From UHGV virus genome UHGV-1366603: DNA of 64,000 nt; one strand, 5' to 3'. Source of the DNA: a virus. Both the position numbers and the translations under genes were made by a program. Positions within the stretch are counted from its first letter, which is position 1. Each line of letters opens with the position of its first letter. Positions 1-64,000 of this stretch are shown here, piece after piece. The notes below the pieces were generated by a model that had not been told where the DNA came from, searched no databases, and saw nothing but the letters and a program-made list of their open reading frames with translations.

Positions 1-1643
1 GTGGTGCTACTGCGGTAGGTGAAGGTGAACTGTTAATCGGATGGTCGGGCACGAGTGGTGCGCACGCTCCAGTTTATATTCGTAGTCGACGTGATTCAGC
101 GGATGCGCCGTGGTCAGATTGGGCACAAGTTTATACTGCCCGTGACAGTATTCCTGGCGTAAATACCACCGGTAATCAGGATACTACTGGCAATGCCGCT
201 ACCGCGACGAAACTGAAAACCGCTCGCAGAATCGGCGGCGTTACATTTGACGGTACTGGGGATATCAATTTACCGGGGGTTAACCAAGCCGGTAACCAGA
301 ATACGTCAGGTAATGCTGCGACAGCGACTAAACTTCAGACTGCGCGAAATATAGGCGGTGTGGCTTTTGATGGTACTAAAGACATCAGTTTACCTGGTGT
401 AAACCAGACGGGTAATCAGTCGACTACCGGAAACGCAGCCACGGCAACAAAGTTGCAGACAGCGCGTACCATTAACGGTATCGCATTTGACGGTACTAGA
501 AATATATCGTTAGGGCCTGCCGATATAGGTTGTCCGGCTTCGCCCACTGGTTGGTTGGAGACTGGTAAAGACGGCGGCGCAATAACTACAGCACAGCTAG
601 TGACGTTATTGCAAAATAACGGCGCGTTTACCACAAAATCATGGGTTGCTCGCTGTGCATGGGCTTATGCTGCTAGTGCGTCCATACCGAACAGCGAGAC
701 GGGTTGTGGTGTTATTCCGTTAGCTGGGGCTGTTATAGAAGTGATTAGTAACAGCGCAAACAACTACACGATTCGTATAACGACCCCCACAACGGCGAGC
801 GTCGACGGCGCACTCACTAATGCGGAGTTTATCTACGTAAATAACGGTGATGCTTACTCACCAGGTTGGCGTCGCGCTTACAATACGAGAAACAAGCCTA
901 CTGCTGCGGATGTTGGGGCGTTGCCATTATCTGGCGGAACAATGACTGGTGTGCTGACGCTGCAAAATGTGAGTCAGCCTCTCAAGACGCCGGGTGGCGG
1001 CATTCTGGCAAATGATGGAAATTTATACATCAATAAGTCAGGATTTGCAGGCTGGATTGATGCGCTGTTTTTGAAGAACAGCGGCGGTACTCTGACTGGC
1101 GGCTTGACTGTTAATGGTAAACTGGTTACGAAGCATCCTGATTTTCGAATCGCTTATGGTAGCTGCGGTTTCATTTTACGTAATGATGGTGCCAATACCT
1201 ATTTCTTAGTAACCGACTCCGGACAAGCCGCAACGGGTTCCTGGAACGGACTACGTCCGTTGTATTTTAATAACTCTAACGGTCAAGTAACCTTTGGTCA
1301 TAACGTTTCTAGCAACGGTAACGGTTCGTTTAACGATGTACAGATTCGTTCTGACCGTCGAAACAAACGTAATCTGGTGAAACTGGATAACGCGTTAGAC
1401 CGTTTAGAAGCGCTTACCGGGTATCTGTACGAGGTTCAACATCCAGACGACGGTTGGAATACCTCAGTGGGTTTAATTGCCCAGGATGCACTCGTTGCGT
1501 TACCTGAATTGGTTACTGAAGACGATGATGCTATTTCTGGTGAAAAACGTTTGCGTTTGAACTATAATGGCGTTATTGCGTTGTTAGTAGAGGGGATGAA
1601 AGCGTTGCGTCAAGAGGTTAACGAAATTAAAGGAAGATCCTAA
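1..1643 (+). CDS. Long tail fibre distal subunit (gp37-like), 5'-partial, with C-terminal intramolecular chaperone (peptidase S74-like) domain
   Basis: Open frame runs from window start (frame 3) to stop at 1641-1643. Three 40-aa fibre repeats (GNQxTxGNAATATKLxTARxIxGxxFDGT). C-terminal SDRRNKRNL...LIAQDALVALPEL...LRLNYNGVIALLVEGMKALRQE matches the auto-cleaving chaperone domain of fibres/tailspikes. Confidence 0.8.
   Translation, partial: GATAVGEGELLIGWSGTSGAHAPVYIRSRRDSADAPWSDWAQVYTARDSIPGVNTTGNQDTTGNAATATKLKTARRIGGVTFDGTGDINLPGVNQAGNQNTSGNAATATKLQTARNIGGVAFDGTKDISLPGVNQTGNQSTTGNAATATKLQTARTINGIAFDGTRNISLGPADIGCPASPTGWLETGKDGGAITTAQLVTLLQNNGAFTTKSWVARCAWAYAASASIPNSETGCGVIPLAGAVIEVISNSANNYTIRITTPTTASVDGALTNAEFIYVNNGDAYSPGWRRAYNTRNKPTAADVGALPLSGGTMTGVLTLQNVSQPLKTPGGGILANDGNLYINKSGFAGWIDALFLKNSGGTLTGGLTVNGKLVTKHPDFRIAYGSCGFILRNDGANTYFLVTDSGQAATGSWNGLRPLYFNNSNGQVTFGHNVSSNGNGSFNDVQIRSDRRNKRNLVKLDNALDRLEALTGYLYEVQHPDDGWNTSVGLIAQDALVALPELVTEDDDAISGEKRLRLNYNGVIALLVEGMKALRQEVNEIKGRS
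171..530 (+). repeat. Three tandem 120-bp coding repeats (40-aa tail fibre repeat units)
   Basis: Units begin at 171, 291 and 411, each starting ggtaa(t/c)cag and encoding GNQ..GNAATATKL.TAR.I.G..FDGT..I.L. Confidence 0.7.
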
Positions 1644-2425
1644 TGGCAGTTGTCGGCGTAGGTGGTTGGATTGGTTCTTCAGCAAAAGCTGAAACTGGTA
1701 ACGATTGGATGTCTGGCGCGATGCGCACACTTGGTGTGCCGGTTCCAGGCTGGATGTCGCAATTGGCGGGAAAATCAAAAGAGGCTCAGTATTCGATCGG
1801 GGCTAATCACAATTACAATAAAGATACGCTTATTAACTATTTACGTTCCATAGGCTCTACTGCTGTCGTTGTGACCATTACAGGGGATTTAGTGTCTTAT
1901 AGTAGCGGGGTTCCTTGTTTAGAGTTCCCTAGCAATCTTCCAAATTCGTATATTACCCTCATCATCAATCCTGGGGTTACAGTATACGGCAGAGGAGGCA
2001 ACGGCGGTTCTAACTCACCAGGCGGTGCAGGTGGAACCGCAATACAGAACGGAATAGGAAACAGACTGCGTATAACCAACCGTGGCGCTATTGCCGGAGG
2101 CGGTGGCGGCGGTGGCGGCGGTAACAGGGGTAGACTAATATTTGGTGGTGGCGGTGGTCGCCCATTCGGTGCTGGTGGGTCTTCCTCTCATATGAGTTCC
2201 GGTGCGGCTGCTGGTACTATTTCCGCTCCTGGTAGAGGATCTGTTGGTGAGGGGTCTCTTAGTGCATATACAGGCGGTTCGGGTGGTAATGTCGGTGCTG
2301 GTGGAGGAAGATGTAATACTCATGGTAACGGTACAGAATATAACGGCGGAGCAGCTGGTAAAGCTGTTACTGGTAATGCGCCAAGATGGGACGCAGTAGG
2401 TGCAATATACGGTTCACGTGTTTAA
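1643..2425 (+). CDS. T2-type gp38-like tail fibre adhesin with glycine-rich motifs
   Basis: ATG overlaps upstream stop (TAATG). N-terminus MAVVGVGGWIGSSAKAETGNDWM and ITGDLVSYS, RLRITNRGAIAGGGGGGGGG, GGGGGRPFG segments fit adhesins that cap gp37 in T2-like phages (from memory of the family). Confidence 0.7.
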   Translation: MAVVGVGGWIGSSAKAETGNDWMSGAMRTLGVPVPGWMSQLAGKSKEAQYSIGANHNYNKDTLINYLRSIGSTAVVVTITGDLVSYSSGVPCLEFPSNLPNSYITLIINPGVTVYGRGGNGGSNSPGGAGGTAIQNGIGNRLRITNRGAIAGGGGGGGGGNRGRLIFGGGGGRPFGAGGSSSHMSSGAAAGTISAPGRGSVGEGSLSAYTGGSGGNVGAGGGRCNTHGNGTEYNGGAAGKAVTGNAPRWDAVGAIYGSRV

Positions 2426-2441
2426 TTAAAAAGGAGGGTAG

Positions 2442-2954
2442 ATGGGGGTAGCGTCAGGATGGGTCGGATCTTCAGCTAGGAATGAAACTGGCCAACAATG
2501 GATGAGCGCTGCGGGTAGTAAATTAGGATTGGGTAGACCTTTTATGATGAGCCAAATGGTAGGCCGATCTACGGGTTGTAAAATTGCGACCGCTTACTAC
2601 AAAGGGAATCCTCCTGATAAAGTTGAAAACTGGGGGGCCGTAGGTTCAGATTGGCCATTGGCTGAAAAGAACAAAGGCACAATTACTGGTGCTACGAGCT
2701 GTGGTTTAGGTCGTTTAGTGGGGATCGTACTTACGCAAGCTCACTACATTTCTGGTGTTCCACCCACTGCGGCTTTATATATCGCAGGAGGAAGGGCGAG
2801 TAACATTACGGTGACGGTTGGTGGTGTTTCGCAAGCATTTACTTACCATGATGTTATTAACGGTTTTCACTATTATTGGCAAGGAACACCGAGTTCGGCC
2901 TTTATAGCAGCAATGAAGAAAACGGGCGTTACACAAGATTTGAAAGTTCGCTAA
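2442..2954 (+). CDS. Second gp38-like protein: shared N-terminal fibre-attachment region, unrelated C-terminal domain without Gly-rich motifs
   Basis: RBS aaggaggg before ATG. N-terminus GWVGSSARNETGQQWMSAAG parallels the upstream adhesin (GWIGSSAKAETGNDWMSGA); remainder diverges. Confidence 0.5.
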   Translation: MGVASGWVGSSARNETGQQWMSAAGSKLGLGRPFMMSQMVGRSTGCKIATAYYKGNPPDKVENWGAVGSDWPLAEKNKGTITGATSCGLGRLVGIVLTQAHYISGVPPTAALYIAGGRASNITVTVGGVSQAFTYHDVINGFHYYWQGTPSSAFIAAMKKTGVTQDLKVR

Positions 2955-3116
2955 CTAATTAGGGGTAAAACGACAACTAAAACTAGTAAAATAAGAGTTC
3001 GTGAATTCGTAATTCAATATTTTTTATAGAAATGCTGATTTATTAGAATCGGGGGAGGGGGTGAAATGTTTTTAGCCAACATTTTACGTCTCCTCAATCA
3101 TAGGAGGTAACCATAC

Positions 3117-3629
3117 GTGGAACAATTCACGCCTGATTTGTCGTTAACTTCACTTAACATGGTTATTTCACTGGTTAACCATGACCTCCAGCTCGACTTG
3201 CAAGAGAACGAGGTTGAAGTCAGCGACGTAAAGACCAGTAACGAAATGGATCGTGACACCACTGCTGTTGTAAAGATAAAACGTCCCGGTAACAGAACGT
3301 TACAAATCTATTACAACCGTTTAACCGCAGAACGTTGGTTAAACCAGCAACCTATTCTGGTGCAAGTAACTGGAGAGGGGTTTAGCACACACGATTTAAT
3401 CGATGCGATTAACGCAGCCTGTGGCAGTAACCTGCAACCCGAAGATCTTCAGGACGATTCATTTACAGTAGGAAAAGACGCTGTAACGTTACAGGTATCA
3501 CCTAACTCCCTAAGTTATAAAGGCCAATTCTCTGTTTTGGTTTTTGGTAACGGCGAAGAAGCCGCAGTAACAAAAGATGACAACCTAATCGTTACCGCAG
3601 ATAATCGCGTCTTAACCTTTGGAGGTTAA
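3117..3629 (+). CDS. Hypothetical protein; possible weak member of the dispersed NTKVTLTA/Y-R-L family
   Basis: GTG start after RBS aggaggt; 170-aa ORF; motif TTAVVKIKRPGNRTLQIYYNRLT. Confidence 0.45.
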   Translation: MEQFTPDLSLTSLNMVISLVNHDLQLDLQENEVEVSDVKTSNEMDRDTTAVVKIKRPGNRTLQIYYNRLTAERWLNQQPILVQVTGEGFSTHDLIDAINAACGSNLQPEDLQDDSFTVGKDAVTLQVSPNSLSYKGQFSVLVFGNGEEAAVTKDDNLIVTADNRVLTFGG

Positions 3630-3631
3630 CA

Positions 3632-4252
3632 GTGGCTGAACTGGTAGGAAAGGTACGCATTCACGAGCTACCGTCACTTTCAGAAGACATCACTGGTGTG
3701 GTGGTGTTAGCGTCTAAGGAACAAACCGAATATCAACTCCCGATTGAGAATTTAGGGGGCGGCGAGGTTACAGTGAGTCCGTCAGCGAATAACATCCTTA
3801 AGTCTAACAGCGACGGACTGTTTGTTGACGGCGCACATCCTATTGTACCGAAAATGGATGCAAAAACCTTATCGGGAAATATGGTGGTAGAAAAAACGTT
3901 GACAGGCGGTGCAGTAATCTGCAAAACAACAGTTGACGTTAATAATAGACTGGGGGTTTCGCAATTATCTGGAGTGTCAATTTATAGCCAGTGTCTGCTG
4001 GAAAATAAATTGGTTTACCTGGCAGAAGACGGCAGTATTATTGATGCGTACTTCTACATTAGTAATACAAAGACCACAGCCAGTACAATAACCCACACCA
4101 TTCGGGTTGTCTTAGCGAAAGTACCTTCTAAAGTTGTCGATATCACCGATTTATCTGAAACTGAGGTGCAGTACGAGAATGGTAATTTGCCTGTTAAGAT
4201 CGTTATTAAGCATCTTACAGGGACAACACTTTCCCAGAACGGAATGAAATAA
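3632..4252 (+). CDS. Hypothetical protein
   Basis: 206-aa ORF, GTG start 2 nt after upstream stop; followed by terminator. Confidence 0.5.
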   Translation: MAELVGKVRIHELPSLSEDITGVVVLASKEQTEYQLPIENLGGGEVTVSPSANNILKSNSDGLFVDGAHPIVPKMDAKTLSGNMVVEKTLTGGAVICKTTVDVNNRLGVSQLSGVSIYSQCLLENKLVYLAEDGSIIDAYFYISNTKTTASTITHTIRVVLAKVPSKVVDITDLSETEVQYENGNLPVKIVIKHLTGTTLSQNGMK

Positions 4253-4262
4253 ATTTTAGGTA

Positions 4263-4306
4263 GTAGGGGCTAAGCCCCTACTACCTTTCTTTTTTTTTAT
4301 TTTTTC
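4263..4306 (+). terminator. Intrinsic terminator
   Basis: Hairpin gtaggggc-taa-gcccctac followed by a long T-run. Confidence 0.7.
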
Positions 4307-4332
4307 TCAGATATATATTACCTAGAGGAGAG
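4307..4332 (+). promoter_or_regulatory. Copy 1 of recurring promoter-like motif TCAGATATATATTACCTAG(A/G)GGAGAG
   Basis: Near-identical motif also at 8362, 40079 and 44424, always upstream of a + strand gene and followed by a short hairpin. Confidence 0.5.
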
Positions 4333-4378
4333 CGAAATTTACATTCGCACTATTAGTTATAGCCGAAAGGAGGATTAG

Positions 4379-5230
4379 ATGTATCACCCGTATTATCTCC
4401 CGCACATTCTAGCAAATAGGGACCCTGGTTATTACTACGAACAAACAAAGGGGTCTTTTAATCGACTTTACATTCGCGAATTTAATACCGTCGAAATGAC
4501 GGATGACCAGTATCTGGAGTATCTAAAAGACCTTTACGGTTTTTCAAAATCGAATAAAGGTGACTTTGGACGTTCCGCAGTCATTAGGGTTGGTGAATAT
4601 CGTCATTTGGCTAAGCCTGTTACGTACCCTATTGTTACGCGTGCTTATACATCGGATAGGCAATATATTGCTGAACTAAAATTTCCTTTACGGATAGACG
4701 GGCCTCAAATTAGCGCTATAGAAGTAGAAATTCAACCAATTGCTGAAGACTATATTGAAGACTACTTCAAGAAAGCTAAAGAGGTACTCGAGGAGGGTTT
4801 AAGCTACTCTGAAGAAGGAACGATTTGTCTTCTCTCGTTACTCTCGAAGACTTATGTCACAGCAAATTTCCGTATCTCCGATTCTAGTAACTACAATACA
4901 CTTACTCCCTCTAAGACAAAACCGGTTTATTGGGACGATCGGTTAGTCGACAGACACCGTTGGCTTACTATCTTAGATAAAGTAAAATTCGAACCCCCTA
5001 AACACACCGAAGACAACTTTATTTTATTACACAACTTCGAACCGATCTATATCCCGACGCATTTTGAACAAGCCTTACGTCATCGATTGAAGTATGTGTT
5101 GGAATTACGGTACGGGAAGATAAACGGACTAACCTGTTCTGGTGAATTGAGTGAAGAAGAACGCGAGAAGATAAAAATCGTGTTTGATAAGTTGGTTGAA
5201 GATTACATTAAGAAGGAAGGACAATTATGA
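4379..5230 (+). CDS. Hypothetical protein
   Basis: 283-aa ORF with RBS aaggagga. Confidence 0.55.
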   Translation: MYHPYYLPHILANRDPGYYYEQTKGSFNRLYIREFNTVEMTDDQYLEYLKDLYGFSKSNKGDFGRSAVIRVGEYRHLAKPVTYPIVTRAYTSDRQYIAELKFPLRIDGPQISAIEVEIQPIAEDYIEDYFKKAKEVLEEGLSYSEEGTICLLSLLSKTYVTANFRISDSSNYNTLTPSKTKPVYWDDRLVDRHRWLTILDKVKFEPPKHTEDNFILLHNFEPIYIPTHFEQALRHRLKYVLELRYGKINGLTCSGELSEEEREKIKIVFDKLVEDYIKKEGQL

Positions 5231-5670
5231 AACCAAATTCTACTAACGGCATTATGTTACTTTGTGATTCTGAAACGTTAGCAAATCGTATTCGTGGTTT
5301 GATGGAAGTACGTTGGAAGCAAAAGGTTCGCGTGGATTACGCTGCTCCGTTTGTTCACGTTACTTGGTTACCAGAAGCTAGTGATTTCAAAGAAAGTATA
5401 ACCACGAGAAGAATTAAAGAATGGTTATCGGCAATCATTAATAAACAGATTACCGTTATCAATTTCCAACTTTTCGGGACTACTGAAGAACATGAAATCT
5501 TGAAACAGTGTTTAAGAGCGTTGGCTGTTTCCTTTTCTGTTCGTGGTAGCTGCTACACGGCTTACTTTATCGGTTCACTTGAACTGTTTAAGAATACGCT
5601 AATGCTTCAGCTAAAAGAAGACTACAAACTTTTAAATAAAATCGATTTTGAATTTCCAGGTATGATTTAA
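5227..5670 (+). CDS. Hypothetical protein
   Basis: 147-aa ORF; ATGA start-stop overlap with upstream gene. Confidence 0.5.
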   Translation: MKPNSTNGIMLLCDSETLANRIRGLMEVRWKQKVRVDYAAPFVHVTWLPEASDFKESITTRRIKEWLSAIINKQITVINFQLFGTTEEHEILKQCLRALAVSFSVRGSCYTAYFIGSLELFKNTLMLQLKEDYKLLNKIDFEFPGMI

Positions 5671-5680
5671 GGAGTATAAA

Positions 5681-6208
5681 ATGCATCAGAAATTAATGAC
5701 TAGTAACAAAGTTCTCCGTTTTAACCAACGTGAGTTAGAAGTTAGCGGAGAACGAATTGGTCGAGTTCGTAATCTTTTAACTGTGTTAGGTTTGGTCGGC
5801 GTTACATTTACATACACAGGTAAAATTCTTTACGCGACCTGGGCTTCATGCGAAAGTGACGCTACCTACGATAAAATTCTCGATGGTATTAAAGACGACT
5901 CAGTTTATTGTAATGTTTTCCGTGGCGTTTCGTACATCGTTGGTGATAAGTTAATGGATAAACTGAACGCCAAATACGGAGACGGTATTATCACCACCGT
6001 CTTCTTTGGTGGCGATATGCTAATCGTAACGAAAAAGGAAATTAGTCTGGAACTTCAAAGTGATATAAACTACGAACTTCAGATTGGCCCACAATTTAGC
6101 TGTAGAATTAATGTTGTTGTCGGTAAAGATGATTTCTACGATGAAGACGAGTCAGTAGAAATTCGAAAAATTGCGAGTCGCTACATGGATTCTATTTTCC
6201 GTAGTTAA
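5681..6208 (+). CDS. Hypothetical protein
   Basis: 175-aa ORF with RBS aaggag. Confidence 0.5.
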   Translation: MHQKLMTSNKVLRFNQRELEVSGERIGRVRNLLTVLGLVGVTFTYTGKILYATWASCESDATYDKILDGIKDDSVYCNVFRGVSYIVGDKLMDKLNAKYGDGIITTVFFGGDMLIVTKKEISLELQSDINYELQIGPQFSCRINVVVGKDDFYDEDESVEIRKIASRYMDSIFRS

Positions 6209-6264
6209 TAATCAAAAAGGGCTGTAAGTCCCCCACATAGTGTAAACCCCTAAAGGAGCATTAA

Positions 6265-6780
6265 ATGTCTGTAACAATCAACATGAATCTTTATACCAAA
6301 CGTGAACGTCAAATCTTGGCTAATCAGCCAGGCGTTACTACTATCGACGGTAAACCTATCGACCCATTAAAAGTCGTTGTCGCACACAACTGTTTCGAGA
6401 AAGACTGGGACATCATGTATTTCCGTTGCCGTTCTGTCGCCAACGCACTTACCCAGCTCTCTAACTATCATCCCGGTCCAGTATTAAAAGACTGGGTTTG
6501 GTTAGTCCCTAAAACACCTTCAGCGATTGAGTATCCGTCGGGTATGGTCTATATTCGTCCTGTCGCTTATCCAGAACGTTTAAAAGAATATCTGGAGGTT
6601 ATCTGGGACCGACCTCGTAAAGAGCTGGTGACGATTATCCGTTTACTTCAAATGTGCGATATCCCCAATGTTTCGAATCTGAAACTTACGTCTCGCGATG
6701 TTAACCAGGCTTACTGGGAACTGGAGTGGACTGAACCGAAATTCGAAAACACTAACCGCATCTTCTTGCACCGGGGGTAA
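6265..6780 (+). CDS. Hypothetical protein
   Basis: 171-aa ORF with RBS aaggag. Confidence 0.5.
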   Translation: MSVTINMNLYTKRERQILANQPGVTTIDGKPIDPLKVVVAHNCFEKDWDIMYFRCRSVANALTQLSNYHPGPVLKDWVWLVPKTPSAIEYPSGMVYIRPVAYPERLKEYLEVIWDRPRKELVTIIRLLQMCDIPNVSNLKLTSRDVNQAYWELEWTEPKFENTNRIFLHRG

Positions 6781-6782
6781 AA

Positions 6783-7064
6783 ATGTTAGATTGGTTGTTG
6801 GGCTTAATTAACTCACGTCAACAGGAGCTTTATAAAGAAAACACGCGATTGCGGCAGGAACTTAGTAACAATCGTCAGACCAAACGACAATTAATTCGGA
6901 TGGTAAAACAACAGGCGCGTTGTATACGAGATATTGATTATCAGTATCACCGTCTGAATACCTTAGACCCAACAACAAAAGCTTTAGGCAGTACGATTGG
7001 ACACGCACGGAAAGTCAGTCACGATGCGTTAGTTCGAATCGACACAATAGAAGAGAAACTGTGA
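6783..7064 (+). CDS. Hypothetical coiled-coil protein
   Basis: 93-aa ORF immediately after upstream stop; Q/R/L-rich heptad-like sequence. Confidence 0.45.
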   Translation: MLDWLLGLINSRQQELYKENTRLRQELSNNRQTKRQLIRMVKQQARCIRDIDYQYHRLNTLDPTTKALGSTIGHARKVSHDALVRIDTIEEKL

Positions 7065-7071
7065 TATAACC

Positions 7072-7095
7072 CCTCTCAGGAATTCCTGAGAGGGT
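7072..7095. promoter_or_regulatory. Perfect 10-4-10 palindrome (ccctctcagg-aatt-cctgagaggg)
   Basis: Stem-loop centred on GAATTC between genes, no downstream T-tract; possible operator or RNA structure. Confidence 0.35.
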
Positions 7096-7106
7096 GGAGT
7101 AACAAT

Positions 7107-7481
7107 ATGTCATTACTGTTATACAAATTCAGATGTTGGCTAGACACCTCGTTTAAAACCTGGGCTTGTGGTGAGAACGTCAGAACGATCGTTAAAGCAA
7201 CAGACTGGTATACCGAAATTGTGGTACTCCCTGACGGTAAACTAATTAATGTTCAGGTACGCAATATCACCGTCAGGATAGGTCGTAAAGGCGGTGCTAT
7301 TTTTCTTCCCGAACTCTATCTGGTTTCTGCATTGGAACTGAAGGCAGGACCGATGTTATTTGGTCGAACAGCGCAACACTATTTCGATACGCTTATTAAA
7401 CTTAGTAATAGTGTAAAGAAATTAGGTGAGTCGGTCCATAGATTTATTAAAGAAACTGAACGAACTACGGTGGAGATTTAA
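7107..7481 (+). CDS. Hypothetical protein
   Basis: 124-aa ORF. Confidence 0.5.
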   Translation: MSLLLYKFRCWLDTSFKTWACGENVRTIVKATDWYTEIVVLPDGKLINVQVRNITVRIGRKGGAIFLPELYLVSALELKAGPMLFGRTAQHYFDTLIKLSNSVKKLGESVHRFIKETERTTVEI

Positions 7482-7484
7482 AGG

Positions 7485-7793
7485 ATGGAAAGTAAAATCA
7501 CAAACACATCAGCACCTGAGAACATTGTCAACTATATTCTCAGTGGCGGATTGTTAGAAGACAACAAAGAAACGTGTGATAAACTCGTTTCTCAACTATT
7601 GCCGATTCGTTCAGAATACTGCGAAGTCGTTATCCTGGGTTCTGAGTATTGCGTACGTTCGTACTGTCGTCGTTTCGAAGCCTTACGCGTTCCGCGTACG
7701 TTAGGTGGCGTGATACTCTTAGTCTCTAACTTTCACAATGCACACGTTCGTGTTGCAACCTGGATTGCAAACGGTGGCGATAATGGTTTTTAA
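7485..7793 (+). CDS. Hypothetical protein
   Basis: 102-aa ORF with RBS aaggatgg. Confidence 0.5.
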   Translation: MESKITNTSAPENIVNYILSGGLLEDNKETCDKLVSQLLPIRSEYCEVVILGSEYCVRSYCRRFEALRVPRTLGGVILLVSNFHNAHVRVATWIANGGDNGF

Positions 7794-8079
7794 ACTAATT
7801 CGACTATTTAAACGTAAGAGATGTCCTGTATGTGAAATTAATGAAAAGATTATTGCTGAGCAAGACGAGCTAATCAAGCAACAAGATAAGTTGCTCACTG
7901 AAATGGGCGAACTCTATTTTAAACTTTGTGCTATTACCGAACTGATTAGTGAAGGTCTGTTAACGAAAGACGGTGGGTTAGAGTTGGTCAAGAAGGCAAC
8001 GATTCACTGTCGCCCTGAAGTAGAAAAATATAAACTTGAAGTGAAACGTGAAATGTGGGAGATTATTAATGAAGCGTGA
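7783..8079 (+). CDS. Hypothetical protein with CPVC motif
   Basis: Start trimmed from the track's 7738 to an internal ATG at 7783 (11-nt overlap with upstream stop). Confidence 0.4.
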   Translation: MVFKLIRLFKRKRCPVCEINEKIIAEQDELIKQQDKLLTEMGELYFKLCAITELISEGLLTKDGGLELVKKATIHCRPEVEKYKLEVKREMWEIINEA

Positions 8080-8350
8080 AACAGTTGTATTTTGTAGTAA
8101 TGGTGATGTGGTTTTGTTTCGTGGTAAGAAACGTATTCGTACGTTAGAATACCGAGAAGCAAAACGTTTTGTTGAAGAGTGCGCATGGTTAATGCATTAC
8201 GAAGGGAACTATCGTGCTATCTTAGAAGCGCCGCGTTTAGAACGTGCGGTTGCACAGATGGCAATAGGTAATCCTAAGAACTGTTACCTGGCACGTAAGC
8301 CAAAATACATACAACGCCTTTCGTTAGGCAGCTTTATTGCTGGATTTTAA
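8069..8350 (+). CDS. Hypothetical protein
   Basis: Start trimmed from 8048 to ATG at 8069 (MKRETVV...). Confidence 0.4.
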   Translation: MKRETVVFCSNGDVVLFRGKKRIRTLEYREAKRFVEECAWLMHYEGNYRAILEAPRLERAVAQMAIGNPKNCYLARKPKYIQRLSLGSFIAGF

Positions 8351-8361
8351 TAAAAATAATT

Positions 8362-8387
8362 TCAGATATATATTACCTAGGTGAGAG
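8362..8387 (+). promoter_or_regulatory. Copy 2 of recurring promoter-like motif
   Basis: TCAGATATATATTACCTAGGTGAGAG followed by inverted repeat gtgagag...ctctcac (8381-8402). Confidence 0.5.
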
Positions 8388-8431
8388 TTCAGTTACTCTC
8401 ACTTAACAAAACCATTTTAGGAGAATATACC

Positions 8432-8926
8432 ATGAACTTCACTAGACTTGATTACACTAACGAATTAGTTGACAAAGAAAAGTACAAATTCACTGTTGAC
8501 TTGGGTTACGGATTACTGGACGTAGAAAAAGATGTTCTGCACAAAGAATTCCGTGAGCAGTTCGGTGCTTTGTTCTACGCAGGTTTCCGCAGAAATACTA
8601 TCGATATCGGTTATAGCGCAACACCACATACCGACGAAGAAATGTTTAAGCTGGTAACACAGATTATCGGAACGCGTGGAGCCAAACGACTCAATTATTC
8701 CAACGAGCTTGTTTCGAAAGAACATTACAAGTTCACCGTTAGACTACCAGTTCACCTCACAGAAGAAGATAAGAACATCCTCTATAAAGCCCTTCAAACC
8801 GAATTCGGTAAAACGCTCAAAGTAGGGTTCCGTAATCGTAGTATCGATATCGGAATTAGTGTGGATGTGTGTAGTGACGATGACCTTTACGAATTAGTTT
8901 CGGAAGTTATCGGAAAACATCTCTAA
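8432..8926 (+). CDS. Hypothetical protein with internal tandem domain duplication
   Basis: Start at ATG 8432 (RBS aggaga). Two ~80-aa halves align: YTNELVDKEKYKFTVDLG...GFRRNTIDIGYS versus YSNELVSKEHYKFTVRLP...GFRNRSIDIGIS. Confidence 0.55.
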   Translation: MNFTRLDYTNELVDKEKYKFTVDLGYGLLDVEKDVLHKEFREQFGALFYAGFRRNTIDIGYSATPHTDEEMFKLVTQIIGTRGAKRLNYSNELVSKEHYKFTVRLPVHLTEEDKNILYKALQTEFGKTLKVGFRNRSIDIGISVDVCSDDDLYELVSEVIGKHL

Positions 8927-8974
8927 ACCTAAATTAACTCATTAACACTTCGACTTGTAAATAAGGAATAGAAT

Positions 8975-9448
8975 ATGTTTAGCTTAGAATTCAACAACAA
9001 CGTTCATGCCGCTTTCCATTCAGTAGAAAAAACCTATAAAATTAAAGATCTGTTTACTGGCAAAAGCGATGCTTTTTCGCTGATTAAAAATGGATGGAGA
9101 AAAAGCAAAGAGCTGAAACGTGATTCAAACCTTTACATTATTGAACGTTTAACTGTAACCGACAATCATGTCACTGCACGTTATGACTTTGTTGTAATGG
9201 ACGCTTTCATCCCGTTAGACAAACTGGTTATCTTGGCTGACAATGGGGAACGCTACGAGGCGGGCGAGAACGGTGAACGTTCATTTACTAATGACGGTAA
9301 ACTAAAAGTTCGCCATTCTGTAATGGCAGTTTGCTACGACGGTGAATGGCTAGGATCTCTGAATAAAGGATTGGATTTGATTGACGCCGATGATTTAGAA
9401 AATTTCGCCGATGTTTTCTCCAGTTATTTGTTTGAATATAAGTGGTGA
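8975..9448 (+). CDS. Hypothetical protein
   Basis: 157-aa ORF with RBS aaggaa. Confidence 0.5.
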   Translation: MFSLEFNNNVHAAFHSVEKTYKIKDLFTGKSDAFSLIKNGWRKSKELKRDSNLYIIERLTVTDNHVTARYDFVVMDAFIPLDKLVILADNGERYEAGENGERSFTNDGKLKVRHSVMAVCYDGEWLGSLNKGLDLIDADDLENFADVFSSYLFEYKW

Positions 9449-9453
9449 GTTCG

Positions 9454-9885
9454 ATGAGAAAAGAACTAAAATCAGAGTTACGCGATTACATTCGTAAATA
9501 CCCAGCCAGTATTCCGGTACTGGCTTCACTCTCTCTGTCGGGTATGGACCTTAATACCTTAACGGTAGAAAAATTCCACGAAGTGGTAAAATCGTCGTAT
9601 CAAATTGTTACCGATATGTCGGTGCGGAAACGTGCTGATTACCCAGACGGTGATTTCGGTACAGAGATGTTCACAGACTACGCAGTTGCGTATCTGATGG
9701 GACGTCACTTTATCGATAAACTCAATACGGTTGTAGAAGGAGAAACAGTCACGGAAATTGTCAATGCTTGGCAACAACGTATTGTGAGTGACGCTTACTG
9801 TCGTCAAGCCTTAAAGAAAATGTCGGCGGTAGCATTAACCAATGACCAACGTGCTTTAGAGTTCCTTAAGCACAATTACGAATAA
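9454..9885 (+). CDS. Hypothetical protein, paralog of 10746..11177
   Basis: ATG at 9454 chosen over the track's GTG at 9442. N-terminus RKELKSELRDYIRKYP..VLA parallels LKDDIRNYIRNNP..VLA in the paralog. Confidence 0.5.
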   Translation: MRKELKSELRDYIRKYPASIPVLASLSLSGMDLNTLTVEKFHEVVKSSYQIVTDMSVRKRADYPDGDFGTEMFTDYAVAYLMGRHFIDKLNTVVEGETVTEIVNAWQQRIVSDAYCRQALKKMSAVALTNDQRALEFLKHNYE

Positions 9886-9906
9886 TTTACCAAAAGGAAA
9901 AGTACC

Positions 9907-10668
9907 ATGTTTAATATTGAGATTACCCCACTCGTTAAAACTGAAATCCGTCCGGTTCCTGAAGCACAGTTACTCGATCAACTTTATCATGTATTCCTGG
10001 ATAAAGGTGTACATTTCCGTGTAGAGCAGCTCAATGACGAAAGCATCGTATTCTACTGGACTCACAGCAACGATTATCTTTGCGATACTATCGCGAAAGA
10101 AATCGGCGAGTTACTCAACCCAGCAGAAGGTACCACGAACGCCTGGGCGGAACCTACCGAGACCGAACAACCGAAAGTCGAAGAACAGCAGAAAGACGAA
10201 CCACACGTCCTCTGGTACGAAGGTAAGAAGATTAAGGAAATTAAAGAAGCGTTAGAGACCCTCTATCCTGACGATTTAGGCATTTATTCGGATAACAGCA
10301 AGCTCGTCGTTCGATTGAAGAAAGACGATCGTAATCTCATGGAAGAAATTAGTTCTATCGTTAAGCTGATCGATAATGATGCCGTTCGACTTATTTCGAT
10401 TCATGGTATCGGAAAAGATACCGCTGATGAACTCATGCGTGTGGCTGTTCACGAACACAAGGAGAAAATTCATCAATCCGTTTACAAAGGCGAAACGCTC
10501 ACCGTTTTGATCGACAACGATGTTGAGGTTTTCAAATCATTAACGAACTTTTTGCGAATTGTTTCAACGGATTCTTATATCGAAAAAACACGTGCCCTGC
10601 TTCTCGAAAAGCTTTTTAATATTTACAACAAAGATTGCGATTGTCCTAATTGTCAAAAACGTCGTTAA
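9907..10668 (+). CDS. Hypothetical protein with C-terminal CDCPNC motif
   Basis: 253-aa ORF; acidic central region. Confidence 0.5.
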   Translation: MFNIEITPLVKTEIRPVPEAQLLDQLYHVFLDKGVHFRVEQLNDESIVFYWTHSNDYLCDTIAKEIGELLNPAEGTTNAWAEPTETEQPKVEEQQKDEPHVLWYEGKKIKEIKEALETLYPDDLGIYSDNSKLVVRLKKDDRNLMEEISSIVKLIDNDAVRLISIHGIGKDTADELMRVAVHEHKEKIHQSVYKGETLTVLIDNDVEVFKSLTNFLRIVSTDSYIEKTRALLLEKLFNIYNKDCDCPNCQKRR

Positions 10669-10692
10669 TTAACGACGTTCTAAATTCATCTA

Positions 10693-10725
10693 AAGGGGTG
10701 GTAAACCACCCCTCTATTATTGTAT
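10693..10725 (+). terminator. Intrinsic terminator
   Basis: Hairpin aggggtgg-taaa-ccacccct followed by T-rich tract. Confidence 0.55.
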
Positions 10726-10745
10726 TTACCTAAAGGAGTATTAAA

Positions 10746-11177
10746 ATGTTTTTCGTATTAAAAGATGATATCCGTAACTACATTCGTAACAATCCGATTG
10801 CTCTAGGCGTTTTAGCAGGTTTCTGTCGTCCAAATACTGACTTCGATTTAGTTAAGTTAGAAGAATATCAGGAAATTGTGAACACTACCTACATGCAGAT
10901 CTGTAGCTGGGGTAAACGTCCTCGTGAGGAGTACCCTGTTGGTGAGTTAGGTGACACCATGCACCGTGACCAGAACCTGATGCACGAATTCGTTGAATAC
11001 ACACTGGAAAATCTTAACTATCCACTCCTGGTCGACACTGTACCAGAAATGGTTGACGAATGGTTAAAACGTGTTTATAGCGATCCTACCGCCAACAAGT
11101 TACTGAGCCAGATGTCACAAACTTCTCGTGACATCGACACTCGTACGCTGATGTACTTAGCGCACAACGTACGTTAA
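10746..11177 (+). CDS. Hypothetical protein, paralog of 9454..9885
   Basis: 143-aa ORF with RBS aaggag; conserved N- and C-terminal blocks with the paralog. Confidence 0.5.
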   Translation: MFFVLKDDIRNYIRNNPIALGVLAGFCRPNTDFDLVKLEEYQEIVNTTYMQICSWGKRPREEYPVGELGDTMHRDQNLMHEFVEYTLENLNYPLLVDTVPEMVDEWLKRVYSDPTANKLLSQMSQTSRDIDTRTLMYLAHNVR

Positions 11178-11186
11178 TCTCTCTCC

Positions 11187-11240
11187 GCTATAGACTTCGG
11201 TCTATAGCGGAATTAATTTTCTTTCCCTTTTCTTTTTTGT
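11187..11240 (+). terminator. Intrinsic terminator
   Basis: Hairpin ccgctatagac-ttcg-gtctatagcgg followed by long T-rich tract. Confidence 0.7.
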
Positions 11241-11344
11241 TATTTTGACACCACTTTACTTACACCCCACCCGACTATTCCTATGCTGGCTGAGGGATGT
11301 AAAACGACCTCTTAAACCTTTTTTACTTACTGTGAGTTAACGCG

Positions 11345-12193
11345 ATGTCTCTTACGTCAAAACAGAAACTGCTAAAACTCATCAACACTGAAAACAATAT
11401 TAGTCCACCGTTGACTTTCAGTGATGTTGATATCGGAGAACCTACCGGTACTGGGGTTGATACCCAGGTGGTTCTGACCTCTAAACTCAAAGGCGATGAG
11501 TCTACTACTTTAACAGTGACTTACCACCGTCGTAATTTACCTGACTACCTAACCGGCGAGTTGGTATTCGGTAACGACAGTGTGGTAACCGCATCGGATT
11601 TGCTTAATGCGATTAACGCAAAATACAACCTAAATATTTTACCCTCGGATATCGTTGACGCAAAAGTTGAAGGCGAAACCCATCAGCTTACCGCTAACGA
11701 GAAATCTTACGAGTGGTGCGGTGTAGTAACACTTACGCTGCGTGATCCTATTGACCTGACTGAACTGTTACCGGTTACACAATTAGAGAATCTGGTAGAG
11801 TATCCGTCCACGAAGAAAGGTAACGCGGCGGTTTATTCTCACCCGATTGATTTCACCGCAGAAAAAGATTACCTTGACCCGATTACTATCAACGACACCG
11901 TCGACCTGGCTGAGTTAGCCACTAAACTGGCTAACGTCGTTGATGAGAAATGGGTAAGCGTGCCTAAGAACGCGGCTAACAACCTGTTCGGTGCGAGGGT
12001 TATTTACGATGGTCCAACCGCAGGTTACGAAGGCGCAAATACGAAGTTCACACGTGTGTTGGTGCTGACGCTCAGCCCGCTGTGTTCTAACCTGACCGGT
12101 AATCTGTTAATCCACTTTAACGGCACCGATCGTCCGAAGTCGAAGATTGAATTAGCGCAGACTAATCCGGTCTTACCGGGATTCTTAGATTAA
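11345..12193 (+). CDS. Hypothetical protein, member of dispersed NTKVTLTA/Y-R-L family
   Basis: 282-aa ORF; N-terminal SDVDIGEPTG...TTLTVTYHRRNL. Confidence 0.5.
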   Translation: MSLTSKQKLLKLINTENNISPPLTFSDVDIGEPTGTGVDTQVVLTSKLKGDESTTLTVTYHRRNLPDYLTGELVFGNDSVVTASDLLNAINAKYNLNILPSDIVDAKVEGETHQLTANEKSYEWCGVVTLTLRDPIDLTELLPVTQLENLVEYPSTKKGNAAVYSHPIDFTAEKDYLDPITINDTVDLAELATKLANVVDEKWVSVPKNAANNLFGARVIYDGPTAGYEGANTKFTRVLVLTLSPLCSNLTGNLLIHFNGTDRPKSKIELAQTNPVLPGFLD

Positions 12194-12206
12194 GAGGATT
12201 ACAGTA

Positions 12207-12704
12207 ATGGCCAATCAAGAAACTATCTTCGACCTTATTAAAAAGGCTAACCCAGACGCCGAGTTCGACACCACTAAAGTCACGCTGGGTGATCCGGTCG
12301 TAACCACTGGTACTTACAATACCGAAATTACGGTTGCGTCGATTAAGAATCTCGGTTACACTAACAAACAAACGTTCCAGTATAACCGCATTGACGCAGG
12401 TTTGTATTTCCTGAACGTATTACCGAAGCTGTTAGTGGAGTCTGCAACGACTACCGCTGACTTACTGCCCGTCATTAACGAGCAGTACAGCCTAACCCTT
12501 ACAGAAGACGACGTGTGGGTAGAACAGGTTGGTGAGTTACCGTTAGACGGTAGCGCAATCGAACACGGTATTTTCTTCCGTCCTGAATGTTTAACCTGGG
12601 TAGGCGGTTTTACGGTGCGCGTTGCACGTAAACCTGCTGAAGATGTTGAACCTGCGCCGAAAGCAGCTAAAGCACGTACAACTCGTGCACGAAAATCCAA
12701 GTAA
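12207..12704 (+). CDS. Hypothetical protein, same family, with Lys/Arg-rich C-terminal tail
   Basis: 165-aa ORF; TKVTLGDPVV...TFQYNRID; C-terminus PKAAKARTTRARKSK. Confidence 0.5.
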   Translation: MANQETIFDLIKKANPDAEFDTTKVTLGDPVVTTGTYNTEITVASIKNLGYTNKQTFQYNRIDAGLYFLNVLPKLLVESATTTADLLPVINEQYSLTLTEDDVWVEQVGELPLDGSAIEHGIFFRPECLTWVGGFTVRVARKPAEDVEPAPKAAKARTTRARKSK

Positions 12705-12708
12705 GATT

Positions 12709-12746
12709 TGGGTGGGGTAAAACCCACCCAACGTTTTTCTTTTTTG
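12709..12746 (+). terminator. Intrinsic terminator
   Basis: Hairpin tgggtgggg-taaaa-ccccaccca followed by T-run. Confidence 0.7.
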
Positions 12747-12768
12747 TGTAAAATGGGAGTTAAACAAA

Positions 12769-13359
12769 ATGGCTGAACGTTGGACTAAAGAAGGTATTAT
12801 TGAATCCAAAACGGATTTAGAAGGCGGGTACGTCAACGACCCTGACGATTTAGGTGCAGAAACGAACCACGGTATCACGGTAACGACTGCACGTGAGTAC
12901 GGTTATAAAGGGAAAATGAAAGACCTTACCCGTACTCAAGCATTCGATATCTACGATCGTGGTTGGTGGAAGAAACTCAAACTCGATGAGATTTTCGCTA
13001 TCTCGCCTTTACTGGCTGACAGAATGTTTGATTTCGGGATTAACGCAGGGCGTGCTAACTGTGTGAAATCGCTACAGCGTATTCTCAACGTGTTGAACAA
13101 CGAAGGTAAACTCTACGCGGACATCGATGTTGACGGTGGAATGGGGCCTAAAACGCTGGGTGCGTTGAACGCGTACCTGAAATACCGTAAAGATGAAGGG
13201 CTAAGCATTTTAATCTTTGCGTTAATCTCGCACCAAGTAACTTACTACACGGAAATCTCCGAGAAACGTAAGCGAAACGAGAAATACACCTACGGCTGGT
13301 ACGGCCGCGTGTTCAGAGAAATGGCAGATTATGCGGTAAAAGCGGGGTTAGTAAAATGA
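12769..13359 (+). CDS. Endolysin: GH108-like lysozyme with C-terminal peptidoglycan-binding domain
   Basis: N-terminal EGGYVNDPDDLGAETNHGIT is characteristic of glycoside hydrolase family 108; C-terminal region resembles a PG_binding_3-type domain. Confidence 0.75.
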   Translation: MAERWTKEGIIESKTDLEGGYVNDPDDLGAETNHGITVTTAREYGYKGKMKDLTRTQAFDIYDRGWWKKLKLDEIFAISPLLADRMFDFGINAGRANCVKSLQRILNVLNNEGKLYADIDVDGGMGPKTLGALNAYLKYRKDEGLSILIFALISHQVTYYTEISEKRKRNEKYTYGWYGRVFREMADYAVKAGLVK

Positions 13360-13460
13360 ACTGGTTTGCTAAACTCTTAGCGTTATTGTGGAAAGCGTTA
13401 ACGTCTGGTCGAAAACGTAAAGACGAAAAACGTGGGCAAGAATTCTTCTGGTTTTTGTAA
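13356..13460 (+). CDS. Small ORF (34 aa) with hydrophobic N-terminus and basic C-terminus
   Basis: ATGA overlap with the endolysin stop; MNWFAKLLALLWKALTSGRKRKDEKRGQEFFWFL. Below the ORF-track length cut-off. Confidence 0.3.
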   Translation: MNWFAKLLALLWKALTSGRKRKDEKRGQEFFWFL

Positions 13461-13466
13461 GGAAAG

Positions 13467-14141
13467 GTGTGGGTAATGGAGAAGCTTCAATATAAACGTT
13501 TAGATAATAAGTGGTTTGTATTAACGGAGGATTACCATTATCCGTTTACGTTACGTGAGATTTATCACGACCACGTACACTTAGACCGTGCGGTTTATTT
13601 AACGGGCGTATTACCTGACACGCAACTGTGGTTAACAGCACCGAAAGGGTTCGTAACGGACTTAGCGTCGATACCCGAACACTTACAGGGAATTTTCCAT
13701 CCCGACGGGCCTTGGGCACCGGCTGCGTGTATTCACGACTTGTTATACCAGAAATGCAGTACGGAACGTAGCTACCCTATGACACCCGGTGGTAACGTTT
13801 CTCGAATTATCGATAAAGAGTTCGCTGACTTAACGTTTCTGCGTATTATGCAGTCGTTAGAAATCTCACCGTATATCTGCCAAACGTTTTATAAAGCTGT
13901 TGTAGGTTTCGGTTGGGATGCTTACGTAGACCCTAACGCGAAACCGTCTTATTCCACTAACGACTACCGTACGTTAGATTACAATCGAAACTATTTGTTC
14001 GTTCGCGAGTTTAAGGAACCTGCTATTCCTGACCACGAACGTGTTGATATCACCACAGGTTGTCCCGTTAATGTCAAATACCTGAACATTAAACGGGCTT
14101 TTCTGTCTGGGAGGGAAGATGTTTCATCCAAATCCGAGTAA
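13467..14141 (+). CDS. Hypothetical protein, possibly DUF1353-like
   Basis: Motif GFVTDLASIP...IHDLLYQ resembles DUF1353-type proteins (from memory). Confidence 0.45.
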   Translation: MWVMEKLQYKRLDNKWFVLTEDYHYPFTLREIYHDHVHLDRAVYLTGVLPDTQLWLTAPKGFVTDLASIPEHLQGIFHPDGPWAPAACIHDLLYQKCSTERSYPMTPGGNVSRIIDKEFADLTFLRIMQSLEISPYICQTFYKAVVGFGWDAYVDPNAKPSYSTNDYRTLDYNRNYLFVREFKEPAIPDHERVDITTGCPVNVKYLNIKRAFLSGREDVSSKSE

Positions 14142-14634
14142 TTTTAAAATCAAAGAGTTAGTACCACAATCGTACATCGCCAAATACGGCGATTCTGCAA
14201 TTCGGTTTATGAACCCGTTGTTAATGATTTCGCTACAACAGATTCGTAACCGTTTCGGCAGAATGGTGATTAACTCGTCTGCTGCGCAACAGCGTGGCCT
14301 AAGAACCTTAGACTTTTTCATCAACCAAGAAAAGCCTAAGGGCGGTAACTATAAACAACGTGCGTTACAACTCTACTCTGATTCAGGGAGTCAGCACAAG
14401 TTCGGCAACGCATTTGATGCGACTCTGTTAGATTCAACGGTAAAACAAGTCCACGATTACATCGCCGCCAATCCTGATGAGTTTCCGTTTATTCACTTTA
14501 TTGAATGCGACATCAGTTGGTTACATATCGATGTTCGTAACCAACCGAATATCACGTTCTGGTCACCGAATCGGGGTACTGTGAAAGTCGTGAAACAAAG
14601 CCCTATCGATTGGAGCGCCTTAGTTAAAATCTAA
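14119..14634 (+). CDS. Peptidase M15-like cell wall hydrolase
   Basis: SQHKFGNAFDA and WLHIDV fit the zinc-binding H..D / H motifs of M15 peptidoglycan peptidases. Confidence 0.6.
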   Translation: MFHPNPSNFKIKELVPQSYIAKYGDSAIRFMNPLLMISLQQIRNRFGRMVINSSAAQQRGLRTLDFFINQEKPKGGNYKQRALQLYSDSGSQHKFGNAFDATLLDSTVKQVHDYIAANPDEFPFIHFIECDISWLHIDVRNQPNITFWSPNRGTVKVVKQSPIDWSALVKI

Positions 14635-14725
14635 GCGCGTAATCCGAAACTTAGGGTGATTGTACCTTATTTTGTATAAACCGTCTTAGAACGCGTTCTA
14701 GCGCGTTTTACGGACAAAATAAACC

Positions 14726-14757
14726 TACCCTCCTGCTAAGCAGGAGGGTATTTATTA
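14726..14757. terminator. Bidirectional intrinsic terminator between convergent genes
   Basis: Hairpin taccctcctg-ctaa-gcaggagggta flanked by T-rich sequence on both strands. Confidence 0.65.
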
Positions 14758-15234
14758 TTCTACCGGGTGCAACATAGTGCCGGTATCTGGAATGCTGCCT
14801 TCGTGACATCTGAAGAACGTTACACCTTTACCTTCACCCGTTTTGTAGTTGACGGTAGAATACGCAAACGTTGGGGTTTTCGACAGTAACCCGTTTACAC
14901 GGTAATAGCGCTCACCGGTAACGACGTTTAAGTTACCGTCCACCTTACCTAACAGGTCTTTATAAAGTTGCGGAGATTCAATTTTACCTTCGTCCCATGT
15001 AGCGACCCAATTCGCCCCTGTATCCATGACTAACACCGAAAGGGGCATCAGTTTTAGACTAGACGGTACGGGTTTAAAATCGTCGAATTCTTGAGAAGCA
15101 CCTGTACAGGTGTAAATGACCATATCGTGTTGGTCAACAGGTACGGTGGAGAACTGACCTTCTGCGTTCGGCTGAATAGCACAACTTGCCAATGTCATTA
15201 CAAAAGCAACGACCACGAGAATGCGTTTTAGCAT
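14755..15234 (-). CDS. Putative lipoprotein
   Basis: Signal peptide MLKRILVVVAFVMTLASC with lipobox L-A-S-C; 159 aa; opposite orientation to neighbours. Confidence 0.6.
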   Translation of the reverse strand: MLKRILVVVAFVMTLASCAIQPNAEGQFSTVPVDQHDMVIYTCTGASQEFDDFKPVPSSLKLMPLSVLVMDTGANWVATWDEGKIESPQLYKDLLGKVDGNLNVVTGERYYRVNGLLSKTPTFAYSTVNYKTGEGKGVTFFRCHEGSIPDTGTMLHPVE

Positions 15235-15372
15235 AATCTCACCCTTATTAAAATTAAGAAAAATTATTTTTTCAGGTTAGCGCCTACTGCCAACCGTCAT
15301 ATCTATATTTTAGTAAATGTCTAAAATAACTTTCTTATGCAATCCACCCCTACCACTTACGAGGTAAAAACG

Positions 15373-15909
15373 ATGGCTAAAGCCTTCAATCAGCAGCTTA
15401 TCGAAGCTGTAAAAGCCAAAAACCCTGAAACTGCTTCTAATCTAACCGTAGAAGACGTTGACTTTGGTGCCGTAGAAGCACATAGCGGAAACGGTGGCCG
15501 TAACACCAAAGTTACGCTGACTGCAAAAGAAGAAAGTGCTAACTTTACTGGCAGTAAAGAATTCCACTACACTCGTCTGGCTTCTCAAGATCTGATCGGT
15601 GCCAAAGCTTACGAACAAGCCGGTAGCCTCGATCTGGAAAACTCTGTCATCGTAACCAAACTCAACGAAGAAATGGTTACTAAAGGTTATACCGATGACG
15701 CTTTCGCTGAAGGCGAACTGACCATTGAGAAAACTGAAGGGGATAGCGGCGCTAAAGTTTACACCGTTAAAGTAAACGATGCACACATTAAATTCCTGGC
15801 TGGTACTATTGCCGTCTTCACTTATTCCAACCCAGCTCCTGAGAAGGTAGCACTGAGCGGTCTGGAAGGTGAACTTGATGGCTTCACTGCACCGGGTGTC
15901 GGTGGCTAA
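15373..15909 (+). CDS. Hypothetical protein, NTKVTLTA family, paralog of 15980..16510
   Basis: Start at ATG 15373 (RBS gaggtaaaaacg). Shares NTKVTLTA...(F)HYxRL and C-terminal GELDGFTA with the next gene. Confidence 0.55.
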   Translation: MAKAFNQQLIEAVKAKNPETASNLTVEDVDFGAVEAHSGNGGRNTKVTLTAKEESANFTGSKEFHYTRLASQDLIGAKAYEQAGSLDLENSVIVTKLNEEMVTKGYTDDAFAEGELTIEKTEGDSGAKVYTVKVNDAHIKFLAGTIAVFTYSNPAPEKVALSGLEGELDGFTAPGVGG

Positions 15910-15917
15910 GTAAGCGA

Positions 15918-15950
15918 AATCGGGGGGGGGTGACCTCCCCCGATATTTCT
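15918..15950 (+). terminator. Intrinsic terminator
   Basis: G/C-rich hairpin atcggggg...cccccgat followed by T-rich tract. Confidence 0.65.
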
Positions 15951-15979
15951 CTATCTCGTTTTATTAAGGACCTAAGATA

Positions 15980-16510
15980 ATGGCCGCTACTAACCAGATG
16001 ATGTTGGTCGCGCTTTATAATGCTGCTAACACTGAGCTACCGCATCAGATTACTGATAAAGAAGTGTCCTTTGGTCTCCCTACTGCGCTGGAAGGCGAAA
16101 GTAAGAATACCAAAGTTACCATGACTGCACTACCGGGTTCTGAGAATTTCAAAGGCGAAATCGAACTGCATTACGATCGTCTGGAGCCGGGTGTTGTAGG
16201 ACGGATTGAACTAACTGACGATCTGTCTCGCTGGGTTCAAGAAAATGAACTCCGCGCTTGGTTACAATATTACATCAACAAAGTAAAACCTGACGACGCT
16301 ATCGCACCAGGCGACGTTGTGTACAACACCGAAGACCAGAAAGACGAACATGAAAACGTCACTCTGCGTACCGTGACGTGCACCGTTACCGAAAAGAACC
16401 TCCGTTATAAACCGGGTGTAATGGCAACTTTCGTAATTACACCGAAGGTTGTCGATAATCGTATTGACCTGGCCACCACCAACGGTGAGTTGGACGGTTT
16501 TACTGCTTAA
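15980..16510 (+). CDS. Hypothetical protein, NTKVTLTA family
   Basis: 176-aa ORF; NTKVTMTALPGSENFKGEIELHYDRL; ends GELDGFTA. Confidence 0.55.
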   Translation: MAATNQMMLVALYNAANTELPHQITDKEVSFGLPTALEGESKNTKVTMTALPGSENFKGEIELHYDRLEPGVVGRIELTDDLSRWVQENELRAWLQYYINKVKPDDAIAPGDVVYNTEDQKDEHENVTLRTVTCTVTEKNLRYKPGVMATFVITPKVVDNRIDLATTNGELDGFTA

Positions 16511-16540
16511 TCGCTAAGTCAACTACTATAACAAAAAATA

Positions 16541-16573
16541 ATAAGTTTACCTACCTCCGTAAAGGAGGTAGGT
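16541..16573. terminator. Bidirectional intrinsic terminator; 3' end of the long minus-strand operon
   Basis: Hairpin acctacctcc-gtaa-aggaggtaggt with T-runs on both sides. Confidence 0.7.
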
Positions 16574-16589
16574 ATTTTTTTGCCGCTAA

Positions 16590-17261
16590 TTACAGCCCTT
16601 GCTCTAATGCAAACGCTTTAATTGAATCGTAATCACGGGCTTCGGCCCAAGCTCTGACTTCTTTTTTCTGTTCCGTCATTGCCTGATGCAGTTGCTGGTC
16701 GCGTTGCACAATAGCACCCAACAGTGTTTTGCACTGCTCTACCGTAAACGGTTCGATACGGGTGTTGTTGGCCGTTAACCAGTACGCTGGCGCGGTTTCT
16801 GATTGAATATAACGACTCAGCGCTACCTGTGACTTCTCATCTGCCTGGAAAGTGAAATCACCCACCTGAATCTCGGCATAGCGCGCATCCTGATAACGGA
16901 ATTCCAATGCGCTCAGGATTTTCTGAACATCGGTAAAGATATAGCGTACGGTGGAACGTAACCCCGTACGAATCTCTTCCAAGTCAATTCCCAACGTGTC
17001 GTTAACAAAGTCTTTCGCTTTCTGTAGCGTAAAACGAGCTTCGATTTCAGACATGTCGTAGTTACGCATTTGTTCCAACGCTTCACGATCAGACATCCCA
17101 TCAATCAATTTATAGTGCAGTAACGCGCAAAAACCCGTACGACCATGATCTTCGCTACCGATTTTTTCCATATAGTTACCATGGCGGTCAATCGGTAAAT
17201 CGTGCTCAAAATAACGACGACGGATTTCTTCTTTCGTTAAGCCTTCACCAGTAGCAGACAT
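16590..17261 (-). CDS. Hypothetical protein, last gene of radical SAM cassette
   Basis: 223-aa ORF overlapping the upstream gene by 25 nt. Confidence 0.55.
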   Translation of the reverse strand: MSATGEGLTKEEIRRRYFEHDLPIDRHGNYMEKIGSEDHGRTGFCALLHYKLIDGMSDREALEQMRNYDMSEIEARFTLQKAKDFVNDTLGIDLEEIRTGLRSTVRYIFTDVQKILSALEFRYQDARYAEIQVGDFTFQADEKSQVALSRYIQSETAPAYWLTANNTRIEPFTVEQCKTLLGAIVQRDQQLHQAMTEQKKEVRAWAEARDYDSIKAFALEQGL

Positions 17262-17809
17262 TCATCGTCTCCTTTAATCAATCCTAATTCGATTAACAGT
17301 TCAAAATCGATATGGCGGAATCTTGTATCGAAATCCGATTCCCAATCGATGCGGATACCCTGGCACTCTTCTGCCGTTAGCTCGGGAAAAATTACGGTAT
17401 TAAATTTCTCACGCTCATCGTAAAACCCATCAATCGGTGAGTTCGGGTTACGCGTTGCGAAAATAGTAATACCGGGGAAAGATAATGCTAACACAGTGAT
17501 AGACTCTGCGCTGGGTTCGCTTAAAGAGCGGCGTAGAAACGCAATTTTGTGGCGTGGGAAGTCCAATACGCGTTCTTCAAACCCTGGATTACGTTTTTCG
17601 ATTTCCGCTACCGACAGGTCAGTAAGTTCGGTGCAATACATTGGGATGATTACAGTCACGCCGTGGCGAATCATTAAACGTTTTACGTCATCAGTAAAAT
17701 CTTCACCGTTAATCATCACGTAACAACCGAATAGCTTACTGTTCTCCAGAAACTTATCCAGAAGTCGAATTCTACGCTTCGTAATATTGTTGATCAGAAT
17801 TGGTTTCAT
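17237..17809 (-). CDS. Hypothetical protein in radical SAM cassette
   Basis: 190-aa ORF overlapping the radical SAM gene 3' end. Confidence 0.5.
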   Translation of the reverse strand: MKPILINNITKRRIRLLDKFLENSKLFGCYVMINGEDFTDDVKRLMIRHGVTVIIPMYCTELTDLSVAEIEKRNPGFEERVLDFPRHKIAFLRRSLSEPSAESITVLALSFPGITIFATRNPNSPIDGFYDEREKFNTVIFPELTAEECQGIRIDWESDFDTRFRHIDFELLIELGLIKGDDECLLLVKA

Positions 17810-19094
17810 CTTTGGCTTCTCTTAATAATTTTTCCTTTTGGGCGCGTTCACGAACACAGCGTGGGCAATAACACATACTCGTGTCGTGGAACGCTTTTGC
17901 TGACGTCGTACCCATCTTCTGTTTCCAGTATTCCGCCACCATCAGTTTCGCTGTCGTCCAGCCGCACTGACGTCGCTCAGCGTGATACGCTTTACGGTCT
18001 TCCAGTGTCCCTTCACCGTTTTCGTAAGAAGCCGCAGCGCAGCTACCACAAGCGTGCTTCATCGGACAACCTAAACAAGTCTCTGGATAGTTGGTATATT
18101 GTGTTTGAATCTCTTCTAACAATTTACCGTTGTCCAGACTGACGAATTCCCGACCTACCAACTCAAATACCGCAGAACGCGACGTTACGGTTGACATAAA
18201 GCGATTGCAACCGAAGATCTTACGATCAAATCCTAAACACGTCATGTGCGTTAATGTCCCACAGAACGGACGTAAACGTTCTGGGTTCAACCGTACTGTG
18301 TCATTATAAAGTAATTGGTCACGCCAGTTCGGTTCCCAAATCGTATCGAAATCCAACCCTTCTGGAATGATATGCGATAAGATATTACGTGGGTTGGTGT
18401 GTAATCCTTTCTCGACCCAATAATCAATCACATCCATCATCTGCAATGCAATTGAAGTAGCCATGCCGCGTGGCATAATGTCTTCGAAGGTTACGTTGCC
18501 GGAGATAGTTCCGCCACCAGTAATATCAATTAATGACTTCATTCCGGCAGCATAGTACGGTAACGTTTCTAACGTAAAGGTCGCCTTTACGCCAAGCTCT
18601 GCAATGCCAACCTCTTTTAAGTAGTTATAGCCTCGTACTGCGGCTTCGTAAGAACCCTGGCGCGTCGTTGTAAAGATACGATAACGGTCATGGGACTCAG
18701 GTAAGCCGTCAATTGAAACCCCAACCGAAAGTTTGTCTTTCCAACGCTCTACGATCTCACGGTTCAACGGGCGATCTAACAACGTCCCGTTTGTGGAAAT
18801 ACTAAACATAAACGGCCGATTATGTTCTTTACACAACTGCTCGGCGGTTTCAAATGCAGCCAGCAGCAACTTAGGCTGCATGAACGGTTCACCACCGATA
18901 ATGTCGATAATAACTTCAACATTCGGTTCGTTTTTATCACGTTCAAAACAGGCGTGCAAGAAATCAACAATATCTGCCGCTTTGTTGTTACGCGGGTACT
19001 TACGTTCGTAACAATATTCGCAGTCCAGGTTACACGAAAGATTCGTTACAATCTGATACGTTAGCTGCTTAGGGAATTCATTTACTTGACTCAT
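17772..19094 (-). CDS. Radical SAM enzyme with C-terminal SPASM-like Cys-rich domain
   Basis: CNLDCEYC (CxxxCxxC) near N-terminus; IGGEPF SAM-binding motif; C-terminal CLGCPMKHACGSC plus additional Cys (CGTLTHMTC, CYCPRC) fit an auxiliary Fe-S SPASM-type domain. Confidence 0.8.
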   Translation of the reverse strand: MSQVNEFPKQLTYQIVTNLSCNLDCEYCYERKYPRNNKAADIVDFLHACFERDKNEPNVEVIIDIIGGEPFMQPKLLLAAFETAEQLCKEHNRPFMFSISTNGTLLDRPLNREIVERWKDKLSVGVSIDGLPESHDRYRIFTTTRQGSYEAAVRGYNYLKEVGIAELGVKATFTLETLPYYAAGMKSLIDITGGGTISGNVTFEDIMPRGMATSIALQMMDVIDYWVEKGLHTNPRNILSHIIPEGLDFDTIWEPNWRDQLLYNDTVRLNPERLRPFCGTLTHMTCLGFDRKIFGCNRFMSTVTSRSAVFELVGREFVSLDNGKLLEEIQTQYTNYPETCLGCPMKHACGSCAAASYENGEGTLEDRKAYHAERRQCGWTTAKLMVAEYWKQKMGTTSAKAFHDTSMCYCPRCVRERAQKEKLLREAKDETNSDQQYYEA

Positions 19095-20001
19095 TTGCCG
19101 CCCCTCTATTACGCCCTGCCATCACTACGCGACGAATATATTCGTAAGCCTCTACACCGATAGAGAAGGCCAGTTGGTTACACCCGGATTCCAGTACGTT
19201 AGGTGCATTCTGGAGCTGGTGCTCACCACCGTCTGCATTAATCCAGAGACTTTCGCTGCAAACGTTACAGCCTTCTTCAAACACTTTACTTACCGTAAAA
19301 CCACATTCACGTCTGTTTACTACATTCAGTCGTTCAATGTTGTCCTGAACCTGATAGTAGCCGTAAATAAAGTTCATGACGTGGTCAGGTGATAACGGTT
19401 TTGGCATTTTCGCATCTAAGAGTAACGTCATTGCTCGGAAACCGTAATGGTAAATCGCGCTATGCAGCTGAATAATATCTTCATGCCAACGTTTATCCCC
19501 CAAACGGTCCCGTGTCAAGACACCCCAAGTCTGGACATTATCCAGCTCGTAGATCGTTTCCAGTGCTTCGTAACAGCCTTCGTCAATAAAGCGCATAAAT
19601 GGACGCTCAGACGACTTAAACCCATCGATGCTAACGTAGACATTGTCAAACTGTTTTAGCAACGGGAGATGCGATTTACGCATCTTTAAGCCATTGGTAT
19701 ACAACTGGTGTTTGAGTTCTGGACGAATCACTTTTAATTCGTCAACAAACGCCTCAATTTTACGGGTTGCCAGTAATGGCTCACCACCCGTCCACTGAAT
19801 TTCGGTAATGGTTGGATTAGCTTCCAACGCTTCCAAAATTCGCTCACGTTGAAACTCTCGCGGAGAATCTTCACGATTCATGTAATAGGCTCCACCGCAG
19901 AAGCTACAATCCAGGTTACACTTGGACGTAGCGACTACGGACAATACGGTGGGTTTATCGTATAAACGATTCGATAACCTTGGTTCTGCATTGGTTGTCA
20001 T
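19078..20001 (-). CDS. Radical SAM enzyme (second, shorter)
   Basis: CNLDCSFCGG (CxxxCxxC) and TGGEPLL motifs; C-terminal Cys cluster CGFTV...CNVCSES...SGCNQ. Confidence 0.8.
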   Translation of the reverse strand: MTTNAEPRLSNRLYDKPTVLSVVATSKCNLDCSFCGGAYYMNREDSPREFQRERILEALEANPTITEIQWTGGEPLLATRKIEAFVDELKVIRPELKHQLYTNGLKMRKSHLPLLKQFDNVYVSIDGFKSSERPFMRFIDEGCYEALETIYELDNVQTWGVLTRDRLGDKRWHEDIIQLHSAIYHYGFRAMTLLLDAKMPKPLSPDHVMNFIYGYYQVQDNIERLNVVNRRECGFTVSKVFEEGCNVCSESLWINADGGEHQLQNAPNVLESGCNQLAFSIGVEAYEYIRRVVMAGRNRGAANESSK

Positions 20002-20022
20002 TGCAGGTGACTCCGGTCGTTT

Positions 20023-20922
20023 TTAAATATAATCAATGGCGAACAAAGGATCGTCGTCTACGTTAGCACCAGGGGTTAACAAGAATGGAGAGTTATACGC
20101 TTCCAAAATACGGTTAAGGTCTTTATAACGGACATTTAAACGTTCTAAATCCGCTAACGTTACGTTACGGTCCAACACCGCCGACACTGCTGCTTTCTCT
20201 TCGTCAGTTAACGTGACTTTCGTCATTAAGAAACTAACGAGTTTTGCCAGATCCGCTTCTGTTGACGGATGCTCGCCAATACGTGTTTGAATCAAATGCT
20301 GCATCCAAGGCTTACGGATGCGTTTTGTGATTTCGTGCTCATCCGTCAGGGCAACCCACACAGAACGTTCACGATCCCACACGAACTTATAGCTATACGC
20401 CATTAAATCCGCTAAGCAATTAATCCCTAACGCTTCGTACCCTTCAATTTCGATATACGATTCCGTATCGAAATAGTTCTTCGTTTCTGGTGTTACCAGG
20501 GTAAAGAAATACGGGAACGAGCCTAAGTAATCCGGCGACCACCAACGACGGGCAACCGGTTTTGCACCCATTTCTTCAAACGGGGTAAAGAACAATTCCA
20601 TATCTACGGAGTTATTCAAAATCCCGTCACTAAAGAAATATTTACCTGCAACCAATTTACCACGCAACTCGGAGTCACCGGTAAAGACCACTACACTTTC
20701 TGCCGCCAGATCACGAATCTTAAACGTATTTTCTACACGATAGTTTTTACGATCGGTAAAGAAACGTCCGCGCACTTTAGGCCATTCGCCTGGCAATTGC
20801 GTCAGCAGACGAACTTCATCTGCTAAGTGTGCACGTACGGAATCAGGGGAAGAAATGTGAAGTGGATGATTGAAAATCGTTTTGTACGCTAAATGTAAAT
20901 CATTCTTCATTGATTGCTCCAA
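20023..20922 (-). CDS. Hypothetical protein in radical SAM cassette
   Basis: 299-aa ORF, directly abutting the 77-aa gene. Confidence 0.55.
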   Translation of the reverse strand: MEQSMKNDLHLAYKTIFNHPLHISSPDSVRAHLADEVRLLTQLPGEWPKVRGRFFTDRKNYRVENTFKIRDLAAESVVVFTGDSELRGKLVAGKYFFSDGILNNSVDMELFFTPFEEMGAKPVARRWWSPDYLGSFPYFFTLVTPETKNYFDTESYIEIEGYEALGINCLADLMAYSYKFVWDRERSVWVALTDEHEITKRIRKPWMQHLIQTRIGEHPSTEADLAKLVSFLMTKVTLTDEEKAAVSAVLDRNVTLADLERLNVRYKDLNRILEAYNSPFLLTPGANVDDDPLFAIDYI

Positions 20923-21156
20923 CTATTTTACGGTCAAACGGACGTTCAGGGTATAGAACCCACCCCGCCATTGTCTGCCGGTAACTTGAAACTCAGCAGT
21001 AAACCCATTCGATTTACTCGGTTGCTGGTTAATCGCCATACTACCGCCGGAATTACTTAAAACCTCTAAAGAGATAGAAGCAGAAGTCGCATTACCGATT
21101 GAGTCTATCTTAAAACTAGCCGCATCTGTAAAATTGACAGTAATACCATCACCCAT
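20923..21156 (-). CDS. Hypothetical small protein
   Basis: 77-aa ORF between Cys-rich genes and the modification-enzyme genes. Confidence 0.45.
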   Translation of the reverse strand: MGDGITVNFTDAASFKIDSIGNATSASISLEVLSNSGGSMAINQQPSKSNGFTAEFQVTGRQWRGGFYTLNVRLTVK

Positions 21157-21178
21157 CGCAACTTGGGGAAAGGCTTAC

Positions 21179-21385
21179 TTACCGCCCCCCTGCTCCCTTA
21201 CTACAGCTACCGCTGCACGACCAGCTACATCCACCGTTACAGTTGTAGTGGCTTAAAGGTAAACCGGCAAGGTTATTGGTTGAAGACACGGTACCCTGGT
21301 TTGCAATATAGTTGTTTGCGTTAGCGGTCGTAATATACCCTTCCGCTGTTACTAAACGATCACGAAGGTTCTTAAGGCTAATCAC
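21179..21385 (-). CDS. Cys-rich precursor-like protein C (short core)
   Basis: GTG start at 21383-21385 preceded by GGGAGG, which overlaps the stop of gene B. Translation (V)ISLKNLRDRL...HYNCNGGCSWSCSGSCSKGAGGR shares the leader motif and CGGSCSW core start with A and B. Confidence 0.55.
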   Translation of the reverse strand: MISLKNLRDRLVTAEGYITTANANNYIANQGTVSSTNNLAGLPLSHYNCNGGCSWSCSGSCSKGAGGR

Positions 21386-21387
21386 AA

Positions 21388-21786
21388 TTACCTCCCAGAA
21401 CACCCACCGGAACAAGAACCTGAACAGCCTGAAGAACAGTTCCCTGTACACGCGTTAGAACAGCTCCCCGTGCAACTTCCTGAACACCCACCGGAGCAGG
21501 TATTCGAACATCCGCTACAGCCCGCGCTACAACCTGATACGCAGTTTGCAGAACACGAGGAACCACAACCACCGGATGCGTTTCCTGTGCAGCCACCAGA
21601 ACAACTCGAACACGTCCAGCTACAACTACCTCCGCAGTCGTAGTGATTGCGGGCCTGTCCTCCGAATAAGTCTGCGTTGTTTGTCGCTTTCCCGCGAATA
21701 TAGTTTTGTACTGCACCCGTATTCTTCAATGCAGTGCTGTCAATGTTATTTAACCGCGCTTGTAGCGCAGGTAATCCAATTGCCAT
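21388..21786 (-). CDS. Cys-rich precursor-like protein B (~50-aa leader plus ~80-aa Cys/Gly/Ser core)
   Basis: RBS agaggtg. Core begins HYDCGGSCSWTCS and continues with about 20 Cys at mostly CxxxC spacing, ending GGCSGR. Confidence 0.65.
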   Translation of the reverse strand: MAIGLPALQARLNNIDSTALKNTGAVQNYIRGKATNNADLFGGQARNHYDCGGSCSWTCSSCSGGCTGNASGGCGSSCSANCVSGCSAGCSGCSNTCSGGCSGSCTGSCSNACTGNCSSGCSGSCSGGCSGR

Positions 21787-21796
21787 TTTTCACCTC

Positions 21797-22192
21797 TTAG
21801 GTTGGACCAGAACAGCCGCCAGAGCAGGCACCAGAACAACCCGTAGAACAACGGCCTGAGCAAGCACCCCCACAAGTTCCGCTACAACCTGAACACCCAC
21901 CTGAACACGTTGAGCTACATCCAGTACATTGGTTACCGCACGCAGAGGAGCAGCTGCCTACACACACAGACGTACAAGTACCCGAACAGCTCGTACAACC
22001 ATGCGTACAGCCGTTTGAGCACGTCCAGCTACAACTACCTCCGCAGTCTAACCGGTTTGGCGTCCAACCCGAAAATGTATCGGCTGCATTATGTGCTTTC
22101 GACGCAACTTGCGGATCAACACGTGGGCCAGTTGCCATTTGGTTCTCTACGTTGGTGATTCGGTCACGTACGTTTTTAACACTGATCGCCAT
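21797..22192 (-). CDS. Cys-rich precursor-like protein A
   Basis: ATG at 22190-22192 with RBS aagga (track ORF begins one codon earlier at GTG). Leader MAISVKNVRDRITNVENQ...; core NRLDCGGSCSWTCSNGC... ending SGGCSGPT. Confidence 0.65.
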   Translation of the reverse strand: MAISVKNVRDRITNVENQMATGPRVDPQVASKAHNAADTFSGWTPNRLDCGGSCSWTCSNGCTHGCTSCSGTCTSVCVGSCSSACGNQCTGCSSTCSGGCSGCSGTCGGACSGRCSTGCSGACSGGCSGPT

Positions 22193-22259
22193 CACGTATC
22201 CTTAAAATAAAAAAGAATGGAGGACTACGTCCATAAACATAGTTCCTCCTGTAATTAAA

Positions 22260-23465
22260 TTATTTTGTACCCGCTTCCGCCTGTACGTCATCACGAGACG
22301 TCAGGTTAGCGTTAACGTGTACTGGGGCCTGAACCACACCACCGTATCTCTTGTGGAGATAACCGCTGTGCGGGTTATCTGCCGCGATGTGGTTTTGTAG
22401 GTTCTGGTTCGCTTGACTGATTGCGTTCGTGTTATTGTTAACTTGCTGTTTAAGCGCATCCAGGTTCTGTTGTACCTGATCGATTTTCTGATCGGTTTCT
22501 TGACCCTGTTGCTCTAACGCGGCAACACGCTGAATAACCTGATTCAGTTTTGTGTTTAAATCGTTGATGCTCTTTTGCAGTTGTAACACTAACGAGTTCA
22601 GGTTCGCTAACGCTAATGCCATTTTCTGGTAGTTTTGAGCAACCACGTTAAGTTGGTCGTTCCACGCTTCCAGAGAGTTGACAACAGCGTCAATACGCTT
22701 ACCTAAAGCTTCGTCCGCTTTCTTCAGTGCATTGATTTCCGTAATCGTTGCGTCGATAGCAGACTGGACGTCACGGATAAGCGCACGGATTTCAGTTTCC
22801 GTTAACCCGTTAACCTGATGGATATCAAGATGGTGAACGTTACCGGTTGAGTTAATGTGTGCATTTAAAGCGTCTAAGAAGTCATTTTTCAGGCTTTCTA
22901 AAATCGCTTTAATGTTCTCTAACTGTACTGCGTCACCAGAACTAATAGCATCTTTAATACCCGCCAATACGGTAATGATATATTCAAAACCGTAGATGTC
23001 ACCCACGTCTTTATACGTCGGTGCAGACGGGAATGTATCCGGTACGTTACGCAAGTCTTTAAACGCAATCGTACGGTTATCGAGGTTTAATTCAGCAATC
23101 GCCTGTTCGATAGCCACGATGTTCGCAGACTGTGGGCCACCAACGACCTGCGCAGATACTGTAATATCTGTTGGAATCGCTGTGTTAGTGACCACCACCG
23201 CCATAACAATCTCGCGGTTTTTAGTCAGCTTTTCATAAGTCGGGTGTGCAAAAATCAACTCATAATCGGTACCACGTTCGTAGGTTGCATCCGGTCGGTT
23301 AGCAACGCGTAAACGGAACGTGTCCGCAAAGAACGGGCCGTCAGGAAAAGCAAAAGCACGGTTTACTTTACCTGTACCTAACGTAATCTGACGCTCCACA
23401 GCGTTAGACGTTAGCGAGCCCGTTAAATCTAAAGGATATTGATAAACAATGGAGGCCATGGCCAC
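22260..23465 (-). CDS. Tail fibre protein with N-terminal anchor module and long coiled-coil shaft
   Basis: N-terminal FPDGPFFADTFRLRV...GTDYELIF resembles the N-termini of the three large upstream proteins; residues ~230-360 are heptad-rich (LNTKLNQVIQRVAALEQQGQETDQKIDQVQQNLDALKQQ). Confidence 0.6.
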   Translation of the reverse strand: MAMASIVYQYPLDLTGSLTSNAVERQITLGTGKVNRAFAFPDGPFFADTFRLRVANRPDATYERGTDYELIFAHPTYEKLTKNREIVMAVVVTNTAIPTDITVSAQVVGGPQSANIVAIEQAIAELNLDNRTIAFKDLRNVPDTFPSAPTYKDVGDIYGFEYIITVLAGIKDAISSGDAVQLENIKAILESLKNDFLDALNAHINSTGNVHHLDIHQVNGLTETEIRALIRDVQSAIDATITEINALKKADEALGKRIDAVVNSLEAWNDQLNVVAQNYQKMALALANLNSLVLQLQKSINDLNTKLNQVIQRVAALEQQGQETDQKIDQVQQNLDALKQQVNNNTNAISQANQNLQNHIAADNPHSGYLHKRYGGVVQAPVHVNANLTSRDDVQAEAGTK

Positions 23466-23499
23466 TCTCCTTTATTCGAGACGTCCTTGTCCCGAGTCA

Positions 23500-26400
23500 T
23501 TAAGATGTAAACATAAGATTGAACTGGAGTTTGTCGATATCGCGAGTTTCTGCCGGATTCACGGCATCGTACGCGGTCGCTACGTAAACGGTTAGCGTGC
23601 CGTTAGCGTAAGACGATTTCACCGGTGGGTTAGTTCCGGTCTGACCATCTCGCACAATGAGTGTAGGTTCACTTGGGAGATTATCAAACTGACCCTTGAC
23701 CGCTTTATACACCAAACCAGATTGCGCAGACAGTTCACTGTCCGTAAAGACAAAGAACGGTGTGTCGATATCTGCCTGTTTAATCGTGGTACCGGTCTCG
23801 ACGTCAATCAACTGTACCGCCCCAAACTTCGTACGATAACTTTCATACTCGTTCTTCGGAATAACGAACGTGACGTGAACGCGAACCTCCTCGGCAGGTT
23901 TAAACCCAGCGTGCTCTTTTTCCAGGTACTGGTTGGCGGTTAACGTTACCGTTTGTTCAGTCATCGTACCACCGGCCTGGTTTATTGCATACCGAGCTTC
24001 AACAATACCGGTTGGTGCAGCAAGTCGCAGTTTCAAAGCACGATTCGCCGTTCCTGGATTACCTGGCACCTGAACGCGCAAACTCAATGCTAGGTAAGCA
24101 TACGTTCCGGTAGTCGGTTTCGTATACGCACCAATCCATTTCATGTTCGCAGACGCTGCCTGCGTGTTTTCAGAAGCAGTGGCTGTCGCAATGTTGGCGG
24201 CTACCGCTTTCTGCCAGAATTGGTCAGCGCAGTTCTCATACGCTACCCTGGCCACGCTCTTATAACCCGAGTAAGTTTCCTGAATTGGTAACTTAGGACG
24301 CGTCGTAATACCAGACAGTGAACCCCATTTTTGACCGTCAACATACCCTTCACCTTTCGTCGCAGACGCCGTAGGTGCTTTAACGGGTTTGTTAACCAGC
24401 GTTAATAGAGGACCGGTCTTTCTGTCAAACGCTGCTGCTACATCGTGTTGGTCGATAATTGCCGCGTGGTCTTCCAGCTCTTTCACACGACCCAAACGTT
24501 TTACTTTGTCGATACTGATATCGGTAATACGGCTGGAATCGGTGGTTACCGTCCCGACGAACAGTCTTGTTGAAGTATCAGCTAACTGCTCCAAACCGAT
24601 ACGGTATTGCGCAGTAGAACCTGACACCTCAGCGTGCACGTAGAACGTTTGGTTAGCGTGATTGGACGGGAACTCGCTGCTTAAATCCACAGACCACGTT
24701 GGAAGTGTGTAACTGCTGCTACCGAAGTCTAACTTGACTTCTTCTGTCAAATACAGAATCCAGCCTTCTGCTGTCTCCACACCGGCAATAATAACAGCCT
24801 GACCTCCGGTTGAGAACGTCGTGTCGTTAACGAACTCTGCGGCTGTATACGCGTTACCTGAACAGAAAACACGGTCAGCTTTAGAGTAAATCAACGCCAT
24901 CTTGTCCCAATTACCGGCACCCATATAGCACCCAGATTCTGGGTTATGTGCAGGGGCCATCTGTCGTAACTGTGACTTACCAGGAACGCGAGACCAACCT
25001 GAACCTGGGTCGTAGGTATACTTCGCGGCGTAACCTAGTGCATTTAAGTCCCCGATATTTCGGATAGTTAACGTATAAGGTAGCCAAATACCGAAGTTTA
25101 CACCGTCGGCAGAAGCAAAAATTGGCTGACCGACACGTCGTGTTTTATTACCCGCTTCTTCCCTCAGAGACTGATAACTTAAACCATAATCGAGGTCTAA
25201 GAACCAGTCCACCAACTTAAAGGTGGCTGAGTTGAAACGTAAGTAGCCGTTCTCTTTAGATGGACTCACCATGAAGTAATAGATGTCAAGAATTCGACGT
25301 CCGTTACTTGAGGTTTTCATGCACGAAACTTGCAACAAGTCAAATTCGCACACGGTGTTGATACCCAACATCCAAAGAGCAAACAATGCATTACCGGTTT
25401 GATGGGCAGCGCTAATACGTTCATTCGCGTAACCATTTGCTTGACCAGATGGCGCACCGTCAACGATCATCCGAATCATTTTCTGGCGATCGGCTTCTTC
25501 TAGCGTTAAGCGTTCGGAAGACAATGCGAAATTACCGTAGATGTTACGATACGGGAACGTTTCTGCTTTGGTCAAATACCAACCGTTTAACTGCCCGTGA
25601 CGCTCCTCAGGAGTCATGCACGCAGCCATACAGCTAAGCTGCTCGTAAAGCGTTGCATCGACTTCACGACGGTTGTTGTTCGGACCGTATCCGCTATAAC
25701 CCGGAACATCGTAAGGTTTGTTCGGATCAACTTCTACTTCGATGGTGTAACGGTTACGTGGGTTAGACAACCACACTTTGTTCGAACCACCAATTCCGAC
25801 AGGATGGGAAAGACCGATGGTATAAATAGAACCGCGACCTTTATCCCAGGTAAACGTTCCTTCGCCCGAGGTGTTGTTTGGGTTATCGTAACGCAGATAG
25901 TCGAAAAGCTCTTTGCCTTGTGTTCCTTTAATAGAAACGTTCGTCATCTGGTCCGCATCGTTAATCTGCCAACAGGAAAGCATCATTCCTGTACCGTTGG
26001 GTTTAGCATACGTCGCGAAACAACGGTTGTTTGCCTGGCCACCACCCCACTTACGACTGGTTTCTACAGTTGAGCCATCCGCGAACGAGAGTGTAGTAGC
26101 ATCAGCCTTGATGGGGAAGCGTTCGCGGCCTTCTAACGTAACCTTGCCCGTCAACGTATCGATTGTGAAACTTGTTGCCCATTGACGGAAATTAATCGTC
26201 GAACCGTCTGCCGCCGCAAACCACACAGTGGGCACATGGTTCACACGAATCACGCTATCGCGTACAGCACACGCGTGGTTACATTCTGGACCGTGAACAA
26301 AGTTACGTCCGATCGTCCATTTAGCACGACCCTCCGGTGTGAGATATGTAAAGAATTGACCAGTCTGCGACTCTTCGGTCTTCTGACCAATTCGTAAACA

Positions 26401-28683
26401 GAGGTTATCCCCGAATTGTCCCATCTCCCCGTTTAGGGTTACACGTTCAAATTCTAACGTAGTGTTAGTAGACAAATCGGCTTTACGTAATCGCCATGCT
26501 GCAACAGCGTAAGCAGAGTTATTTACCGTAGAGCGGAGAAGATAAACGTAGTCATCAACCAACACAACATCATCGGTTTCTGGCCACGGATTCCAGGTTT
26601 GTTCCGTAGTACCGCTGGGGTTGCCGTTACGGTACACAGGCATCGTAACGCGGCATACCACCGTGTGCTTAGTGTGGTCCATCGAGCCATTAAACAGTAC
26701 CAAATAACGGTTATTATCAGAACCCAGGCAAATAATCGCTTCCTGGCCGCCGATCAATATCGCTTTTAGGGTCACTCCAGGATATTTACTCATCCCGGCA
26801 GGGTGATATTTCACTGAGGTCTGCTGCGGATTTACAAACGCGTTTGACGTGTTAATGTCCGCGTAGCCGTAATAAATAGCTTCTGTACCCGGTACGCCAT
26901 TAGAACCGTTACGTAGCGAATAAACCTTACCCTGCTGATGCCCAACAACCCCTTTCTGGTAGGACTGGTTTTTGGTGTAGCCTGCGTAGTTACCTAACGC
27001 TGGGATAGGTAAGAAGTTCTTGTTACCGAATTTCGCACCGCCTACCGTCCACGCCGGTAAGATGGTATTCAGTTTATCAGAGACCTTCTTAATCTCTTTT
27101 GCGAACAACCACCCTTGACGTGACGTGACAGCTTTATCATTAGTGGTGTCAATCGCATCCCACAGCTGTAAGATACCGTCAACCGTTGCACTACCAATTG
27201 GGACGTTATCCAAGTCAGCAGTGGTGTGGGTGTGCGTTTTCAAACTCTTGTTTTTCAACACGTTCGTTAACGCTTTTGTCACCGGCTTAGCACTCGGTAT
27301 GGTGTTATCCATCTTATCGATACCGAAATCGGTTTTCGTTAAGGTTAACACCATCTTGTCGCCCGTCTTAACAAACCCTTTACCGTTAACGGTATAGTCA
27401 TCGTCAACGTACAAGTCCAAACGGTCTTTTAATTCTGTTACAGCTTTCTGGGAGATGGCAGTACCTAACGCCGCAGACGTAGAGATATTCGTAATCGAGA
27501 ACAGCCCGTAAACCGATTCGGACGCTGTGGGAATATTCGCGTTTAACGTGACCGGGTTAGTCTGTTTTGCGGTACCGTACGGTTTTACGGTGTCTGACGC
27601 TTTGAAATACGCGTTTGCTTCAAGCAACGTTACTGACGTCAGATACATGTTCACCATTTCCGGTGTGACCAGATACACGGAGTTATAAACTGGCGCTAAT
27701 ACATCCTGTTCTGACCCCGAGTGAACCCAAAGCGTATTCAGACCCGCACTGAATTCAACCGCTAAACCCGATTCATTGTTGTCCTGGTCTGCTTTAATCA
27801 CCAACGGTTGTGGCGAGGTAATTAACCACTTATCGCCACGAATACTGATGATGTGGCCACCTGACGTTTTAAACGTTAATTCATTACCGTTCGTGGTACC
27901 CCATCGACCGTAAACGGTGCCGAGGGCTTCACCCATTAACTGGTCAACATCAGATTGTTCGATACCCGCTGAACCCATCAGCGTGGCCAATTCGTCAATC
28001 GTTAACCCAAACGCTTTAGTAGCGTCAACCGCACGTCCTAATACGGGGAGCGCAGCAACGTCGTCAGTGGTATAGTGATGCGCGTTAGGGTTACGGTGAT
28101 GCTGGTATAATTCTTCGTCGAAAACCTTTTTCCCGTTCTCGTAAATCAGGTTAGTGACTTCACTGAACGCAGCATCTAATTCCGTAGAACGTTTGATGAT
28201 TTTCTTACGAATGTCTTCTAACGCCTTAACGACCTCATCCATCAGAATCGCTTCTTCTAAGTTAGCAGGCGGGTCGATAGGCTGGATAACCGGCGCATAC
28301 GCCATTAGTTCAGACCAGTCCACGTTACGTGGGTCTTTCAGGTCAGTGCGAACTAAGAACTTCCCGATTTCAGATTGCGGTACACGGTATTGACGTGCTA
28401 CCCCTAAAATCTCATATTCGATTTCTGTTGCGGTAAGCAACATAAACCCGCCGTAAATCTGATCTTGCTCAGCTTCTGCGAGTTCTTTAAAGTAATAGCC
28501 TAAATAGTAGTCCAACCCCTCAATCAGAGTACGACGTCCGTTAGGCGCGGTATCGTCGGCTACTGTGAGTTTTAATCCGATACGATAAAAAGGTCCTTCA
28601 GGCGGAATGACCACGTTAAATCGGTTAGGGTACGTTGCTGTGCTTAGCGTACCGTTAAACTGCGCCGCGTCTTCTCTCGGCAT
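23500..28683 (-). CDS. Large tail fibre / tailspike-like structural protein (1727 aa)
   Basis: Single uninterrupted ORF; N-terminal PPEGPFYRIGLKL...GLDYYLGYYF anchor-like module; RBS aggag upstream. Confidence 0.6.
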   Translation of the reverse strand: MPREDAAQFNGTLSTATYPNRFNVVIPPEGPFYRIGLKLTVADDTAPNGRRTLIEGLDYYLGYYFKELAEAEQDQIYGGFMLLTATEIEYEILGVARQYRVPQSEIGKFLVRTDLKDPRNVDWSELMAYAPVIQPIDPPANLEEAILMDEVVKALEDIRKKIIKRSTELDAAFSEVTNLIYENGKKVFDEELYQHHRNPNAHHYTTDDVAALPVLGRAVDATKAFGLTIDELATLMGSAGIEQSDVDQLMGEALGTVYGRWGTTNGNELTFKTSGGHIISIRGDKWLITSPQPLVIKADQDNNESGLAVEFSAGLNTLWVHSGSEQDVLAPVYNSVYLVTPEMVNMYLTSVTLLEANAYFKASDTVKPYGTAKQTNPVTLNANIPTASESVYGLFSITNISTSAALGTAISQKAVTELKDRLDLYVDDDYTVNGKGFVKTGDKMVLTLTKTDFGIDKMDNTIPSAKPVTKALTNVLKNKSLKTHTHTTADLDNVPIGSATVDGILQLWDAIDTTNDKAVTSRQGWLFAKEIKKVSDKLNTILPAWTVGGAKFGNKNFLPIPALGNYAGYTKNQSYQKGVVGHQQGKVYSLRNGSNGVPGTEAIYYGYADINTSNAFVNPQQTSVKYHPAGMSKYPGVTLKAILIGGQEAIICLGSDNNRYLVLFNGSMDHTKHTVVCRVTMPVYRNGNPSGTTEQTWNPWPETDDVVLVDDYVYLLRSTVNNSAYAVAAWRLRKADLSTNTTLEFERVTLNGEMGQFGDNLCLRIGQKTEESQTGQFFTYLTPEGRAKWTIGRNFVHGPECNHACAVRDSVIRVNHVPTVWFAAADGSTINFRQWATSFTIDTLTGKVTLEGRERFPIKADATTLSFADGSTVETSRKWGGGQANNRCFATYAKPNGTGMMLSCWQINDADQMTNVSIKGTQGKELFDYLRYDNPNNTSGEGTFTWDKGRGSIYTIGLSHPVGIGGSNKVWLSNPRNRYTIEVEVDPNKPYDVPGYSGYGPNNNRREVDATLYEQLSCMAACMTPEERHGQLNGWYLTKAETFPYRNIYGNFALSSERLTLEEADRQKMIRMIVDGAPSGQANGYANERISAAHQTGNALFALWMLGINTVCEFDLLQVSCMKTSSNGRRILDIYYFMVSPSKENGYLRFNSATFKLVDWFLDLDYGLSYQSLREEAGNKTRRVGQPIFASADGVNFGIWLPYTLTIRNIGDLNALGYAAKYTYDPGSGWSRVPGKSQLRQMAPAHNPESGCYMGAGNWDKMALIYSKADRVFCSGNAYTAAEFVNDTTFSTGGQAVIIAGVETAEGWILYLTEEVKLDFGSSSYTLPTWSVDLSSEFPSNHANQTFYVHAEVSGSTAQYRIGLEQLADTSTRLFVGTVTTDSSRITDISIDKVKRLGRVKELEDHAAIIDQHDVAAAFDRKTGPLLTLVNKPVKAPTASATKGEGYVDGQKWGSLSGITTRPKLPIQETYSGYKSVARVAYENCADQFWQKAVAANIATATASENTQAASANMKWIGAYTKPTTGTYAYLALSLRVQVPGNPGTANRALKLRLAAPTGIVEARYAINQAGGTMTEQTVTLTANQYLEKEHAGFKPAEEVRVHVTFVIPKNEYESYRTKFGAVQLIDVETGTTIKQADIDTPFFVFTDSELSAQSGLVYKAVKGQFDNLPSEPTLIVRDGQTGTNPPVKSSYANGTLTVYVATAYDAVNPAETRDIDKLQFNLMFTS

Positions 28684-28715
28684 CGTAAAGACTCCTACTT
28701 TTAAATAAAATGGAT

Positions 28716-28740
28716 ACCCCTCCCCATTACAGGGAGGGGT
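28716..28740 (-). terminator. Intra-operon hairpin with U-rich tail (possible partial terminator or attenuator)
   Basis: On the minus strand, acccctccc-tgtaatg-gggaggggt is followed by atccattttatttaaaag, just before the RBS of the 1727-aa gene. Confidence 0.45.
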
Positions 28741-28777
28741 TACCTACGGACACACAACTGCCCGCAGGCAGCCTGTC

Positions 28778-31700
28778 CTAAGTACGATCCCCTAACTGCT
28801 TCCCGTTAAGTTCTCGTTTCAGTACAGAAAGTATCCATTTCCACGCTTTACTCGTGATATGGTACGGATTGCGTTTCTCCATTAAGAACTGCTTTTCACC
28901 GCTACGCAGTTCGAAGCTCTGCGCATTAAGCTGATCCTGACGAGTGCTTTGCTCATCAGTCACTTCTAACGAACAGGTAAAGTTAAGCTCGTAACCTTCA
29001 GGATTATTACCCGGCGGGTCTAAGACAATATAGATGTCCTGACCTACACGTAAATCCGTTGGAGTGATGGTAATCGCTTTACCCACATCGGCGTTAGTCG
29101 ACAGAGCAAACTCTGCACTATCGGTAGACGCTAAGAATGGGTCTTTCCCTGCGTCACCGATAATCACCTTACCCGGCCAGTTACTTTTTATCGTTCCTGA
29201 CACTCTTGCAATTCGGTACTGTTGTTTATCAACACCTTGTGCAAAACGGAGAATGAGTTTGTGACGATAACGACTTGCAGCAGCCTTAGTCGTACTCCAC
29301 TCGTTGTTCCAGGAAGTATGCAGTTCGTTTTTCTTCGCCATCAGCGCACCGCGAGACAGCTTACGGTCAAAGAACTGCGCAGGTAACTGCCCATCGTGAG
29401 AAACCGCAACGCTTCCCTGACCAGTTGGTAAAGCAATGCTTTCCGTAACGCGGTATTTTTGACTAATCTCATAAGTCGCAGGGTCAATCACAGACTGACT
29501 ATAATCAGCGTCTTTGTTATCAGCCAAATACCCAACGGATGAATCCAGATACGACTCAAACAGCGAACGTAAGTAATGATACTTATCAATGTTGATGTTG
29601 TTCGTAACCGGATCAATCAGCGCATGGCTAATCGTTACTCGGCATTTCGCACTCAGTTCTTTAAACGACAACCCTATTCCGTCACCGGTAAAATAATCCA
29701 CTAAGTCGAACGGGAATTGAATTTCCAACTGACGTTGTTTAACTGTCGTCGTCCCAAACTGCGAGAACGACAACGCTAAACGTAACACACGCGTACTCAC
29801 GTTATAGCGATAACGAATCATGCCACGAGGCGCATGGTTTGCAGAGATTTTATCTCGGGCGGCACCCCAACCAATCAAATCGAGAATCGCGGGGTTGGTT
29901 TCTTCACCGTTGAACAACACGTCCTTAAACGTTGCGTCAATCGCTGTTTCCCCAGACTCTTCCATTACCAACGGAATGTCAGTAACGTCTGAAACCGAAC
30001 GGGAACCAATCCCCAACTTACACTCTTTGGCCGTCAGGTCAATACGTACGTAACGACGCTTAACACTCGCACCTTGCGTTGACGTACACAGCACCAAATC
30101 CGGTGCAGCAGTAAGCGCTTGCGCCCCACCGACGTCGTCAACATCGAATGCAAACGAGCCTTCGAAGGTCGGTGCGTTGTTTTCTTTCGGGTTAAACGGT
30201 GTAAACCAACAATACGGCGTAGCACCTTCAGGTATCACAACGTATTGAAGACTGGATTTCACGTTTTGGTTGTGTGCGTAAGTATAAAGACCGCGACTGA
30301 CAAGATGGAAAACATCACCTGTACCGGCTGTTAACGCTTTCCTAAAGATACACGCTCTTGGTTCGGCAACAGCACGGTTTAATAACGGCAACCGTGGGTT
30401 ATCCGTTAACGCCCAGTCCACAGAACTGAGTCCGTGTGCTTTACGCGTGGCGATGTGTCCACTAACCTCGGCACTTTTCCCGAAATCAAACGTGGTTTCG
30501 AACCCAACTGTTTTATTCGCGTAATTCTCACCAGCAACAATATCAACGTAACCGATATAGCCACGTTCAGGATCAACTGCGATGCTCTGAATCGGTTCAG
30601 CACGCGAATATAGAGAGCCTGTGAGCATGTTAACGTACAGATAGTGACGAATCCCTACGTGCGTGGTAACAAACTCCTGGAGAAGCTCTACGCGCGTTTC
30701 AGGGCCACTGAAGTAAACAGGGTAATTCCCATCGTAAACTTCAAACTGTACCGCTGCGGACTTAGCCGTATCGCTACACTCAGCTTTAACCGCTACTGTG
30801 TAGTTTTCAACGTCCGATGACGTTTCGTACACTGCAACGAGCGGAGACTCGCCTGACGCTGCCAGGACACCGTTAATGTAAACCGTAACCGGACCGCCGC
30901 CCGCAGCATAAACCCAGAGCTTCGGTTGGTACGCCCTTACACGCGTTTTTGCCAATACCGTAACCACTGACTGGTCACCCATCTGCGTGGCAGTTTTACC
31001 CACCGGGACAGACTGGAACCCCATCAACGGCGGTTCTTCAATACCTGTCCAGTTGATTCCCGTACCGTTACTCACCTTACCCGTAGGCCAGGTCAGTTCA
31101 AGCTGGTTGTTCGGTGAGAACCAGTTAAACATCGGGGTGGTTTGCAGGTCAATCGCACCAGTAACGGTGCTGTCGCCTTTCGTCCCGTCCAGCAAATAGA
31201 AATATTTCAAATCCTGAACGGAGATTGACGTACCCTGGCTATTAAAACGCCAGTCCGCACCTTTCACAGCAGCGAAGTCAGTTACCGTGCCTTCTTTCGC
31301 GTTTGCAATTGCCGCAGCGACCACATCTAAACGTGCTGAAAGCTCTTTTAGGATGTTCGGTACCACTGCACGGTTTTCAACTAAGCCGTTCTGGTTAGTT
31401 GCGTAACGACCAATACCGTAAATCGTCTGCGAGGCTTTATAAATGCCTAACTCTGACCAGTCGTGATGGTGCCCGACGTCTGCTAAACCACTAACCGAAG
31501 CATTCAGTGCGGTCGACAACGGTTTGTCGAGGTCTGCGGTGTTATCCGCTTGCCCTAATCCCAGGTCAGCTTTCGTGATTGTCCTGGAACCGTCGTTCAT
31601 CGGCTTACCGTTAATCATGGTCGTTTTAGTCACGTACCCTGATAAGTCGGTTGAATACGGCGTTAATGATGCAGGCGTTGCAGCAACCCCAACCGTTTCT

Positions 31701-32962
31701 GTGCCTTTACCGGTTTTAAGCTTAACAACACCTTTTTCAGCGGTGGACGCTTTCGTTGGGTCGATAGTCCCCACGATAGGATCGGCACGAGAGCCTTTAC
31801 CGGTAAAACTAATCCCGTTACGGCCTTCGATATACACTTTGGAGTCATCAGGATCGCTACCGCCACTCCCGCCAGCATCAGGGTCTTGCTGATACTCCAT
31901 CAGCGCTGTGGTGGTCAACAACGGGTTACCGTTCAGGGTGAGTTTGTTCATCCCTAAAGCGTCGCCGGTTGACTCGATACGTAAGGTGTTTTTACCCGCA
32001 CGCCAGTTAATGTAACGTCCCGCACCTGTGCCTTCCAGATGCCCTACCGCTAATACCACAGAACCGTTGGATTTTAACGTAAAGCCATCATTCGCAAAAA
32101 TGATTTCTGACTCGCCGTTTTTCGAACGGAACTGTGCGCGGTTTCCTGACACCGTACAGTTAAACACACCCCGTACTTCCGAAGAAATCCAGTGAGAGAT
32201 ATACGTGTCGATAACCGACTGCGGTAAACGAAACGCTTTGAGTTCTTCCGTTAACGCTTTCAACTTTAACCCATACGCCATAAAGGTGTCGGGTGTTTTC
32301 AGGTTAACGGGATGGGCATTAATTTGTGCGCTCGTGGTTTCGTGCGGGTTCGTCGCGGCGATATGTGCTGGGTAGTTGAACGCTTCAATTTCTTTACCCA
32401 GCGCAGTCACTAACGCTTTAACTTCGGCTAATTTATCTTTAATTAGCTGGTTAGCATCATCGGTTTTCAGCTCAATATCGTGAATCGCTGACGCTAAATA
32501 TTTTTTGTTCAGCAAATCCGCCCAAGACGTTGCCGCAGGCGTAGCTGGATATAACGACGGCCTTCCGTCTAACAACAGCCAGTCTGCACTGACCGGGTTA
32601 TTCAAATATTTCACCAGCTCGTCGAGCATGTCAACGAACGGGTCGTAGAACGTACCGCCGAGCATTTGTCCTTCAAAGGTTACGATGCCTTTGATGGATG
32701 GGTTGATAAGGTGTACCCCACAATACACGTTGGCTGCTACCGAGTCATCCAGTTCCGTCAGCTGATATTGCAGTTCGTAGTCCACCCCACGGCTCAGTGG
32801 GGTGGTTGAACCTGGTTGTCTGACGACTAAATCTTCAAAGAACGGGCGATGGTCTAAAATCACCACCCGATCGTTGTTGTTTTCTGACCCGATGATACGC
32901 TCCTCTAAGAAGTGATTCTCGGTTTTCGTCCCCCGAGGATCGTAAGGATACGCTTTCATCAA
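28778..32962 (-). CDS. Large tail fibre / tailspike-like structural protein (1394 aa)
   Basis: N-terminal HRPFFEDLVVRQ...GVDYELQY anchor-like module; Gly/Thr/Ser/Asn-rich beta-type composition. Confidence 0.6.
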   Translation of the reverse strand: MMKAYPYDPRGTKTENHFLEERIIGSENNNDRVVILDHRPFFEDLVVRQPGSTTPLSRGVDYELQYQLTELDDSVAANVYCGVHLINPSIKGIVTFEGQMLGGTFYDPFVDMLDELVKYLNNPVSADWLLLDGRPSLYPATPAATSWADLLNKKYLASAIHDIELKTDDANQLIKDKLAEVKALVTALGKEIEAFNYPAHIAATNPHETTSAQINAHPVNLKTPDTFMAYGLKLKALTEELKAFRLPQSVIDTYISHWISSEVRGVFNCTVSGNRAQFRSKNGESEIIFANDGFTLKSNGSVVLAVGHLEGTGAGRYINWRAGKNTLRIESTGDALGMNKLTLNGNPLLTTTALMEYQQDPDAGGSGGSDPDDSKVYIEGRNGISFTGKGSRADPIVGTIDPTKASTAEKGVVKLKTGKGTETVGVAATPASLTPYSTDLSGYVTKTTMINGKPMNDGSRTITKADLGLGQADNTADLDKPLSTALNASVSGLADVGHHHDWSELGIYKASQTIYGIGRYATNQNGLVENRAVVPNILKELSARLDVVAAAIANAKEGTVTDFAAVKGADWRFNSQGTSISVQDLKYFYLLDGTKGDSTVTGAIDLQTTPMFNWFSPNNQLELTWPTGKVSNGTGINWTGIEEPPLMGFQSVPVGKTATQMGDQSVVTVLAKTRVRAYQPKLWVYAAGGGPVTVYINGVLAASGESPLVAVYETSSDVENYTVAVKAECSDTAKSAAVQFEVYDGNYPVYFSGPETRVELLQEFVTTHVGIRHYLYVNMLTGSLYSRAEPIQSIAVDPERGYIGYVDIVAGENYANKTVGFETTFDFGKSAEVSGHIATRKAHGLSSVDWALTDNPRLPLLNRAVAEPRACIFRKALTAGTGDVFHLVSRGLYTYAHNQNVKSSLQYVVIPEGATPYCWFTPFNPKENNAPTFEGSFAFDVDDVGGAQALTAAPDLVLCTSTQGASVKRRYVRIDLTAKECKLGIGSRSVSDVTDIPLVMEESGETAIDATFKDVLFNGEETNPAILDLIGWGAARDKISANHAPRGMIRYRYNVSTRVLRLALSFSQFGTTTVKQRQLEIQFPFDLVDYFTGDGIGLSFKELSAKCRVTISHALIDPVTNNINIDKYHYLRSLFESYLDSSVGYLADNKDADYSQSVIDPATYEISQKYRVTESIALPTGQGSVAVSHDGQLPAQFFDRKLSRGALMAKKNELHTSWNNEWSTTKAAASRYRHKLILRFAQGVDKQQYRIARVSGTIKSNWPGKVIIGDAGKDPFLASTDSAEFALSTNADVGKAITITPTDLRVGQDIYIVLDPPGNNPEGYELNFTCSLEVTDEQSTRQDQLNAQSFELRSGEKQFLMEKRNPYHITSKAWKWILSVLKRELNGKQLGDRT

Positions 32963-32972
32963 AAAATTCTCC

Positions 32973-35900
32973 TTAATCGCGAATGATTACCGCCTGCACT
33001 TTATTGTTGGTGTCGATAAACGACATTACGCGCTCCTTGTTAAGATAAGGAGGTATCGGTAACGCAGCGTAATCCGCCAGGTTGTTATTAAACTCGGTTG
33101 CCACTAGCGCATTAAGCGTTTCGGGGTCTGAGCTTGTCCCGGCCAATTCCATGACACGTACACGATTTAACGAGGAGTAGTTGCTAATATAATCCAGCAG
33201 CGTACCGTAGAGTTTGTTCCCGGTTATGCTGTCTGCCGTAGAACGGATATTAGCACGCACTTCGTCCTCATAAAGTCCCCCTAAACCGTAGTAAATAGGG
33301 GTGTACGGATCGTTAACGATAGGTGCAATATTGAACCCGGTTAAACGGTCGCTTAGTGGGATTTTCTGCGTAGTGCCGCCTGCTGCTGTACAGCTTACGT
33401 ATTTATCTACCGCAGACAAGTACACCACGATAGTGTAAACGGTACCTGCTAAGGTCAGCGATGCGTTAAACGTTAAGTCGTTATTCGCACCACGCGTGTG
33501 TGTAAAAGTCACATCGGGTTGTAACGTACTCCACGGTGCAGGTGTAACACGTTTGGTGGGCGTGAAGCCTAACACCACAGATTTCCCGTTACCGAAGTTT
33601 AAACCAAACCCGGCGTAACAATACTCGCCGTTGCTATCAGTTAACCGATAACCACGGGTGACAAGTAACGACAACCGCATAAACTCGCCATCGGTGTTTT
33701 TCCAGCAACCCAGGACGGTTTCTAGCACCGTTCCGGTTTTTGCGTTGCTTTCGGTTTCCCAACTGACTCGCATCCCCGCATTGTTAAATACTGGGAACAA
33801 GTTGTGGATAAACCCGTGAACGTTATCACTTACCCCTTTCGCATCAAACACCCACTTCGACGCAAGCTGGTCGTATTTCACACCATCGAGTGCTTTATAT
33901 CCACCGCCAACCACATAACGCCAATCTGCCTCGCCACGCACAACCGCTTGAAGTCCAGAAGCCCAGCAGGGCGCACCTACTGTTAAATTGCTTAACCCCA
34001 GCACTGCACGCGGAGCAGAACGCTGAATATGTGCGTTGTCATTAGCGACGTGGTCTTTCAATTCACGGAAATCGCCTAACCGTGTCACGTTACGTAGTTC
34101 AGTAACGAACACTTCAGAAAGGTCGTTAATACCGATCAGCCCCACGCGCGTCATGGTATCCGTTTCAGCCTGACTGTAGCTGTCGTGAATAATATACTTC
34201 GCTTTGTTATCGACAATGTCAACAAAAATCCCTGCGTAAATTTCCTTATTCAGATTCGGGAAACGTTCAGTGACGTTAACCGACATCAACGGCACGTCGT
34301 ACGTTTCGCCGCCAATGAAATACGTGGAAGCAGGAAGTGTCACCAGGATTTTGTCTTTAACCGTAACGTCAATTAGGTCGTTACCGGACTTACCAAAGCG
34401 AATAATGTCAACGCGAGCACCCGAGTCAACCCCACCGACGGTATTCTCCAAATCTTCAATCTGGGAAGTCTGCGCCATCACCACACTACCATCGAGTGCT
34501 AAGGTGACATCATCCACATCCAGACCGAACTTAATCAGACCCCGTTTCGTGGTGTCTGCGTTTTCAACACCGAACACAGAAGACGGGTGTTGGTGAACCT
34601 TCGGTGAGTATTTGTCTAACTCAGTCTGTTGTGCAACAGAAATCGGTAAGTCAACGTCCGGGGTATTCGCAACGTTACCTAAACCAAAGGTAATTTTGTC
34701 GATAGTAACCGAACTGGTAAGCTGCATGTCGTTGATGTACGACTTGGCAGCAACCAACTTACCAGTAAACTCTGCGTCCAGTTTTTCAATTAGCGCAGGA
34801 GTCGCCGCGAGGTTTTCAGCCGTACCAAACTCGTCAGTCAACTGCCAACACGCTAACGTAGTAACGTCTTCGGCAACCGGAAGGATAAACGTTGCGACAA
34901 ACGGCGATGCTTTAATCCCGCTACCGGTAAGTTCCACCGTAGACGTCGACGCACCGTAGAACAGACCTGTACCGCCTGCGGTATTACCCGGCAAATACGG
35001 ACCGACCGTAGTGGGGTCTAAGAGCTTCTTACCACGCCACAACAATCCACGGTCATCGGGGTATAGCACAAGCTGGTTACCGCCTGCTTGTAACGTAACA
35101 GGGTTATTACCCACGTTAACATCGGTAGAACCTTGACCGATGAACTTAATGGATTTCGGATCAACGACGAACTGGGCACCTAAACGTTTTTCGTCAACTA
35201 CACCAGGTGCTTTCTTAATGGTAACCGTGTTACCTTTGTTTTGCGAACTAATAGAGACGCCGTCAGCAACATTATTGATCAGCGATTTAAAGTGATGCTG
35301 ATTCTCTAATGCTTCTAACGCAGCGTCCATGTTATCGAAGTTAATCCGGGAGCTATACGTTTTACCGTTTAAGCTAATAACGGCGTCAAACACGTTCCCT
35401 GTACGCTTCAGTTGAAAACGCAGCGTAAAATCCCCATCCGGTATTGCTGGATCAGGAGCTTGAGAAATGTACCGAACTGACGGTACCGGATTCCCGTAAC
35501 CGTGCAACGACAGTTCGATAGTAAGAGTACCACTCCGGACTTCACCGAAAATCTCTACGTACTTACCGGAGTTACTACCGGGATTTTCGTAGAAACGTAA
35601 ACCGGCCCTACCGACTGCCTCATTACCAGACGCTGTTTTACGTCCAGTAACAATAAAGTCAATATCTTGCAGGCTGGCGGGTACCGCGTTAAAAGAAGCA
35701 CTAAATCCATTCTTCGTTCCTGTGTAACGAAGTGCGCCGTGATACGTGCGACCTTGACTAACATAGCTTTCGCTAAAATAAGGATTCACGTATTTAGACA
35801 TCGAAACCGGATCAACTTCTGTCGTGAACGAAGTAAAACCGGATAGCGTTCCAATGGTTCCGTCGGCCGTTTTCGTAGTTGACGTGCGCAGTAGTTTCTT

Positions 35901-37295
35901 TTGCGCAGTCAATGTTGCTTGCGTTGGATACTTAGCATTAACATAATCTGTTAACTGCGGCTTCGTTTTTCCGTAAGCTAACGCTGCATCCGTCGCAATA
36001 CCATTCAACTCTAACGCACGAATCGGGCCCCAAGTGTCAGCGTGTGGGTTATCCTTACGAGTGACGTGTTCGTGTGCAGGGGCGTTGCGATAGAGTTGTT
36101 CTACTAACTGATGGTACTTAACGATTAGCTGATAAACGTCATTACTTACGTCGGCTTCTGGCGCACCAGGTAACGCAAGGAATTGAGCGTAATCGTTTTC
36201 AGCCGCCCACCAGTTTAAGTTAACGTTGGTTTTGTATTTCAGCCACTTCGCAACGTCGGTTTTGCTGTAACCTGCTGAGAATTCGTCTGGCGGTGTGTCA
36301 ACGTTAAACGTATAGTCCATGGACTGTTTGTTAGTCGTTACCTCGATAACGTATACACCATTACCCGGCTGACGAACGACACTAAACGTTAACTCGCCTT
36401 TTAATTCATCGTCGGTCAAACCGTTGATTAACGTATAATCGTAATCGGTCGAACCACTGCCTAACGCAACCGTTAGACGTAGGCCGATTTTACGTTGTTT
36501 TAATTGGAGACGAAGGATACTTGCGCCACCGTTCGCGTAACACAACATCCAATCGATTTGTTCGTTCGGATTAATACTCCCCATATTCGGAAAAATAGCC
36601 GGAATGCGGTATTTCATCGACAGGGAATATTCATTTAACGTGGTGGTTTTGTACGTAACAGAGAAACGACGTTTAGCGGTATTGTAAGTATACCCACCTT
36701 TGTTGTCGTACGTTGCGTACTGTTCAGACGTGATAACCGTGCCATTAGCGCGATGCTCGATATCTAACGTGTTACGTGCAATCGGGTCTACCCGATTCAC
36801 CACGTTACCTAACGAATCACCTAAGCCTGCAATGGCCTGCATTAATTCCAGTTCACCTTTCCAGTTTTCCCAGTCAAACTGAATATCAACCGGTGGAAAG
36901 TAAACGTCTCCGATAACGGTATCCCATTGACACGCAGACGGGTATTTATCTTTATTGAGTTCGCGTTCTGCGGTAATCTGTTCTTGGGTCGCTTCACCAC
37001 AACCTACGGCGTGGTAATCTACCGTGAAATTCGATTTGTATTTGTCGTTAACAATCCAAATCATCCCGTGCACGAGATAGGCTGTGCGCAACATACCGGT
37101 CTCGTACGGGTGTGTAATAACGTAATCGTCGCCTAAGGTCAGTATTTTGCCGCCGCTCTTGACCACCAGGGATGTGGTGAAAAAAGGGGCGTGGGCAGGT
37201 ACCAACATTCGGTACTTCGTACCAATGACGGCGACCGCTTCACCGGTTATTTTATTCCCCGGTTCTTTGAAGTGTGGGTCTAGGACGACAGCCAT
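32973..37295 (-). CDS. Large tail fibre / tailspike-like structural protein (1440 aa); first gene of the operon in this window
   Basis: N-terminal AHAPFFTTSLVVK...GDDYVITHPY module; RBS aggag upstream; divergent from the + gene at 37363. Confidence 0.6.
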   Translation of the reverse strand: MAVVLDPHFKEPGNKITGEAVAVIGTKYRMLVPAHAPFFTTSLVVKSGGKILTLGDDYVITHPYETGMLRTAYLVHGMIWIVNDKYKSNFTVDYHAVGCGEATQEQITAERELNKDKYPSACQWDTVIGDVYFPPVDIQFDWENWKGELELMQAIAGLGDSLGNVVNRVDPIARNTLDIEHRANGTVITSEQYATYDNKGGYTYNTAKRRFSVTYKTTTLNEYSLSMKYRIPAIFPNMGSINPNEQIDWMLCYANGGASILRLQLKQRKIGLRLTVALGSGSTDYDYTLINGLTDDELKGELTFSVVRQPGNGVYVIEVTTNKQSMDYTFNVDTPPDEFSAGYSKTDVAKWLKYKTNVNLNWWAAENDYAQFLALPGAPEADVSNDVYQLIVKYHQLVEQLYRNAPAHEHVTRKDNPHADTWGPIRALELNGIATDAALAYGKTKPQLTDYVNAKYPTQATLTAQKKLLRTSTTKTADGTIGTLSGFTSFTTEVDPVSMSKYVNPYFSESYVSQGRTYHGALRYTGTKNGFSASFNAVPASLQDIDFIVTGRKTASGNEAVGRAGLRFYENPGSNSGKYVEIFGEVRSGTLTIELSLHGYGNPVPSVRYISQAPDPAIPDGDFTLRFQLKRTGNVFDAVISLNGKTYSSRINFDNMDAALEALENQHHFKSLINNVADGVSISSQNKGNTVTIKKAPGVVDEKRLGAQFVVDPKSIKFIGQGSTDVNVGNNPVTLQAGGNQLVLYPDDRGLLWRGKKLLDPTTVGPYLPGNTAGGTGLFYGASTSTVELTGSGIKASPFVATFILPVAEDVTTLACWQLTDEFGTAENLAATPALIEKLDAEFTGKLVAAKSYINDMQLTSSVTIDKITFGLGNVANTPDVDLPISVAQQTELDKYSPKVHQHPSSVFGVENADTTKRGLIKFGLDVDDVTLALDGSVVMAQTSQIEDLENTVGGVDSGARVDIIRFGKSGNDLIDVTVKDKILVTLPASTYFIGGETYDVPLMSVNVTERFPNLNKEIYAGIFVDIVDNKAKYIIHDSYSQAETDTMTRVGLIGINDLSEVFVTELRNVTRLGDFRELKDHVANDNAHIQRSAPRAVLGLSNLTVGAPCWASGLQAVVRGEADWRYVVGGGYKALDGVKYDQLASKWVFDAKGVSDNVHGFIHNLFPVFNNAGMRVSWETESNAKTGTVLETVLGCWKNTDGEFMRLSLLVTRGYRLTDSNGEYCYAGFGLNFGNGKSVVLGFTPTKRVTPAPWSTLQPDVTFTHTRGANNDLTFNASLTLAGTVYTIVVYLSAVDKYVSCTAAGGTTQKIPLSDRLTGFNIAPIVNDPYTPIYYGLGGLYEDEVRANIRSTADSITGNKLYGTLLDYISNYSSLNRVRVMELAGTSSDPETLNALVATEFNNNLADYAALPIPPYLNKERVMSFIDTNNKVQAVIIRD

Positions 37296-37362
37296 TATCT
37301 ACTCCTATAGTCCGTGGGCGTCGAGTTCATACTATGACTTGAATCTATTGAGGAAAAGAGCT

Positions 37363-38625
37363 GTGACTACTGCTTATCAAGTGCGGCCTGACAGCGCTTT
37401 TGGCTTCTCTCGTGAGACCCGTACCTGGGGAGCCATCGACGTCACGCAACCCTTAGAAACCTTGTGTTCTGATTACCATATTTTCGAAGTCGGTCTGAGT
37501 GCGCTTGGTAAAGACTATACGTTAATTAGCCAATATCACCTCGCTGACTTACAAAACCGTACCGATACATTACAAGACTGGCTGAATGAAAAAGCCGGTG
37601 TGGTTATCTCTGCGTTGAAAGACGGTTTACCGACGTTAGAGTTTGATTGGGCACACTATCAATCGATTAATGCTGATGTTCCAGTAGAAACCTATCTGTG
37701 TCCTCCTGGTTATCACTACAGTCAAGAATTCAGTATAGACGATGCTGACGACGTTGTGATTGTTTGCGAAGATAAATGGAAAGACAAATACCGTAACGGG
37801 GTGCTGTATAACATCAACGGTCAATGGGTACCACATCAGTCGGATACTGTTGGTGTACGTTTACCGGGTGCAGGTAAGATAGTACGTCGTGCAGGGACAC
37901 CGGATATCGGGTGCATGGTCTTTAGTAAATTGGGGAATGTTAAAACGTACCCCATTGCTAACTTGACCTTAAACAAACTCGACACCACCCGTGACTATTA
38001 TTCCACGTTAATGATTTCTTTACCGGAATCTATTACAGGTAAAACCGTGGGGTTTGTTATCGGGGGACTGATACACTGGTTACCGGTTACTGGGTACTTC
38101 TCCGACAAAGCCATTATGGTGTCGCTACCGAACTTTGACGTTGCGCGTACTGTGTTAGAAACACGTCGCTATTACGATTGGGACAGTATTGGTGTTGGCG
38201 ATTTATCATCGCCGACCAGCGTACAGCGTATCCGCAACCCAGAAACGTTAAAGGCGCTTTTAACCCACGAGTCGTCGTTTATCTTTACGGTGGATAATCC
38301 GTATCTGGAAGAAGAAGTTGTGGGGGTTTCTCACAACGCTATCTGGGGACGTTTATACCTTAAAGATCCTACTGACCCTGACGGGGAAAAGCAGCTGGGG
38401 TATCTGTTAAACCGCTTCGGTAAAACCGTTGCCTATTGGCCGACGTGGGAAGAAGGGGAATGGGTATTTAACACCACGGAGTTCGACAGTCAAAACTACG
38501 TGTTCCGTGAAGCCCGCTGGTATAACCAGAAGAAAATTAACGATGCACAGGCAATCGTAGGGCCTTTCGGTCCCTGGGAAAAAGTCTATTTGGAAATGCA
38601 TCGTTTCCGTGCAAGAAAAAAATAA
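37363..38625 (+). CDS. Hypothetical protein (420 aa)
   Basis: Track ORF starts at 37147 inside the 1440-aa gene; trimmed to an in-frame GTG at 37363 with RBS gaggaaaagag. Confidence 0.45.
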   Translation: MTTAYQVRPDSAFGFSRETRTWGAIDVTQPLETLCSDYHIFEVGLSALGKDYTLISQYHLADLQNRTDTLQDWLNEKAGVVISALKDGLPTLEFDWAHYQSINADVPVETYLCPPGYHYSQEFSIDDADDVVIVCEDKWKDKYRNGVLYNINGQWVPHQSDTVGVRLPGAGKIVRRAGTPDIGCMVFSKLGNVKTYPIANLTLNKLDTTRDYYSTLMISLPESITGKTVGFVIGGLIHWLPVTGYFSDKAIMVSLPNFDVARTVLETRRYYDWDSIGVGDLSSPTSVQRIRNPETLKALLTHESSFIFTVDNPYLEEEVVGVSHNAIWGRLYLKDPTDPDGEKQLGYLLNRFGKTVAYWPTWEEGEWVFNTTEFDSQNYVFREARWYNQKKINDAQAIVGPFGPWEKVYLEMHRFRARKK

Positions 38626-38629
38626 GTAA

Positions 38630-38671
38630 CCTCCTACCCTCTTAGAGGGTAGGAGTAGCACGTTTTTTTTT
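38630..38671. terminator. Bidirectional intrinsic terminator
   Basis: Hairpin ctcctaccctc-ttag-agggtaggag followed by a 10-T run. Confidence 0.7.
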
Positions 38672-38675
38672 TCAC

Positions 38676-38885
38676 TTAGTCTTTTTTGTAGACGATCGCG
38701 TTACCGTGCAGTTTGTTGTTACCGGAAATACCGATAACTTTAAACGCTTCACCGCCGATCTTTTCAGCTTCGACAGCCAGCTTAGCAGTAACGTCGTCTA
38801 CGGTGTCACCGAAAGCGCTTACGTTACCAATTTTCTTGAACTCTTCAGGAATGTGTTCAGCAGAAGAGAATTCTTTAATAGCCAT
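38676..38885 (-). CDS. DUF1471 (YhcN/BhsA/McbA-family)-like small protein lacking a signal peptide
   Basis: KKIGNVSAFGDTVDDVTAKLAVEAEKIGGEAFKVIGISGNNKLHGNAIVYKKD matches the conserved core pattern of enterobacterial DUF1471 proteins (from memory); RBS ggagag; no hydrophobic N-terminus. Confidence 0.55.
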   Translation of the reverse strand: MAIKEFSSAEHIPEEFKKIGNVSAFGDTVDDVTAKLAVEAEKIGGEAFKVIGISGNNKLHGNAIVYKKD

Positions 38886-39084
38886 AGCTACTCTCCAGTT
38901 AAAGAAAGGAAGGACTGTATCGTGTTACAACCAAAGCATAAGATAGCTCCTCCCCGAAGGGAGGAGTGAGTGCGCGAAAAAAGTGGCCTGCTTAACTAAA
39001 CGATGAGGTTTAAGAAAAGTGTTGATAAGAAGCTTACCAACGTCAGGTCACAATATATAATACCAACGTAAGAAAAAGGGGAAA

Positions 39085-40050
39085 TTAGCGTGGGCCTGAA
39101 GTTGGGCCATGTACACCGTCGTGGATGTGTACGCTGAAGGTAATACCGGAAATCACCGCATCCTTAACTGTAAAGACACCCACACCTTCACCCGTACCAC
39201 CGTATTTGAAGTTCTTAGCAACTTCCAAATTACCGGTGAACATCGCTTCATTACCCTCTTGCTTAAAGTTCGGCGTTTTATACGTTGTGGAACCGGAGGC
39301 TTCGGTTAGCCACGTTTCTGTTTTAAAGGTAACCGATTTCGACGCTTCGGTATTCCGAACTTCGCATTTCTCATTAATCGTTTTCGTTTCCAGGTTAATC
39401 GAACGTTTTGCGTAAATGAACGCATCTTCTTTGTTGATGTTCACTTTCGAGAGCATCGCGTTCTCAAAACCTAAATCGTCTTCCACCGAGTTAATGTAAT
39501 ACTTATTCCCTTTATGGTCAACGCACTGCCACGACCCGTTAGCGTTATCGAATTGGAATAACCACGCCGCTTTCTCCCCGTTCACCATACTTGTTCTTAG
39601 GGTAACGTGTTTGTCAATCGTTGAGACGTTTAACACATACGCGTTCGACAAGTCATCCGCCATCTGGTTTTCAGGGTCAGCAGACCACGCGTAAACCGCA
39701 TCCTCTAATCGCTTAACGTTAGCGAAATTCAAATCAATCCAAAAATAAATATCGGTTTGCCCTAGACGTAGCAAGATAACATAATCTTCACGCTTAACGT
39801 CTGGGGAATTAATTCGATTGGAATTAAACTTCCACCACTTTGCGGTAATCGTGTTACCGGTTTTAATCGTTAGGTTGTCGGTAGCACCCCCGGCTTCGTG
39901 TACCTTTTCAGCGGTTGAGGAAACTGACTGTACAACGGTAGGGTTCGCAAAGTTGGTTTCAATGGGAATAACACTCACCCGATCCGTACCACGAGGTTTA
40001 TCTTCCGCGACGATACCAATCGAGAAAAAGTCAACGCTGGATTTCTCCAT
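39085..40050 (-). CDS. Hypothetical protein (321 aa), possibly structural
   Basis: Long ORF with beta-rich composition; no recognisable motif. Confidence 0.5.
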   Translation of the reverse strand: MEKSSVDFFSIGIVAEDKPRGTDRVSVIPIETNFANPTVVQSVSSTAEKVHEAGGATDNLTIKTGNTITAKWWKFNSNRINSPDVKREDYVILLRLGQTDIYFWIDLNFANVKRLEDAVYAWSADPENQMADDLSNAYVLNVSTIDKHVTLRTSMVNGEKAAWLFQFDNANGSWQCVDHKGNKYYINSVEDDLGFENAMLSKVNINKEDAFIYAKRSINLETKTINEKCEVRNTEASKSVTFKTETWLTEASGSTTYKTPNFKQEGNEAMFTGNLEVAKNFKYGGTGEGVGVFTVKDAVISGITFSVHIHDGVHGPTSGPR

Positions 40051-40078
40051 TAGGTCGTTCCTTAGATCGGAAATGTAA

Positions 40079-40130
40079 TCAGATATATTTTACTTAGGTG
40101 AGTAGGGGCTGAAGTGCGAATTCAGCCCCT
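40079..40130 (+). promoter_or_regulatory. Copy 3 of recurring promoter-like motif plus downstream hairpin
   Basis: TCAGATATATTTTACTTAGGTGAG followed by inverted repeat aggggctgaa-gtgcgaa-ttcagcccct. Confidence 0.45.
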
Positions 40131-40438
40131 ATGGGCACGTTTCTTTCGAAACGGAGTTACCATGTGATTAGGAGACAGACCAATGTCTACTGAGAAGAAA
40201 AGCGGATTGGACGAAGTCATCGAATTGTTCAAACGCTACAACCCGGCTATTCCTCGGTAATCATAGTATTACTTAAAATTTACAGATTGTCCCTTTATTC
40301 TGCTACTCGGGATACCGGTAGGGGGTAGGGGGCAATATGTATACGGATATAAATAGCGGAGGTATACGTAGTATACCGACATACTCTTCCCAGAGGAACG
40401 TAGTGACTTCCTTATTCCTTTTTAGGAGAATAAACCTC

Positions 40439-41173
40439 ATGAGAGAATTATTAGACGATATCTTTACCAACACCAGTTTAGAACTTTCTTCTACAGTGGT
40501 TAACGAACTAATAAAACAATCGCAACCTGCTAAGTTAGTCACTGTCAGGGTAGTTAACCCTAAAGATTATCTAGGCTGCGATATCATAAACGGTACGATC
40601 GATGAGTACGCAATTGGTATTTACGCCGACTGGGTCTTCTTTGTTCTTAATACCGAAACCGGTGTCATGTTAACCTACACGATGAGTAGTGATGTCGAAC
40701 ACGAAGTTGTAGCGAAACATATTCGCCACATTGCCAGCACGCCTACCTTTTCCGACGTTACGTTTATTGGGGGAAGCACTATGCTGACGTTATTCTCTTA
40801 CTTCCCACTGTTTAGACATGGGGTAGGGTTAATCAAGCATGTAGAAAACCTTCCCGCTGATGTAGAATTAACGTTGCTCGGTCGGGACATTAGTCTTTAT
40901 CCCTTAAAAGATAACGGTAAGTTATACGGTTTACGTATCTATGTTTCTTGGTTAGAGGGATACCGCGTTATTGAACTGATTGCATCGGATTTAACAAAAC
41001 AAATCCCAGAGGTGGAAACGATTTCTAAAGCCACCCACCTGGTTGAGATTAACCCAGACGATCCGTTTTTACAGTATCACAATGAAATTGCCCTTCGTGG
41101 TATCGCTGCCGTAAAAGGGTGGGGGTGTGCTGAGATTACGAAGGGGTATCTGCTGTTAATTAAAACCGCGTAA
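40439..41173 (+). CDS. Hypothetical protein, member 1 of a tandem four-gene paralog family
   Basis: Start at ATG 40439 (RBS aggag). Shares C-terminal G-W...G..LLF-type motif with the next three genes (weakest in this member). Confidence 0.5.
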   Translation: MRELLDDIFTNTSLELSSTVVNELIKQSQPAKLVTVRVVNPKDYLGCDIINGTIDEYAIGIYADWVFFVLNTETGVMLTYTMSSDVEHEVVAKHIRHIASTPTFSDVTFIGGSTMLTLFSYFPLFRHGVGLIKHVENLPADVELTLLGRDISLYPLKDNGKLYGLRIYVSWLEGYRVIELIASDLTKQIPEVETISKATHLVEINPDDPFLQYHNEIALRGIAAVKGWGCAEITKGYLLLIKTA

Positions 41174-41198
41174 GTAAAAACCTAAAGGAGAAAATATC

Positions 41199-41753
41199 AT
41201 GTTTCAAACTGAACTGAAAATTGAAATTATCCAAACCCTTGAAAAAGGCGTAGGCGAACATTTCTTTAGCTGTCCTTATACCGTACTGACCAATACCATT
41301 ATTCAGCCAGGCGCGATGATAGTAGGGGTGAGGGTACAAGCTGTGGAGGAAACCCCGCTGCGTCGCAACATCACTCGTAAAAACCATATCCCATTTAGAA
41401 CGGGTTTTACAGATTACTTTCAGAGCTTACTGAAAGATAGCGTTTGGAAAACGGGCAGCTTCTTCCACGAAGGGAAGACGTCCACGCTGGTTTATAAAGA
41501 AAATACCAAGTATCTGGTTGATTTTCTCTTAGCGCGGCAATACGATTTCTTTCCATCCCCTTCTGGCACCACCCCTGATAATCCAGGTAAGTTATTAAAC
41601 CAAGACGAAGCCGAAGCACTCTTTACAAAACTTCGGAATGAGCAGTGCGATGTTGACGACTGGGAAACATTGATCGCGGTCGCTAAAGCCCACGGTTGGT
41701 ATACTGTACGTAAACTCGGCCAGCAGTTGTTGTTCTTAGCTTATAATGTTTAA
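41199..41753 (+). CDS. Hypothetical protein, tandem paralog family member 2
   Basis: RBS aaaggag; C-terminus AHGWYTVRKLGQQLLFLAYNV. Confidence 0.5.
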   Translation: MFQTELKIEIIQTLEKGVGEHFFSCPYTVLTNTIIQPGAMIVGVRVQAVEETPLRRNITRKNHIPFRTGFTDYFQSLLKDSVWKTGSFFHEGKTSTLVYKENTKYLVDFLLARQYDFFPSPSGTTPDNPGKLLNQDEAEALFTKLRNEQCDVDDWETLIAVAKAHGWYTVRKLGQQLLFLAYNV

Positions 41754-41781
41754 GTAACGAAAACCCTAAAGGAGAGTAAAA

Positions 41782-42933
41782 ATGCGAAATATTATTTCTA
41801 AACCAGGACATGTCAAAATCCTAAAAGAACTGATGGACAGATGCTATAATCAGACTTGGCCTCTGCCAAGCTTAACCATCGAGTCTTCATTACAACGTGA
41901 GTTGTTTGGTTATAACTTGGGCTGCTGTGTACTTACTGAATACAATGAGATTATCGCGCCTGTCGATATCTGTACTTACGATGAAGAAATTGAAGGTTAC
42001 AAGTTCGCGGTTTACACAAATTCTGGACTAAATTACCGTAAACTCGTTGTTAGAGAAAAGAGTAGCAACCGGAAGATTATGTTTAAAGTCTTCCCAAGTG
42101 GTAAAGTCAGTAATTTATGTTTTCAGCTTGAGCAAGTGCCCTTTCACGGTGCGGACATTTTAACTAAACCAGAACTCGCGTTATTAAGCGGGTTAATCGG
42201 CTTTGAAGCAAAAACCATCAAAGTTGAGCAGGAACTTACACAAAACGATTTCGGCTCAAGTTGGTACGAAAGTTTCTTCCGCTACGAAATGTTAAGTGAT
42301 AAAGCTATCAAACTCACTTACCGTTCTACCGACGATCTCGTTTACCACATTTTAATTAGCGGCGAACCCCACCTGATTATTGAAGACAAAGGAGAAAATC
42401 AAATGTCTGCCTTAAAAGACGAATTAGCCCAATTCATTCGTGACGTTGAAGAGAAAAGCAAGAGCGATCATATTTTCTCACAACGCTATCCTGAACTTAT
42501 TGACGAAACCACCGATAGTGTTGTCGATGGTATACGCATTTTCCCAAGTGGTCTTGCAATTTACCGACTGCCTAGCGTTAACCAGCTTAAAGTCATGGAA
42601 ATGCTAAAAGACGTTTTAGCAGAAGCGGGTTGGGAATATCGCTTCGATTGCAATTTCGAAGGGATGGCGTTATTCGTTACAAAGAAAAACTATACCTTGT
42701 CAATCGATCTGCCTAAAAGTCAATACTACAGTTTCTTCCCAAAAGCGTATGACCGCACTGAAAAAGAACCTGCGATGTTACTTGATGCGGCAGAATCCAA
42801 TACGTTAATGATGCATTTGCGGTCAATTGACAAAAAGTTAAATACTAGTCATTTAACGACGATCGGTAAAGATTACGGTTGGAAATCTGTCGAACCGTAC
42901 GGCAGTCAGCTGCTGTTTGTTGCTGACCTTTAA
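41782..42933 (+). CDS. Hypothetical protein, tandem paralog family member 3
   Basis: RBS aaaggag; C-terminus DYGWKSVEPYGSQLLFVADL. Confidence 0.5.
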   Translation: MRNIISKPGHVKILKELMDRCYNQTWPLPSLTIESSLQRELFGYNLGCCVLTEYNEIIAPVDICTYDEEIEGYKFAVYTNSGLNYRKLVVREKSSNRKIMFKVFPSGKVSNLCFQLEQVPFHGADILTKPELALLSGLIGFEAKTIKVEQELTQNDFGSSWYESFFRYEMLSDKAIKLTYRSTDDLVYHILISGEPHLIIEDKGENQMSALKDELAQFIRDVEEKSKSDHIFSQRYPELIDETTDSVVDGIRIFPSGLAIYRLPSVNQLKVMEMLKDVLAEAGWEYRFDCNFEGMALFVTKKNYTLSIDLPKSQYYSFFPKAYDRTEKEPAMLLDAAESNTLMMHLRSIDKKLNTSHLTTIGKDYGWKSVEPYGSQLLFVADL

Positions 42934-43000
42934 TAAGTGAAAATACACTTTCTCTAACTGCCGCGCTTTAGTCGCGGCTTTTGTTAAGAAGGAAATAGAA

Positions 43001-43774
43001 ATGAAAGTCCATTTAGACGATATCTTTAAAACCGAACCGTATATGATCGAAGGTCCGCTAACGTCCCTACTATTCGCCGATAGACTAGATCGTACGTTGC
43101 AATTACAATCGGTCGAATCTGCACCGATTAACGATGTAGAGCGCTACGAGCGTATCAACCATACGCGGGGTGAGTATCGTCGCTATAAGCCAAACTCACT
43201 AACCATCAAACTTTGGAAAGTAAGCACAGGTAAAGTATTAACTTATCGCGCCGTTGGTAGTTATTACATTCAACAGGCCAAAGAGTGGTTAGAAAAAGTT
43301 AAAGAACTGAACTTCGATCTACTGAGCAAAAAACTGCGCGATCATAACGCCAGTTTGCCGATACGTAATTATTTCGCCACGATTGAAAATAGTCGTTGCT
43401 TCGTTTCCAGCAAGTCTATGATCTTACCCGGGGCTGATGTTCAAACAACACTGAAAGATGTGGTTGTGAAGAAAATCTTTCATGAATCTGAACACGTTGG
43501 ATTTCGTATCTATTTAACGCACAAGAGGCCATTTACCGTGATTCATGTTGTTACCGCACCCGAAGGCTCAGCAGTCGTACGTGAACTTCCTGACGCACGT
43601 GACCGCAGCCCTAATGAGCCGCTTTACTTAATGTCAGGAACAAAATCAGAATCTTTGATGTCCCGTTACAGCATGGTTGATGTTGTTGATACTGCTATGA
43701 AGTTAGGTTGGAAAGAAGTACAGCAGCACGGCAAACAATTGCTGTTTATCGCAGATGTAAATCTCAATAACTAA
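43001..43774 (+). CDS. Hypothetical protein, tandem paralog family member 4
   Basis: C-terminus KLGWKEVQQHGKQLLFIADV. Confidence 0.5.
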   Translation: MKVHLDDIFKTEPYMIEGPLTSLLFADRLDRTLQLQSVESAPINDVERYERINHTRGEYRRYKPNSLTIKLWKVSTGKVLTYRAVGSYYIQQAKEWLEKVKELNFDLLSKKLRDHNASLPIRNYFATIENSRCFVSSKSMILPGADVQTTLKDVVVKKIFHESEHVGFRIYLTHKRPFTVIHVVTAPEGSAVVRELPDARDRSPNEPLYLMSGTKSESLMSRYSMVDVVDTAMKLGWKEVQQHGKQLLFIADVNLNN

Positions 43775-43786
43775 AGAGGTGGTACC

Positions 43787-44365
43787 GTGTACCGATTAAT
43801 AGAAATGAGAAAAGACGTTTGGTTGGAAAACCTCGTCGATGGGGAGCTTGAGGGAATAGAGCTTTCCTTACCAGAGAGAGCGGACACGGTATTGGCCTTT
43901 CTGGTAAAACAGGCAGACCGTGAACCGGTAGGAATCTTCACTGTGGACTATAAAGATCCACGAGGAATTCATTTACGGAACATTTGCAGTGGTTTGGAAA
44001 ACTTACCGGCTAATCCGTTCTTAAACTACGCAAAACGTAAACTCCAAACGGGACAACACCTCTGGGTAACGTTATCGCCTGACGTTAGGATCATACGTGA
44101 CGATTACTCGGCGTTTGTACAGGCAACGAAAGTCAGTCTGTATAACCCGAACGCAGAGCGTACCGATATGCCGTTTATAATTACCTTAGAAGACGATGGA
44201 ACGCAAGAAGGTATTGAGGCAATTACGGAATTAGTAAATTCTTATCCGGTTGCCACTATTGAGTTAGAAAACCCAAACCGATTACCGTTGGGTGACCTGC
44301 TCGAATGGATCGAACTGAATACAGAATTCTTAATCAATTCTCGTCAGTATCGATTCGACGTTTAA
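43787..44365 (+). CDS. Hypothetical protein
   Basis: GTG start with RBS aagaggtgg; 192 aa; followed by terminator. Confidence 0.45.
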   Translation: MYRLIEMRKDVWLENLVDGELEGIELSLPERADTVLAFLVKQADREPVGIFTVDYKDPRGIHLRNICSGLENLPANPFLNYAKRKLQTGQHLWVTLSPDVRIIRDDYSAFVQATKVSLYNPNAERTDMPFIITLEDDGTQEGIEAITELVNSYPVATIELENPNRLPLGDLLEWIELNTEFLINSRQYRFDV

Positions 44366-44369
44366 CAAC

Positions 44370-44400
44370 GGTGGGGTGTAAGCCCCACCTTTTATTTTTT
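44370..44400 (+). terminator. Intrinsic terminator
   Basis: Hairpin ggtgggg-tgtaa-gccccacc followed by a T-run. Confidence 0.7.
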
Positions 44401-44423
44401 GTTCGCTAACATTAAAAATAATC

Positions 44424-44449
44424 TCAGATATATATTACTCAGGTGAGAG
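44424..44449 (+). promoter_or_regulatory. Copy 4 of recurring promoter-like motif
   Basis: TCAGATATATATTACTCAGGTGAGAG followed by an imperfect inverted repeat; precedes the secreted-protein array. Confidence 0.5.
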
Positions 44450-44494
44450 TTAAGATTAACTCTTTTACTTGTTAACCCCACGAGGAGCAAAACA

Positions 44495-44956
44495 ATGAAA
44501 ATCTTCACTTCCTTTTTAATCGCCCTTTTCGCAATCGGATTCAATACTGCACACGCCGCAATCAATAGCTGGGAACAACTACCGAACCCAGGTCAGACTG
44601 TTTACGAAATTGAAGACACCGCCGGAAACGGACTGTCTATCAACTGTGACACTGAAACTGCGAATCGCAAATTTTACGGTCGTATGGTTTGGTATTACGG
44701 GGAACCTGTAGGTGCAACTAACGCTGAAGACAACACGATGGATATCGTCGTAAATGGCAAAACCTACAACATCCCTACGGTGGATGGCAGTGACAAAGCA
44801 GAGCTCGCTTGGGTGGCTTTCGTTAACGCTATCGGTAACGCCAAAACTTTCAGTGTGAACATCAATGGTAACGAAGCTGCTAACTTTACCGTAGAAGGCG
44901 AACGTCTGTCTGAAACTTTCTTCCAGAACTGTGGACACACCCGTCCTAACAAATAA
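44495..44956 (+). CDS. Small secreted protein 1 (signal peptide)
   Basis: MKIFTSFLIALFAIGFNTAHAA; two Cys in mature part. Confidence 0.55.
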   Translation: MKIFTSFLIALFAIGFNTAHAAINSWEQLPNPGQTVYEIEDTAGNGLSINCDTETANRKFYGRMVWYYGEPVGATNAEDNTMDIVVNGKTYNIPTVDGSDKAELAWVAFVNAIGNAKTFSVNINGNEAANFTVEGERLSETFFQNCGHTRPNK

Positions 44957-44978
44957 GTAATAATCTTTTTTAGAGTGC

Positions 44979-45371
44979 GTGAAAATGAATATCAGAACTA
45001 TACTTTATTCAATCATTATTTTCTGTGCAATCGGTATTACTGGCACTTATGCTTTCGGCGATTCGGACGTCCGCCATTACGAACCGGCTCCTGACTCGCC
45101 CATTATCAACCCGGATGAGTCCCCTACGTTAATGCGCAGTTTCGGTAAACTGCAAGTTTATCGCTTAGTACGTGGTGAAACGTGTACCGGATTACTCATT
45201 GCTGACACCCGTGCACAGGTCTACCAACGTCTGACGGATATCGCCTGCGAACAACCAAAAGTCATGTCGGTCAGTATTCATCCGTTAGAGGTCGGTAACT
45301 ATACTGCTGTGGACTTCTTCCATAATGCAGAACTGATTGGTCGTATCACTTTAAATCGTAGCGCTGAATAA
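44979..45371 (+). CDS. Small secreted protein 2 (signal peptide)
   Basis: GTG at 44979 or ATG at 44985; hydrophobic ILYSIIIFCAIGITGTYA N-terminus. Confidence 0.5.
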   Translation: MKMNIRTILYSIIIFCAIGITGTYAFGDSDVRHYEPAPDSPIINPDESPTLMRSFGKLQVYRLVRGETCTGLLIADTRAQVYQRLTDIACEQPKVMSVSIHPLEVGNYTAVDFFHNAELIGRITLNRSAE

Positions 45372-45389
45372 TTTAATGGAGAATTTACA

Positions 45390-45872
45390 ATGAAACGTTT
45401 ACACACCCTGATGCTTTTCGTGGCTATTCTGTTCACAGGCTTTACCTTTAACACAGAAGCGGCTACCGTAAAACAAGCACTTAGCTGTAACCCGGAAGCC
45501 TGGGCTGAACAACCTGGTGCGTGTCCTGACATCAATACGCTCTATACCGACGACGCGACTTATAAAGCCGCAATCGATAAAGCGTTGAAACCTGTCGGAC
45601 TAGACGGGTTATTCGGTAAAGATGGTGTAATGAATGGTCCTGGCGGCGATGTTATTCCCGTGCAAATCAACGGTAAAGTCTGGCTTGAGTCTACCGCTTG
45701 CAAAAGCAATGCTTGTGGTTGGGAATACATCACGACGCTTTATAACCCGCAGACCCATGTCGTGGTAGGTTACTATTACAACGTCGACCCAGGTTACCTG
45801 GTCTGGTTCGGCGATATCGGCGTTAACGAATTCGCCTATCTGGTTAAGAAATACGTAGCTACGGTTAATTAA
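45390..45872 (+). CDS. Small secreted protein 3 (signal peptide)
   Basis: MKRLHTLMLFVAILFTGFTFNTEAA; four Cys in mature part. Confidence 0.55.
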   Translation: MKRLHTLMLFVAILFTGFTFNTEAATVKQALSCNPEAWAEQPGACPDINTLYTDDATYKAAIDKALKPVGLDGLFGKDGVMNGPGGDVIPVQINGKVWLESTACKSNACGWEYITTLYNPQTHVVVGYYYNVDPGYLVWFGDIGVNEFAYLVKKYVATVN

Positions 45873-45887
45873 TTTAAGGAGTCTGTC

Positions 45888-46298
45888 ATGAAAACGTTTA
45901 TCAAAACTTTACTCGTTGCTGTAACTGTTCTGTTCTCTCTTAACGTAGCAGCAAAAACAATAAAGCTACCGGCGGGTATCAAATACGTCAACAGTACCGA
46001 TGAATTCTACTGCACTGAAATTGACGGCCTGTATTGCCAGACAAAGAATTTGTTTGAATACAAAGGTAACAGATATGTTTTCGTTGTTGAGCAAGGTGGT
46101 GCCTGGTGCTACGACAGCCCTATGTCGGTACTCAACCTGGAAACTTGGAAAGCACAGAAAATTGAATACAAAGACAACCAACTGTGTTCAGGCGAAAACA
46201 AACCGTTCTTCAAAATCAAAAATGGTGTGCCGACTGTAGGTATTATCGACACCTCTGGAGCACCCATCGTTGTAGCTCAGGACAAACTTAAAATCTAA
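45888..46298 (+). CDS. Small secreted protein 4 (signal peptide)
   Basis: MKTFIKTLLVAVTVLFSLNVAAK; four Cys. Confidence 0.55.
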   Translation: MKTFIKTLLVAVTVLFSLNVAAKTIKLPAGIKYVNSTDEFYCTEIDGLYCQTKNLFEYKGNRYVFVVEQGGAWCYDSPMSVLNLETWKAQKIEYKDNQLCSGENKPFFKIKNGVPTVGIIDTSGAPIVVAQDKLKI

Positions 46299-46308
46299 GG
46301 AGTAAACC

Positions 46309-46698
46309 ATGCGTCTTATCTGCGCTTTGTTGGCGTTTTTCTCAATCGGAGTTATGGCTTCTACACACATCGACGATTTATTACTTACCCCGGCAACGAA
46401 CACAGACTATCACTACAACCCACCGGGTTTTGAAGTCTGCGAAGGCGATGCAGGCGAATGCCAAGAAGTTGGCGCAGATGGACGCTATATACTCGTAAAA
46501 GCAGACGGCGGGACAACCTGCCCTGCGGGTTATTATTTCGTACTTGACGCTGTAGCAAAAGAGGTACTTCCTGTAACGACCAAAACGTGTGACCCCACAG
46601 TTGTACTAACGCTTGCGAAAAGCAAATCACGTGACCGCCATCTTATCGTCATCGAAGAACGCGGTGAGATGCTAGGCGCTATCGAATTAGATTACTGA
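46309..46698 (+). CDS. Small secreted protein 5 (signal peptide)
   Basis: MRLICALLAFFSIGVMAS; Cys pairs CEGDAGEC and CPAG...C. Confidence 0.55.
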   Translation: MRLICALLAFFSIGVMASTHIDDLLLTPATNTDYHYNPPGFEVCEGDAGECQEVGADGRYILVKADGGTTCPAGYYFVLDAVAKEVLPVTTKTCDPTVVLTLAKSKSRDRHLIVIEERGEMLGAIELDY

Positions 46699-46710
46699 TG
46701 TGTAGTCTTG

Positions 46711-46747
46711 ACCCCGGTTCGTGCCGATTCGTCCGGGGTCCTTTTTA
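46711..46747 (+). terminator. Intrinsic terminator
   Basis: Hairpin gaccccgg-(15 nt loop)-ccggggtc followed by ttttt. Confidence 0.65.
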
Positions 46748-46777
46748 CGACCTGTTTTACCTAAAGGAGAATTAAAA

Positions 46778-47254
46778 ATGCGTTTATCTAATGTTTATCA
46801 AGCGGCCCAATTCCATCACGAACTGACGGCTAAGCCTGAATATATTCGCCACAACTTAACGGTGGCTTGGAAACTGCTATTGATTGCTGACGCAGCACGG
46901 CACAACGACCAGGAAACTATTATCAAAACCGTGCGTACTTTACGCCCTATTGACCTGGAAACAATTTGGTCGTTTGACTTAATTCGAATTTATCATCGTC
47001 GTTTTAATGCGGCGGTGGATGCGATACGTCCTTATTTCCACTATTTGCAAGCAACATCAGACTGTGGTCCATCCTTAGAGTGGGTCTTGGTACAAAGCGT
47101 ATGGAGCGATTACATTTATCTCCTATCTTTAGAGACGGGTGAATGCATTATCGCTAACGAGGTATTCTCAACCAACGCTGAAATGTATCGTTCCCACGCT
47201 ACTATCCAGGGTGTCTCACAGCCTATCTTATCACTCACGCACTTAGGGCTGTGA
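46778..47254 (+). CDS. Hypothetical protein
   Basis: Start trimmed to ATG 46778 (RBS aaaggaga) because the track's 46721 start lies inside the terminator hairpin. Confidence 0.5.
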   Translation: MRLSNVYQAAQFHHELTAKPEYIRHNLTVAWKLLLIADAARHNDQETIIKTVRTLRPIDLETIWSFDLIRIYHRRFNAAVDAIRPYFHYLQATSDCGPSLEWVLVQSVWSDYIYLLSLETGECIIANEVFSTNAEMYRSHATIQGVSQPILSLTHLGL

Positions 47255-47261
47255 TTAGCCC

Positions 47262-47289
47262 GGCCCCGCTGTGTACGGGGCTTCTTTTT
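47262..47289 (+). terminator. Intrinsic terminator
   Basis: Hairpin gccccg-ctgtgta-cggggc followed by T-run. Confidence 0.7.
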
Positions 47290-47308
47290 TGCCCAAGGAA
47301 ACTGAAAC

Positions 47309-47917
47309 ATGAACGAAATTACTTTGGTTCGTTTTATTGAAGCGATGCATCTAAACGAAGCTAATCCGCACTCTCCGTTATTCATCGATTTAATGGAGGA
47401 AGAAGTCGAAGGGTTCTTAGCGTACCCGCGTTTGAAAGACTACTTCGAACGTAAAACACCAACCGCTTACGAAAAGCTGATGTACGCGTTAGATAACCGT
47501 ACTACGCTAAACAATACGCCGTTTAAAGCGCTGGAAGCAATAGACCCTACCGGGGGTGCAGGTATCCCACAACGTGTTGTGTTCTACTACATCGACAACG
47601 GACGTATTAAAGCCGACGTTGTAAACTGGATCTCCGAAGGGGAAATCCCAGAAACGCGTACTTTTAACCTCTGTCCGGTAGAAGAAGGTTGGGTTGCAGG
47701 AACGCATTATTCCTATCCGTATCAAAGCATCAAATCACCTTATCTGTATCCGGTGTATTTAGATGACGTTACGCCAGGGAAATGTATTCCCGTTACCAAT
47801 CTGATTTGTTTACTGACGATGGAAGTTGTTGCGTCGGACGCAGGCCAGGCTTGGGTTGAGCAATCGAAGAATATCCAAAACTGGCAGGAGATGGGTTACA
47901 AACTCTATCAGCCGTAA
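47309..47917 (+). CDS. Hypothetical protein
   Basis: 202-aa ORF with RBS aaggaaa; no phosphoesterase (Mre11/SbcD) motifs seen. Confidence 0.5.
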   Translation: MNEITLVRFIEAMHLNEANPHSPLFIDLMEEEVEGFLAYPRLKDYFERKTPTAYEKLMYALDNRTTLNNTPFKALEAIDPTGGAGIPQRVVFYYIDNGRIKADVVNWISEGEIPETRTFNLCPVEEGWVAGTHYSYPYQSIKSPYLYPVYLDDVTPGKCIPVTNLICLLTMEVVASDAGQAWVEQSKNIQNWQEMGYKLYQP

Positions 47918-47924
47918 TACCACG

Positions 47925-47974
47925 AGAGAACCTTCGGGTTCTCTCCCTTCTCTTTTATTTTTTTTTCTTTTTAC
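47925..47974 (+). terminator. Intrinsic terminator
   Basis: Hairpin gagagaacc-ttcg-ggttctctc followed by a T-run longer than 15 nt. Confidence 0.75.
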
Positions 47975-48002
47975 ACCACGCTCCGTGAATATGGAGGTGG
48001 AC

Positions 48003-50507
48003 ATGTTAAAAGTTGAACGTATTGTACTTAAAGGATTTACCGGAATGGGATTACACGAAATCGAAACCTTCGATTTTACTATCCATTCCCCGACCACCAT
48101 TATCCTCGGTGGTAACGGGTGCGGTAAGACCAGCTTACTGTCCGTGTTTCTACCTATCGCACCTTCGAAATCCGAATTCCGTGACGGGGGTTCTTACACC
48201 AACATCTGTTTGGTTAACGACCATCGTTACAAATTTAAGGTTGCACGTAAAGGCAACTCACTGGTTTGCGATATCGAGAACCTGACGACGGGTACCAAAA
48301 TCGTCGAACAAGGTAATGCGAAAGTGTATAACTCTCGTGTAGAAGAAATCACGGGCATTACAAAAGAGATTAAAGAGTTACTGAACGGAGAAGTGCTTTT
48401 AACGGATGCAGGAACGGAGCTGCGTCGTAAGTGGTTCTACCGTTTAAGTACGTCAGACTTAACTTACGCGTTAGGTTTTTATCAACGTTTACGAAAAAAC
48501 CTGACGATGCTAAACGGTGGTATTGAAATCACCAGCCGTAAAATTGCAGAGTTGCGTACCCGCGTAATTGATAACGAGGAAGAACGTCAGCAGTTAGCAA
48601 CACGGTTAAAAGCATTAGAAGTAGATTTACGTGAACTCAACAAACAGATTGAACAACTGCCTGGTCTGAATCGTGACGTTACGGTGGCAACTATTCAATC
48701 GCTATTGCTTAAAATCGAAGCACCGATTAATGCTATCTTGGAACACCGTGGCGGATTACCTACGGAAGAACAGGTAGAGGAAGCACGACGGATTGAAGCC
48801 ACTGCCCGTGAAGCGGTGGTCTCTGCTGAAACAGAACTATCCATGCTAAACAAAGATTTGTCTTTGTTGATGGACGAGTCCACTCGCCAAGATTACCTGA
48901 TGCGGAATCACGAGGGGTTAAAAAACACGGTTGCGAAACTGCGCGAGTTATTAAAGCAGTGGGACACTGAGCATCTTTTCCCTGAACTGTTTGCGGAGAC
49001 CGTTAACATCGACCAGCTTAAAGCAGCGACGGATGCGCGTGTCTGGGGACAACGTTTAGGAACAACGCTGGATGCTATTAAATCAACGGAACGGTTGAAC
49101 GTACTGGAAGAGAAACTGTTGACCTTAGACCAAAACTCATCTGGGTTGCGTGACCGGTTACAACGCGTTGAAAACGTATTGCAGAACCTCAACCACGAAC
49201 GGAATCACTATTTGGAAACTGCCGAGGTTGATTGTCCGCAGTGTCAATTTAAATTCCGTCCGGGTGTCCGTCGATCGCTGCCTGAATTGGAAGAAGCCAT
49301 TCGTGGTCAGATGGAGCAACGTAATACGTTACAGACTCAACTTGATTCCGTATTGCGAGACCGTACGGAATTAGAGTCAGACGTTAATTACATGCGTCAA
49401 GTACGGGAAATTGTTTTAACATACTCGAAAGACCCGGTATTGAGCTTGTTCTTTAAACGACTCCAGGAGCGGAATGTCTTTACGGATAACCGTAGTCAGT
49501 TTGGTAGTTTGTGCGCAGAGTTTGATCGTGAACTTTATTCTGCAATTGAGTACCACGAAACGAAACACCGTTTCGCTAAAGCGGAAAAAGAGTGGGAAAA
49601 TGCAGTTGCAGCGGTAGGTAACGTTGACGGTGCACTACAGCAGAAAATTGCCTTCCAGCAGGAACGTTTGGGTAAGGCAACAGAAACGCTCTCAGAGCGC
49701 CGTAGAGAGCACGCAGTTGCTAATGATACCTTTTGTTATCTAAACGAACTTAAAGCCACTGTAGACAATTTTAATGCGGTTTTTGAGCGTTTAGAGAACG
49801 ATGTTAAGGTAACATTAACCAACACGGTGGTCGAAACGTTATTAAACGCCCGAGAAAACAAGTTGGATGCGTTCACCACAGCACGGGAACGGTACCGTCA
49901 GATGGAAAACGAACTCAACCAACTTACTGCGTTAGAAAAGGAGTTATCAGATTTACAAGCGCAGCAATTCAATAACAAGCTGATGATTCAAGCGTTCTCA
50001 CCTGAGAAAGGGGTATTACGCAAATACTTCTACAACGCTATCGTGAGAATCACGGAATTGATGACGCGGTATATCGAACAAGTCTGGACCTACCCTATGC
50101 GGGTCATGCCGTGCGACTTAACCGACGGTGACTTAGACTACACGTTCCCAGTGCAGTTGAAAACCCATCCTGAGCCGGTACCTGACGTGCGGAAAGGGTC
50201 GAAAGCGCAGCGAGCCATCTTTAATTTGATGTTTCGTTTAACCGCTTACAAAGCCCTGAAACTTCATCAGTATCCGCTACTGTTGGATGAACCGTCAGAA
50301 GGGATGGATGAGGAACACCGAAATAACCTCGTCGGGTTTATTAAAACCCTGGCGAATTCCGGTGAGTTCTCTCAGTTACTGGTGGTATCTCACGAAGCAG
50401 AAATTCATTCAAAACTTAACGAAGCCGCATACTGTGTTATTGAACCTGAAGGCGTAACACTGCCTGCGGTATACAACGAGGGAGTAAAAATTGTCTACGC
50501 AAACTGA
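48003..50507 (+). CDS. SbcC/Rad50-like SMC-family ATPase
   Basis: Start trimmed to ATG 48003 (RBS ggaggtgg). Walker A GGNGCGKTS; long central coiled coil with CPQC zinc-hook-like motif; C-terminal LLLDEPSEGMDEEH (Walker B) and VVSHE. Confidence 0.7.
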   Translation: MLKVERIVLKGFTGMGLHEIETFDFTIHSPTTIILGGNGCGKTSLLSVFLPIAPSKSEFRDGGSYTNICLVNDHRYKFKVARKGNSLVCDIENLTTGTKIVEQGNAKVYNSRVEEITGITKEIKELLNGEVLLTDAGTELRRKWFYRLSTSDLTYALGFYQRLRKNLTMLNGGIEITSRKIAELRTRVIDNEEERQQLATRLKALEVDLRELNKQIEQLPGLNRDVTVATIQSLLLKIEAPINAILEHRGGLPTEEQVEEARRIEATAREAVVSAETELSMLNKDLSLLMDESTRQDYLMRNHEGLKNTVAKLRELLKQWDTEHLFPELFAETVNIDQLKAATDARVWGQRLGTTLDAIKSTERLNVLEEKLLTLDQNSSGLRDRLQRVENVLQNLNHERNHYLETAEVDCPQCQFKFRPGVRRSLPELEEAIRGQMEQRNTLQTQLDSVLRDRTELESDVNYMRQVREIVLTYSKDPVLSLFFKRLQERNVFTDNRSQFGSLCAEFDRELYSAIEYHETKHRFAKAEKEWENAVAAVGNVDGALQQKIAFQQERLGKATETLSERRREHAVANDTFCYLNELKATVDNFNAVFERLENDVKVTLTNTVVETLLNARENKLDAFTTARERYRQMENELNQLTALEKELSDLQAQQFNNKLMIQAFSPEKGVLRKYFYNAIVRITELMTRYIEQVWTYPMRVMPCDLTDGDLDYTFPVQLKTHPEPVPDVRKGSKAQRAIFNLMFRLTAYKALKLHQYPLLLDEPSEGMDEEHRNNLVGFIKTLANSGEFSQLLVVSHEAEIHSKLNEAAYCVIEPEGVTLPAVYNEGVKIVYAN

Positions 50508-50691
50508 TTGGTGGCGTCAGTTACTAAGCGTTTTAGGGTTTAGCGTCATGGTGCTGGTTGCCATTCTGTACGTGCTATTTTGTATAACGGCGATTTTATG
50601 GGTGGTCTTAGCGTACGCGATTAGACTCGCCTGGGGTTCAATTTGGCACCAACGCGAATGTGAGTGGCGGTGTGTTGGAGGGAAGTCATGA
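50491..50691 (+). CDS. Small membrane protein
   Basis: TTG start with RBS ggag; hydrophobic stretch LLSVLGFSVMVLVAILYVLFCITAILWVVLAYAI. Confidence 0.4.
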   Translation: MSTQTDWWRQLLSVLGFSVMVLVAILYVLFCITAILWVVLAYAIRLAWGSIWHQRECEWRCVGGKS

Positions 50692-50798
50692 TTGAGGGTA
50701 TTCTGTTAACACTTGGGTCGTTGTGGATTATTGGGAAATCCCTCAACTGGCTGATTAATAAGTACGGATGGGCTTTCAAAGGCTCTACGCACAGTTAA
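50688..50798 (+). CDS. Small hydrophobic peptide (36 aa)
   Basis: ATGA overlap with the previous ORF; MIEGILLTLGSLWIIGKSLNWLINKYGWAFKGSTHS. Confidence 0.25.
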   Translation: MIEGILLTLGSLWIIGKSLNWLINKYGWAFKGSTHS

Positions 50799-50848
50799 GT
50801 TAGAACCCCCTCCTGGGTAACTGGGAGGGCGTTTTACGAGGGAAAACC

Positions 50849-50977
50849 ATGACTGTTGTCAATACTACCAATGCTGCAATTGGCGCTTTATACAACGCGG
50901 AACTAACATGGGGTGCGGGTTTTATCACCGTACTGCTTCTCGCCGCAGCCGCTTTTATCATTGGACGTTGGTTTTAA
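50849..50977 (+). CDS. Small hydrophobic peptide (42 aa)
   Basis: RBS gagggaaaacc; MTVVNTTNAAIGALYNAELTWGAGFITVLLLAAAAFIIGRWF. Confidence 0.3.
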   Translation: MTVVNTTNAAIGALYNAELTWGAGFITVLLLAAAAFIIGRWF

Positions 50978-51010
50978 TTTCATCTTTTTTGCGTCTGTAA
51001 GGTCTGATAA

Positions 51011-51454
51011 ATGGAAATTTATTTGTTGAACGCACTTTCTAAAATCGGTGAAGAACAAGCGAAAGATTTACTCGCACTTCATTACCGTTACTTAGATCAT
51101 CAAGCAACGATGCTGAAAATCAAAACCGCTGTACCGAAATTAAACGTGCGTCAACTGATCGAAGGCAACTGTGTTGTTCTGATTTATATCGACGATGTTG
51201 CGGTGGGTTATTGCAGTTACCGCAATCGCAACGGGGTACTCAAAATTCGTTCGTTATACGTGCTGCCTGATTACCGTCAACGCGGGGTAATGAAAGAAAT
51301 CTTCAAAGCGATAGCCGCTGATGAAGCATTCGGTGAAATTGCCATTGGGATGTACACGAAGTGCAAAGAAGCGAAAGAGTATTTCATTCGTCGTGGCTAC
51401 AAAGCAACCTATTCTCACGATAAAGAATGGGTGGATTTCAGCAAAACTTTCTAA
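51011..51454 (+). CDS. Possible GNAT-family acetyltransferase
   Basis: 147 aa; LYVLPDYRQRGVMKEIF loosely fits GNAT motif A; weak. Confidence 0.4.
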   Translation: MEIYLLNALSKIGEEQAKDLLALHYRYLDHQATMLKIKTAVPKLNVRQLIEGNCVVLIYIDDVAVGYCSYRNRNGVLKIRSLYVLPDYRQRGVMKEIFKAIAADEAFGEIAIGMYTKCKEAKEYFIRRGYKATYSHDKEWVDFSKTF

Positions 51455-51520
51455 AACAATAAAGGCTCTCTTGACGTTCCTCACTATGAGTGTGAGATTT
51501 TTACGTCAGGAGAGCTACTT

Positions 51521-51757
51521 ATGTTAAACAGTTTCGGTGTAGGTGGAATGGATACAAGCATTTGCTGGAAAGAATACGAACGCGCAAAAGCATTTCTCCA
51601 GCATCCCAACGTGGGTAAGATCGGTCAGGTGTGTTTTGGTAAACCTGAACTGACGGCCTGTATTCAAGGTGCGTTAGGAACGCTGCCACCTGAATCACCT
51701 TTCGAGCCTAAGGAGAATCCAGATGTTACCAGGAACCCAAACCCCGTATCTATTTAG
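51521..51757 (+). CDS. Hypothetical protein
   Basis: 78-aa ORF. Confidence 0.4.
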   Translation: MLNSFGVGGMDTSICWKEYERAKAFLQHPNVGKIGQVCFGKPELTACIQGALGTLPPESPFEPKENPDVTRNPNPVSI

Positions 51758-52097
51758 TGAACCACTGGATAACAGCGACATCTTACAAATCTGTTATCAG
51801 TGTCACGAAATCGGTGGTAGCGAACTTACGCGGATTAATAAACTACTGTGGCTGATTCCAGAAATCGAATTACCGTTCGTTAAACCGAGTTTGTGGCGTC
51901 GTGGTGCGTGTCGTGAAGCGTATATGCTGTCAAAATTTAACATTAATCTGGAGAAAGTCTGGGAGAAAATGAATGATGCTCAAACCCGAGAACAGATTAC
52001 GCACACGCTGGAATTGCATCTTGCCATGAAACGCCTCGGTCTTGAGCATGAAGGGCTAGAGTCCGTTATCAGTCAATGGGTGAAAAGGAATCGTTAA
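51723..52097 (+). CDS. Hypothetical protein
   Basis: 124-aa ORF overlapping the previous by 35 nt. Confidence 0.4.
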   Translation: MLPGTQTPYLFSEPLDNSDILQICYQCHEIGGSELTRINKLLWLIPEIELPFVKPSLWRRGACREAYMLSKFNINLEKVWEKMNDAQTREQITHTLELHLAMKRLGLEHEGLESVISQWVKRNR

Positions 52098-52170
52098 TGT
52101 CTAAAACGTATATAGCGATTTTGGTTGAGTTAGCGATTGGCGGAACGCGGTTTATCCCTGTGCATCAATT

Positions 52171-52695
52171 ATGCTTACCTCACTCGGTAAGACCGTTATG
52201 CTAACGATACTTCCAGAATCGGTTATTGACAACGACCTGTTTAACGCCCCTGAGCGCTTCAAGGTCGTTACGATAAATTGCGTAGGGGCAATGGGTCGGG
52301 GTATCGCTTTAGCGTGCAGAGAACGCTATCCTGGGCTTTATCAGGACTACCGGGAACGTTGCTTCGCTAACGAAATACGAATAGGGAATGTGTACGTTTA
52401 TCCCGAGGAAAACTGCATTCTCTTACCAACCAAAACACATTGGAAACTAAAATCCCAGGTTTCTTATGTTATCGCGGGTATCACCGCGTTGGCAGATGCC
52501 GCAGAAAACTTAGAGGGTGGGGTGGCTTTACCGCCGTTAGGGATGGCTAACGGTTGGTTGACAAAAGCTGAACGTCAACAAATCTTTTTGTTTATCGAAA
52601 AGAAACTCGTACCGAGGAGACAACATTACCGTTTCTATTTACCCGATACGCTTTATCAAGAAGCAAAACCTTTAATTCCAAACCTTTTTAAATAG
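52171..52695 (+). CDS. Hypothetical protein, possible macro-domain-like (ADP-ribose binding/processing) fold
   Basis: VVTINCVGAMGRGIALACRERYPGLY resembles the N-x-V/G-x-M-G-x-G-I-A stretch of some macro-domain families; recognition from memory only. Confidence 0.35.
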   Translation: MLTSLGKTVMLTILPESVIDNDLFNAPERFKVVTINCVGAMGRGIALACRERYPGLYQDYRERCFANEIRIGNVYVYPEENCILLPTKTHWKLKSQVSYVIAGITALADAAENLEGGVALPPLGMANGWLTKAERQQIFLFIEKKLVPRRQHYRFYLPDTLYQEAKPLIPNLFK

Positions 52696-52795
52696 ATATT
52701 ATCATTAGGGCACACAACAAAGGAGTTCCAGCTGTCCGCGCCGTGATTTCGTTCTACGGAACACGGAAATGTATAAATCCAACTGGAGAACTAGT

Positions 52796-53482
52796 ATGTT
52801 TCGTATTTTCTTTCTTTTACTGGTAACACTTTTCGCGTTTAACGCATACGCATCCAAATCCGCACCCAGTGCCAAACACCATCGTGAATTCGAAATGATT
52901 CAAGACCGTTTCGAACGTGTAAAACCGTTGATTGTGGAAATCTCCCGAAAGCAGGGCGTCGATCCTAAGTTGATGACCACGCTAATCTATCGGGAATCGC
53001 GGTTTAATCCGAAGGCGTATAATCGAACGTCTAAAGCGCACAGTCTGGTTCAGATGCTACCGAGCACAAAGCGTAATTTGCTAAAACTCTACGGTGCCGA
53101 AATCGGACTTAGTCGTAACGCGGATTTGTATAATCCTCGTAATGCGGTGCTATTGGCTTCCGTCTACGTTAAACATTTAGAAAAGGGGTTGACTAAACGA
53201 CTCAAACGCAAGCCCACTATTGCAGAAATTGCATTGGCTTATCACTGGGGTGAAAGTGGTGCACACGCCAGGATTAAAAGCAAGTCTCGGGCAGCACAAC
53301 GAGAAATGGCGAGCTTTATGAAAGATGCAACGTTCTACAGTGCGAAAATCGACAAGCCTGTAGCATCTCGTCAGCTTGCGTTTGCGAAGAAACCAGAACG
53401 CCAGATTCAGTTAGCGGAAGTTAACCGAATTTGGGATACGATAAACACCAGTTTTCCATTTAAACAAGGAGTCACCCTTTGA
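52796..53482 (+). CDS. Lytic transglycosylase (SLT domain) with signal peptide
   Basis: Start at ATG 52796 (RBS ggaga). Signal peptide MFRIFFLLLVTLFAFNAYA; catalytic-region pattern LIYRESRFNPKAYN...AHSLVQMLPST...AYHWGE typical of SLT-type transglycosylases. Confidence 0.7.
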   Translation: MFRIFFLLLVTLFAFNAYASKSAPSAKHHREFEMIQDRFERVKPLIVEISRKQGVDPKLMTTLIYRESRFNPKAYNRTSKAHSLVQMLPSTKRNLLKLYGAEIGLSRNADLYNPRNAVLLASVYVKHLEKGLTKRLKRKPTIAEIALAYHWGESGAHARIKSKSRAAQREMASFMKDATFYSAKIDKPVASRQLAFAKKPERQIQLAEVNRIWDTINTSFPFKQGVTL

Positions 53483-53988
53483 GCATCGTTGTAACCGATT
53501 GGTATAAAGGTATCACTAAGGCTACCCAAATTACTGCCCAGGACGTGTACAGTATCGTTCGTAGCAGTAACGAAGACCAGATAAAGTCCGACGAAGACTT
53601 TGCAACGCGTCATGAGTTTTACGATGCCCTTAAAACGGCTTTCGGTGATGACGAAGAAGAAGGTTTAGAGTTTGACTGGAACGTCAACCTTGCCTTGTTG
53701 TGGATTTGCGGATTACGTCCGAGTGTGAAAGACACGGAGCAAGGGAAAGTTCTGTTGTGGCGCTACACCGGTAAATACAATCCGAACCAGGTCTTTAAAG
53801 AAGCGTATATGGAAGCCACTGTAGAGTTACAGAATCTGCTGTTGGGTGAGAACACCTACTGTCAACGCAGCTTCCTGACGATTCTGGAGAAACTGGCGAC
53901 TACACACAAAATCTGGCGTCAAGCAGATGCCCCTGAACACATCTTCGTTCTGGAATATGCTGTGATTCCAAACCAACCGTTCTTTTAA
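53479..53988 (+). CDS. Hypothetical protein
   Basis: 169-aa ORF with TTG start overlapping the upstream stop. Confidence 0.4.
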   Translation: MSIVVTDWYKGITKATQITAQDVYSIVRSSNEDQIKSDEDFATRHEFYDALKTAFGDDEEEGLEFDWNVNLALLWICGLRPSVKDTEQGKVLLWRYTGKYNPNQVFKEAYMEATVELQNLLLGENTYCQRSFLTILEKLATTHKIWRQADAPEHIFVLEYAVIPNQPFF

Positions 53989-54051
53989 TACTTGCCCCTA
54001 ATCCGATTGGATTAGGGGTACTTTTATTTATTCCCCTAAAGGAGCAAAGGT

Positions 54052-54531
54052 ATGTTGAAGTTTATCTGGCGTTACCCAACCCGCTTTTGGTTCGTGGTAT
54101 TAGAGGTAATCACCGTTTTACTGTTAGTGACGTTCGTAAACGCCTCTACGAAACAAATGGTGATTTTCTGTGTATTCGTGGCTATACCGCTGTGGGTGTT
54201 TGCAAAGATTATTAAGTTTTACATGATAAGCTGGGCGAACTACACCTGTCCATTTAAACCCAGAGAAATCATGAACTGGTTGATGTATATCGAAGACCGT
54301 TTACCCGCTCAGTCTAAAACGTTAGGTTGGCAATCGATGTTGGATATTGCGCTAGAAACAAACGCAAAATTCCCTGGGTCAAAGAATCCTTATTTGCTGC
54401 TGGCTGTTATTGTTGCCCAGCAGAAACGTGCAGGCGAACGTTGGTTACCGAAAGAAGCGAAAGAGTATATTCGTAAACATCCGAAGGCTTTCTATTCCGT
54501 AGGTCAATGGCGTAACCTCCCACTCTTTTAA
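54052..54531 (+). CDS. Hypothetical membrane protein
   Basis: Two hydrophobic segments (FWFVVLEVITVLLLVTFV; MVIFCVFVAIPLWVFAKII); RBS aaaggag. Confidence 0.5.
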   Translation: MLKFIWRYPTRFWFVVLEVITVLLLVTFVNASTKQMVIFCVFVAIPLWVFAKIIKFYMISWANYTCPFKPREIMNWLMYIEDRLPAQSKTLGWQSMLDIALETNAKFPGSKNPYLLLAVIVAQQKRAGERWLPKEAKEYIRKHPKAFYSVGQWRNLPLF

Positions 54532-54583
54532 CTTTTTACAAAACCCTTAGTTGATTTGAACAAACCTAAAGAGGACTATTAAA

Positions 54584-55516
54584 ATGACTTTTCCATCTGA
54601 AGTAATTTACGAACTGGCTAACACACTGCGCCGTCGTTATAACTACCATATGCTGCAAACCAGCGTAGGTGCAACCGCTACCTTTCTGCGCAACCATTTC
54701 CTAGGCAGTAATCAATCTTCAATTACGCAGGAAATGGTTTTCTCTATCGATCGAACCACCAAAATTCTTCCGATTGACAGTGCAATTGCGGTTCAAAATG
54801 GTGATATGTTCAACTTCTCCATGGGAATGCGCCATACAACCGTTACTGTTGACCCAAACGTAGGGATCGAACATTCTTTCATGCGCAACCCGTATCCTCT
54901 CCCGGATAGCTGGTTCGTTGTTGTAGAACAAGGGGTGAATCAGTACGAAGTTGTTGCGGCACGCGACGAGTCTTTCTTTGACTTGGGGCAGATTTCGCGC
55001 CGCCTGGAAATTGCTCTCGAACTTCGCCAAGGCAATATCGGATTAAATGGGGGCGTCGTCTACTTCATCCTGAGCAACTGGGCGCATGTGAGCTACGTCC
55101 TGAGAAAAGCTGACGCAACGTTCCACGCAACAGAAGTAAATTACCTCTCCGCTGAGAATGAAGATCAAGACGAAGAAGAAACCGTCCCTGGTACAGAAGT
55201 CGCCGTTTGCGAAGACTACGATGATCTGAAATCTGTGCTTGTTAAGCGCGATGTTTTCGAATCGTTAAACCTGGATTTCCCTGGTGACGAAAATGAAATA
55301 TCCGTAGCTGACCTGGTAGAAGCATTGTGTCAGAAAGACCAAGCTAATGAAATCAGTGACGAAGAAGCGGAACTCTTCCAAGTTCAACAACTCGTCAGCA
55401 AGGTTATCGGCGGCCAGGAAATCGTTGACACCCTTATGGCTTTACCAGCGAAGAAACGCACTCAAAAGTACATTCGTGAACTGGTTCTTAAAAATCTGGG
55501 TCAAACCAAAAAGTAA
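54584..55516 (+). CDS. Hypothetical acidic protein, paralog of 55577..56125
   Basis: Shared N-terminus (MTFPSEVIYELA vs MFPSSEYLTHLA) and motif GGVVYFILSNWAHV vs GNTVYFIFRTWNDV. Confidence 0.5.
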   Translation: MTFPSEVIYELANTLRRRYNYHMLQTSVGATATFLRNHFLGSNQSSITQEMVFSIDRTTKILPIDSAIAVQNGDMFNFSMGMRHTTVTVDPNVGIEHSFMRNPYPLPDSWFVVVEQGVNQYEVVAARDESFFDLGQISRRLEIALELRQGNIGLNGGVVYFILSNWAHVSYVLRKADATFHATEVNYLSAENEDQDEEETVPGTEVAVCEDYDDLKSVLVKRDVFESLNLDFPGDENEISVADLVEALCQKDQANEISDEEAELFQVQQLVSKVIGGQEIVDTLMALPAKKRTQKYIRELVLKNLGQTKK

Positions 55517-55523
55517 TATAAGT

Positions 55524-55558
55524 CCCCTACTCCTCCGGGAGTAGGGTTATTCTTTTTT
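55524..55558 (+). terminator. Intrinsic terminator
   Basis: Hairpin cccctactcc-tccg-ggagtaggg followed by T-run. Confidence 0.7.
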
Positions 55559-55576
55559 CCATCTTAGGAGTATTAA

Positions 55577-56125
55577 ATGTTTCCATCGTCTGAATATTTA
55601 ACCCACCTGGCTTACGGTATTCGTCGTGGTTCTGTTTTCCGTACACGTTTAAAGGATATAAATTTCCTGGCTAATTTCTTATTTGATCGTTTGGGAGATG
55701 GCAATAGCGTTTACAAAAAGATCACCACAACACAACTTTATTCCCTTATAGCAGCATCGGAAATTGTACCTACAGATATTTGGCGATTCAAACGGTATTG
55801 CGAGGGAATTACGATCAGTTTTCTTGATCATTCTCCGATTACCGTTGAAATCGTCGATCGCGTTGATATTAATAGTGAAGTATCAGGTTGGAAGATTCTG
55901 TTCGATTGTGGCAATCGTTATGCGGTACTTGGTTCCTCTGATGAGCGTGACTTCCCATTCGACAAACCCTACTACTACCTCAACGAGGATGAATTCCCGG
56001 ATAAAGAATCCAATATCTTTTTAAACGGGAATACCGTTTACTTCATTTTTCGTACCTGGAACGATGTTGCTGCTATGATTGCTCAAGGCGTCATCGATTA
56101 CCGTAAACTAGAAGTCGACATTTAA
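55577..56125 (+). CDS. Hypothetical protein, paralog of 54584..55516
   Basis: 182-aa ORF with RBS aggag. Confidence 0.5.
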   Translation: MFPSSEYLTHLAYGIRRGSVFRTRLKDINFLANFLFDRLGDGNSVYKKITTTQLYSLIAASEIVPTDIWRFKRYCEGITISFLDHSPITVEIVDRVDINSEVSGWKILFDCGNRYAVLGSSDERDFPFDKPYYYLNEDEFPDKESNIFLNGNTVYFIFRTWNDVAAMIAQGVIDYRKLEVDI

Positions 56126-56136
56126 AATAAAAGCTA

Positions 56137-56168
56137 CCCTACTCCCGAAAAGGAGTAGGGTAATTTCT
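56137..56168. terminator. Bidirectional intrinsic terminator
   Basis: Hairpin ccctactcc-cgaaa-aggagtaggg, T-rich on both sides, between convergent genes. Confidence 0.65.
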
Positions 56169-56169
56169 T

Positions 56170-56793
56170 TTAGTTAACTAACCCGTTAGCTTTAAGAATC
56201 TCTAACATCTGGTTGTTTAACTCTTTTAATTTTTTGTTTTCGTTTGTCAACGAAGTAACCTGTTCTGACAACGGAATAGCCTCCCGAATTTTCCTTTTCC
56301 GAGCTGCTTCCATTTGCAGGTGTTGCTCCTCCGTCACTTTCCCTTCATACTCCATGGTCGTGATTTCGACTTTCGGGTCGATACCCAACGTTCGGGTAAG
56401 AATATCCGAAACGTCTTTAGTCATCACCGACACATCTACGTAATCCGGTACAAACGATAAGTCCACTACCATCACATTACGCTGATACGCAATCCCCGAT
56501 AAACCAGGACACGATTCTACGTAAGTATCGGGGATATAAACGACTTGGCCATCGCGTGATTTAAACGTAAGTATTGACGCGTTAACGGTGGCATCAGCAA
56601 GATATTCTTCTCGCTCCAACCCGACAGGCTTGTAATACTCGTTGTAAACATCAATATTCTGACGTACTAAATCTGGGAAGGTACGTGATGCCTCCACCGT
56701 GAAGATAACCGTTTCGGCTAACGTAAACGGTGTTTTTACCTTAAATAAACCCGTTGTGTTAACGGGAACCAAAAGAGGTAAACGCGTAGCCAT
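56170..56793 (-). CDS. Hypothetical protein
   Basis: 207-aa ORF; C-terminal coiled-coil-like segment. Confidence 0.5.
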   Translation of the reverse strand: MATRLPLLVPVNTTGLFKVKTPFTLAETVIFTVEASRTFPDLVRQNIDVYNEYYKPVGLEREEYLADATVNASILTFKSRDGQVVYIPDTYVESCPGLSGIAYQRNVMVVDLSFVPDYVDVSVMTKDVSDILTRTLGIDPKVEITTMEYEGKVTEEQHLQMEAARKRKIREAIPLSEQVTSLTNENKKLKELNNQMLEILKANGLVN

Positions 56794-56796
56794 TCA

Positions 56797-58170
56797 TTAC
56801 TCCTCGTCGATTTCAGTGTACCATTTCGCTTTACGAGACAGTATGCGATATTCGACGTTATCGTATTCGAACACCCAGAAGTAGTTATCGGGATCAGCTT
56901 CATCAACGAGTTTCACGACATCCAGACTGGTCTGGTACGGATGGTATTCTTCCGCTGCGATTAACGCCTGGAAGAACAACGCTAACCACTCGGTGGTGGA
57001 TTTCGACATTCGTGCAATGTCTGGGTTTGTTGTTGCAATCAGTGCATAGTCTGGTAACGTTTCGTGTAAGGTATTCTTACGGGTGTCATTCTCAGGACCA
57101 CTGATAACCACCATGTTCAGTGATTTATACACAGTAGGTAAATCGGTAACATCCGTCGTCGGTTTGCTTACCGTTTTACTATTTCTTTCTGCAACAGACT
57201 GATCAGACCATTCCCCAAACTTTGTAATGGCTTTGACCCAGAAATCATATGGAAGGATGGGGGAATAGAGAGCCGCCACGTCTTCCTCATTCGGTATACC
57301 ACGGATTTTCCACCCCGGAACCATTGTGAATTTCGTGGTGGTAAAGATCTCAGGGAATACCTTCACTCCAATCGGAACCGTAAAGCTGGAGTTTGCAAGA
57401 ATATGTTCACGCAACGCTTGCTTTATTTTCGTTGGGTTTTTTCCTGCGCGTCCGTAAATGATAACCGACATTGGAACAACCAGTGTTGACTCGTAGTTTT
57501 CTTGGTCATGCCAGGTGTAGTAGTTAGTCTGGATGGCAGTATACGGGAACCCTGCCATTAACTCGTTGATTTTCTTATGGTGTTCGGTAAGGTTAAACCC
57601 TTCCATCGCTTTTTCAACGACTGACTTCGTGGCCAAAAACGTGTCGATTGGCTCAATCGGCATTTGCACTTCGATTTCATAACCCGTGTAGTCCTGGTCG
57701 AAGTCTTCATCCGAGAACCAAACTATGATTTGGTTATCTACATCAGTGTCATCTTGTACTTGATCTGCTGTTGCTTCATATTTCCAGCTCACCCAACGTG
57801 GGAACCAGTTACTGTTCGTCTGGATCATCGCACCGGATTGAACACCGGAAATGGTTGATTGGAATTGGCCTAATAATAGGCGCTGGAATTCAAGTTCGTC
57901 ATTTCTCAGATTCCCCAAGATGGCTTGCTGGTAAATCCATTGAGAAACGGTTAGAATATGATCAGAAAACTCGGCTGGAACAACAACCGTCTGTTTTTCT
58001 CGTTTAGACGTAAATGTCACCAACTGCACTTGCAGATTGGATTTAGTAAACGTCTGTTTACTCTTCGCGTACGAGAGGGTCAGATCAGACAGCTCACCTA
58101 CCGGAGCGGTGACGCCGTCCTGATTGTCAAACAGAGCCGGTATCTGAATAAAACCTTGTAAGTCTAACAT
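56797..58170 (-). CDS. Hypothetical protein (about 457 aa)
   Basis: Track ORF ends at 58230; trimmed to internal ATG at 58168-58170 (GGAG about 13 nt upstream) to avoid overlap with the divergent + gene. Confidence 0.45.
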   Translation of the reverse strand: MLDLQGFIQIPALFDNQDGVTAPVGELSDLTLSYAKSKQTFTKSNLQVQLVTFTSKREKQTVVVPAEFSDHILTVSQWIYQQAILGNLRNDELEFQRLLLGQFQSTISGVQSGAMIQTNSNWFPRWVSWKYEATADQVQDDTDVDNQIIVWFSDEDFDQDYTGYEIEVQMPIEPIDTFLATKSVVEKAMEGFNLTEHHKKINELMAGFPYTAIQTNYYTWHDQENYESTLVVPMSVIIYGRAGKNPTKIKQALREHILANSSFTVPIGVKVFPEIFTTTKFTMVPGWKIRGIPNEEDVAALYSPILPYDFWVKAITKFGEWSDQSVAERNSKTVSKPTTDVTDLPTVYKSLNMVVISGPENDTRKNTLHETLPDYALIATTNPDIARMSKSTTEWLALFFQALIAAEEYHPYQTSLDVVKLVDEADPDNYFWVFEYDNVEYRILSRKAKWYTEIDEE

Positions 58171-58195
58171 AATTAAAAATACTCCGAGGTGAGCA

Positions 58196-58699
58196 ATGGG
58201 TTCATTTCTTAAAGTGCTTCCGTTCTTCATTCAGATGTTGATGGAAGCATTTAAACCAGGAGAAGGAGAAAACGTATCAAGAGCAAACAAGATAATGACT
58301 TTAATCATCACGGTCTTGTTATCCTATTCGACTTTCGTCTCCTATGCGTACGTAGTGCAGTTTCACAAGCTCGTTACAGTACAATCTCATGATCAATACA
58401 TGTCGCAATCTTACCAAGAGATGAAGCAAGATCGTGACAAACTGAAAGATGATAATGGTAGATTATACGACAAGCTCTTTATTTGCCTCGGCCAGAAACC
58501 GCCATATGAAAGCGGGTACAGCACGGTAAAAGAAGACAACTCTACCAAAGATTTAACACCTAAGAAACCAGAAACTCCTGTTAGCCCAGCTTCAACACCA
58601 GAACAACGCAAAGAAGCTTCGGCGCGACCTGTTGGTAGTCAAAACGCTAACAGTTTCCGTCAGGAGATCATAAAGACGTTATCCTCACCTAAGGAGTAA
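58196..58699 (+). CDS. Membrane-anchored protein with coiled coil and Pro-rich tail
   Basis: RBS gaggtg; hydrophobic segment IMTLIITVLLSYSTFVSYAYVV, then charged heptad-like region. Confidence 0.5.
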   Translation: MGSFLKVLPFFIQMLMEAFKPGEGENVSRANKIMTLIITVLLSYSTFVSYAYVVQFHKLVTVQSHDQYMSQSYQEMKQDRDKLKDDNGRLYDKLFICLGQKPPYESGYSTVKEDNSTKDLTPKKPETPVSPASTPEQRKEASARPVGSQNANSFRQEIIKTLSSPKE

Positions 58700-58702
58700 C
58701 TG

Positions 58703-59158
58703 ATGAAATTGCTGTTATTCATCATGATTTTGTGCGTGGGTTTGGTGAGTAATAGCTATGGAGAACCCGGTAAACGGCCATCCTATACTGCGTTACAACC
58801 TCCGCCAGCGCCGCCTATCATGCTAAATTGGAAGATTGATAAAGACGCGATGCGGGAATATGTTGCGGATGTGAATACATACGCTTATTACGTTTATCTC
58901 TACACACGAAACTTAAATCAACAAGCAGTCAAGCGCGGGTGGAATCCACCGATGTTAGCGCCTATCTGCGAACGGTTTGAAATTCCTAAATTACATTCCG
59001 TTCCAGAGAAGATGTTATTAGACGACAAAGCGTTAACGCCACAAGAAATCAGTCGCGATTTATCACGTAAACTGAATTCGTTGTTGTGGAATTATCGCTC
59101 TGACCGGCAAGCTTTATTAGACGCCTACGATCAGTATCTGACAACGTGTTTGAACTGA
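58703..59158 (+). CDS. Secreted protein with Pro-rich N-terminal mature region
   Basis: Signal peptide MKLLLFIMILCVGLVSNSYG; mature start EPGKRPSYTALQPPPAPP. Confidence 0.5.
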   Translation: MKLLLFIMILCVGLVSNSYGEPGKRPSYTALQPPPAPPIMLNWKIDKDAMREYVADVNTYAYYVYLYTRNLNQQAVKRGWNPPMLAPICERFEIPKLHSVPEKMLLDDKALTPQEISRDLSRKLNSLLWNYRSDRQALLDAYDQYLTTCLN

Positions 59159-59163
59159 CAACG

Positions 59164-59203
59164 CCTCCTGTATCCTTCGGGGTACAGGAGGTATTTTCTT
59201 TTT
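59164..59203 (+). terminator. Intrinsic terminator
   Basis: Hairpin cctcctgtatcc-ttcg-gggtacaggagg followed by T-run. Confidence 0.7.
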
Positions 59204-59245
59204 AACGTTTAACCCCCTTCTAATGTATAGAGAAAGGAGCTTAAC

Positions 59246-59980
59246 ATGACATACCCGAAAACGATTCAACCTACCTTACCGACGCTGGTAATCGGTGCTG
59301 ACGCAGAAACCAAATCACTGCGTCCTGATGCGTATCTGTTAACCACAGGCTTAGTTGCCTTTGACGTACCGACTTTAAAAATGGTAGGGTCGTCGTATAT
59401 GCGTATTGATCCTAACGACCCTAAAGCAAAAGCTGTGTTCCACGAAGACCCGCAAACCGTGGGGTGGTGGGAAGGTAAAGGAGAACCTGAATACGCACCG
59501 TCTCGCGAAGCCTATACGGAAGCATGGGGCGGTACTACACCTATGCCGGAAGCGCTGTGGGCGATGCGTAAGTGGTTAGACGAAATCACCGGTAAACACA
59601 ATTTTGTTATCACCATGCGTGGCCCGGATTTCGATTCTCCGATTTTCATGAACGCGTTCGCACAATGTGACGTCCCTCCAGGTAAGTTCCGTAAATTCAG
59701 CGCGTTAGACAGCGACCGCACCGCAGAACGTTTAGCGTTGGCGTTTGGTTTTGAACCTGACTTGACCGTTGAGCAAGTTTACTGGACGCGTGGCAAACCT
59801 GCATTTGAACACCATGCTTTGTGGGACGCTGCGAAAGAAGCGTACACCACCGCACGTATTTATCACCTTGCACTGATTACCCGCGAGTATGGGTACGAAC
59901 GTGCTAAAGCCTGTCACGAAGAACTGAAAACCGGTGAATATATTCCACCACAGATTCGTGATCAGTTAACCAGGGATTAA
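59246..59980 (+). CDS. DEDDh-type (DnaQ-like) 3'-5' exonuclease
   Basis: Exo I-like GADAET (D-x-E) near N-terminus and Exo III-like HHALWDAAKEA (H-x4-D) near C-terminus. Confidence 0.55.
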   Translation: MTYPKTIQPTLPTLVIGADAETKSLRPDAYLLTTGLVAFDVPTLKMVGSSYMRIDPNDPKAKAVFHEDPQTVGWWEGKGEPEYAPSREAYTEAWGGTTPMPEALWAMRKWLDEITGKHNFVITMRGPDFDSPIFMNAFAQCDVPPGKFRKFSALDSDRTAERLALAFGFEPDLTVEQVYWTRGKPAFEHHALWDAAKEAYTTARIYHLALITREYGYERAKACHEELKTGEYIPPQIRDQLTRD

Positions 59981-59982
59981 GA

Positions 59983-61494
59983 ATGAAGAACGTTGATGTT
60001 GCTGTACTTTATACCGACGGTAGCCATTTAACCTCACCGATGGGAACAGGCGGTGGGATTCACGGTTACCTGTTTAATAAGGAAGAAATTGTTGACGGTG
60101 GCGTTTATCGCCACCCTACCATTCCCGAAGGGATTACAACCTCCGGCTATCGCCAGATTAACAAAGAGGAAAAACTTCCTGCGTTACCAGACTCTGTTGA
60201 GTTCGTGGACTGTGTTATTCCGGTACCGAAACACCACCACTCTGACGTTGCAGAGATTGTTGCTTTTTTAACCGTTTTCGAAAAAGCACCGTTCGTTGCA
60301 AAGAACTACATTATCTATATCGATGCGTCTTACGTTGTGAATACGTTTAACGATTGGATTGACGGTTGGGCTAAGCGGGACTGGCGACGGGCTGATGGAA
60401 CCCCTATCGCGAACCTTGAGCTGGTTCAACGGATGTGGGAAATTAAGAAACGTCTGAAGCGTGAAGGAAAAGGGATTCGTGTTCTTAAAATCAAAGGACA
60501 CTCTGGTCACTACGGTAACGAACGGGCTGACGGGCTGGCACGAAAAGGATCGTCCATCTCTGCACACGGAGAAGGCTTAGATTATCAGGCGTACTGGTCA
60601 GCAGACGAAATCCCGGAAGAACAGCAGGAAGAAATCGTCAGTGAAGGCGTTAACGTTGCCGCGTTTCCTGATATTTGCGTAACTAAGTTCTGTTACCCGA
60701 TGGTAAATGAGCAGCACCCTACAGTTAAAGTAAACGGTGAAAATCTCTATTACATGTTCGGGGGTAACCACGCAAAACAGAAGGACGATATTGTCTTCGT
60801 CGGAAAATACATTCCTGATGCGCAGTTTTGTGTGATGTTTACACGTGAGCCGTGGACAAACGTTTACGATTTGGTTAACACCCACGCTGCTAAAGCCTGG
60901 GAAGGTGTGCCGCGTTTGCGTCAGTTTGACCCTATCGCAGTTGTTTTTAACCTGTTCGTAAAACGTAAGAAGTTTGCGGAAGCAGCGGCTAACGGTATTC
61001 CGGTTGACAAAATGCACTTTAGCGAAGACAAAAACCTGTGGATGTACGAAGACTTGTCCATCAGTCGTATTCTGCGTCCTGCGTTATTGTCTTACCGTTG
61101 CATTTCCATTCGTGATGAACTGGCAGTGTGGCTGCGTGACTGTTTGGAAGGCAAATCAAACGTTGTCTTAAATGACATTACCGATTTGCTTTATGACGAA
61201 AAAGGTAAACCCACCAAAGACTTTTACCGAAACGTGGATAAAGGGTTTGACGTCTCCATTAAAATCCCTAACGGGAAGGTTGCCGTTAAAACTATTTTGA
61301 CGCGTGCTATCGACTTACCGACGCGTACGGAAATCAACCGTATCAAAGAACCGAATGGACGATTCTACGTCGCTGTACGTCGTCCAGAACGTCAGTACGT
61401 TGAATACGCGTTAGTGTATATCGGTGAGAAGTATCACGGTCTGTGGTGTGGTTATTATTCAAACAAACGAATATTGACCGATAAGGAACTTTGA
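59983..61494 (+). CDS. RNase H-like (RNase HI-type) domain protein with C-terminal extension
   Basis: LYTDGS, IYIDASY and KIKGHSGHYGNERADGLARKG fit the catalytic Asp/Glu/Asp/His pattern of RNase HI-type domains. Confidence 0.6.
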   Translation: MKNVDVAVLYTDGSHLTSPMGTGGGIHGYLFNKEEIVDGGVYRHPTIPEGITTSGYRQINKEEKLPALPDSVEFVDCVIPVPKHHHSDVAEIVAFLTVFEKAPFVAKNYIIYIDASYVVNTFNDWIDGWAKRDWRRADGTPIANLELVQRMWEIKKRLKREGKGIRVLKIKGHSGHYGNERADGLARKGSSISAHGEGLDYQAYWSADEIPEEQQEEIVSEGVNVAAFPDICVTKFCYPMVNEQHPTVKVNGENLYYMFGGNHAKQKDDIVFVGKYIPDAQFCVMFTREPWTNVYDLVNTHAAKAWEGVPRLRQFDPIAVVFNLFVKRKKFAEAAANGIPVDKMHFSEDKNLWMYEDLSISRILRPALLSYRCISIRDELAVWLRDCLEGKSNVVLNDITDLLYDEKGKPTKDFYRNVDKGFDVSIKIPNGKVAVKTILTRAIDLPTRTEINRIKEPNGRFYVAVRRPERQYVEYALVYIGEKYHGLWCGYYSNKRILTDKEL

Positions 61495-62162
61495 TGCTGA
61501 TTGTTTTTAGTCATGCGTTATCGATGGCACCGAGTTATATTCAGATACGCTTTTCAGCAATTGCGCGTCAGCAGTGGGGCTTTAAAGCCCCCTATTCTGA
61601 CGACCACTATACTCTTGGTGAAGTAGCACTTGAACTTGCCTTACGCTCATTGTGGGAAATCATCGCATTGTATAATGCAGGTTGTGATATACCGAAAGAT
61701 TGTTTCCCGCAACGGTTGATTGCGCAAGGTACTACGAACACTTACGGTAATCCGGCATTGGTAGAAGAGTGCTTAGGCTACGCTAACCAGTCTGGGGAAC
61801 TGCAACACAACTTTAATCTGGTGATTAACAAAGTCTGGAGTGAGCTGGAAAGCTATCCTGAAAAGATTATCTGGTTTGATCGTAACCAATTCGTTAAGGA
61901 GGTGGCCAGTAAACGACCTGTTCGTTTAGTTACCTTAAAACCCGCCGACCTTGATTTGAAACAAACGTATCCCTTCCCGGAAGAAATTCGGCTTTCTCCA
62001 GAAACTGTAGGTCACACTATTTTCAAACAAGGTGACGCCTGGATATTGCCTCACGATCTAGACCGTTTCCTGCTCAACTCCGATCAGATTCACTCCGGCT
62101 ATGATTCTCTCGTGAAAGCGTTTCACATCGATCCCTATTTCGCTAAAAACTTTCTTAGATAG
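61491..62162 (+). CDS. Hypothetical protein
   Basis: 223-aa ORF; ATGA overlap with upstream gene. Confidence 0.5.
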   Translation: MMLIVFSHALSMAPSYIQIRFSAIARQQWGFKAPYSDDHYTLGEVALELALRSLWEIIALYNAGCDIPKDCFPQRLIAQGTTNTYGNPALVEECLGYANQSGELQHNFNLVINKVWSELESYPEKIIWFDRNQFVKEVASKRPVRLVTLKPADLDLKQTYPFPEEIRLSPETVGHTIFKQGDAWILPHDLDRFLLNSDQIHSGYDSLVKAFHIDPYFAKNFLR

Positions 62163-62199
62163 ATATTATTCAGGTGTAGAACCCTCGGAGTTAATCACC

Positions 62200-62937
62200 A
62201 TGTTGAAAGTTTATGTCCCTCAATTACAACGTATTAATCCCTCGTTGTTCGAGGGACTCTTTTATAAAATTTGGCCACAATACTTCAATGAACGCCTGAA
62301 AGACCCAAAATGGTCAACTGTCCAAGGAGAATTCTTTTACACCGCACAAACAGCCTGTACAAATGTCTTTACTCACCTCATCTCTGAGGTTATTGACGCT
62401 ATCAACACCAACCGAAACTTTGACCTTCGTGACATCATAATAGATCTCTCAGCAATCTTCGATAACTACGATTGTGATGACGCCGTATTCGAACATTTCT
62501 CCTCTGAAGATGTCTGGGAGGCCGTTTATCAATGGCTAGAATACTACGTAAATTTTCTACTTTCCCCGAACATGTTAGAAAATTACAATAAAGCACTCTT
62601 TCCCATTTATAACGACTTAATGAACGTCAAACGAACAAAGAATCTCGTTGGTTTCTGGTATTCGACTTATGACGCTGAATGTAAGTTGTGGGAAAAAGAA
62701 ATGATTGCTTACGGTATCGAGCGCGATGATTTTGATGAATTACATCGTGGTTATTGGCCGTTCAATCATTACGAAAATGGGTGTCATGGCGATCCGTATT
62801 TGTGGTCTTTTTATTTCTGTAATCAGACTGGTGTTATCTATCTTGAAGACACCGGTGTGCGAATCCCTAACGGTGCGGATGTGACATACTGCCAGTTACG
62901 TAAAGACCGGGCTGACGTCATTTATCAGGATTATTAA
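62200..62937 (+). CDS. Hypothetical protein
   Basis: 245-aa ORF; degenerate copy of the promoter-like motif (agatattattcaggtg) at 62163-62181. Confidence 0.5.
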   Translation: MLKVYVPQLQRINPSLFEGLFYKIWPQYFNERLKDPKWSTVQGEFFYTAQTACTNVFTHLISEVIDAINTNRNFDLRDIIIDLSAIFDNYDCDDAVFEHFSSEDVWEAVYQWLEYYVNFLLSPNMLENYNKALFPIYNDLMNVKRTKNLVGFWYSTYDAECKLWEKEMIAYGIERDDFDELHRGYWPFNHYENGCHGDPYLWSFYFCNQTGVIYLEDTGVRIPNGADVTYCQLRKDRADVIYQDY

Positions 62938-62938
62938 C

Positions 62939-63487
62939 ATGAAATTACTTATTGATTTCTCTCTGAGCTCGTCACGAGACAGGCTAAATAAAATACTTAC
63001 TGAAATGCGAAATAAAGTGACGTTAGAACTGCACGACGCGATAGCGGTGTACGAGAGAAAGCTAACAAAAGAGAACAACGGGGAAACCGTGGTGATCTTA
63101 GACGCTAAGGCGATGGTGGATTTTCTGGTAGACGTATTAGAAAGGCGGATTCACGCAGTGATAGAACGACCTTATCTGGTTCGTGTAACTGACCCAGACA
63201 CTACGGTAGAATCAATACTGGAAAAGGCGTTCGTCGACGCAGCACACTATTTACAAAACCATTCCCCAGACGATTTCGAAACGATTTACGTTGGCGTTAT
63301 ACAGCAACAGAATGCTGAAACCAACATCGTGGATACCGTCTGCTGGAGCGATATCCTTACTAATGAAACCATGTCTCGTATTCGAGATATCTTTATTGAA
63401 AATCTGGCATTAGTGAAAAGGGTGTGTAGTTCCGAGATTATTTATTTATCATCAAAACTTCAACCCGCTAAGACAAGCACCGTTTAA
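62939..63487 (+). CDS. Hypothetical protein
   Basis: 182-aa ORF starting 2 nt after upstream stop. Confidence 0.5.
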   Translation: MKLLIDFSLSSSRDRLNKILTEMRNKVTLELHDAIAVYERKLTKENNGETVVILDAKAMVDFLVDVLERRIHAVIERPYLVRVTDPDTTVESILEKAFVDAAHYLQNHSPDDFETIYVGVIQQQNAETNIVDTVCWSDILTNETMSRIRDIFIENLALVKRVCSSEIIYLSSKLQPAKTSTV

Positions 63488-63504
63488 CTTAAGGAGATTA
63501 AAAC

Positions 63505-63993
63505 ATGAATTTAAATCAAATTATCGCTTTGAAAAACTCAGACATCATTCATGAATTCCTCAACCATACCGACCGTGTACATGCCACGATCAGAAATAAA
63601 CTCGCACCAATGGTCGTCGATACTCCCTGGATGGCTGGCGTTGCCAGCGACTACATCGAAAATAGTTACAGAGCCCGACTTATAACGAATCTGGATGATT
63701 TCTTTGTTGGTTTCTTTGGCGGAATCACAAAATCATTTATCGATAGACGGTTATACGGAATCCGTATTGAAACATTACAATCGCTAATTAACGAATACCA
63801 TAACGGTTTTATCCCAGCAATTGTACCGCCTTATGCAGAAGGTGAGTGGCGTCGTTTCTATAGTCAAATTTGGGGCAATGAAGCACACTCACACGGTATT
63901 GTGGAAATCATTAGCTACGATCAAGGTATGCTCGCACTACACCTGTGGGAATGGCTAAAAGCTAACTATCCAAATTACGTCAAGATCGACTAA
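63505..63993 (+). CDS. Hypothetical protein
   Basis: 162-aa ORF with RBS aaggag. Confidence 0.5.
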   Translation: MNLNQIIALKNSDIIHEFLNHTDRVHATIRNKLAPMVVDTPWMAGVASDYIENSYRARLITNLDDFFVGFFGGITKSFIDRRLYGIRIETLQSLINEYHNGFIPAIVPPYAEGEWRRFYSQIWGNEAHSHGIVEIISYDQGMLALHLWEWLKANYPNYVKID

Positions 63994-64000
63994 TATACAC

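Follow-up and report, generated by a model that had tools for sequence, protein, structure and literature searches.

What is the function of a phage locus in which two predicted peptidoglycan hydrolases are encoded with no holin beside them? The locus (12769-15234) lies in a 64,000-nucleotide stretch of the viral genome UHGV-1366603, hereafter the window, which on the evidence of its sequence is from an SPN3US-like ("giant Salmonella-type") jumbo phage, distantly related to the SPN3US-like group. All five ORFs that a first-pass annotation had listed there are present at the same coordinates and on the same strands (Table 1), and the domain calls made for them (GH108 plus a peptidoglycan-binding domain, DUF1353-like, lipobox LASC) are upheld. 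We consider it fairly probable that the interval supplies the core enzymes of a host-lysis system whose genes are dispersed and whose endolysin operon also encodes a phospholipase, and the gene which had been left as a mere separator of the two hydrolases, that of the DUF1353 protein, is the most informative gene of the cluster.

Table 1. Features of the interval and other candidate lysis genes in the 64-kb window.
Feature	Coordinates	Strand	Length, traits or basis
Intrinsic-terminator-like hairpin	12708-12731		9-bp stem followed by a T run; terminator scan
Predicted GH108 + PG_binding_3 N-acetylmuramidase, TtsA/N4 gp61 type	12769-13359	+	196 aa; Pfam, PHROG, PDB
34-aa cationic amphipathic mini-gene	13356-13460	+	ATGA overlap with the GH108 stop
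DUF1353 protein, TtaP-like putative phospholipase A2	13476-14141 (ORF from GTG 13467)	+	Pfam, TtaP alignment, predicted fold
M15/LAS-type zinc peptidase, putative peptidoglycan peptidase	14119-14634	+	171 aa; PHROG, zinc motif, homologs
Bidirectional intrinsic terminator	14726-14750		11-bp stem, 7 GC pairs, T runs on both strands
Outer-membrane-type lipoprotein, orphan family	14755-15234	-	159 aa; lipobox LASC18, beta-barrel model
Membrane protein, holin-like candidate only	50491-50691	+	66 aa; about 40 contiguous hydrophobic residues, charged C-terminus
SLT lytic transglycosylase with N-terminal signal peptide (...FNAYA|SK)	52769-53482	+	Pfam SLT, E 4.4e-14
Membrane-protein candidate only	54052-54531	+	159 aa; two N-terminal TMDs; second gene after the exported SLT
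Putative i-spanin	58196-58699	+	homolog of CR5_183, E 7e-17
Putative o-spanin	58703-59158	+	homolog of CR5_184, E 3e-19

The genes for the muramidase, the mini-gene product, the DUF1353 protein and the M15 peptidase follow one another on the forward strand and face the convergent lipoprotein gene; SPN3US gp156-gp159 are the counterparts of the GH108, DUF1353, M15 and lipoprotein genes, respectively. The hairpin just 5' of the GH108 gene forms the left edge of the transcription unit, and the bidirectional terminator in the convergent gap is placed to stop both the forward operon and the lipoprotein gene (the terminator scan returned 8 against 3.1 expected). Because of these two terminators, the ATGA overlap and a 23-nt overlap of the M15 gene with the DUF1353 gene, the forward genes are a predicted terminator-bounded operon of four, and the lipoprotein gene a convergent single-gene unit. 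All three enzymes lack a signal peptide and no transmembrane segment was predicted in any ORF of the interval other than the lipoprotein signal peptide, so that the earlier remark that no multi-TM holin is visible here holds. The arrangement is not a canonical contiguous holin-endolysin-spanin cassette, as no transmembrane protein is encoded in the interval and the spanin homologs are 43 kb off.

The DUF1353 protein gave a strong match to its Pfam family (PF07087, E 1.2e-15, 57.3 bits vs a cut-off of 22.5), as did all 27 of its 27 aligned homologs. We place its probable start at ATG 13476, because a ribosome-binding site, AAGG, precedes it and because it fits a homolog of 221 aa (P0048). The window protein matches the TtaP-like 125-aa protein of a typhoid-type islet (E 3.6e-14), and the TtaP catalytic residues H70, D85 and D71 align to H87, D118 and D88 (H90, D121 and D91 if numbered from GTG 13467), a His/Asp/Asp set that is invariant in both of our homolog alignments (A3 and A4). 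It also has the helical catalytic core of Group XIV-like phospholipases A2 (PLA2), and the top PDB match of its predicted model is a fungal PLA2. It is therefore likely that the gene encodes a putative phospholipase A2 homologous to TtaP, the one protein of the two for which hydrolysis of phospholipids at the sn-2 position has been measured.

The first gene of the operon matches Glyco_hydro_108 (PF05838, E 3.6e-21, 75.9 bits vs a cut-off of 21.2) and, in its C-terminal part, PG_binding_3 (PF09374, E 3.3e-17, above the Pfam threshold), and its PHROG class is endolysin. Its best solved relative is TtsA (PDB 6V40, E 4.8e-44), whose R-E-G-G-Y motif aligns with L-E18-G-G-Y (LEGGY) of the window protein, placing the catalytic glutamate at Glu18; in TtsA the catalytic residue is E14 (PMC6996933). 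The nearest NCBIfam model is "holin-associated N-acetylmuramidase", at 73.5 bits, under its equivalog cut-off of 240. GH108 homologs are present in 547 phage records, in which endolysin is a frequent annotation, and we conclude that the gene product is a predicted muramidase whose role is most likely in lysis, although it may not be the main lysin because the exported SLT is a second candidate endolysin. The case for the peptidase is less direct. The window protein itself falls short of Peptidase_M15_3 (PF08291, E 0.036, 14.6 bits vs a cut-off of 23.2) and found no match in a PDB sequence search, but 8 of 19 family members match PF08291 (best 6.8e-08) and four match PF13539, the zinc-site motif S91-x-H93-x2-G96-x-A98-x-D100 ... 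W134-x-H136-x-D138-V-R is invariant, and the protein matches PHROG 894 (endolysin) with E 3.5e-27. The earlier "M15-like" call thus stands by virtue of family and motif, and not by the Pfam score of the protein.

Between the muramidase and DUF1353 genes lies the mini-gene, and the earlier report of a 34-aa amphipathic ORF that overlaps the endolysin stop was accurate. It is evidently a real gene and not a chance ORF, because its orthologs come after GH108 in relatives from Seoulvirus and Erskinevirus (one is annotated, Stratton gp173) and because the substitutions are of the coding type, with differences at codon positions 1/2/3 of, for example, 7/1/13. The stop/start overlap suggests that its translation is probably coupled to that of the muramidase gene. 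The peptide has a net charge of +5 and is of an "NWF...RKRK" type conserved in Seoulvirus and Erskinevirus; residues 1-18 form a predicted amphipathic helix (muH 0.45) with two Lys that is under the TM threshold. In some relatives there is a different, single-TM mini-ORF in its place or besides it.

The lipobox of the convergent gene product, L-A-S-C18, is invariant in 13 homologs, with Ala at the +2 residue in the window (Ala or Val in the family), and C43 and C143 are invariant as well. The model predicts a globular, disulfide-bonded beta-barrel domain of about 130 aa, for which no sequence or fold match was found. The lipoprotein and GH108 co-occur in six of six lineages, and the lipoprotein is missing from CR5 and Phobos, both of which keep the spanin pair. 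It probably has an accessory, muramidase-linked role in the periplasm; it might, for instance, protect the cell from muramidase acting too early or from outside, or serve in superinfection exclusion.

Where, then, are the remaining parts of a lysis system? The exported SLT is homologous to the catalytic domain of gp144, the endolysin of phiKZ (tblastn E 6.7e-08), and also to SPN3US gp198, a "putative endolysin". The two spanin genes are co-directional with a gap of 3 nt and are homologous to CR5_183 and CR5_184, which the spanin census of Kongari et al. curated as separated i-spanin and o-spanin (SIS/SOS). The putative i-spanin has an N-terminal TMD (33-51), a helical region, a Pro-rich tail and one conserved Cys, and the putative o-spanin has a lipobox that is degenerate in the window (MILC11) relative to the LTGC of SPN3US and CR5. 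Searches of the whole 64 kb with Pfam, PHROGs and NCBIfam recognized no holin, which leaves the release of the cytoplasmic enzymes unexplained, and the two membrane-protein candidates in Table 1 had no homology support for a holin role. The first-pass annotation had named a canonical cassette elsewhere in the genome as the finding that would count against it; about half of that is present, as spanins and a second, exported endolysin homolog do lie elsewhere, but they are not contiguous and come with no recognized holin.

The arrangement is not fortuitous, for it is syntenic in at least eight lineages of jumbo phages, in which it has moved as one block; in Machina and Wellington the block is inverted as a unit. 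Within the clade the DUF1353 gene adjoins at least one peptidoglycan hydrolase in every lineage examined, be it GH108 only (M15 is lost in three genera), M15 only (GH108 is lost in CR5 and Phobos) or both. That each of these combinations occurs beside DUF1353 makes the two hydrolases look like interchangeable or complementary lysins, which weakens the earlier suggestion that one served lysis and the other virion entry; the alternative offered with it, an unusual lysis strategy, we rate as plausible. In unrelated phages, too, DUF1353 is found within lysis cassettes, although the association is not universal and many DUF1353 loci instead come after tail-fibre genes. In the Fusobacterium phage phiRTG5 the order is M15_4 endolysin, holin-like gene, DUF1353, Phage_holin_4_1, in Bjorn a lysozyme gene precedes DUF1353 and in Bakedbeans a GTA-holin-like gene does so. 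Lysis genes are no more than two genes from DUF1353 in about 7-8 of 23 de-replicated viral loci, an enrichment that, set beside a rough null, is only modest (P about 0.006-0.17, varying with the counts and the null).

How might such a system work? In the scheme that we favour, for which we infer the timing of expression, the enzymatic activities, the membrane targets and the dependence on a holin, the muramidase, phospholipase and peptidase would build up in the cytoplasm until the inner membrane was breached by a holin or, conceivably, by the mini-peptide. [quoted passage not shown] Phages, in other words, may use a lipase together with wall-degrading enzymes against the host envelope.

Could the DUF1353 protein instead have a role outside lysis? 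Its PHROG match (PHROG 1158, E 2e-59) carries the name "tail assembly chaperone", as does RefSeq, and taken at its word this would make it a non-enzymatic tail (fibre) assembly chaperone and the cluster a mixed structural and lytic region without functional unity. Near it in the window is a gene for DUF4376, a domain common in tail-fibre proteins, and tail-fibre genes are upstream of DUF1353 in several viral contigs. Nevertheless we regard this as very improbable and the database name as probably wrong, since none of the sources that were found supports the label by experiment, the invariant residues coincide with the catalytic His/Asp/Asp of an enzyme with measured PLA2 activity, the best fold match of the model is a PLA2, and the family is present in the typhoid toxin islet, where tail genes are absent. 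An entry function, in which virions would carry the DUF1353 phospholipase, and possibly the M15 peptidase too, to help DNA and ejected proteins to cross the wall and membranes at infection, with GH108 alone left for lysis, we judge unlikely, though it has more to commend it. In SPN3US, gp157 figures among the virion proteins as a "head" component of low abundance (4 peptides, 9 spectra) and is absent in some of the ejection-protein and vRNAP mutants, gp158 is sporadic in particles and was not seen in tailless heads, the module sits within an array of head-protein paralog genes, and several DUF1353 loci of other phages have the tail-fibre setting described above. However, very few spectra were counted, and gp158, detected in traces only, is held by the SPN3US authors to be non-specifically associated and no true virion protein. 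Trace detection in virions is weak evidence in any case, because the holin gp142 and regulator gp143 of phiKZ, both proven lysis proteins, are named "virion structural protein" in RefSeq. In addition, DUF1353 shares an operon, and probably translational linkage, with a non-virion muramidase (neither SPN3US gp156 nor the lipoprotein homolog was found in the SPN3US virion proteome tables), and in phiRTG5 it is found between endolysin and holin.

A lytic role for the operon as such can also be questioned, as the exported SLT, the nearby membrane proteins and the spanins might be the main lysis system, to which the GH108-DUF1353-M15 module would be auxiliary or redundant, serving particular cell-wall chemotypes, stationary-phase hosts or the degradation of debris to free progeny. 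The SLT is, after all, related to an endolysin that was verified experimentally in phiKZ, its counterpart is the gene that the original SPN3US annotation named as endolysin, and the SLT carries an export signal of its own; furthermore, TtsA is specialized for L,D-crosslinked peptidoglycan and the composition of the module varies among lineages, some having lost GH108 or M15. On the other hand, DUF1353 and at least one hydrolase have been kept in every lineage examined, GH108 proteins of this type are the only endolysin of many phages, and a transglycosylase that leaves by the Sec route, with a signal that is strongly hydrophobic and looks cleavable, does not obviously fit a regulated endolysin; we think an auxiliary status, and with it these proposed uses, quite unlikely. 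As for the lipoprotein, the conserved lipobox, a +2 residue that favours outer-membrane sorting and the adjacency to lysis enzymes are what one would look for in an o-spanin or u-spanin of the cluster, and the first-pass annotation had indeed suggested a spanin-like component. That suggestion fails on almost every other count, and we give it hardly any credence: the gene is monocistronic, is read from the opposite strand, has its own terminator and has the M15 gene and a DUF7941 head paralog as neighbours; an o-spanin gene would be expected within, overlapping or just after a same-strand i-spanin gene, and there is none here; the absence of any hydrophobic segment beyond residues 2-20 denies it the C-terminal TMD of a u-spanin; its predicted fold is a globular barrel; and the pair homologous to the curated CR5 spanins is at 58196-59158, 43 kb from it.

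If the operon does form the core of a lysis system, its implications extend beyond this phage. Models of Gram-negative lysis list holins, endolysins, spanins and, rarely, disruptins, and a phospholipase encoded with the endolysin would introduce the degradation of lipids as a further step. We tentatively suggest, while thinking it somewhat less probable than its opposite, that DUF1353 phospholipases are an unrecognized class of envelope-disruption proteins co-inherited with endolysins and that ttsA-ttaP is a domesticated phage muramidase-phospholipase module. A bolder variant would have the DUF1353 enzyme also ejected from the capsid to act on the lipid vesicle around the incoming genome of nucleus-forming jumbo phages. 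For TtaP, whose activity is known but whose role beside TtsA is unexplained, the phage operon suggests a testable hypothesis, that both enzymes act jointly on the envelope. A phospholipase function would also correct the "tail assembly chaperone" label that has spread over phage records with this gene. Lysis by SPN3US-like phages is otherwise uncharacterized, and the analysis points to probable spanins, to two or three candidate lysins and to the gap that a holin should fill; the amber-mutant genetics of SPN3US makes the prediction for gp156-gp159 directly testable.

Several known systems share features with this locus. Small exported or lipid-anchored proteins of virulent phages, such as T5 Llp and T4 Sp, shield the envelope of the infected cell in superinfection exclusion or immunity, and the window lipoprotein resembles them in being separately transcribed and in co-occurring with a muramidase, a likeness of traits with no sequence or fold match that leaves its function conjectural. 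Mycobacteriophages lyse their hosts with LysA, a peptidoglycan hydrolase, and LysB, a lipid esterase directed at the outer lipid layer. The likeness to the window is one of concept only, a wall hydrolase paired with a lipid-cutting enzyme, as the cutinase-like LysB, a mycolylarabinogalactan esterase, has no relationship to DUF1353 and the envelope of its hosts contains a mycomembrane instead of a Gram-negative outer membrane. N4-like and other GH108 endolysins have the same domain architecture and EGGY motif, likewise lack a signal peptide and are usually annotated as endolysins beside holins, whereas the window gene has no adjoining holin or spanin. In phiRTG5, DUF1353 is likewise flanked by an M15-clan peptidase, together with small membrane proteins, but that phage is small and integrase-annotated, infects an unrelated host, has a recognizable holin and lacks GH108 and the lipoprotein. 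The phiKT gp28 "disruptin" (bioRxiv 10.1101/515445) is described as a cationic amphipathic lysis peptide and proposed outer-membrane disruptor; it and the 34-aa peptide are both small, cationic and amphipathic and encoded among lysis genes, with no sequence relationship, and phiKT, as described there, lacks spanins whereas the window phage has spanin homologs.

The phiKZ cassette gp141/141.1/142/143/144 comprises i-spanin, o-spanin, class III holin, regulator and endolysin (Manohar et al. 2026), and phiKZ belongs to the same broad group (Chimalliviridae-type jumbo myoviruses) and shares the classes of spanin pair and endolysin with the window. Its lysis genes are contiguous and experimentally necessary and sufficient, whereas the components in the window are spread over about 46 kb, with no homolog of gp142 or gp143 detected there; the window homolog of gp144 has a signal peptide where gp144 has a peptidoglycan-binding domain, and the GH108-PLA2-M15 operon has no equivalent in phiKZ. 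TtsA and TtaP of Salmonella Typhi represent the same two families side by side, and neither pair has signal peptides. In the typhoid islet, however, the TtaP and GH108 genes are convergent, are co-expressed with toxin genes and serve a non-lytic export of toxin, whereas the phage genes are co-directional in one operon and the phage presumably lyses the cell; TtaP has 125 aa whereas the phage DUF1353 protein has 221, with N- and C-terminal extensions. The phage operon adds to the TtsA/TtaP-type pair the M15 peptidase and the mini-peptide, and the need of TtsA for an outer-membrane perturbant such as cationic peptides has a parallel in the cationic mini-gene of the phage operon.

The key gene of the interval is that encoding the DUF1353 protein, labelled a 'tail assembly chaperone' in PHROGs and RefSeq. 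TtaP, a 125-aa DUF1353 protein encoded beside ttsA in the typhoid toxin islet, is a phospholipase A2 (PLA2) with catalytic residues H70 and D85, for which D71 is also important; its distant relatives include the group XIV secreted PLA2s 1LWB and 4AUP (2024 JBC, PMC11525133). Our neighbor census recovered a viral contig, L050, carrying a typhoid-type islet whose 125-aa DUF1353 protein has H70, D71 and D85 in the places published for TtaP. The window protein matches it at a BLASTP E-value of 3.6e-14 (36% identity over 98 residues), and these three residues align to window H87, D88 and D118. Furthermore, the elements G-F-x-T-D..S-x-P and H-D..Y and a downstream Asp, catalytic residues included, are invariant both among jumbo-phage homologs and in an alignment of very diverse DUF1353 proteins. 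Homology and residue conservation, both read from sequence, tie the window protein to the TtaP phospholipase A2. We rejected the tail chaperone label because the invariant residues are the catalytic H/D/D of the TtaP PLA2. A PDB sequence search with the DUF1353 protein, as single sequence and as profile, gave no significant match, and a Pfam scan of its homologs at E-values up to 10 returned no PLA2 family.

Coordinates of features in the window and, where named, in other loci
Feature	Coordinates	Strand	Remarks
DUF7941 head-protein paralog array (SPN3US paralog family B)	11345-12704 and 15337-16510		Interrupted by the module
Terminator-like hairpin	12708-12731		Left flank of the four plus-strand genes
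GH108 + PG_binding_3 protein, 196 aa	12769-13359	+	Glyco_hydro_108 E 3.6e-21; PG_binding_3 E 3.3e-17
34-aa mini-gene	13356-13460		ATGA overlap with the stop codon of the muramidase gene
DUF1353 gene	13467-14141	+	DUF1353 E 1.2e-15
M15-like protein, 171 aa	14119-14634	+	phrog_894 (PHROGs endolysins) E 3.5e-27
Terminator-like hairpin	14726-14750		Stronger, bidirectional; right flank of the four plus-strand genes
Lipoprotein, 159 aa	14755-15234	-
DUF4376 gene, 190-aa gene, two radical-SAM genes	16590-20001	-	Flank the module throughout the clade
Three consecutive giant genes	23500-37295	-	1727, 1394 and 1440 aa; possibly counterparts of SPN3US baseplate/tail-fibre paralog family C
Five tandem genes	44495-46698	+	153, 130, 160, 136 and 129 aa, each with an N-terminal signal peptide; predicted array of small secreted proteins
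66-aa ORF	50491-50691		Overlaps the end of an SbcC/SMC-like gene; about 40 contiguous hydrophobic residues, charged C-terminus; syntenic with SPN3US_0187
SLT transglycosylase	52769-53482		Cleavable-looking signal peptide
Genes from SLT to two-TMD protein	52769-54531		SLT stop overlapped by start of a 169-aa gene, then a 159-aa protein with two TMDs
Small membrane protein	54052-54531
CR5_183/CR5_184 homologs	58196-58699 and 58703-59158		E 7e-17 and 3e-19
Mini-ORF region, related locus L002	5576-5866
Mini-ORF region, related locus L007	3576-3842
Mini-ORF region, related locus L008	3582-3839
Mini-ORF region, Machina (L010)	4611-4727
Mini-ORF region, Wellington (L011)	4594-4707
Typhoid-type islet, L050 (IMGVR_UViG_2681813052_000004)	1227-4179		CdtB-like gene, 125-aa TtaP-like gene, convergent GH108 ORF (N-terminus appears truncated), PltA-like gene
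ϕKZ gp142 and gp143 (L015)	1216-2227		'Virion structural protein' in RefSeq

All five open reading frames called by the first-pass annotation are present where it had placed them, including its GH108-type endolysin with a peptidoglycan-binding domain and its 34-aa amphipathic ORF across the endolysin stop. Its remark that no multi-TM holin is visible in the interval also stands, as a hydrophobicity scan found no transmembrane segment there besides the lipoprotein signal peptide. Since the two hairpins bracket the plus-strand genes, these four look like a single operon, with the lipoprotein gene as a separate convergent unit. A sigma-70 promoter scan performed at chance (5 found vs 4.8 expected) and was left unused. 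The true start of the DUF1353 gene is probably the ATG at 13476, given the AAGG ribosome-binding site before it and the match to a near-identical 221-aa homolog (P0048).

Among solved proteins the window muramidase is closest to the TtsA crystal structure (6V40, E 4.8e-44 over 174 residues); TtsA is the muramidase required for typhoid toxin export, and Sen1395 (6V3Z) is its homolog. The EGGY catalytic glutamate motif is kept, proteins of GH108 + PG_binding_3 architecture are commonly labelled endolysin among 547 phage records, and the NCBIfam model closest to the window protein, 'holin-associated N-acetylmuramidase', gives a score under the equivalog cut-off. The muramidase has no signal peptide, so a membrane lesion should be needed for it to reach the wall. 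An ORF of about 35 aa, orthologous to the mini-gene, follows GH108 in SPLA3/SPN3US, STsAS, pEa_SNUABM_29 and Stratton (annotated there as gp173), and substitutions between copies fall mostly at codon position 3 and least at position 2 (e.g., 7/1/13 differences), so the mini-gene is real. In the window the copy is more diverged; its NWF start is retained, as are an amphipathic helix (muH 0.45) and a cluster of R/K residues (net charge +5). Two further peptide types are encoded between GH108 and DUF1353 in relatives: a second amphipathic one ('DSGFFKLLRAIF') and one of 29-38 aa with a single TM segment, the latter seen in Seoulvirus, Machina and Wellington. With several types present, the space would be a hotspot for small peptides active on membranes. 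We infer that the gap mini-peptides are the sole candidates of holin or disruptin type with a physical link to the enzymes. In relatives the gap holds as many as three conserved mini-ORFs, and the window has the first type ('NWF..RRKR') only.

The M15-like peptidase of the first-pass annotation holds at the level of the family, though the window protein scores below the Pfam cut-off for Peptidase_M15_3 (E 0.036). The zinc-site signature of LAS/M15 peptidases, S-x-H93-x2-G-x-A-x-D100 ... W-x-H136-x-D-V-R, is invariant in 19 homologs, of which eight reach Peptidase_M15_3 (best E 6.8e-08) and four Peptidase_M15_4, and one is annotated 'putative peptidase M15A'; on this signature and these matches we accept the protein as a predicted M15 member. 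It had no significant match in a PDB sequence search (single sequence and profile), and the gene neighborhood of a distant Vibrio homolog offered no further clue. The peptidase is 79% identical to SPN3US gp158, against 55-63% identity between the neighboring GH108, DUF1353 and lipoprotein and their counterparts, which suggests that the M15 gene may be under stronger constraint or have been exchanged more recently.

All members of the lipoprotein family share the lipobox, Ala or Val at +2, and two more cysteines; a profile search run exhaustively over 1.84 billion representatives found 14 proteins. The modelled structure (pLDDT 79.6), a small and closed beta-barrel, has only generic structural neighbors, and a BFVD search returned orthologs alone. 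The earlier suggestion of a spanin-like component was rejected because a partner i-spanin gene and a C-terminal TMD, defining features of spanins, are absent and the domain is globular.

Megablast of the region against phages gave no match. By distant blastn and tblastn the window groups with SPN3US-like (Seoulvirus) and Erwinia jumbo phages, at approximately 55-69% identity, and the only near-identical proteins (95-99%) are encoded on contigs of approximately 110-227 kb from Salmonella and Proteus assemblies. Gene order matches that of SPN3US exactly, with gp156 corresponding to the GH108 protein, gp157 to DUF1353, gp158 to the M15-like protein and gp159 to the lipoprotein; next comes gp160, a DUF7941 head paralog. 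We scored the four genes by local tblastn over eight related loci. All four are present in the window and in Seoulvirus (SPN3US, STsAS, pEa_SNUABM_29); Stratton (Erskinevirus), Machina (Machinavirus) and Wellington (Wellingtonvirus) have all except M15; CR5 and Phobos (Derbicusvirus) have DUF1353 and M15 and lack GH108 and the lipoprotein. DUF1353 is thus in every locus scored, each time adjoining at least one peptidoglycan hydrolase, and the presence of the lipoprotein follows that of GH108. Because of this co-occurrence we conjecture that its role is tied to the muramidase, as inhibitor, guard or superinfection exclusion protein. In Machina and Wellington the block is flipped relative to the flanking radical-SAM genes and is otherwise unbroken.

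DUF1353 also lies amid lysis genes in three unrelated phages outside the clade: Fusobacterium phage phiRTG5 (M15_4 endolysin, holin-like gene, DUF1353, Phage_holin_4_1), Pseudomonas phage Bjorn, in which DUF1353 overlaps the end of a lysozyme gene, and Vibrio phage Bakedbeans, in which it follows a GTA-holin-like gene. In a census of 23 de-replicated DUF1353 loci on viral contigs, a seed search found lysis genes within two genes of DUF1353 in five, a count rising to approximately seven or eight once Pfam adds M15_3, M15_2 and Amidase_3 proteins; tail-fibre genes are the other recurrent class of neighbor. The enrichment is only modest against a rough null, and we therefore count the census as supportive, not decisive.

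Could the DUF1353 and M15 proteins instead be carried in the virion and serve in entry? In SPN3US studies gp157 is listed as a low-abundance virion 'head' protein (9 spectra), which is compatible with an entry role for the phospholipase, and gp160 and gp155 are virion proteins; gp158 was seen in traces only, and the authors did not count it as a true virion protein. In the SPN3US proteomic tables available as text we found no rows for gp156, gp159, gp198, gp204 or gp205, and our literature search found no infection-time expression data for SPN3US gp156-159. However, ϕKZ gp142 (holin) and gp143 (lysis regulator), shown experimentally to be lysis proteins, still carry the structural label in RefSeq; a trace signal in virions is thus a weak argument, and we consider the entry role unlikely. 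These ϕKZ labels also illustrate how trace detection by virion mass spectrometry spreads into annotation.

A different possibility is that the operon is accessory to an exported endolysin, the SLT transglycosylase. That protein is a homolog of the catalytic domain of the ϕKZ endolysin gp144 (E 6.7e-08) and of SPN3US gp198, originally annotated 'putative endolysin', which makes it a candidate second endolysin, and the genes from SLT to the two-TMD protein may form a second lysis locus. We regard an accessory role for the operon as quite improbable. With moderate confidence, we favor an endolysin operon comprising the muramidase, a membrane-active mini-peptide, a TtaP-like phospholipase A2 and the M15 peptidase, whose enzymes would act together with spanins encoded elsewhere and a holin. 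The observation that began this analysis is thus confirmed, and its first interpretation, of lysis plus virion-associated entry activities or an unusual lysis strategy, is partly supported.

Database records of these genes already exist, and PLA2 activity has been published for the DUF1353 protein TtaP. Our literature search found no description of DUF1353 phospholipases recurring next to endolysins in the lysis modules of phages, nor of a derivation of the ttsA-ttaP pair from a phage muramidase-phospholipase module; the recurrent endolysin-DUF1353 placement would imply that the pair may derive from such a module.

A canonical lysis cassette elsewhere would have spoken against the first-pass annotation, and some of its parts are indeed encoded in the window. 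CR5_183/CR5_184 were curated as a separated i-/o-spanin pair in the spanin census of Kongari et al., and their window homologs share the flanking genes and conserved cysteines of the CR5 pair, the first protein having an N-terminal TMD; the o-spanin lipobox is degenerate in the window (MILC11) relative to LTGC in SPN3US and CR5, with Cys positions otherwise conserved. A spanin pair and a second endolysin homolog were therefore found; contiguity and a holin were not. The membrane proteins encoded at 50491 and 54052 are holin-like in form only, with no holin call from Pfam, PHROG or NCBIfam, and tblastn with the ϕKZ holin gp142, regulator gp143 and spanins gave nothing significant in the window. 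In ϕKZ an experimentally defined cassette holds spanins, class III holin, regulator and endolysin contiguously, whereas the lysis components of the window are dispersed.

Follow-up and report, generated by a model that had tools for sequence, protein, structure and literature searches.

Does a 34-codon open reading frame that starts on the stop codon of a phage endolysin gene encode a real protein, and does that protein act in lysis? The frame lies at 13356..13460 on the plus strand of UHGV virus genome UHGV-1366603, from which a 64,000-nucleotide stretch (the window) was analyzed. It starts with ATG, ends with TAA at 13458-13460 and encodes a 34-aa product, MNWFAKLLALLWKALTSGRKRKDEKRGQEFFWFL, with an amphipathic aromatic N-terminal helix, a basic RKRKDEKR segment and a C-terminal FFWFL. 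Bases 13356-13359 read ATGA, so that its ATG overlaps the TGA stop of the upstream gene (12769..13359). A sequence-only reading of the window had pointed out this frame and suggested a small membrane-active lysis accessory peptide. Translation of 13356-13460 on the plus strand yields exactly the 34 residues then quoted, and the ATGA at 13356-13359 is common to the small-ORF start and the endolysin stop. The composition described also holds, with residues 1-18 hydrophobic and amphipathic and residues 19-29 charged and mostly basic. A weak Shine-Dalgarno-like GGGG (13344..13347, plus strand) lies 8 nt 5′ of the ATG and may serve it. These bases fall within a conserved Gly codon of the endolysin, and relatives carry GGGG, GGGA or GGA at this position.

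The small ORF is the second cistron of a compact unit encoding a GH108 endolysin, the 34-aa peptide, a DUF1353 protein and a 171-aa protein. Terminators on either side of the four genes, at 12708-12731 and 14726-14750, support a single unit. The 5′ boundary is a terminator-like hairpin with a T-run (12708..12731, plus strand; 9-bp stem with 6 GC pairs) that ends an upstream DUF7941 gene. At the other end, a bidirectional terminator hairpin (14726..14750) ends both the unit and a convergent lipoprotein gene. The putative endolysin (12769..13359, plus strand, 196 aa) has GH108 and PG_binding_3 domains (Pfam E 3.6e-21 and 3.3e-17), falls in phrog_315 (endolysin) and lacks a signal peptide and a transmembrane domain (TMD). 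It is probably a true endolysin, since its SPN3US homologue, gp156, is missing from the virion mass-spectrometry table. Directly after the small-ORF stop, a Shine-Dalgarno GGAAAGG (13461..13467, plus strand) serves the next gene, which encodes a 221-aa DUF1353 protein from an ATG at 13476 (13476..14141, plus strand; Pfam 1.4e-15; phrog_1158, labeled "tail assembly chaperone" in PHROG). This gene overlaps by 23 nt the gene for the 171-aa peptidase-like protein (14119..14634, plus strand), which matches the PHROG "endolysin" family phrog_894 at 3.5e-27. The 171-aa protein carries an H-x6-D ... H motif characteristic of M15/LAS peptidases and a weak Peptidase_M15_3 match (E 0.036) that falls short of the Pfam cutoff. 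Its SPN3US homologue, gp158, is found in virions, not in tailless heads. Not everything in the operon is lytic: in SPN3US, the homologue of the 171-aa protein is virion-associated, and the DUF1353 protein has no known function. The operon sits within a DUF7941 gene array, whose homologues in SPN3US are virion proteins. The lipoprotein (14755-15234) was rejected as a spanin, having no C-terminal TMD and no partner gene; its sole spanin-like match is to the signal peptide (E 0.077).

ORF 13356-13460 is a genuine protein-coding gene under purifying selection. An open frame of 34 codons alone is within chance, as 70 ORFs of ≥20 aa overlap the 6-kb stretch around it. Its conservation, unlike its open frame, is beyond chance. 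The copy in L010, the most diverged close relative, differs at 11 nt, eight in third and none in second codon positions. These are nine synonymous and two non-synonymous changes, with a pN/pS of 0.05 like that of the three neighboring genes (0.04-0.09). Both other reading frames across the ORF contain stops. Among 15 haplotypes, third codon positions have a diversity of 0.099, first positions 0.023 and second positions 0.008.

Related phages, in which the earlier reading would have taken a non-conserved frame as refutation, keep it intact in 17/17 close-relative operon copies read (L006-L010, L022-L031, L065 and L071). The peptide's 90%-identity cluster has 39 members, and all 15 of those listed are intact at 34 aa. 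The exact 34-aa peptide is on 397 public contigs, one of them a 222-kb circular element from a human urinary E. coli isolate. The ORF had been called unlisted, which is true of the earlier ORF track and of PGAP, which did not call it, but not of NCBI, where the peptide is DAH66011.1 "hypothetical protein". Nor does it apply to the homologues, which Erwinia phage annotations include (Asesino gp172 and Stratton gp173) and which are grouped as phrog_25143. Relatives of the operon were retrieved by blastn in "distant" mode only, and a megablast search of the phage collection with the operon gave 0 matches. The window peptide returned nothing from phages by tblastn even at E 10, no family match in Pfam, NCBIfam or PHROGs, and only its own cluster by phmmer against 1.84 billion representatives, with no remote family visible at 34 aa.

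The link to a family was found through the syntenic gap in relatives and a custom HMM. Seoulvirus and Erskinevirus phages, including SPN3US and Asesino, have a homologous ORF (ORF A) at the same (A/G)TGA overlap. In SPN3US, this is an unannotated ORF between gp156 and gp157. Besides this ORF, the homologues in phrog_25143 are Erwinia phage Asesino gp172, Stratton gp173 and a phiEaH2 homologue. The PHROG HMM for phrog_25143 matched SPN3US ORF A at 3.4e-12 and Asesino gp172 at 1.5e-26, and did not match the window peptide at E≤0.1. A family HMM was built from seven ORF A peptides of Seoulvirus and Erskinevirus only. Among 1,824 six-frame window segments, its sole match was the 34-codon ORF (ORF34; E 2.8e-4), the next best being 1.8. 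ORF 13356-13460 is accordingly proposed as a divergent member of this small-ORF family. Like phrog_25143 genes, it starts on a GH108 endolysin stop (ATGA or GTGA), has a DUF1353 gene downstream and falls in the length class of 33-37 aa. They have in common the motif M(K.)NWF..L....[WG][KR]AL and, after it, an R/K cluster, and an alignment of eight sequences has invariant M1, N2, W3, F4, L7, A14 and L15. The window peptide differs in its identity of only 26-35%, in having no MK[QST] prefix and in its C-terminus, DEKRGQEFFWFL, where the family has a Pro-rich polar tail. Its gene is also not followed by a gene for a second, B-type peptide.

The argument from position, also made earlier, finds support in other phages: related jumbo phages have small membrane peptides at this slot, and other GH108 phages have holins or spanins there. 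The gap between the endolysin and DUF1353 genes of related jumbo phages encodes B-type amphipathic and C-type tail-anchored transmembrane (TM) peptides, and that of L047 a TM peptide of 33 aa. The gene next to the endolysin encodes a holin or an i-spanin in other GH108 phages. No homologues of the B- or C-type peptides were found elsewhere in the window. The endolysin stop is TGA in lineages with the ORF and TAA in lineages without it. Spacing from the small ORF to the DUF1353 gene ranges from 15 nt to >190 nt; what stays constant is the overlap with the endolysin stop. The distribution is patchy: in L063, the nearest outgroup (70% endolysin identity), a terminator alone separates the endolysin gene from the DUF1353 gene, and A-type peptides are absent from Machinavirus-type phages. 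The small gene is dispensable in evolution, and its absence from L063 and Machinavirus-type phages means that the peptide is not required for endolysin function.

The 34-aa peptide has a net charge of +5, and 7/34 residues are aromatic. Residues 1-18 have a hydrophobic moment (muH) of 0.45 and a mean hydrophobicity (<H>) of 0.39. The significance of this amphipathicity varies with the window of residues chosen, with shuffle-test p values of ~0.001 for the best window and 0.09 for residues 2-19. AF2 predicts a single helix spanning residues 4-33 (pLDDT 74). No TMD is predicted, the best KD 17-mer scoring 0.85 where the usual threshold is ~1.6. Lys6 and Lys13 fall within the hydrophobic stretch, and the Hessa dGapp sums to +9.9 kcal/mol, vs +1.7 to +2.3 kcal/mol for the true TM peptides from the same slot in relatives. 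The peptide is far too polar for a classical transmembrane segment. Spanin features were also sought, namely a lipobox with Cys for o- and u-spanins and an N-terminal TMD with a periplasmic coiled coil for i-spanins; the peptide lacks both Cys and TMD and is just 34 aa long.

The best explanation overall, held at about even confidence, is a translationally coupled, membrane-active lysis accessory peptide. Coupling to the endolysin is inferred from the overlap geometry, as the ATG overlaps the endolysin stop and ribosomes ending the endolysin most likely re-initiate on the small ORF. The peptide would then be made alongside the endolysin at a linked rate. Its cationic Trp/Phe-rich helix would bind the cytoplasmic membrane at its anionic inner face, lying in the bilayer plane as melittin-type or type-I-toxin-type peptides do. 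Late in infection, bound peptide could perturb or depolarize the membrane, and this disturbance may ease the passage of the signal-less endolysin to the wall, or set off or hasten lysis. Once the wall has given way, the peptide may in addition target the outer membrane in the manner of the phiKT disruptin. That the peptide acts on membranes and contributes to lysis is suggested by its composition and position, and occupation of the slot by membrane or lysis proteins in other phages supports the accessory role.

The proposed role is closest in kind to that of phiKT gp28, the disruptin. Gp28 is 56 aa long with a charge of +7 and has a demonstrated function; phiKT lacks spanins, and the disruptin provides for disruption of the outer membrane (Holt et al., bioRxiv 10.1101/515445). 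Both gp28 and ORF34 are small cationic peptides with predicted helices and no TMD or lipobox, and both are rich in charged residues (27% in gp28 vs 32% in ORF34). Gene 28 also lies directly 3′ of endolysin gene 27 and overlaps its end. The two have no sequence similarity (BLASTP at word size 2 and E≤1000 found nothing), and gp28, at 56 aa, is hydrophilic overall, whereas the 34-aa ORF34 product has a markedly hydrophobic and aromatic N-terminus. PhiKT has no spanins, whereas the window phage has spanin candidates, and a lysis function demonstrated for gp28 is inferred for ORF34. Melittin and the type I toxin peptide TisB resemble ORF34 in physico-chemistry only, as hydrophobic amphipathic helices with, or followed by, basic residues, and neither is homologous to it. 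Melittin, a secreted peptide that acts on cells from outside, has a muH of 0.55 and an <H> of 0.30, close to the 0.45 and 0.39 of ORF34, and it ends in KRKRQQ where ORF34 runs on with GRKRKDEKR. The insertion cost of TisB is +2.0 vs +9.9 kcal/mol for ORF34.

Two alternatives deny the small ORF a product of its own. It is highly improbable that the ORF is a chance frame in a non-coding spacer whose DNA is kept as an RNA element or as the DUF1353 initiation region. Frames of 34 codons are frequent by chance, PGAP did not call this one, and nucleotide diversity is low over 13369-13600, past the ORF end. However, the changes are mostly in third positions, and 9/11 are synonymous in the small-ORF frame only. 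NWF..L....[WG][KR]AL and the basic cluster persist across genera at ~30% identity despite divergence of the DNA. An RNA element in the region was ruled out by 0 Rfam matches and an RNA folding z-score of +0.39. A −1 frameshift that gives the endolysin a cationic, membrane-active C-terminal tail is barely conceivable. C-terminal amphipathic cationic helices are a feature of some Gram-negative endolysins, and in the window the small-ORF frame is open for 28 codons 5′ of the ATG. In relatives, though, in-frame stops lie just 5′ of the start, and the fusion was rejected on these grounds. The stops are 1-6 codons upstream in SPN3US, EC001, STsAS, pEa_SNUABM_29 and the Erskineviruses, and abut the start codon in EC001 and pEa_SNUABM_29. 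A slippery heptamer is also absent, and all lineages have an ATG or GTG start.

The remaining alternatives accept the gene and assign it another role. A holin role, in which the peptide would be a minimal hole-former and let out the signal-less GH108 enzyme, is quite unlikely. Holins of classes I-III and pinholins are likewise small, with a charged C-terminal region and a gene adjoining that of the endolysin. The endolysin here has no export signal of any kind, the peptide is the product of the sole hydrophobic small gene of the operon, and other phages use this position for holins. A transmembrane domain is the one universal holin feature, whereas none is predicted for ORF34, in keeping with its KD and dGapp values and the two lysines in its hydrophobic stretch. 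The peptide is also missing from the nearest outgroup, which has the same endolysin, and, as a holin candidate, a 2-TMD protein (54052-54531) is more conventional. A real small gene with a function outside lysis is somewhat unlikely. Examples would be a partner or regulator of the DUF1353 or 171-aa protein, an assembly factor, or a host-takeover or superinfection-exclusion peptide. In favor of such a function, the unit also carries the DUF1353 and 171-aa genes, SPN3US gp158 is in virions, the surrounding DUF7941 array has homologues among SPN3US virion proteins, the gene is dispensable in the nearest outgroup and a separate lysis-like module lies ~40 kb away. However, the overlap is kept with the endolysin stop and not with DUF1353, whose spacing varies from 15 to >190 nt, the composition is that of a membrane binder, and unrelated GH108 phages have holins or spanins at this slot.

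The distant module bears on the lysis accessory role as well. It comprises spanin candidates at 58196-59158 that are homologues of CR5_183/184 (i-/o-spanin candidates), an SLT transglycosylase with a signal peptide (52769-53482) and the 2-TMD protein (54052-54531), which is encoded near the SLT and spanin-candidate genes. Kongari et al. rated CR5_183/184 as "best candidates", which falls short of proven spanins. This module may be what drives lysis, and with spanin candidates in the window, a spanin substitute is not needed. Literature searches found no functional data on SPN3US or Erwinia jumbo phage lysis or on gp156, and no experiment on any family member of the 34-aa peptide.

A broader and rather improbable idea is that the slot in SPN3US-like jumbo phages, between the endolysin and DUF1353 genes, is a swap-site for micro-peptides that form an unrecognized class of minimal lysis effectors. 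The peptides would be interchangeable and of ~27-50 residues, A- and B-types cationic and amphipathic and C-types tail-anchored in the membrane. For this phage, its A-type peptide alone would be a holin-independent, TMD-less release factor. The 34-aa peptide, made in stoichiometric amounts with the signal-less GH108 enzyme, would permeabilize the cytoplasmic membrane and thereby release or trigger that enzyme. If so, it would be the smallest phage lysis protein known.

The peptide was already known as an NCBI "hypothetical protein" and its homologues as phrog_25143, a family without known function. Membrane activity in lysis, if borne out, would make the peptide a second, independently evolved antimicrobial-like phage peptide wired directly to an endolysin, after the phiKT disruptin, and place it in a very widespread phage, given the 397 contigs with the exact peptide. 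It would also provide a first handle on lysis by SPN3US-type jumbo phages, for whose lysis genes the literature search found no functional study. PGAP-style annotation overlooks a conserved gene here, and up to three conserved small genes are missing from a 290-bp "gap" in the SPN3US RefSeq record.

ORF34 (window 13356..13460, + strand) starts at an ATG and encodes the 34-residue product MNWFAKLLALLWKALTSGRKRKDEKRGQEFFWFL. The sequence-only reading had placed a 34-codon ATG frame across the endolysin stop, and this is borne out: bases 13356-13359 read ATGA, in which the ORF34 ATG and the TGA of the endolysin gene (12769..13359, +) overlap. The endolysin has 196 aa, matches Glyco_hydro_108 (GH108; E 3.6e-21) and PG_binding_3 (E 3.3e-17) in Pfam, and belongs to phrog_315 'endolysin'. 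A signal peptide and a transmembrane domain (TMD) were looked for in it, and neither was found. A GGGG (13344-13347) lies 8 nt 5' of the ORF34 ATG. The DUF1353 gene starts at ATG 13476, 15 nt past the ORF34 stop, and is preceded by a GGAAAGG Shine-Dalgarno. It overlaps by 23 nt the gene for a 171-aa protein (14119..14634), which matches a PHROG 'endolysin' family, has an H-x6-D ... H motif and gives a weak Peptidase_M15_3 Pfam match (E 0.036, short of Pfam's cutoff). Terminator-like hairpins flank the four genes on the 5' side (12708-12731) and, bidirectionally, on the 3' side (14726-14750), so the four look like one transcription unit.

With 70 ORFs of 20 aa or more overlapping the 6-kb stretch, a 34-codon open frame is unremarkable by itself. 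Close relatives were retrieved through the endolysin, not the peptide (L006-L010 and L065; 88-98% endolysin identity). The frame is intact in all of them, which is the conservation in related phages that the sequence-only reading had called for. ORF34 differs from its counterpart in L010 by 11 nucleotides, eight at third and none at second codon positions. Nine are synonymous and two non-synonymous (pN/pS 0.05), comparable to the endolysin (0.09), DUF1353 (0.07) and 171-aa (0.04) genes. The remaining two frames over ORF34 both contain stops, and the L010 differences there are mainly non-synonymous. Among 15 distinct operon haplotypes, diversity over ORF34 is 0.099, 0.023 and 0.008 at third, first and second codon positions. 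The exact peptide is present on 397 contigs, and the 15 members listed for its 39-member 90%-identity cluster all have 34 aa. In NCBI it is DAH66011.1, a 'hypothetical protein' of a Caudoviricetes metagenome assembly; among 1.84 billion cluster representatives its own cluster was the sole match. ORF34 is a protein-coding gene under purifying selection, and we are nearly certain that the gene is real. A chance ORF or an RNA element is ruled out by the substitution pattern and the absent RNA signal: an Rfam search of the region yielded nothing, and its RNA is no more stably folded than shuffled controls (z = +0.39). In-frame stops 1-6 codons 5' of the start in relatives rule out a frameshift extension of the endolysin; EC001 and pEa_SNUABM_29 have one immediately before the small-ORF start codon.

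The window is part of a jumbo phage of about 222-226 kb. Distant relatives are Salmonella phage SPN3US (Seoulvirus) and the Erwinia Erskinevirus and Machinavirus jumbo phages, with operon amino acid identity of about 60-65%. NZ_CP173450.1 (L071, p98232-contig_4) is filed as a circular 'plasmid' (221,873 bp) of E. coli 98232 from human urine, Egypt. Its operon is 95% identical to that of the window and keeps ORF34 as an R19Q variant lacking PGAP annotation. The 'plasmid' has the size of this jumbo phage and is probably the phage genome, either accompanying the isolate or contaminating it; so read, it points to E. coli as a host.

In SPN3US-type phages, the GH108 gene (gp156) is separated from the DUF1353 gene (gp157) by a 'gap' of 265-292 bp in which three small ORFs, A, B and C, are conserved. 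ORF A (MKQNWFAALMKAIWRALVFAARRKRNDPPSNSA) starts at an ATGA or GTGA on the endolysin stop, ORF B contains ...DSGFFK[LM]LRAIF[CF]RRV..., and ORF C (...DDWP[KE]GLMP.L.GL...) encodes a tail-anchored TM peptide of 30 aa. Erskineviruses carry A, which is annotated in Asesino (gp172) and Stratton (gp173), together with B, and lack C. The A peptides constitute phrog_25143 and were found by tblastn in >30 Seoulvirus and Erskinevirus genomes. The PHROG model of phrog_25143 did not reach the window peptide. An HMM of the Seoulvirus and Erskinevirus peptides alone had ORF34 as its lone match among 1,824 six-frame window segments (E 2.8e-4, next best 1.8), aligning NWFAKLLALLWKAL...RKRKD of ORF34 with NWFvtLMrAvgRAL...RrkRhd of the family. 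This match, taken with the identical gene order, makes divergent membership of the phrog_25143 family the best reading of ORF34. The endolysin stop is TGA in lineages with the ORF and TAA in those without. The existence of ORF34 and its family are already known.

In the SPN3US record NC_027402.1, the gap spans 136033-136323 (L001 3576-3866), and A, B and C are all missing from the RefSeq annotation; other records annotate one or two. The B N-terminus and C form a single ORF in Machinavirus-type phages (L043, L069), so the SPN3US pair resembles one gene that was split, with an amphipathic segment inserted. A and B have [LM][ML]RAI[WF] in common and may be paralogues. The C-terminal GQEFFWFL of ORF34 (13437-13457) loosely resembles the B-type DSGFFKLL core (L001 3722-3745), with TTCTTC common to both; ORF34 could, as a faint possibility, be an A-B fusion truncated by deletion.

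The ORF34 peptide has a net charge of +5, 32% charged residues, and three Trp and four Phe. AlphaFold2 with single-sequence input predicts a single helix over residues 4-33 (mean pLDDT 74). A hydrophobic amphipathic N-terminus had been read from the sequence, and the amphipathicity proved real but modest: residues 1-18 have a hydrophobic moment of 0.45 and a mean hydrophobicity of 0.39, near those of melittin (0.55 and 0.30), and the shuffle p shifts from 0.001 for residues 1-18 to 0.09 for residues 2-19. Moments of its relatives reach 0.53-0.61. Lys6 and Lys13 share one narrow face with Asn2, Ala9 and Thr16. The best Kyte-Doolittle 17-mer mean is 0.85, and the best 19-mer has a summed Hessa dGapp of +9.9 kcal/mol, compared with +1.7 to +2.3 for C-type TM peptides and +2.0 for TisB; ORF34 therefore has no classical transmembrane segment. 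Its profile fits a peptide that binds membranes interfacially, in the plane of the bilayer. A holin proper is very unlikely because a TMD, the sole universal criterion, is missing, and a spanin is ruled out because the peptide has no Cys, lipobox or TMD.

In the nearest outgroup (L063, 70% endolysin identity), the endolysin-DUF1353 interval holds only a 38-nt terminator hairpin. A is absent from Machinavirus-type phages (Huxley, L043, L044, L048 and L069) and Erwinia phage ChrisDB (L042), which instead have a 38-52-aa peptide resembling the B N-terminus fused to C. L047 and L068 have different TM peptides of 33-43 aa in the slot. In GH108 phages outside the clade, an i-spanin (L045, L046, L070), a spanin pair (L054, L055) or a multi-TMD holin-like protein (L050, L051, L053) is encoded directly 3' of the endolysin gene, and the next-gene start often overlaps the endolysin in the same way. 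Given these occupants across lineages, the slot is consistently used by small lysis-type membrane proteins; the occupant depends on the lineage and is sometimes lacking.

ORF34 is a real gene overlapping the endolysin stop, its product is helical, cationic, aromatic and amphipathic, and its slot is used elsewhere for lysis membrane proteins. Its most likely role, with about an even chance, is that of a membrane-active lysis accessory. Ribosomes ending on the endolysin would re-initiate at the overlapping ATG, tying peptide output to enzyme output. The peptide would bind the anionic inner leaflet of the cytoplasmic membrane and, at late-infection concentrations, perturb or depolarize it, which would help the signal-less GH108 enzyme get out or speed lysis triggering. 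After sacculus failure the outer membrane may be a further target. Among demonstrated analogues the nearest is disruptin gp28 of phiKT, a membrane-bound protein of 56 aa and charge +7 without a TMD or lipobox, which is needed for outer-membrane disruption; its gene directly follows and overlaps the endolysin gene, as the ORF34 gene does. No sequence similarity was found between gp28 and ORF34, so the likeness is an analogy, not membership. The observation in the sequence-only reading was thus correct, and its lysis-accessory interpretation is reasonable, short of proof. A literature search found no published experiments on any phrog_25143-type family member, and a recent phiKZ lysis-cassette paper deals with another cassette and endolysin and makes no mention of these phages.

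The main rival is a non-lysis role for ORF34, which we consider less likely. Several findings weaken the lysis reading. The gene is dispensable in evolution, the slot peptide being absent from L063. A spanin substitute is unneeded and a more conventional lysis module may sit elsewhere, because the window encodes CR5_183/184 homologues, an SLT transglycosylase and a 2-TMD protein. Kongari et al. 2018 rank CR5_183/184 of the Cronobacter phage, a related jumbo phage, as its best candidates for i- and o-spanin; the window homologues, candidate spanins, occupy 58196-58699 (+; tblastn E 2.8e-16) and 58703-59158 (+). A few genes upstream are those for the 237-aa SLT transglycosylase (52769-53482, +), with a cleavable-looking signal peptide (AYA|SK), and a 159-aa protein with two N-terminal TMDs (54052-54531, +); the four may form a second, more conventional lysis module. 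The operon is also mixed: SPN3US gp158, the 171-aa homologue, was detected in virions and went undetected in tailless heads, and the flanking DUF7941 genes are counterparts of SPN3US gp138-155 and gp160, virion proteins. However, SPN3US gp156 and gp157 are missing from the virion mass-spectrometry table, which favors a true endolysin. The CR5_184-like window protein has 'MILC' in place of a canonical lipobox and may not be a lipoprotein.

The DUF7941 paralogue array (11345-12704 and 15337-16510) is interrupted by the endolysin operon, and the SPN3US counterparts of these paralogues are still in tailless particles; as these are virion proteins, the operon is a non-structural lysis-type unit within a structural paralogue block. 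A monocistronic lipoprotein gene (14755-15234, -; 159 aa, MLKRILVVVAFVMTLASC, lipobox LASC, phrog_9559) converges on the operon, uses the same terminator (14726-14750), has a promoter-like site at 15293-15266 and is kept in SPN3US as gp159. It is ruled out as a spanin, having no C-terminal TMD or partner gene. The products of four tandem genes (44979-46698, +) are 129-160 aa long and all carry a TMD or signal peptide at the N-terminus; three belong to phrog_9424, phrog_8968 and phrog_5248, and one has no PHROG. Among the 15 haplotypes, nucleotide diversity at 13369-13600 falls to 0.02-0.06, compared with 0.07-0.15 in the flanks. This dip takes in most of ORF34 plus ~125 nt at the 5' end of DUF1353, synonymous sites included, and no RNA structure signal was seen for it. 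A recent recombination or sweep tract could explain it, as could additional constraint.

What the first reader, a model, noticed from the sequence alone, without database searches (positions are those of the whole stretch)
14726..56168. Sequence-related terminator hairpins
Several intrinsic terminators use closely related stems built from CCTACCCTC, CCCTACTCC or ACCTACCTCC and their complements (14726, 16541, 38630, 55524, 56137). Three of them sit between convergent genes and look bidirectional. Shared stem sequence suggests duplication of a terminator cassette or a protein- or RNA-recognised element rather than independent origin.
Basis: seen in the sequence. Interest (0 to 1): 0.35.

Follow-up and report, generated by a model that had tools for sequence, protein, structure and literature searches.

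The report
Look-alike terminator hairpins in a jumbo phage
The five look-alike hairpins are real and are most likely transcription stop signals, mostly two-way, built to the house style already described for phiKZ-type giant phages, so this extends a known pattern to a new phage group.

Summary
All five hairpins exist at the stated places and fold stably on both strands (-18 to -23 kcal/mol). Four, not three, lie between convergent genes. The window comes from a jumbo phage distantly related to SPN3US and phiEaH2, phiKZ-like phages with their own RNA polymerases.

The resemblance is real but loose. Inside the window it is only modestly above what C-rich, G-free arms give by chance (p about 0.01-0.05). 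Across the whole SPN3US genome it is clear. Terminator-like hairpins there mostly have a C/T/A 5' arm and a G/A/T 3' arm, a C-G pair closing the loop, UUCG-type loops, a "CTAC" habit and a CTTTTATTTT tail.

This architecture matches the published phiKZ and 201phi2-1 terminator motif, but the literal phiKZ consensus does not match. One stem, CCCTACTCC/GGAGTAGGG, recurs at 81 loci in IMG/VR, up to six per genome. A permuted control gave six.

Orthologous sites keep their hairpins through compensated changes. Whole stem-loops are occasionally copied between sites, and loops often flip.

Verdict: these are ordinary intrinsic terminators, a new member of a known kind. I found no evidence for a recognising protein or RNA.

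The parts
14726..14750 (.). Two-way terminator hairpin TACCCTCCTGC/taa/GCAGGAGGGTA between convergent genes 14119..14634(+) and 14755..15234(-)
   Evidence: It folds at -21.9 (+) and -22.7 (-) kcal/mol. There are 7 T of 10 downstream and 7 A of 10 upstream. Both neighbouring genes have SPN3US orthologues. Orthologous hairpins exist in SPN3US and phiEaH2.
16548..16574 (.). Two-way terminator hairpin TACCTACCTCC/gtaaa/GGAGGTAGGTA between convergent genes 15980..16510(+) and 16590..17261(-)
   Evidence: Orthologues: SPN3US CCTACCTCCC/cgaa and phiEaH2 GACCTACTACC/tttac. An exact 27-mer copy sits at a second site in relatives L002 and L004. The loop is inverted in L001, L003 and L005.
38631..38655 (.). 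Two-way terminator hairpin CTCCTACCCTC/tta/GAGGGTAGGAG between 37147..38625(+) and the 69-aa gene 38676..38885(-)
   Evidence: On the + strand the T-run starts 8 nt after the stem. On the - strand the tail is GTTACTTATTTT. Orthologues: SPN3US ACCCTACTCCC/gtt and phiEaH2 CTCCTACTCCC.
55525..55546 (+). Terminator hairpin CCCTACTCC/tccg/GGAGTAGGG with tail TTATTCTTTTTT, between co-directional genes 54584..55516 and 55577..56125
   Evidence: It is the best window hit of the profile trained on SPN3US terminators (E 9e-4). No hairpin is present at the matching SPN3US spacer. Its flanking genes have no SPN3US homologue.
56135..56162 (.). Two-way terminator hairpin TACCCTACTCC/cgaaaa/GGAGTAGGGTA between convergent genes 55577..56125(+) and 56170..56793(-)
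   Evidence: Orthologue in SPN3US and phiEaH2: CTACCTACTCC, with three compensated pair changes. Relatives keep the stem but have loops ttcg, ttct or ttttcg.
28716..28740 (-).
38947..38966 (-).
   Evidence: profile E 0.02
53995..54018 (+).
59163..59192 (+). Same-type, imperfect hairpin GCCTCCTGTATCC/ttcg/GGGTACAGGAGGT with tail ATTTTCTTTT
4258..4286 (+). Arm-swapped relative AGGTAGTAGGGGC/taa/GCCCCTACTACCT with a T9 tail. It shares CCCTACT with 55525 and 56135 but has the purine arm first.

Best explanation
The five elements, and at least four more in the window, are intrinsic hairpin-plus-U-tract transcription terminators of a phiKZ-like jumbo phage of the SPN3US/phiEaH2 group.

Four are symmetric and sit between convergent genes. 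The same DNA palindrome, with an A-tract on one side and a T-tract on the other, gives a stable hairpin followed by U's on both transcripts. It can therefore stop transcription from both directions.

They look alike for three reasons:
1. Terminators in this phage lineage follow a shared style. The 5' arm is made of C, T and A with almost no G, and the 3' arm is its G/A/T complement. C-G pairs close the loop, the loop is usually of the UUCG type, A/T interruptions are mostly written as C-T-A-C, and the tail is of the form CTTTTATTTT. The published phiKZ and 201phi2-1 terminator motif has the same architecture.
2. Orthologous terminators are inherited and drift by compensated changes, which tend to keep pyrimidines in one arm and purines in the other.
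3. Now and then a whole stem-loop is copied from one terminator site to another.

Shown here: structure, position, polarity bias, tail motif, clade-wide recurrence, copying, and compensated divergence.

Inferred: that termination actually occurs at these sites, that the phage's own multisubunit RNA polymerases are the enzymes being stopped, and why this polarity is preferred.
For: Structure and position:
- Hairpins fold at -18 to -23 kcal/mol on both strands, z -4 to -6.
- They lie 6-50 nt after stop codons of genes with SPN3US orthologues.
- They have T-rich tails and mirrored A-tracts.

Lineage:
- The window is 72-75% identical to SPN3US and phiEaH2 in conserved genes and syntenic with them.
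- SPN3US is annotated with nine RNA polymerase beta-type subunit genes.

Genome-wide style:
- Among hairpins with a T-rich tail, the C-rich arm comes first in 31 and the G-rich arm first in 10 in SPN3US, and in 9 against 4 in the window (binomial p 5e-4). T4 (100 kb) gives 2 against 10 (Fisher p 0.001).
- 27 of 57 tailed hairpins have arms with none of the minority base.
- The loop-closing pair is C-G in 39 of 40.
- TTAT occurs in 46 of 79 tails against 28.4 expected.
- In the arms, TA is 2.6-fold over-represented, and CA, AT and TT are about 3-fold under-represented.
- SPN3US arms share 8-mers or longer in 10 pairs against 1.8 expected, with 0 of 1000 shuffles reaching this.

Link to phiKZ:
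- The published motif is BCCYCCCCHWWDGGGRRGGBYTTATKYYGT, found in 61 phiKZ terminators (PMC10914365). A similar motif occurs in 59 of 132 terminators of 201phi2-1, and eight 201phi2-1 terminators were validated in vivo (PMC11512511).
- My own census of the first 50 kb of phiKZ gives 13 with the C-rich arm first against 2, with stems such as ACCCTCC/ttcg and tails such as TTTATG.
- A sequence-only profile trained on SPN3US terminators finds 8 hits at six hairpin sites in the window. It finds 11 hits in 50 kb of phiEaH2, 9 in 50 kb of phiKZ, 1 borderline hit in 100 kb of T4 and none in a shuffled window.

Recurrence and polarity:
- CCCTACTCC-N3-8-GGAGTAGGG is found at 81 IMG/VR loci (88 instances, 51 distinct flank contexts), against 6 loci for a permuted stem of the same composition.
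- There are up to 6 copies per roughly 225-kb contig.
- 38 loci are clearly SPN3US-related with the C-rich arm first. None of the 69 arm-swapped loci is.

Evolution:
- Orthologous sites in the window, SPN3US and phiEaH2 keep hairpins with compensated arm changes.
- An identical 27-nt stem-loop plus flank is found at a second site in relatives.
- The stem at site 14726 is replaced by the 56135-type stem in a sister lineage.
Against: - There are no RNA 3'-end data for this phage or any close relative, so termination is inferred.
- The literal phiKZ consensus has no match in the window with up to 3 mismatches. Stems here are longer (9-11 bp) and loops are 3-6 nt.
- The SPN3US-trained profile misses 14726 and 16548, and its E-values are weak. 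Only 55525 reaches E<0.01.
- On the + strand of 38631 the T-run begins 8 nt after the stem, which is poor geometry for an intrinsic terminator in that direction.
- Within-window statistics are only marginal.
- The enrichment of CCCTACTCC rests on a single permuted control. The arm-swapped form is also common in unrelated AT-rich phages, so part of the preference for this stem may not be specific to this clade.
- The T4 and phiKZ comparisons use partial genomes and small counts.
Confidence: 0.75

Rival explanations
1. Composition only. The hairpins are independent terminators whose likeness is a by-product of using C-rich, G-free arms. Such a small alphabet makes shared 6-9-mers common, so there is no shared ancestry or sequence-level constraint.
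For: - Within the window the excess over a within-arm shuffle is small: 17 against 8.1 pairs sharing a 6-mer or longer, p about 0.013, and for the Y-first subset p 0.05-0.2.
- No arm position except the two next to the loop is strongly conserved.
- The aligned hairpins show only 50% mean column identity and unrelated flanks.
- CCTACCCTC hairpins are near background in IMG/VR, 12 loci against 6 for a control, and 5 of the 12 are orthologues.
Against: - Genome-wide in SPN3US the excess is strong: pairs sharing an 8-mer or longer number 10 against 1.8, with 0 of 1000 shuffles reaching this.
- Dinucleotide use in the arms is far from random, with TA 2.6-fold over-represented and CA 0.36-fold.
- CCCTACTCC hairpins occur at 81 loci against 6 for the permuted control.
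- An identical 34-nt copy exists at two sites in relatives.
Confidence: 0.1
2. Recognised element. The stem sequence and its polarity are read by a phage factor. This could be a polymerase-specific termination signal, a termination or antitermination protein, or an RNA-binding protein that stabilises or sorts transcripts. The sequence itself would then be under selection, not only the fold.
For: - The polarity is strict: 38 SPN3US-related loci have the C-rich arm first and none are arm-swapped for the same 9-bp stem.
- The bias is present in terminator-like hairpins (40:14) but not in untailed ones (8:9), though that contrast is only p 0.07.
- The same stem is kept at many sites with different loops and flanks.
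- The architecture is shared with the very distant phiKZ.
- T4, which uses the host polymerase, shows the opposite polarity.
Against: - Orthologous stems differ between genera by compensated changes, as expected for selection on the fold only.
- Loops invert or change freely.
- About a quarter of terminator-like hairpins have the other polarity.
- Polarity cannot be changed by simple mutation or by inversion of a palindrome, so descent alone could preserve it.
- 201phi2-1 terminators of this type worked in a Pseudomonas reporter assay run in uninfected cells, which suggests no phage factor is needed (PMC11512511).
- No candidate factor was identified.
Confidence: 0.1
3. Small mobile or repeated palindromic element of the REP or MITE kind, which spreads through intergenic regions and only secondarily acts as a terminator.
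For: - There is presence/absence variation. The hairpins at the 55525 and 38947 sites are missing from the matching SPN3US spacers.
- An identical stem-loop with 7 nt of flank is found at a second site in relatives.
- One stem is replaced by another at site 14726.
- Twin CCCTACTCC hairpins bracket a lineage-specific gene, 55577..56125.
Against: - The shared unit is only the stem of about 20-35 nt. Flanks are not conserved between copies.
- No target-site duplications or terminal structures are evident.
- Copies sit precisely at gene ends with the A/T tracts expected of terminators.
- Most sites are orthologous across three genera.
Confidence: 0.05

Closest known systems
Conserved intrinsic-terminator motif of Pseudomonas phage phiKZ (Putzeys et al. 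2024, PMC10914365) and motif A of phage 201phi2-1 (PMC11512511)
   Same: - The host is a giant phage with its own multisubunit RNA polymerases.
- There are tens of look-alike terminators per genome.
- The 5' arm is C/pyrimidine-rich and the 3' arm G/purine-rich.
- Loops are short and UUCG-like.
- The U-rich tail contains TTAT.
- A fraction are two-way.
- My census of 50 kb of phiKZ shows the same polarity (13:2), and a profile trained on SPN3US terminators hits phiKZ hairpins.
   Different: - The literal consensus does not match (0 hits with up to 3 mismatches).
- Stems here are 9-11 bp rather than about 7 bp.
- Stems are interrupted by TA ('CCTAC', 'CCCTAC').
- Loops vary from 3 to 6 nt.
- Tails read CTTTTATTTT rather than YTTATKYYGT.
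- No 3'-end mapping exists for this lineage.
Two-way intrinsic terminators between convergent bacterial genes
   Same: A near-perfect palindrome is flanked by an A-tract and a T-tract between convergent genes, and it is stable on both strands.
   Different: That is a general class without a shared stem sequence. Here the stems follow a lineage-specific style and polarity.
DNA uptake sequences that double as terminator stems in Neisseria and Haemophilus (Kingsford et al. 2007, PMC1852404, seen)
   Same: One specific short sequence recurs as an inverted repeat in many terminators of a genome.
   Different: There the sequence is kept because the DNA-uptake machinery reads it. Here no reader is known, the stems are variable, and no single invariant word exists.
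REP/BIME-type repeated extragenic palindromes
   Same: They are short GC-rich palindromes repeated in intergenic regions, often at 3' ends of genes.
   Different: REPs have a conserved sequence beyond the stem and typically lack the U-tract. Here only a loose style is shared and the A/T tracts are canonical for terminators.

Membership tests
Intrinsic (factor-independent) terminator | Stable GC-rich RNA hairpin | tested here: met
   -18.3 to -23.2 kcal/mol, z -4.0 to -6.1, and 0 of 200 shuffles fold as well, on both strands
Intrinsic (factor-independent) terminator | U-rich tract directly 3' of the stem | tested here: met
   At least 7 T in the 10 nt after the stem for 14726, 16548, 55525 and 56135 on the + strand. 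Minus-strand tails are T-rich for the four convergent sites. Exception: on the + strand of 38631 the T-run starts 8 nt after the stem.
Intrinsic (factor-independent) terminator | Lies just downstream of a gene end | tested here: met
   All five lie in spacers 6-50 nt after stop codons. Seven of the nine flanking genes have SPN3US orthologues.
Intrinsic (factor-independent) terminator | Transcript 3' ends or termination measured at the site | not testable with these tools
   No RNA data are available. Related 201phi2-1 terminators were validated in vivo (PMC11512511).
Two-way terminator | Lies between convergent genes, with mirrored A- and T-tracts and a hairpin stable on both strands | tested here: met
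   Met for 14726, 16548, 38631 and 56135. 55525 is co-directional.
phiKZ-type conserved terminator motif | Genome of a phiKZ-like phage with its own multisubunit RNA polymerases | tested here: met
   The window is homologous and syntenic to SPN3US and phiEaH2. SPN3US is annotated with nine RNAP beta-type subunit genes. No RNAP gene lies inside the window itself.
phiKZ-type conserved terminator motif | C/pyrimidine-rich 5' arm and G/purine-rich 3' arm | tested here: met
   All five show it. In the window it is 9:4 among tailed hairpins, in SPN3US 31:10 and in 50 kb of phiKZ 13:2. T4 gives 2:10.
phiKZ-type conserved terminator motif | Four-nucleotide loop (HWWD in the consensus) | tested here: inconclusive
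   Loops of the five are 3, 5, 3, 4 and 6 nt. Relatives have ttcg at the 56135 site. In SPN3US ttcg/cgaa loops dominate.
phiKZ-type conserved terminator motif | TTAT within the U-rich tail | tested here: met
   46 of 79 tails against 28.4 expected, with 0 of 2000 shuffles reaching this. It is present after 14726 (+), 55525 (+), 16548 (-), 38631 (-) and 56135 (-).
phiKZ-type conserved terminator motif | Match to the published consensus CCYCCCCHWWDGGGRRGGBYTTAT | tested here: not met
   0 matches in the window with up to 3 mismatches
phiKZ-type conserved terminator motif | Sequence-level similarity to terminators of other members, by a profile trained on SPN3US | tested here: inconclusive
   55525 (E 9e-4), 56135 (E 0.1) and 38631 (E 0.4) are recovered. 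14726 and 16548 are not. phiKZ gives 9 hits in 50 kb, T4 gives 1 in 100 kb and a shuffled window gives 0.
REP/MITE-like repeated palindrome | Conserved sequence extending beyond the stem, with element ends or target duplications | tested here: not met
   Flanks and loops differ between copies. Only one case of 7 nt of shared flank was found.

The most novel reading that the evidence does not exclude
The arrangement of a C-rich arm first, a G-rich arm second, then UUUUAUUUU is a termination code specific to the unusual multisubunit RNA polymerases of nucleus-forming jumbo phages. It would be conserved from Pseudomonas phiKZ to enterobacterial SPN3US-like phages. Polarity and the 'CTAC' habit would then matter for function, either for the polymerase itself or for a phage factor that handles transcript 3' ends, and would not be mere inheritance.
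Probability: 0.2. Interest if true: 0.55.

Novelty: new member of a known kind. Interest (0 to 1): 0.3.

Why it matters
- It gives a practical rule for marking transcription-unit ends in SPN3US, phiEaH2 and related jumbo phages, for which no transcript maps exist.
- It extends the conserved-terminator phenomenon reported for phiKZ and 201phi2-1 to a distant enterobacterial branch.
- It sets up a testable question: do these phage polymerases prefer one hairpin polarity?
- It flags these repeats as likely sites of short-patch copying and loop flipping that can confuse alignments and assemblies.
- The two-way versions are candidate compact insulators for synthetic biology.

Tried and rejected
- The literal phiKZ consensus was searched in the window and gave 0 hits with up to 3 mismatches. 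This is therefore not a literal member of that motif.
- Rfam at gathering thresholds gave no hit in the window.
I used three exact stems and two controls instead.
- A covariance model of SPN3US terminators was planned. MAFFT shifted equal-length sequences by 1-2 columns and broke the pairing register. I built an ungapped sequence profile with hmmbuild/nhmmer instead.
- CCTACCCTC as a recurrent clade-wide stem was rejected. It gave 12 loci, of which 5 are orthologues of the 38631 site.
- The GGAG-containing 3' arm as the ribosome-binding site of the next gene was rejected. Four sites are convergent, and at 55525 the real start has its own TAGGAG about 20 nt further on.
- H-DNA or triplex formation was rejected on first principles. 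The arms are inverted repeats, not mirror repeats.
- A literature search for a described SPN3US or Erwinia jumbo-phage terminator motif found none in the library.

Full report
**1. The observation**

- 14726-14750: TACCCTCCTGC/taa/GCAGGAGGGTA
- 16548-16574: TACCTACCTCC/gtaaa/GGAGGTAGGTA
- 38631-38655: CTCCTACCCTC/tta/GAGGGTAGGAG
- 55525-55546: CCCTACTCC/tccg/GGAGTAGGG
- 56135-56162: TACCCTACTCC/cgaaaa/GGAGTAGGGTA

As RNA they fold at -18.3 to -23.2 kcal/mol on either strand, z -4.0 to -6.1. They lie directly after gene ends.

Four, not three, sit between convergent genes. The partner of 38631 is a 69-aa minus-strand gene with a YdgH/BhsA domain and an SPN3US orthologue. 55525 lies between co-directional genes.

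The mechanical scans find about 19 strong intergenic hairpins in the window. Those at 28716, 38947, 53995 and 59163 are of the same type. The one at 4258 carries the same words with the arms swapped.

**2. Is it more than chance?**

CCTAC...GTAGG occurs 4 times against 0.8 expected. The arms are low-complexity, with C about 57%, T 22%, A 16% and almost no G. I therefore also shuffled bases within each arm. In the window the excess is modest:
- 17 against 8.1 pairs share a 6-mer or longer (p about 0.013).
- 6 against 1.9 pairs share a 7-mer or longer (p about 0.016).
- There is one shared 9-mer (p about 0.04).

Seen in the window alone, the resemblance is mostly composition plus a small surplus.

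**3. Where the window comes from**

The window matches Salmonella phage SPN3US and Erwinia phage phiEaH2 at 72-75% identity in conserved genes. It is syntenic with SPN3US at roughly 130-190 kb. SPN3US is annotated with nine RNA polymerase beta-type subunit genes. From established knowledge these are phiKZ-related phages that transcribe with their own virion and non-virion polymerases. Closer relatives, at 88-96% identity, exist only as IMG/VR contigs.

**4.

I took the complete SPN3US genome and listed every perfect hairpin with a stem of at least 8 bp and at least 5 G/C.

Among those with a T-rich tail:
- The C-rich arm comes first in 31 and the G-rich arm first in 10. In the window it is 9 against 4. 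The combined binomial p is 5e-4.
- 27 of 57 have no minority base at all in the arm.
- The loop-closing pair is C-G in 39 of 40, and ttcg/cgaa loops dominate.
- Tails contain TTAT in 46 of 79 cases against 28.4 expected. A typical tail is (G/C)CTTTTATTTT.
- Within arms, TA is 2.6-fold over-represented and CA, AT and TT about 3-fold under-represented. This gives the 'CTAC' look.
- SPN3US arms share 8-mers or longer in 10 pairs against 1.8 expected, with 0 of 1000 shuffles reaching this.

So the similarity does not vanish genome-wide. It is a property of most terminators of the lineage.

T4, which uses the host polymerase, shows the opposite polarity in 100 kb: 2 against 10, Fisher p 0.001. Its arms also mix G and C.

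**5. Known counterpart**

Putzeys et al. (PMC10914365) mapped phiKZ 3' ends. They found 61 intrinsic terminators sharing 5'-BCCYCCCCHWWDGGGRRGGBYTTATKYYGT-3'. The 201phi2-1 study (PMC11512511) found a similar motif in 59 of 132 terminators and validated eight in vivo.

My census of the first 50 kb of phiKZ gives 13 with the C-rich arm first against 2. Stems include ACCCTCC/ttcg and TAGCCCTCCTG/gtgcaa, which resembles window 14726. Tails include TTTATG.

A sequence-only profile built from 29 SPN3US terminators gives:
- 8 hits at six hairpin sites in the window (55525, 38947, 56135, 38631, 53995, 28716)
- 11 hits in 50 kb of phiEaH2
- 9 hits in 50 kb of phiKZ
- 1 borderline hit in 100 kb of T4
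- no hits in a shuffled window

The literal phiKZ consensus has no match in the window. This is the same architecture with a different local consensus.

**6. Recurrence of particular stems**

- CCCTACTCC-N3-8-GGAGTAGGG, the stem of 55525 and 56135, occurs at 81 IMG/VR loci (88 instances, 51 flank contexts, 65 with T-rich tails). These are mostly in 220-250 kb contigs, with up to six copies per contig. Loops and flanks differ between copies.
- A permuted stem of the same composition gave six loci, none terminator-like.
- 38 of the 81 loci are clearly SPN3US-related by tblastx. None of the 69 loci with the arms swapped is. Within this clade the polarity of this stem is therefore strict.
- CCTACCCTC, the stem of 38631, is not recurrent. 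It gave 12 loci, five of them orthologues.

**7. How the sites evolve**

The window, SPN3US and phiEaH2 keep a hairpin at the same spacer at five sites, with arm differences compensated in the partner arm. For example, TACCCTACTCC becomes CTACCTACTCC at the 56135 site, and CTCCTACCCTC, ACCCTACTCCC and CTCCTACTCCC occupy the 38631 site in the three phages. The hairpins at the 55525 and 38947 sites are absent from SPN3US.

Copying between sites does occur:
- The exact 27-nt stem-loop of 16548 plus 'ataagtt' lies at a second convergent site in two relatives. That site is orthologous to SPN3US gp012/gp011, which in SPN3US carries a different stem.
- In a sister lineage the 14726 site carries TACCCTACTCC, the 56135-type stem.

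**8. Interpretation**

The best reading is ordinary intrinsic termination, two-way at four sites, in the house style of phiKZ-like phages. Likeness comes from that style, from inheritance with compensated drift, and from occasional copying.

Nothing positively indicates a recognising protein or RNA:
- No arm position is invariant apart from the loop-closing pairs.
- Orthologous stems drift.
- Loops flip.

The strict polarity and the contrast with T4 leave open that the phage polymerases prefer this polarity. Descent can also explain it, because inverting a palindrome does not change polarity. Termination itself, and the identity of the polymerase being stopped, are inferred rather than shown.

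**9. Verdict**

This is a new member of a known kind, of modest interest.

Noticed in passing
window 16548-16574, 38631-38655, 55525-55546, 56135-56162, 53995-54018 versus L001, L179/L172/L176, L049, L049, L033: At orthologous hairpins with identical stems and at least 94% identical flanks, the loop is often the exact reverse complement: gtaaa/tttac, tta/taa, tccg/cgga, cgaaaa/ttttcg and gatt/aatc. Loop flipping between the inverted arms seems to be the commonest change at these sites. It swaps which transcript gets the UUCG-type loop.
   Followed up: partly
window 14726-14750 versus L021:7716 and L031:2347: In a sister lineage (flanks 76-82% identical) this site carries TACCCTACTCC, the stem of the 56135 site, instead of TACCCTCCTGC. 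This looks like replacement by copying between terminators.
   Followed up: partly
window 54584-56125: The two genes 54584..55516 and 55577..56125 have no tblastn match in SPN3US and no Pfam domain. The second is bracketed by the twin CCCTACTCC hairpins. This could mean that shared terminator stems mark or mediate gene-cassette exchange.
   Followed up: no
window 40103-40131: A strong hairpin, TAGGGGCTGAA/gtgcgaa/TTCAGCCCCTA, lies in a divergent intergenic region between 39085..40050(-) and 40337..41173(+). It has no T-tail, so it is unlikely to be a terminator. It might be an operator or a 5'-leader structure.
   Followed up: no
window 7071-7094: The hairpin CCCTCTCAGG/aatt/CCTGAGAGGG has no T-tail and ends 12 nt before the start codon at 7107. 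Its 3' arm runs into the GGAG-like ribosome-binding region, so it may mask translation initiation.
   Followed up: no
window 15919-15944: A terminator-like hairpin contains a run of nine G (ATCGGGGGGGGGTGACCTCCCCCGAT) between co-directional genes. Homopolymer length may vary between relatives.
   Followed up: no
L092-L160 (IMG/VR loci): The arm-swapped hairpin GGAGTAGGG-loop-CCCTACTCC is also frequent (69 loci, 37 contexts, 64 with T-rich tails), but only in phages unrelated to SPN3US. These are mostly AT-rich with A/T loops, and 22 copies are one orthologous locus. Why this particular 9-bp stem is popular in unrelated phages is unexplained.
   Followed up: partly
window 22260-37295 (minus strand): Four adjacent paralogous virion-protein genes (401, 1727, 1394 and 1440 aa) share PHROG families 2163, 7449, 8078 and 7557. 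They correspond to SPN3US gp099-gp096.
   Followed up: no
window 360-1643: A 427-aa ORF has strong matches to tail-fibre families, including C-terminal matches to T4-type long tail fibre distal subunit families. It may be a host-range module exchanged with unrelated phages.
   Followed up: no
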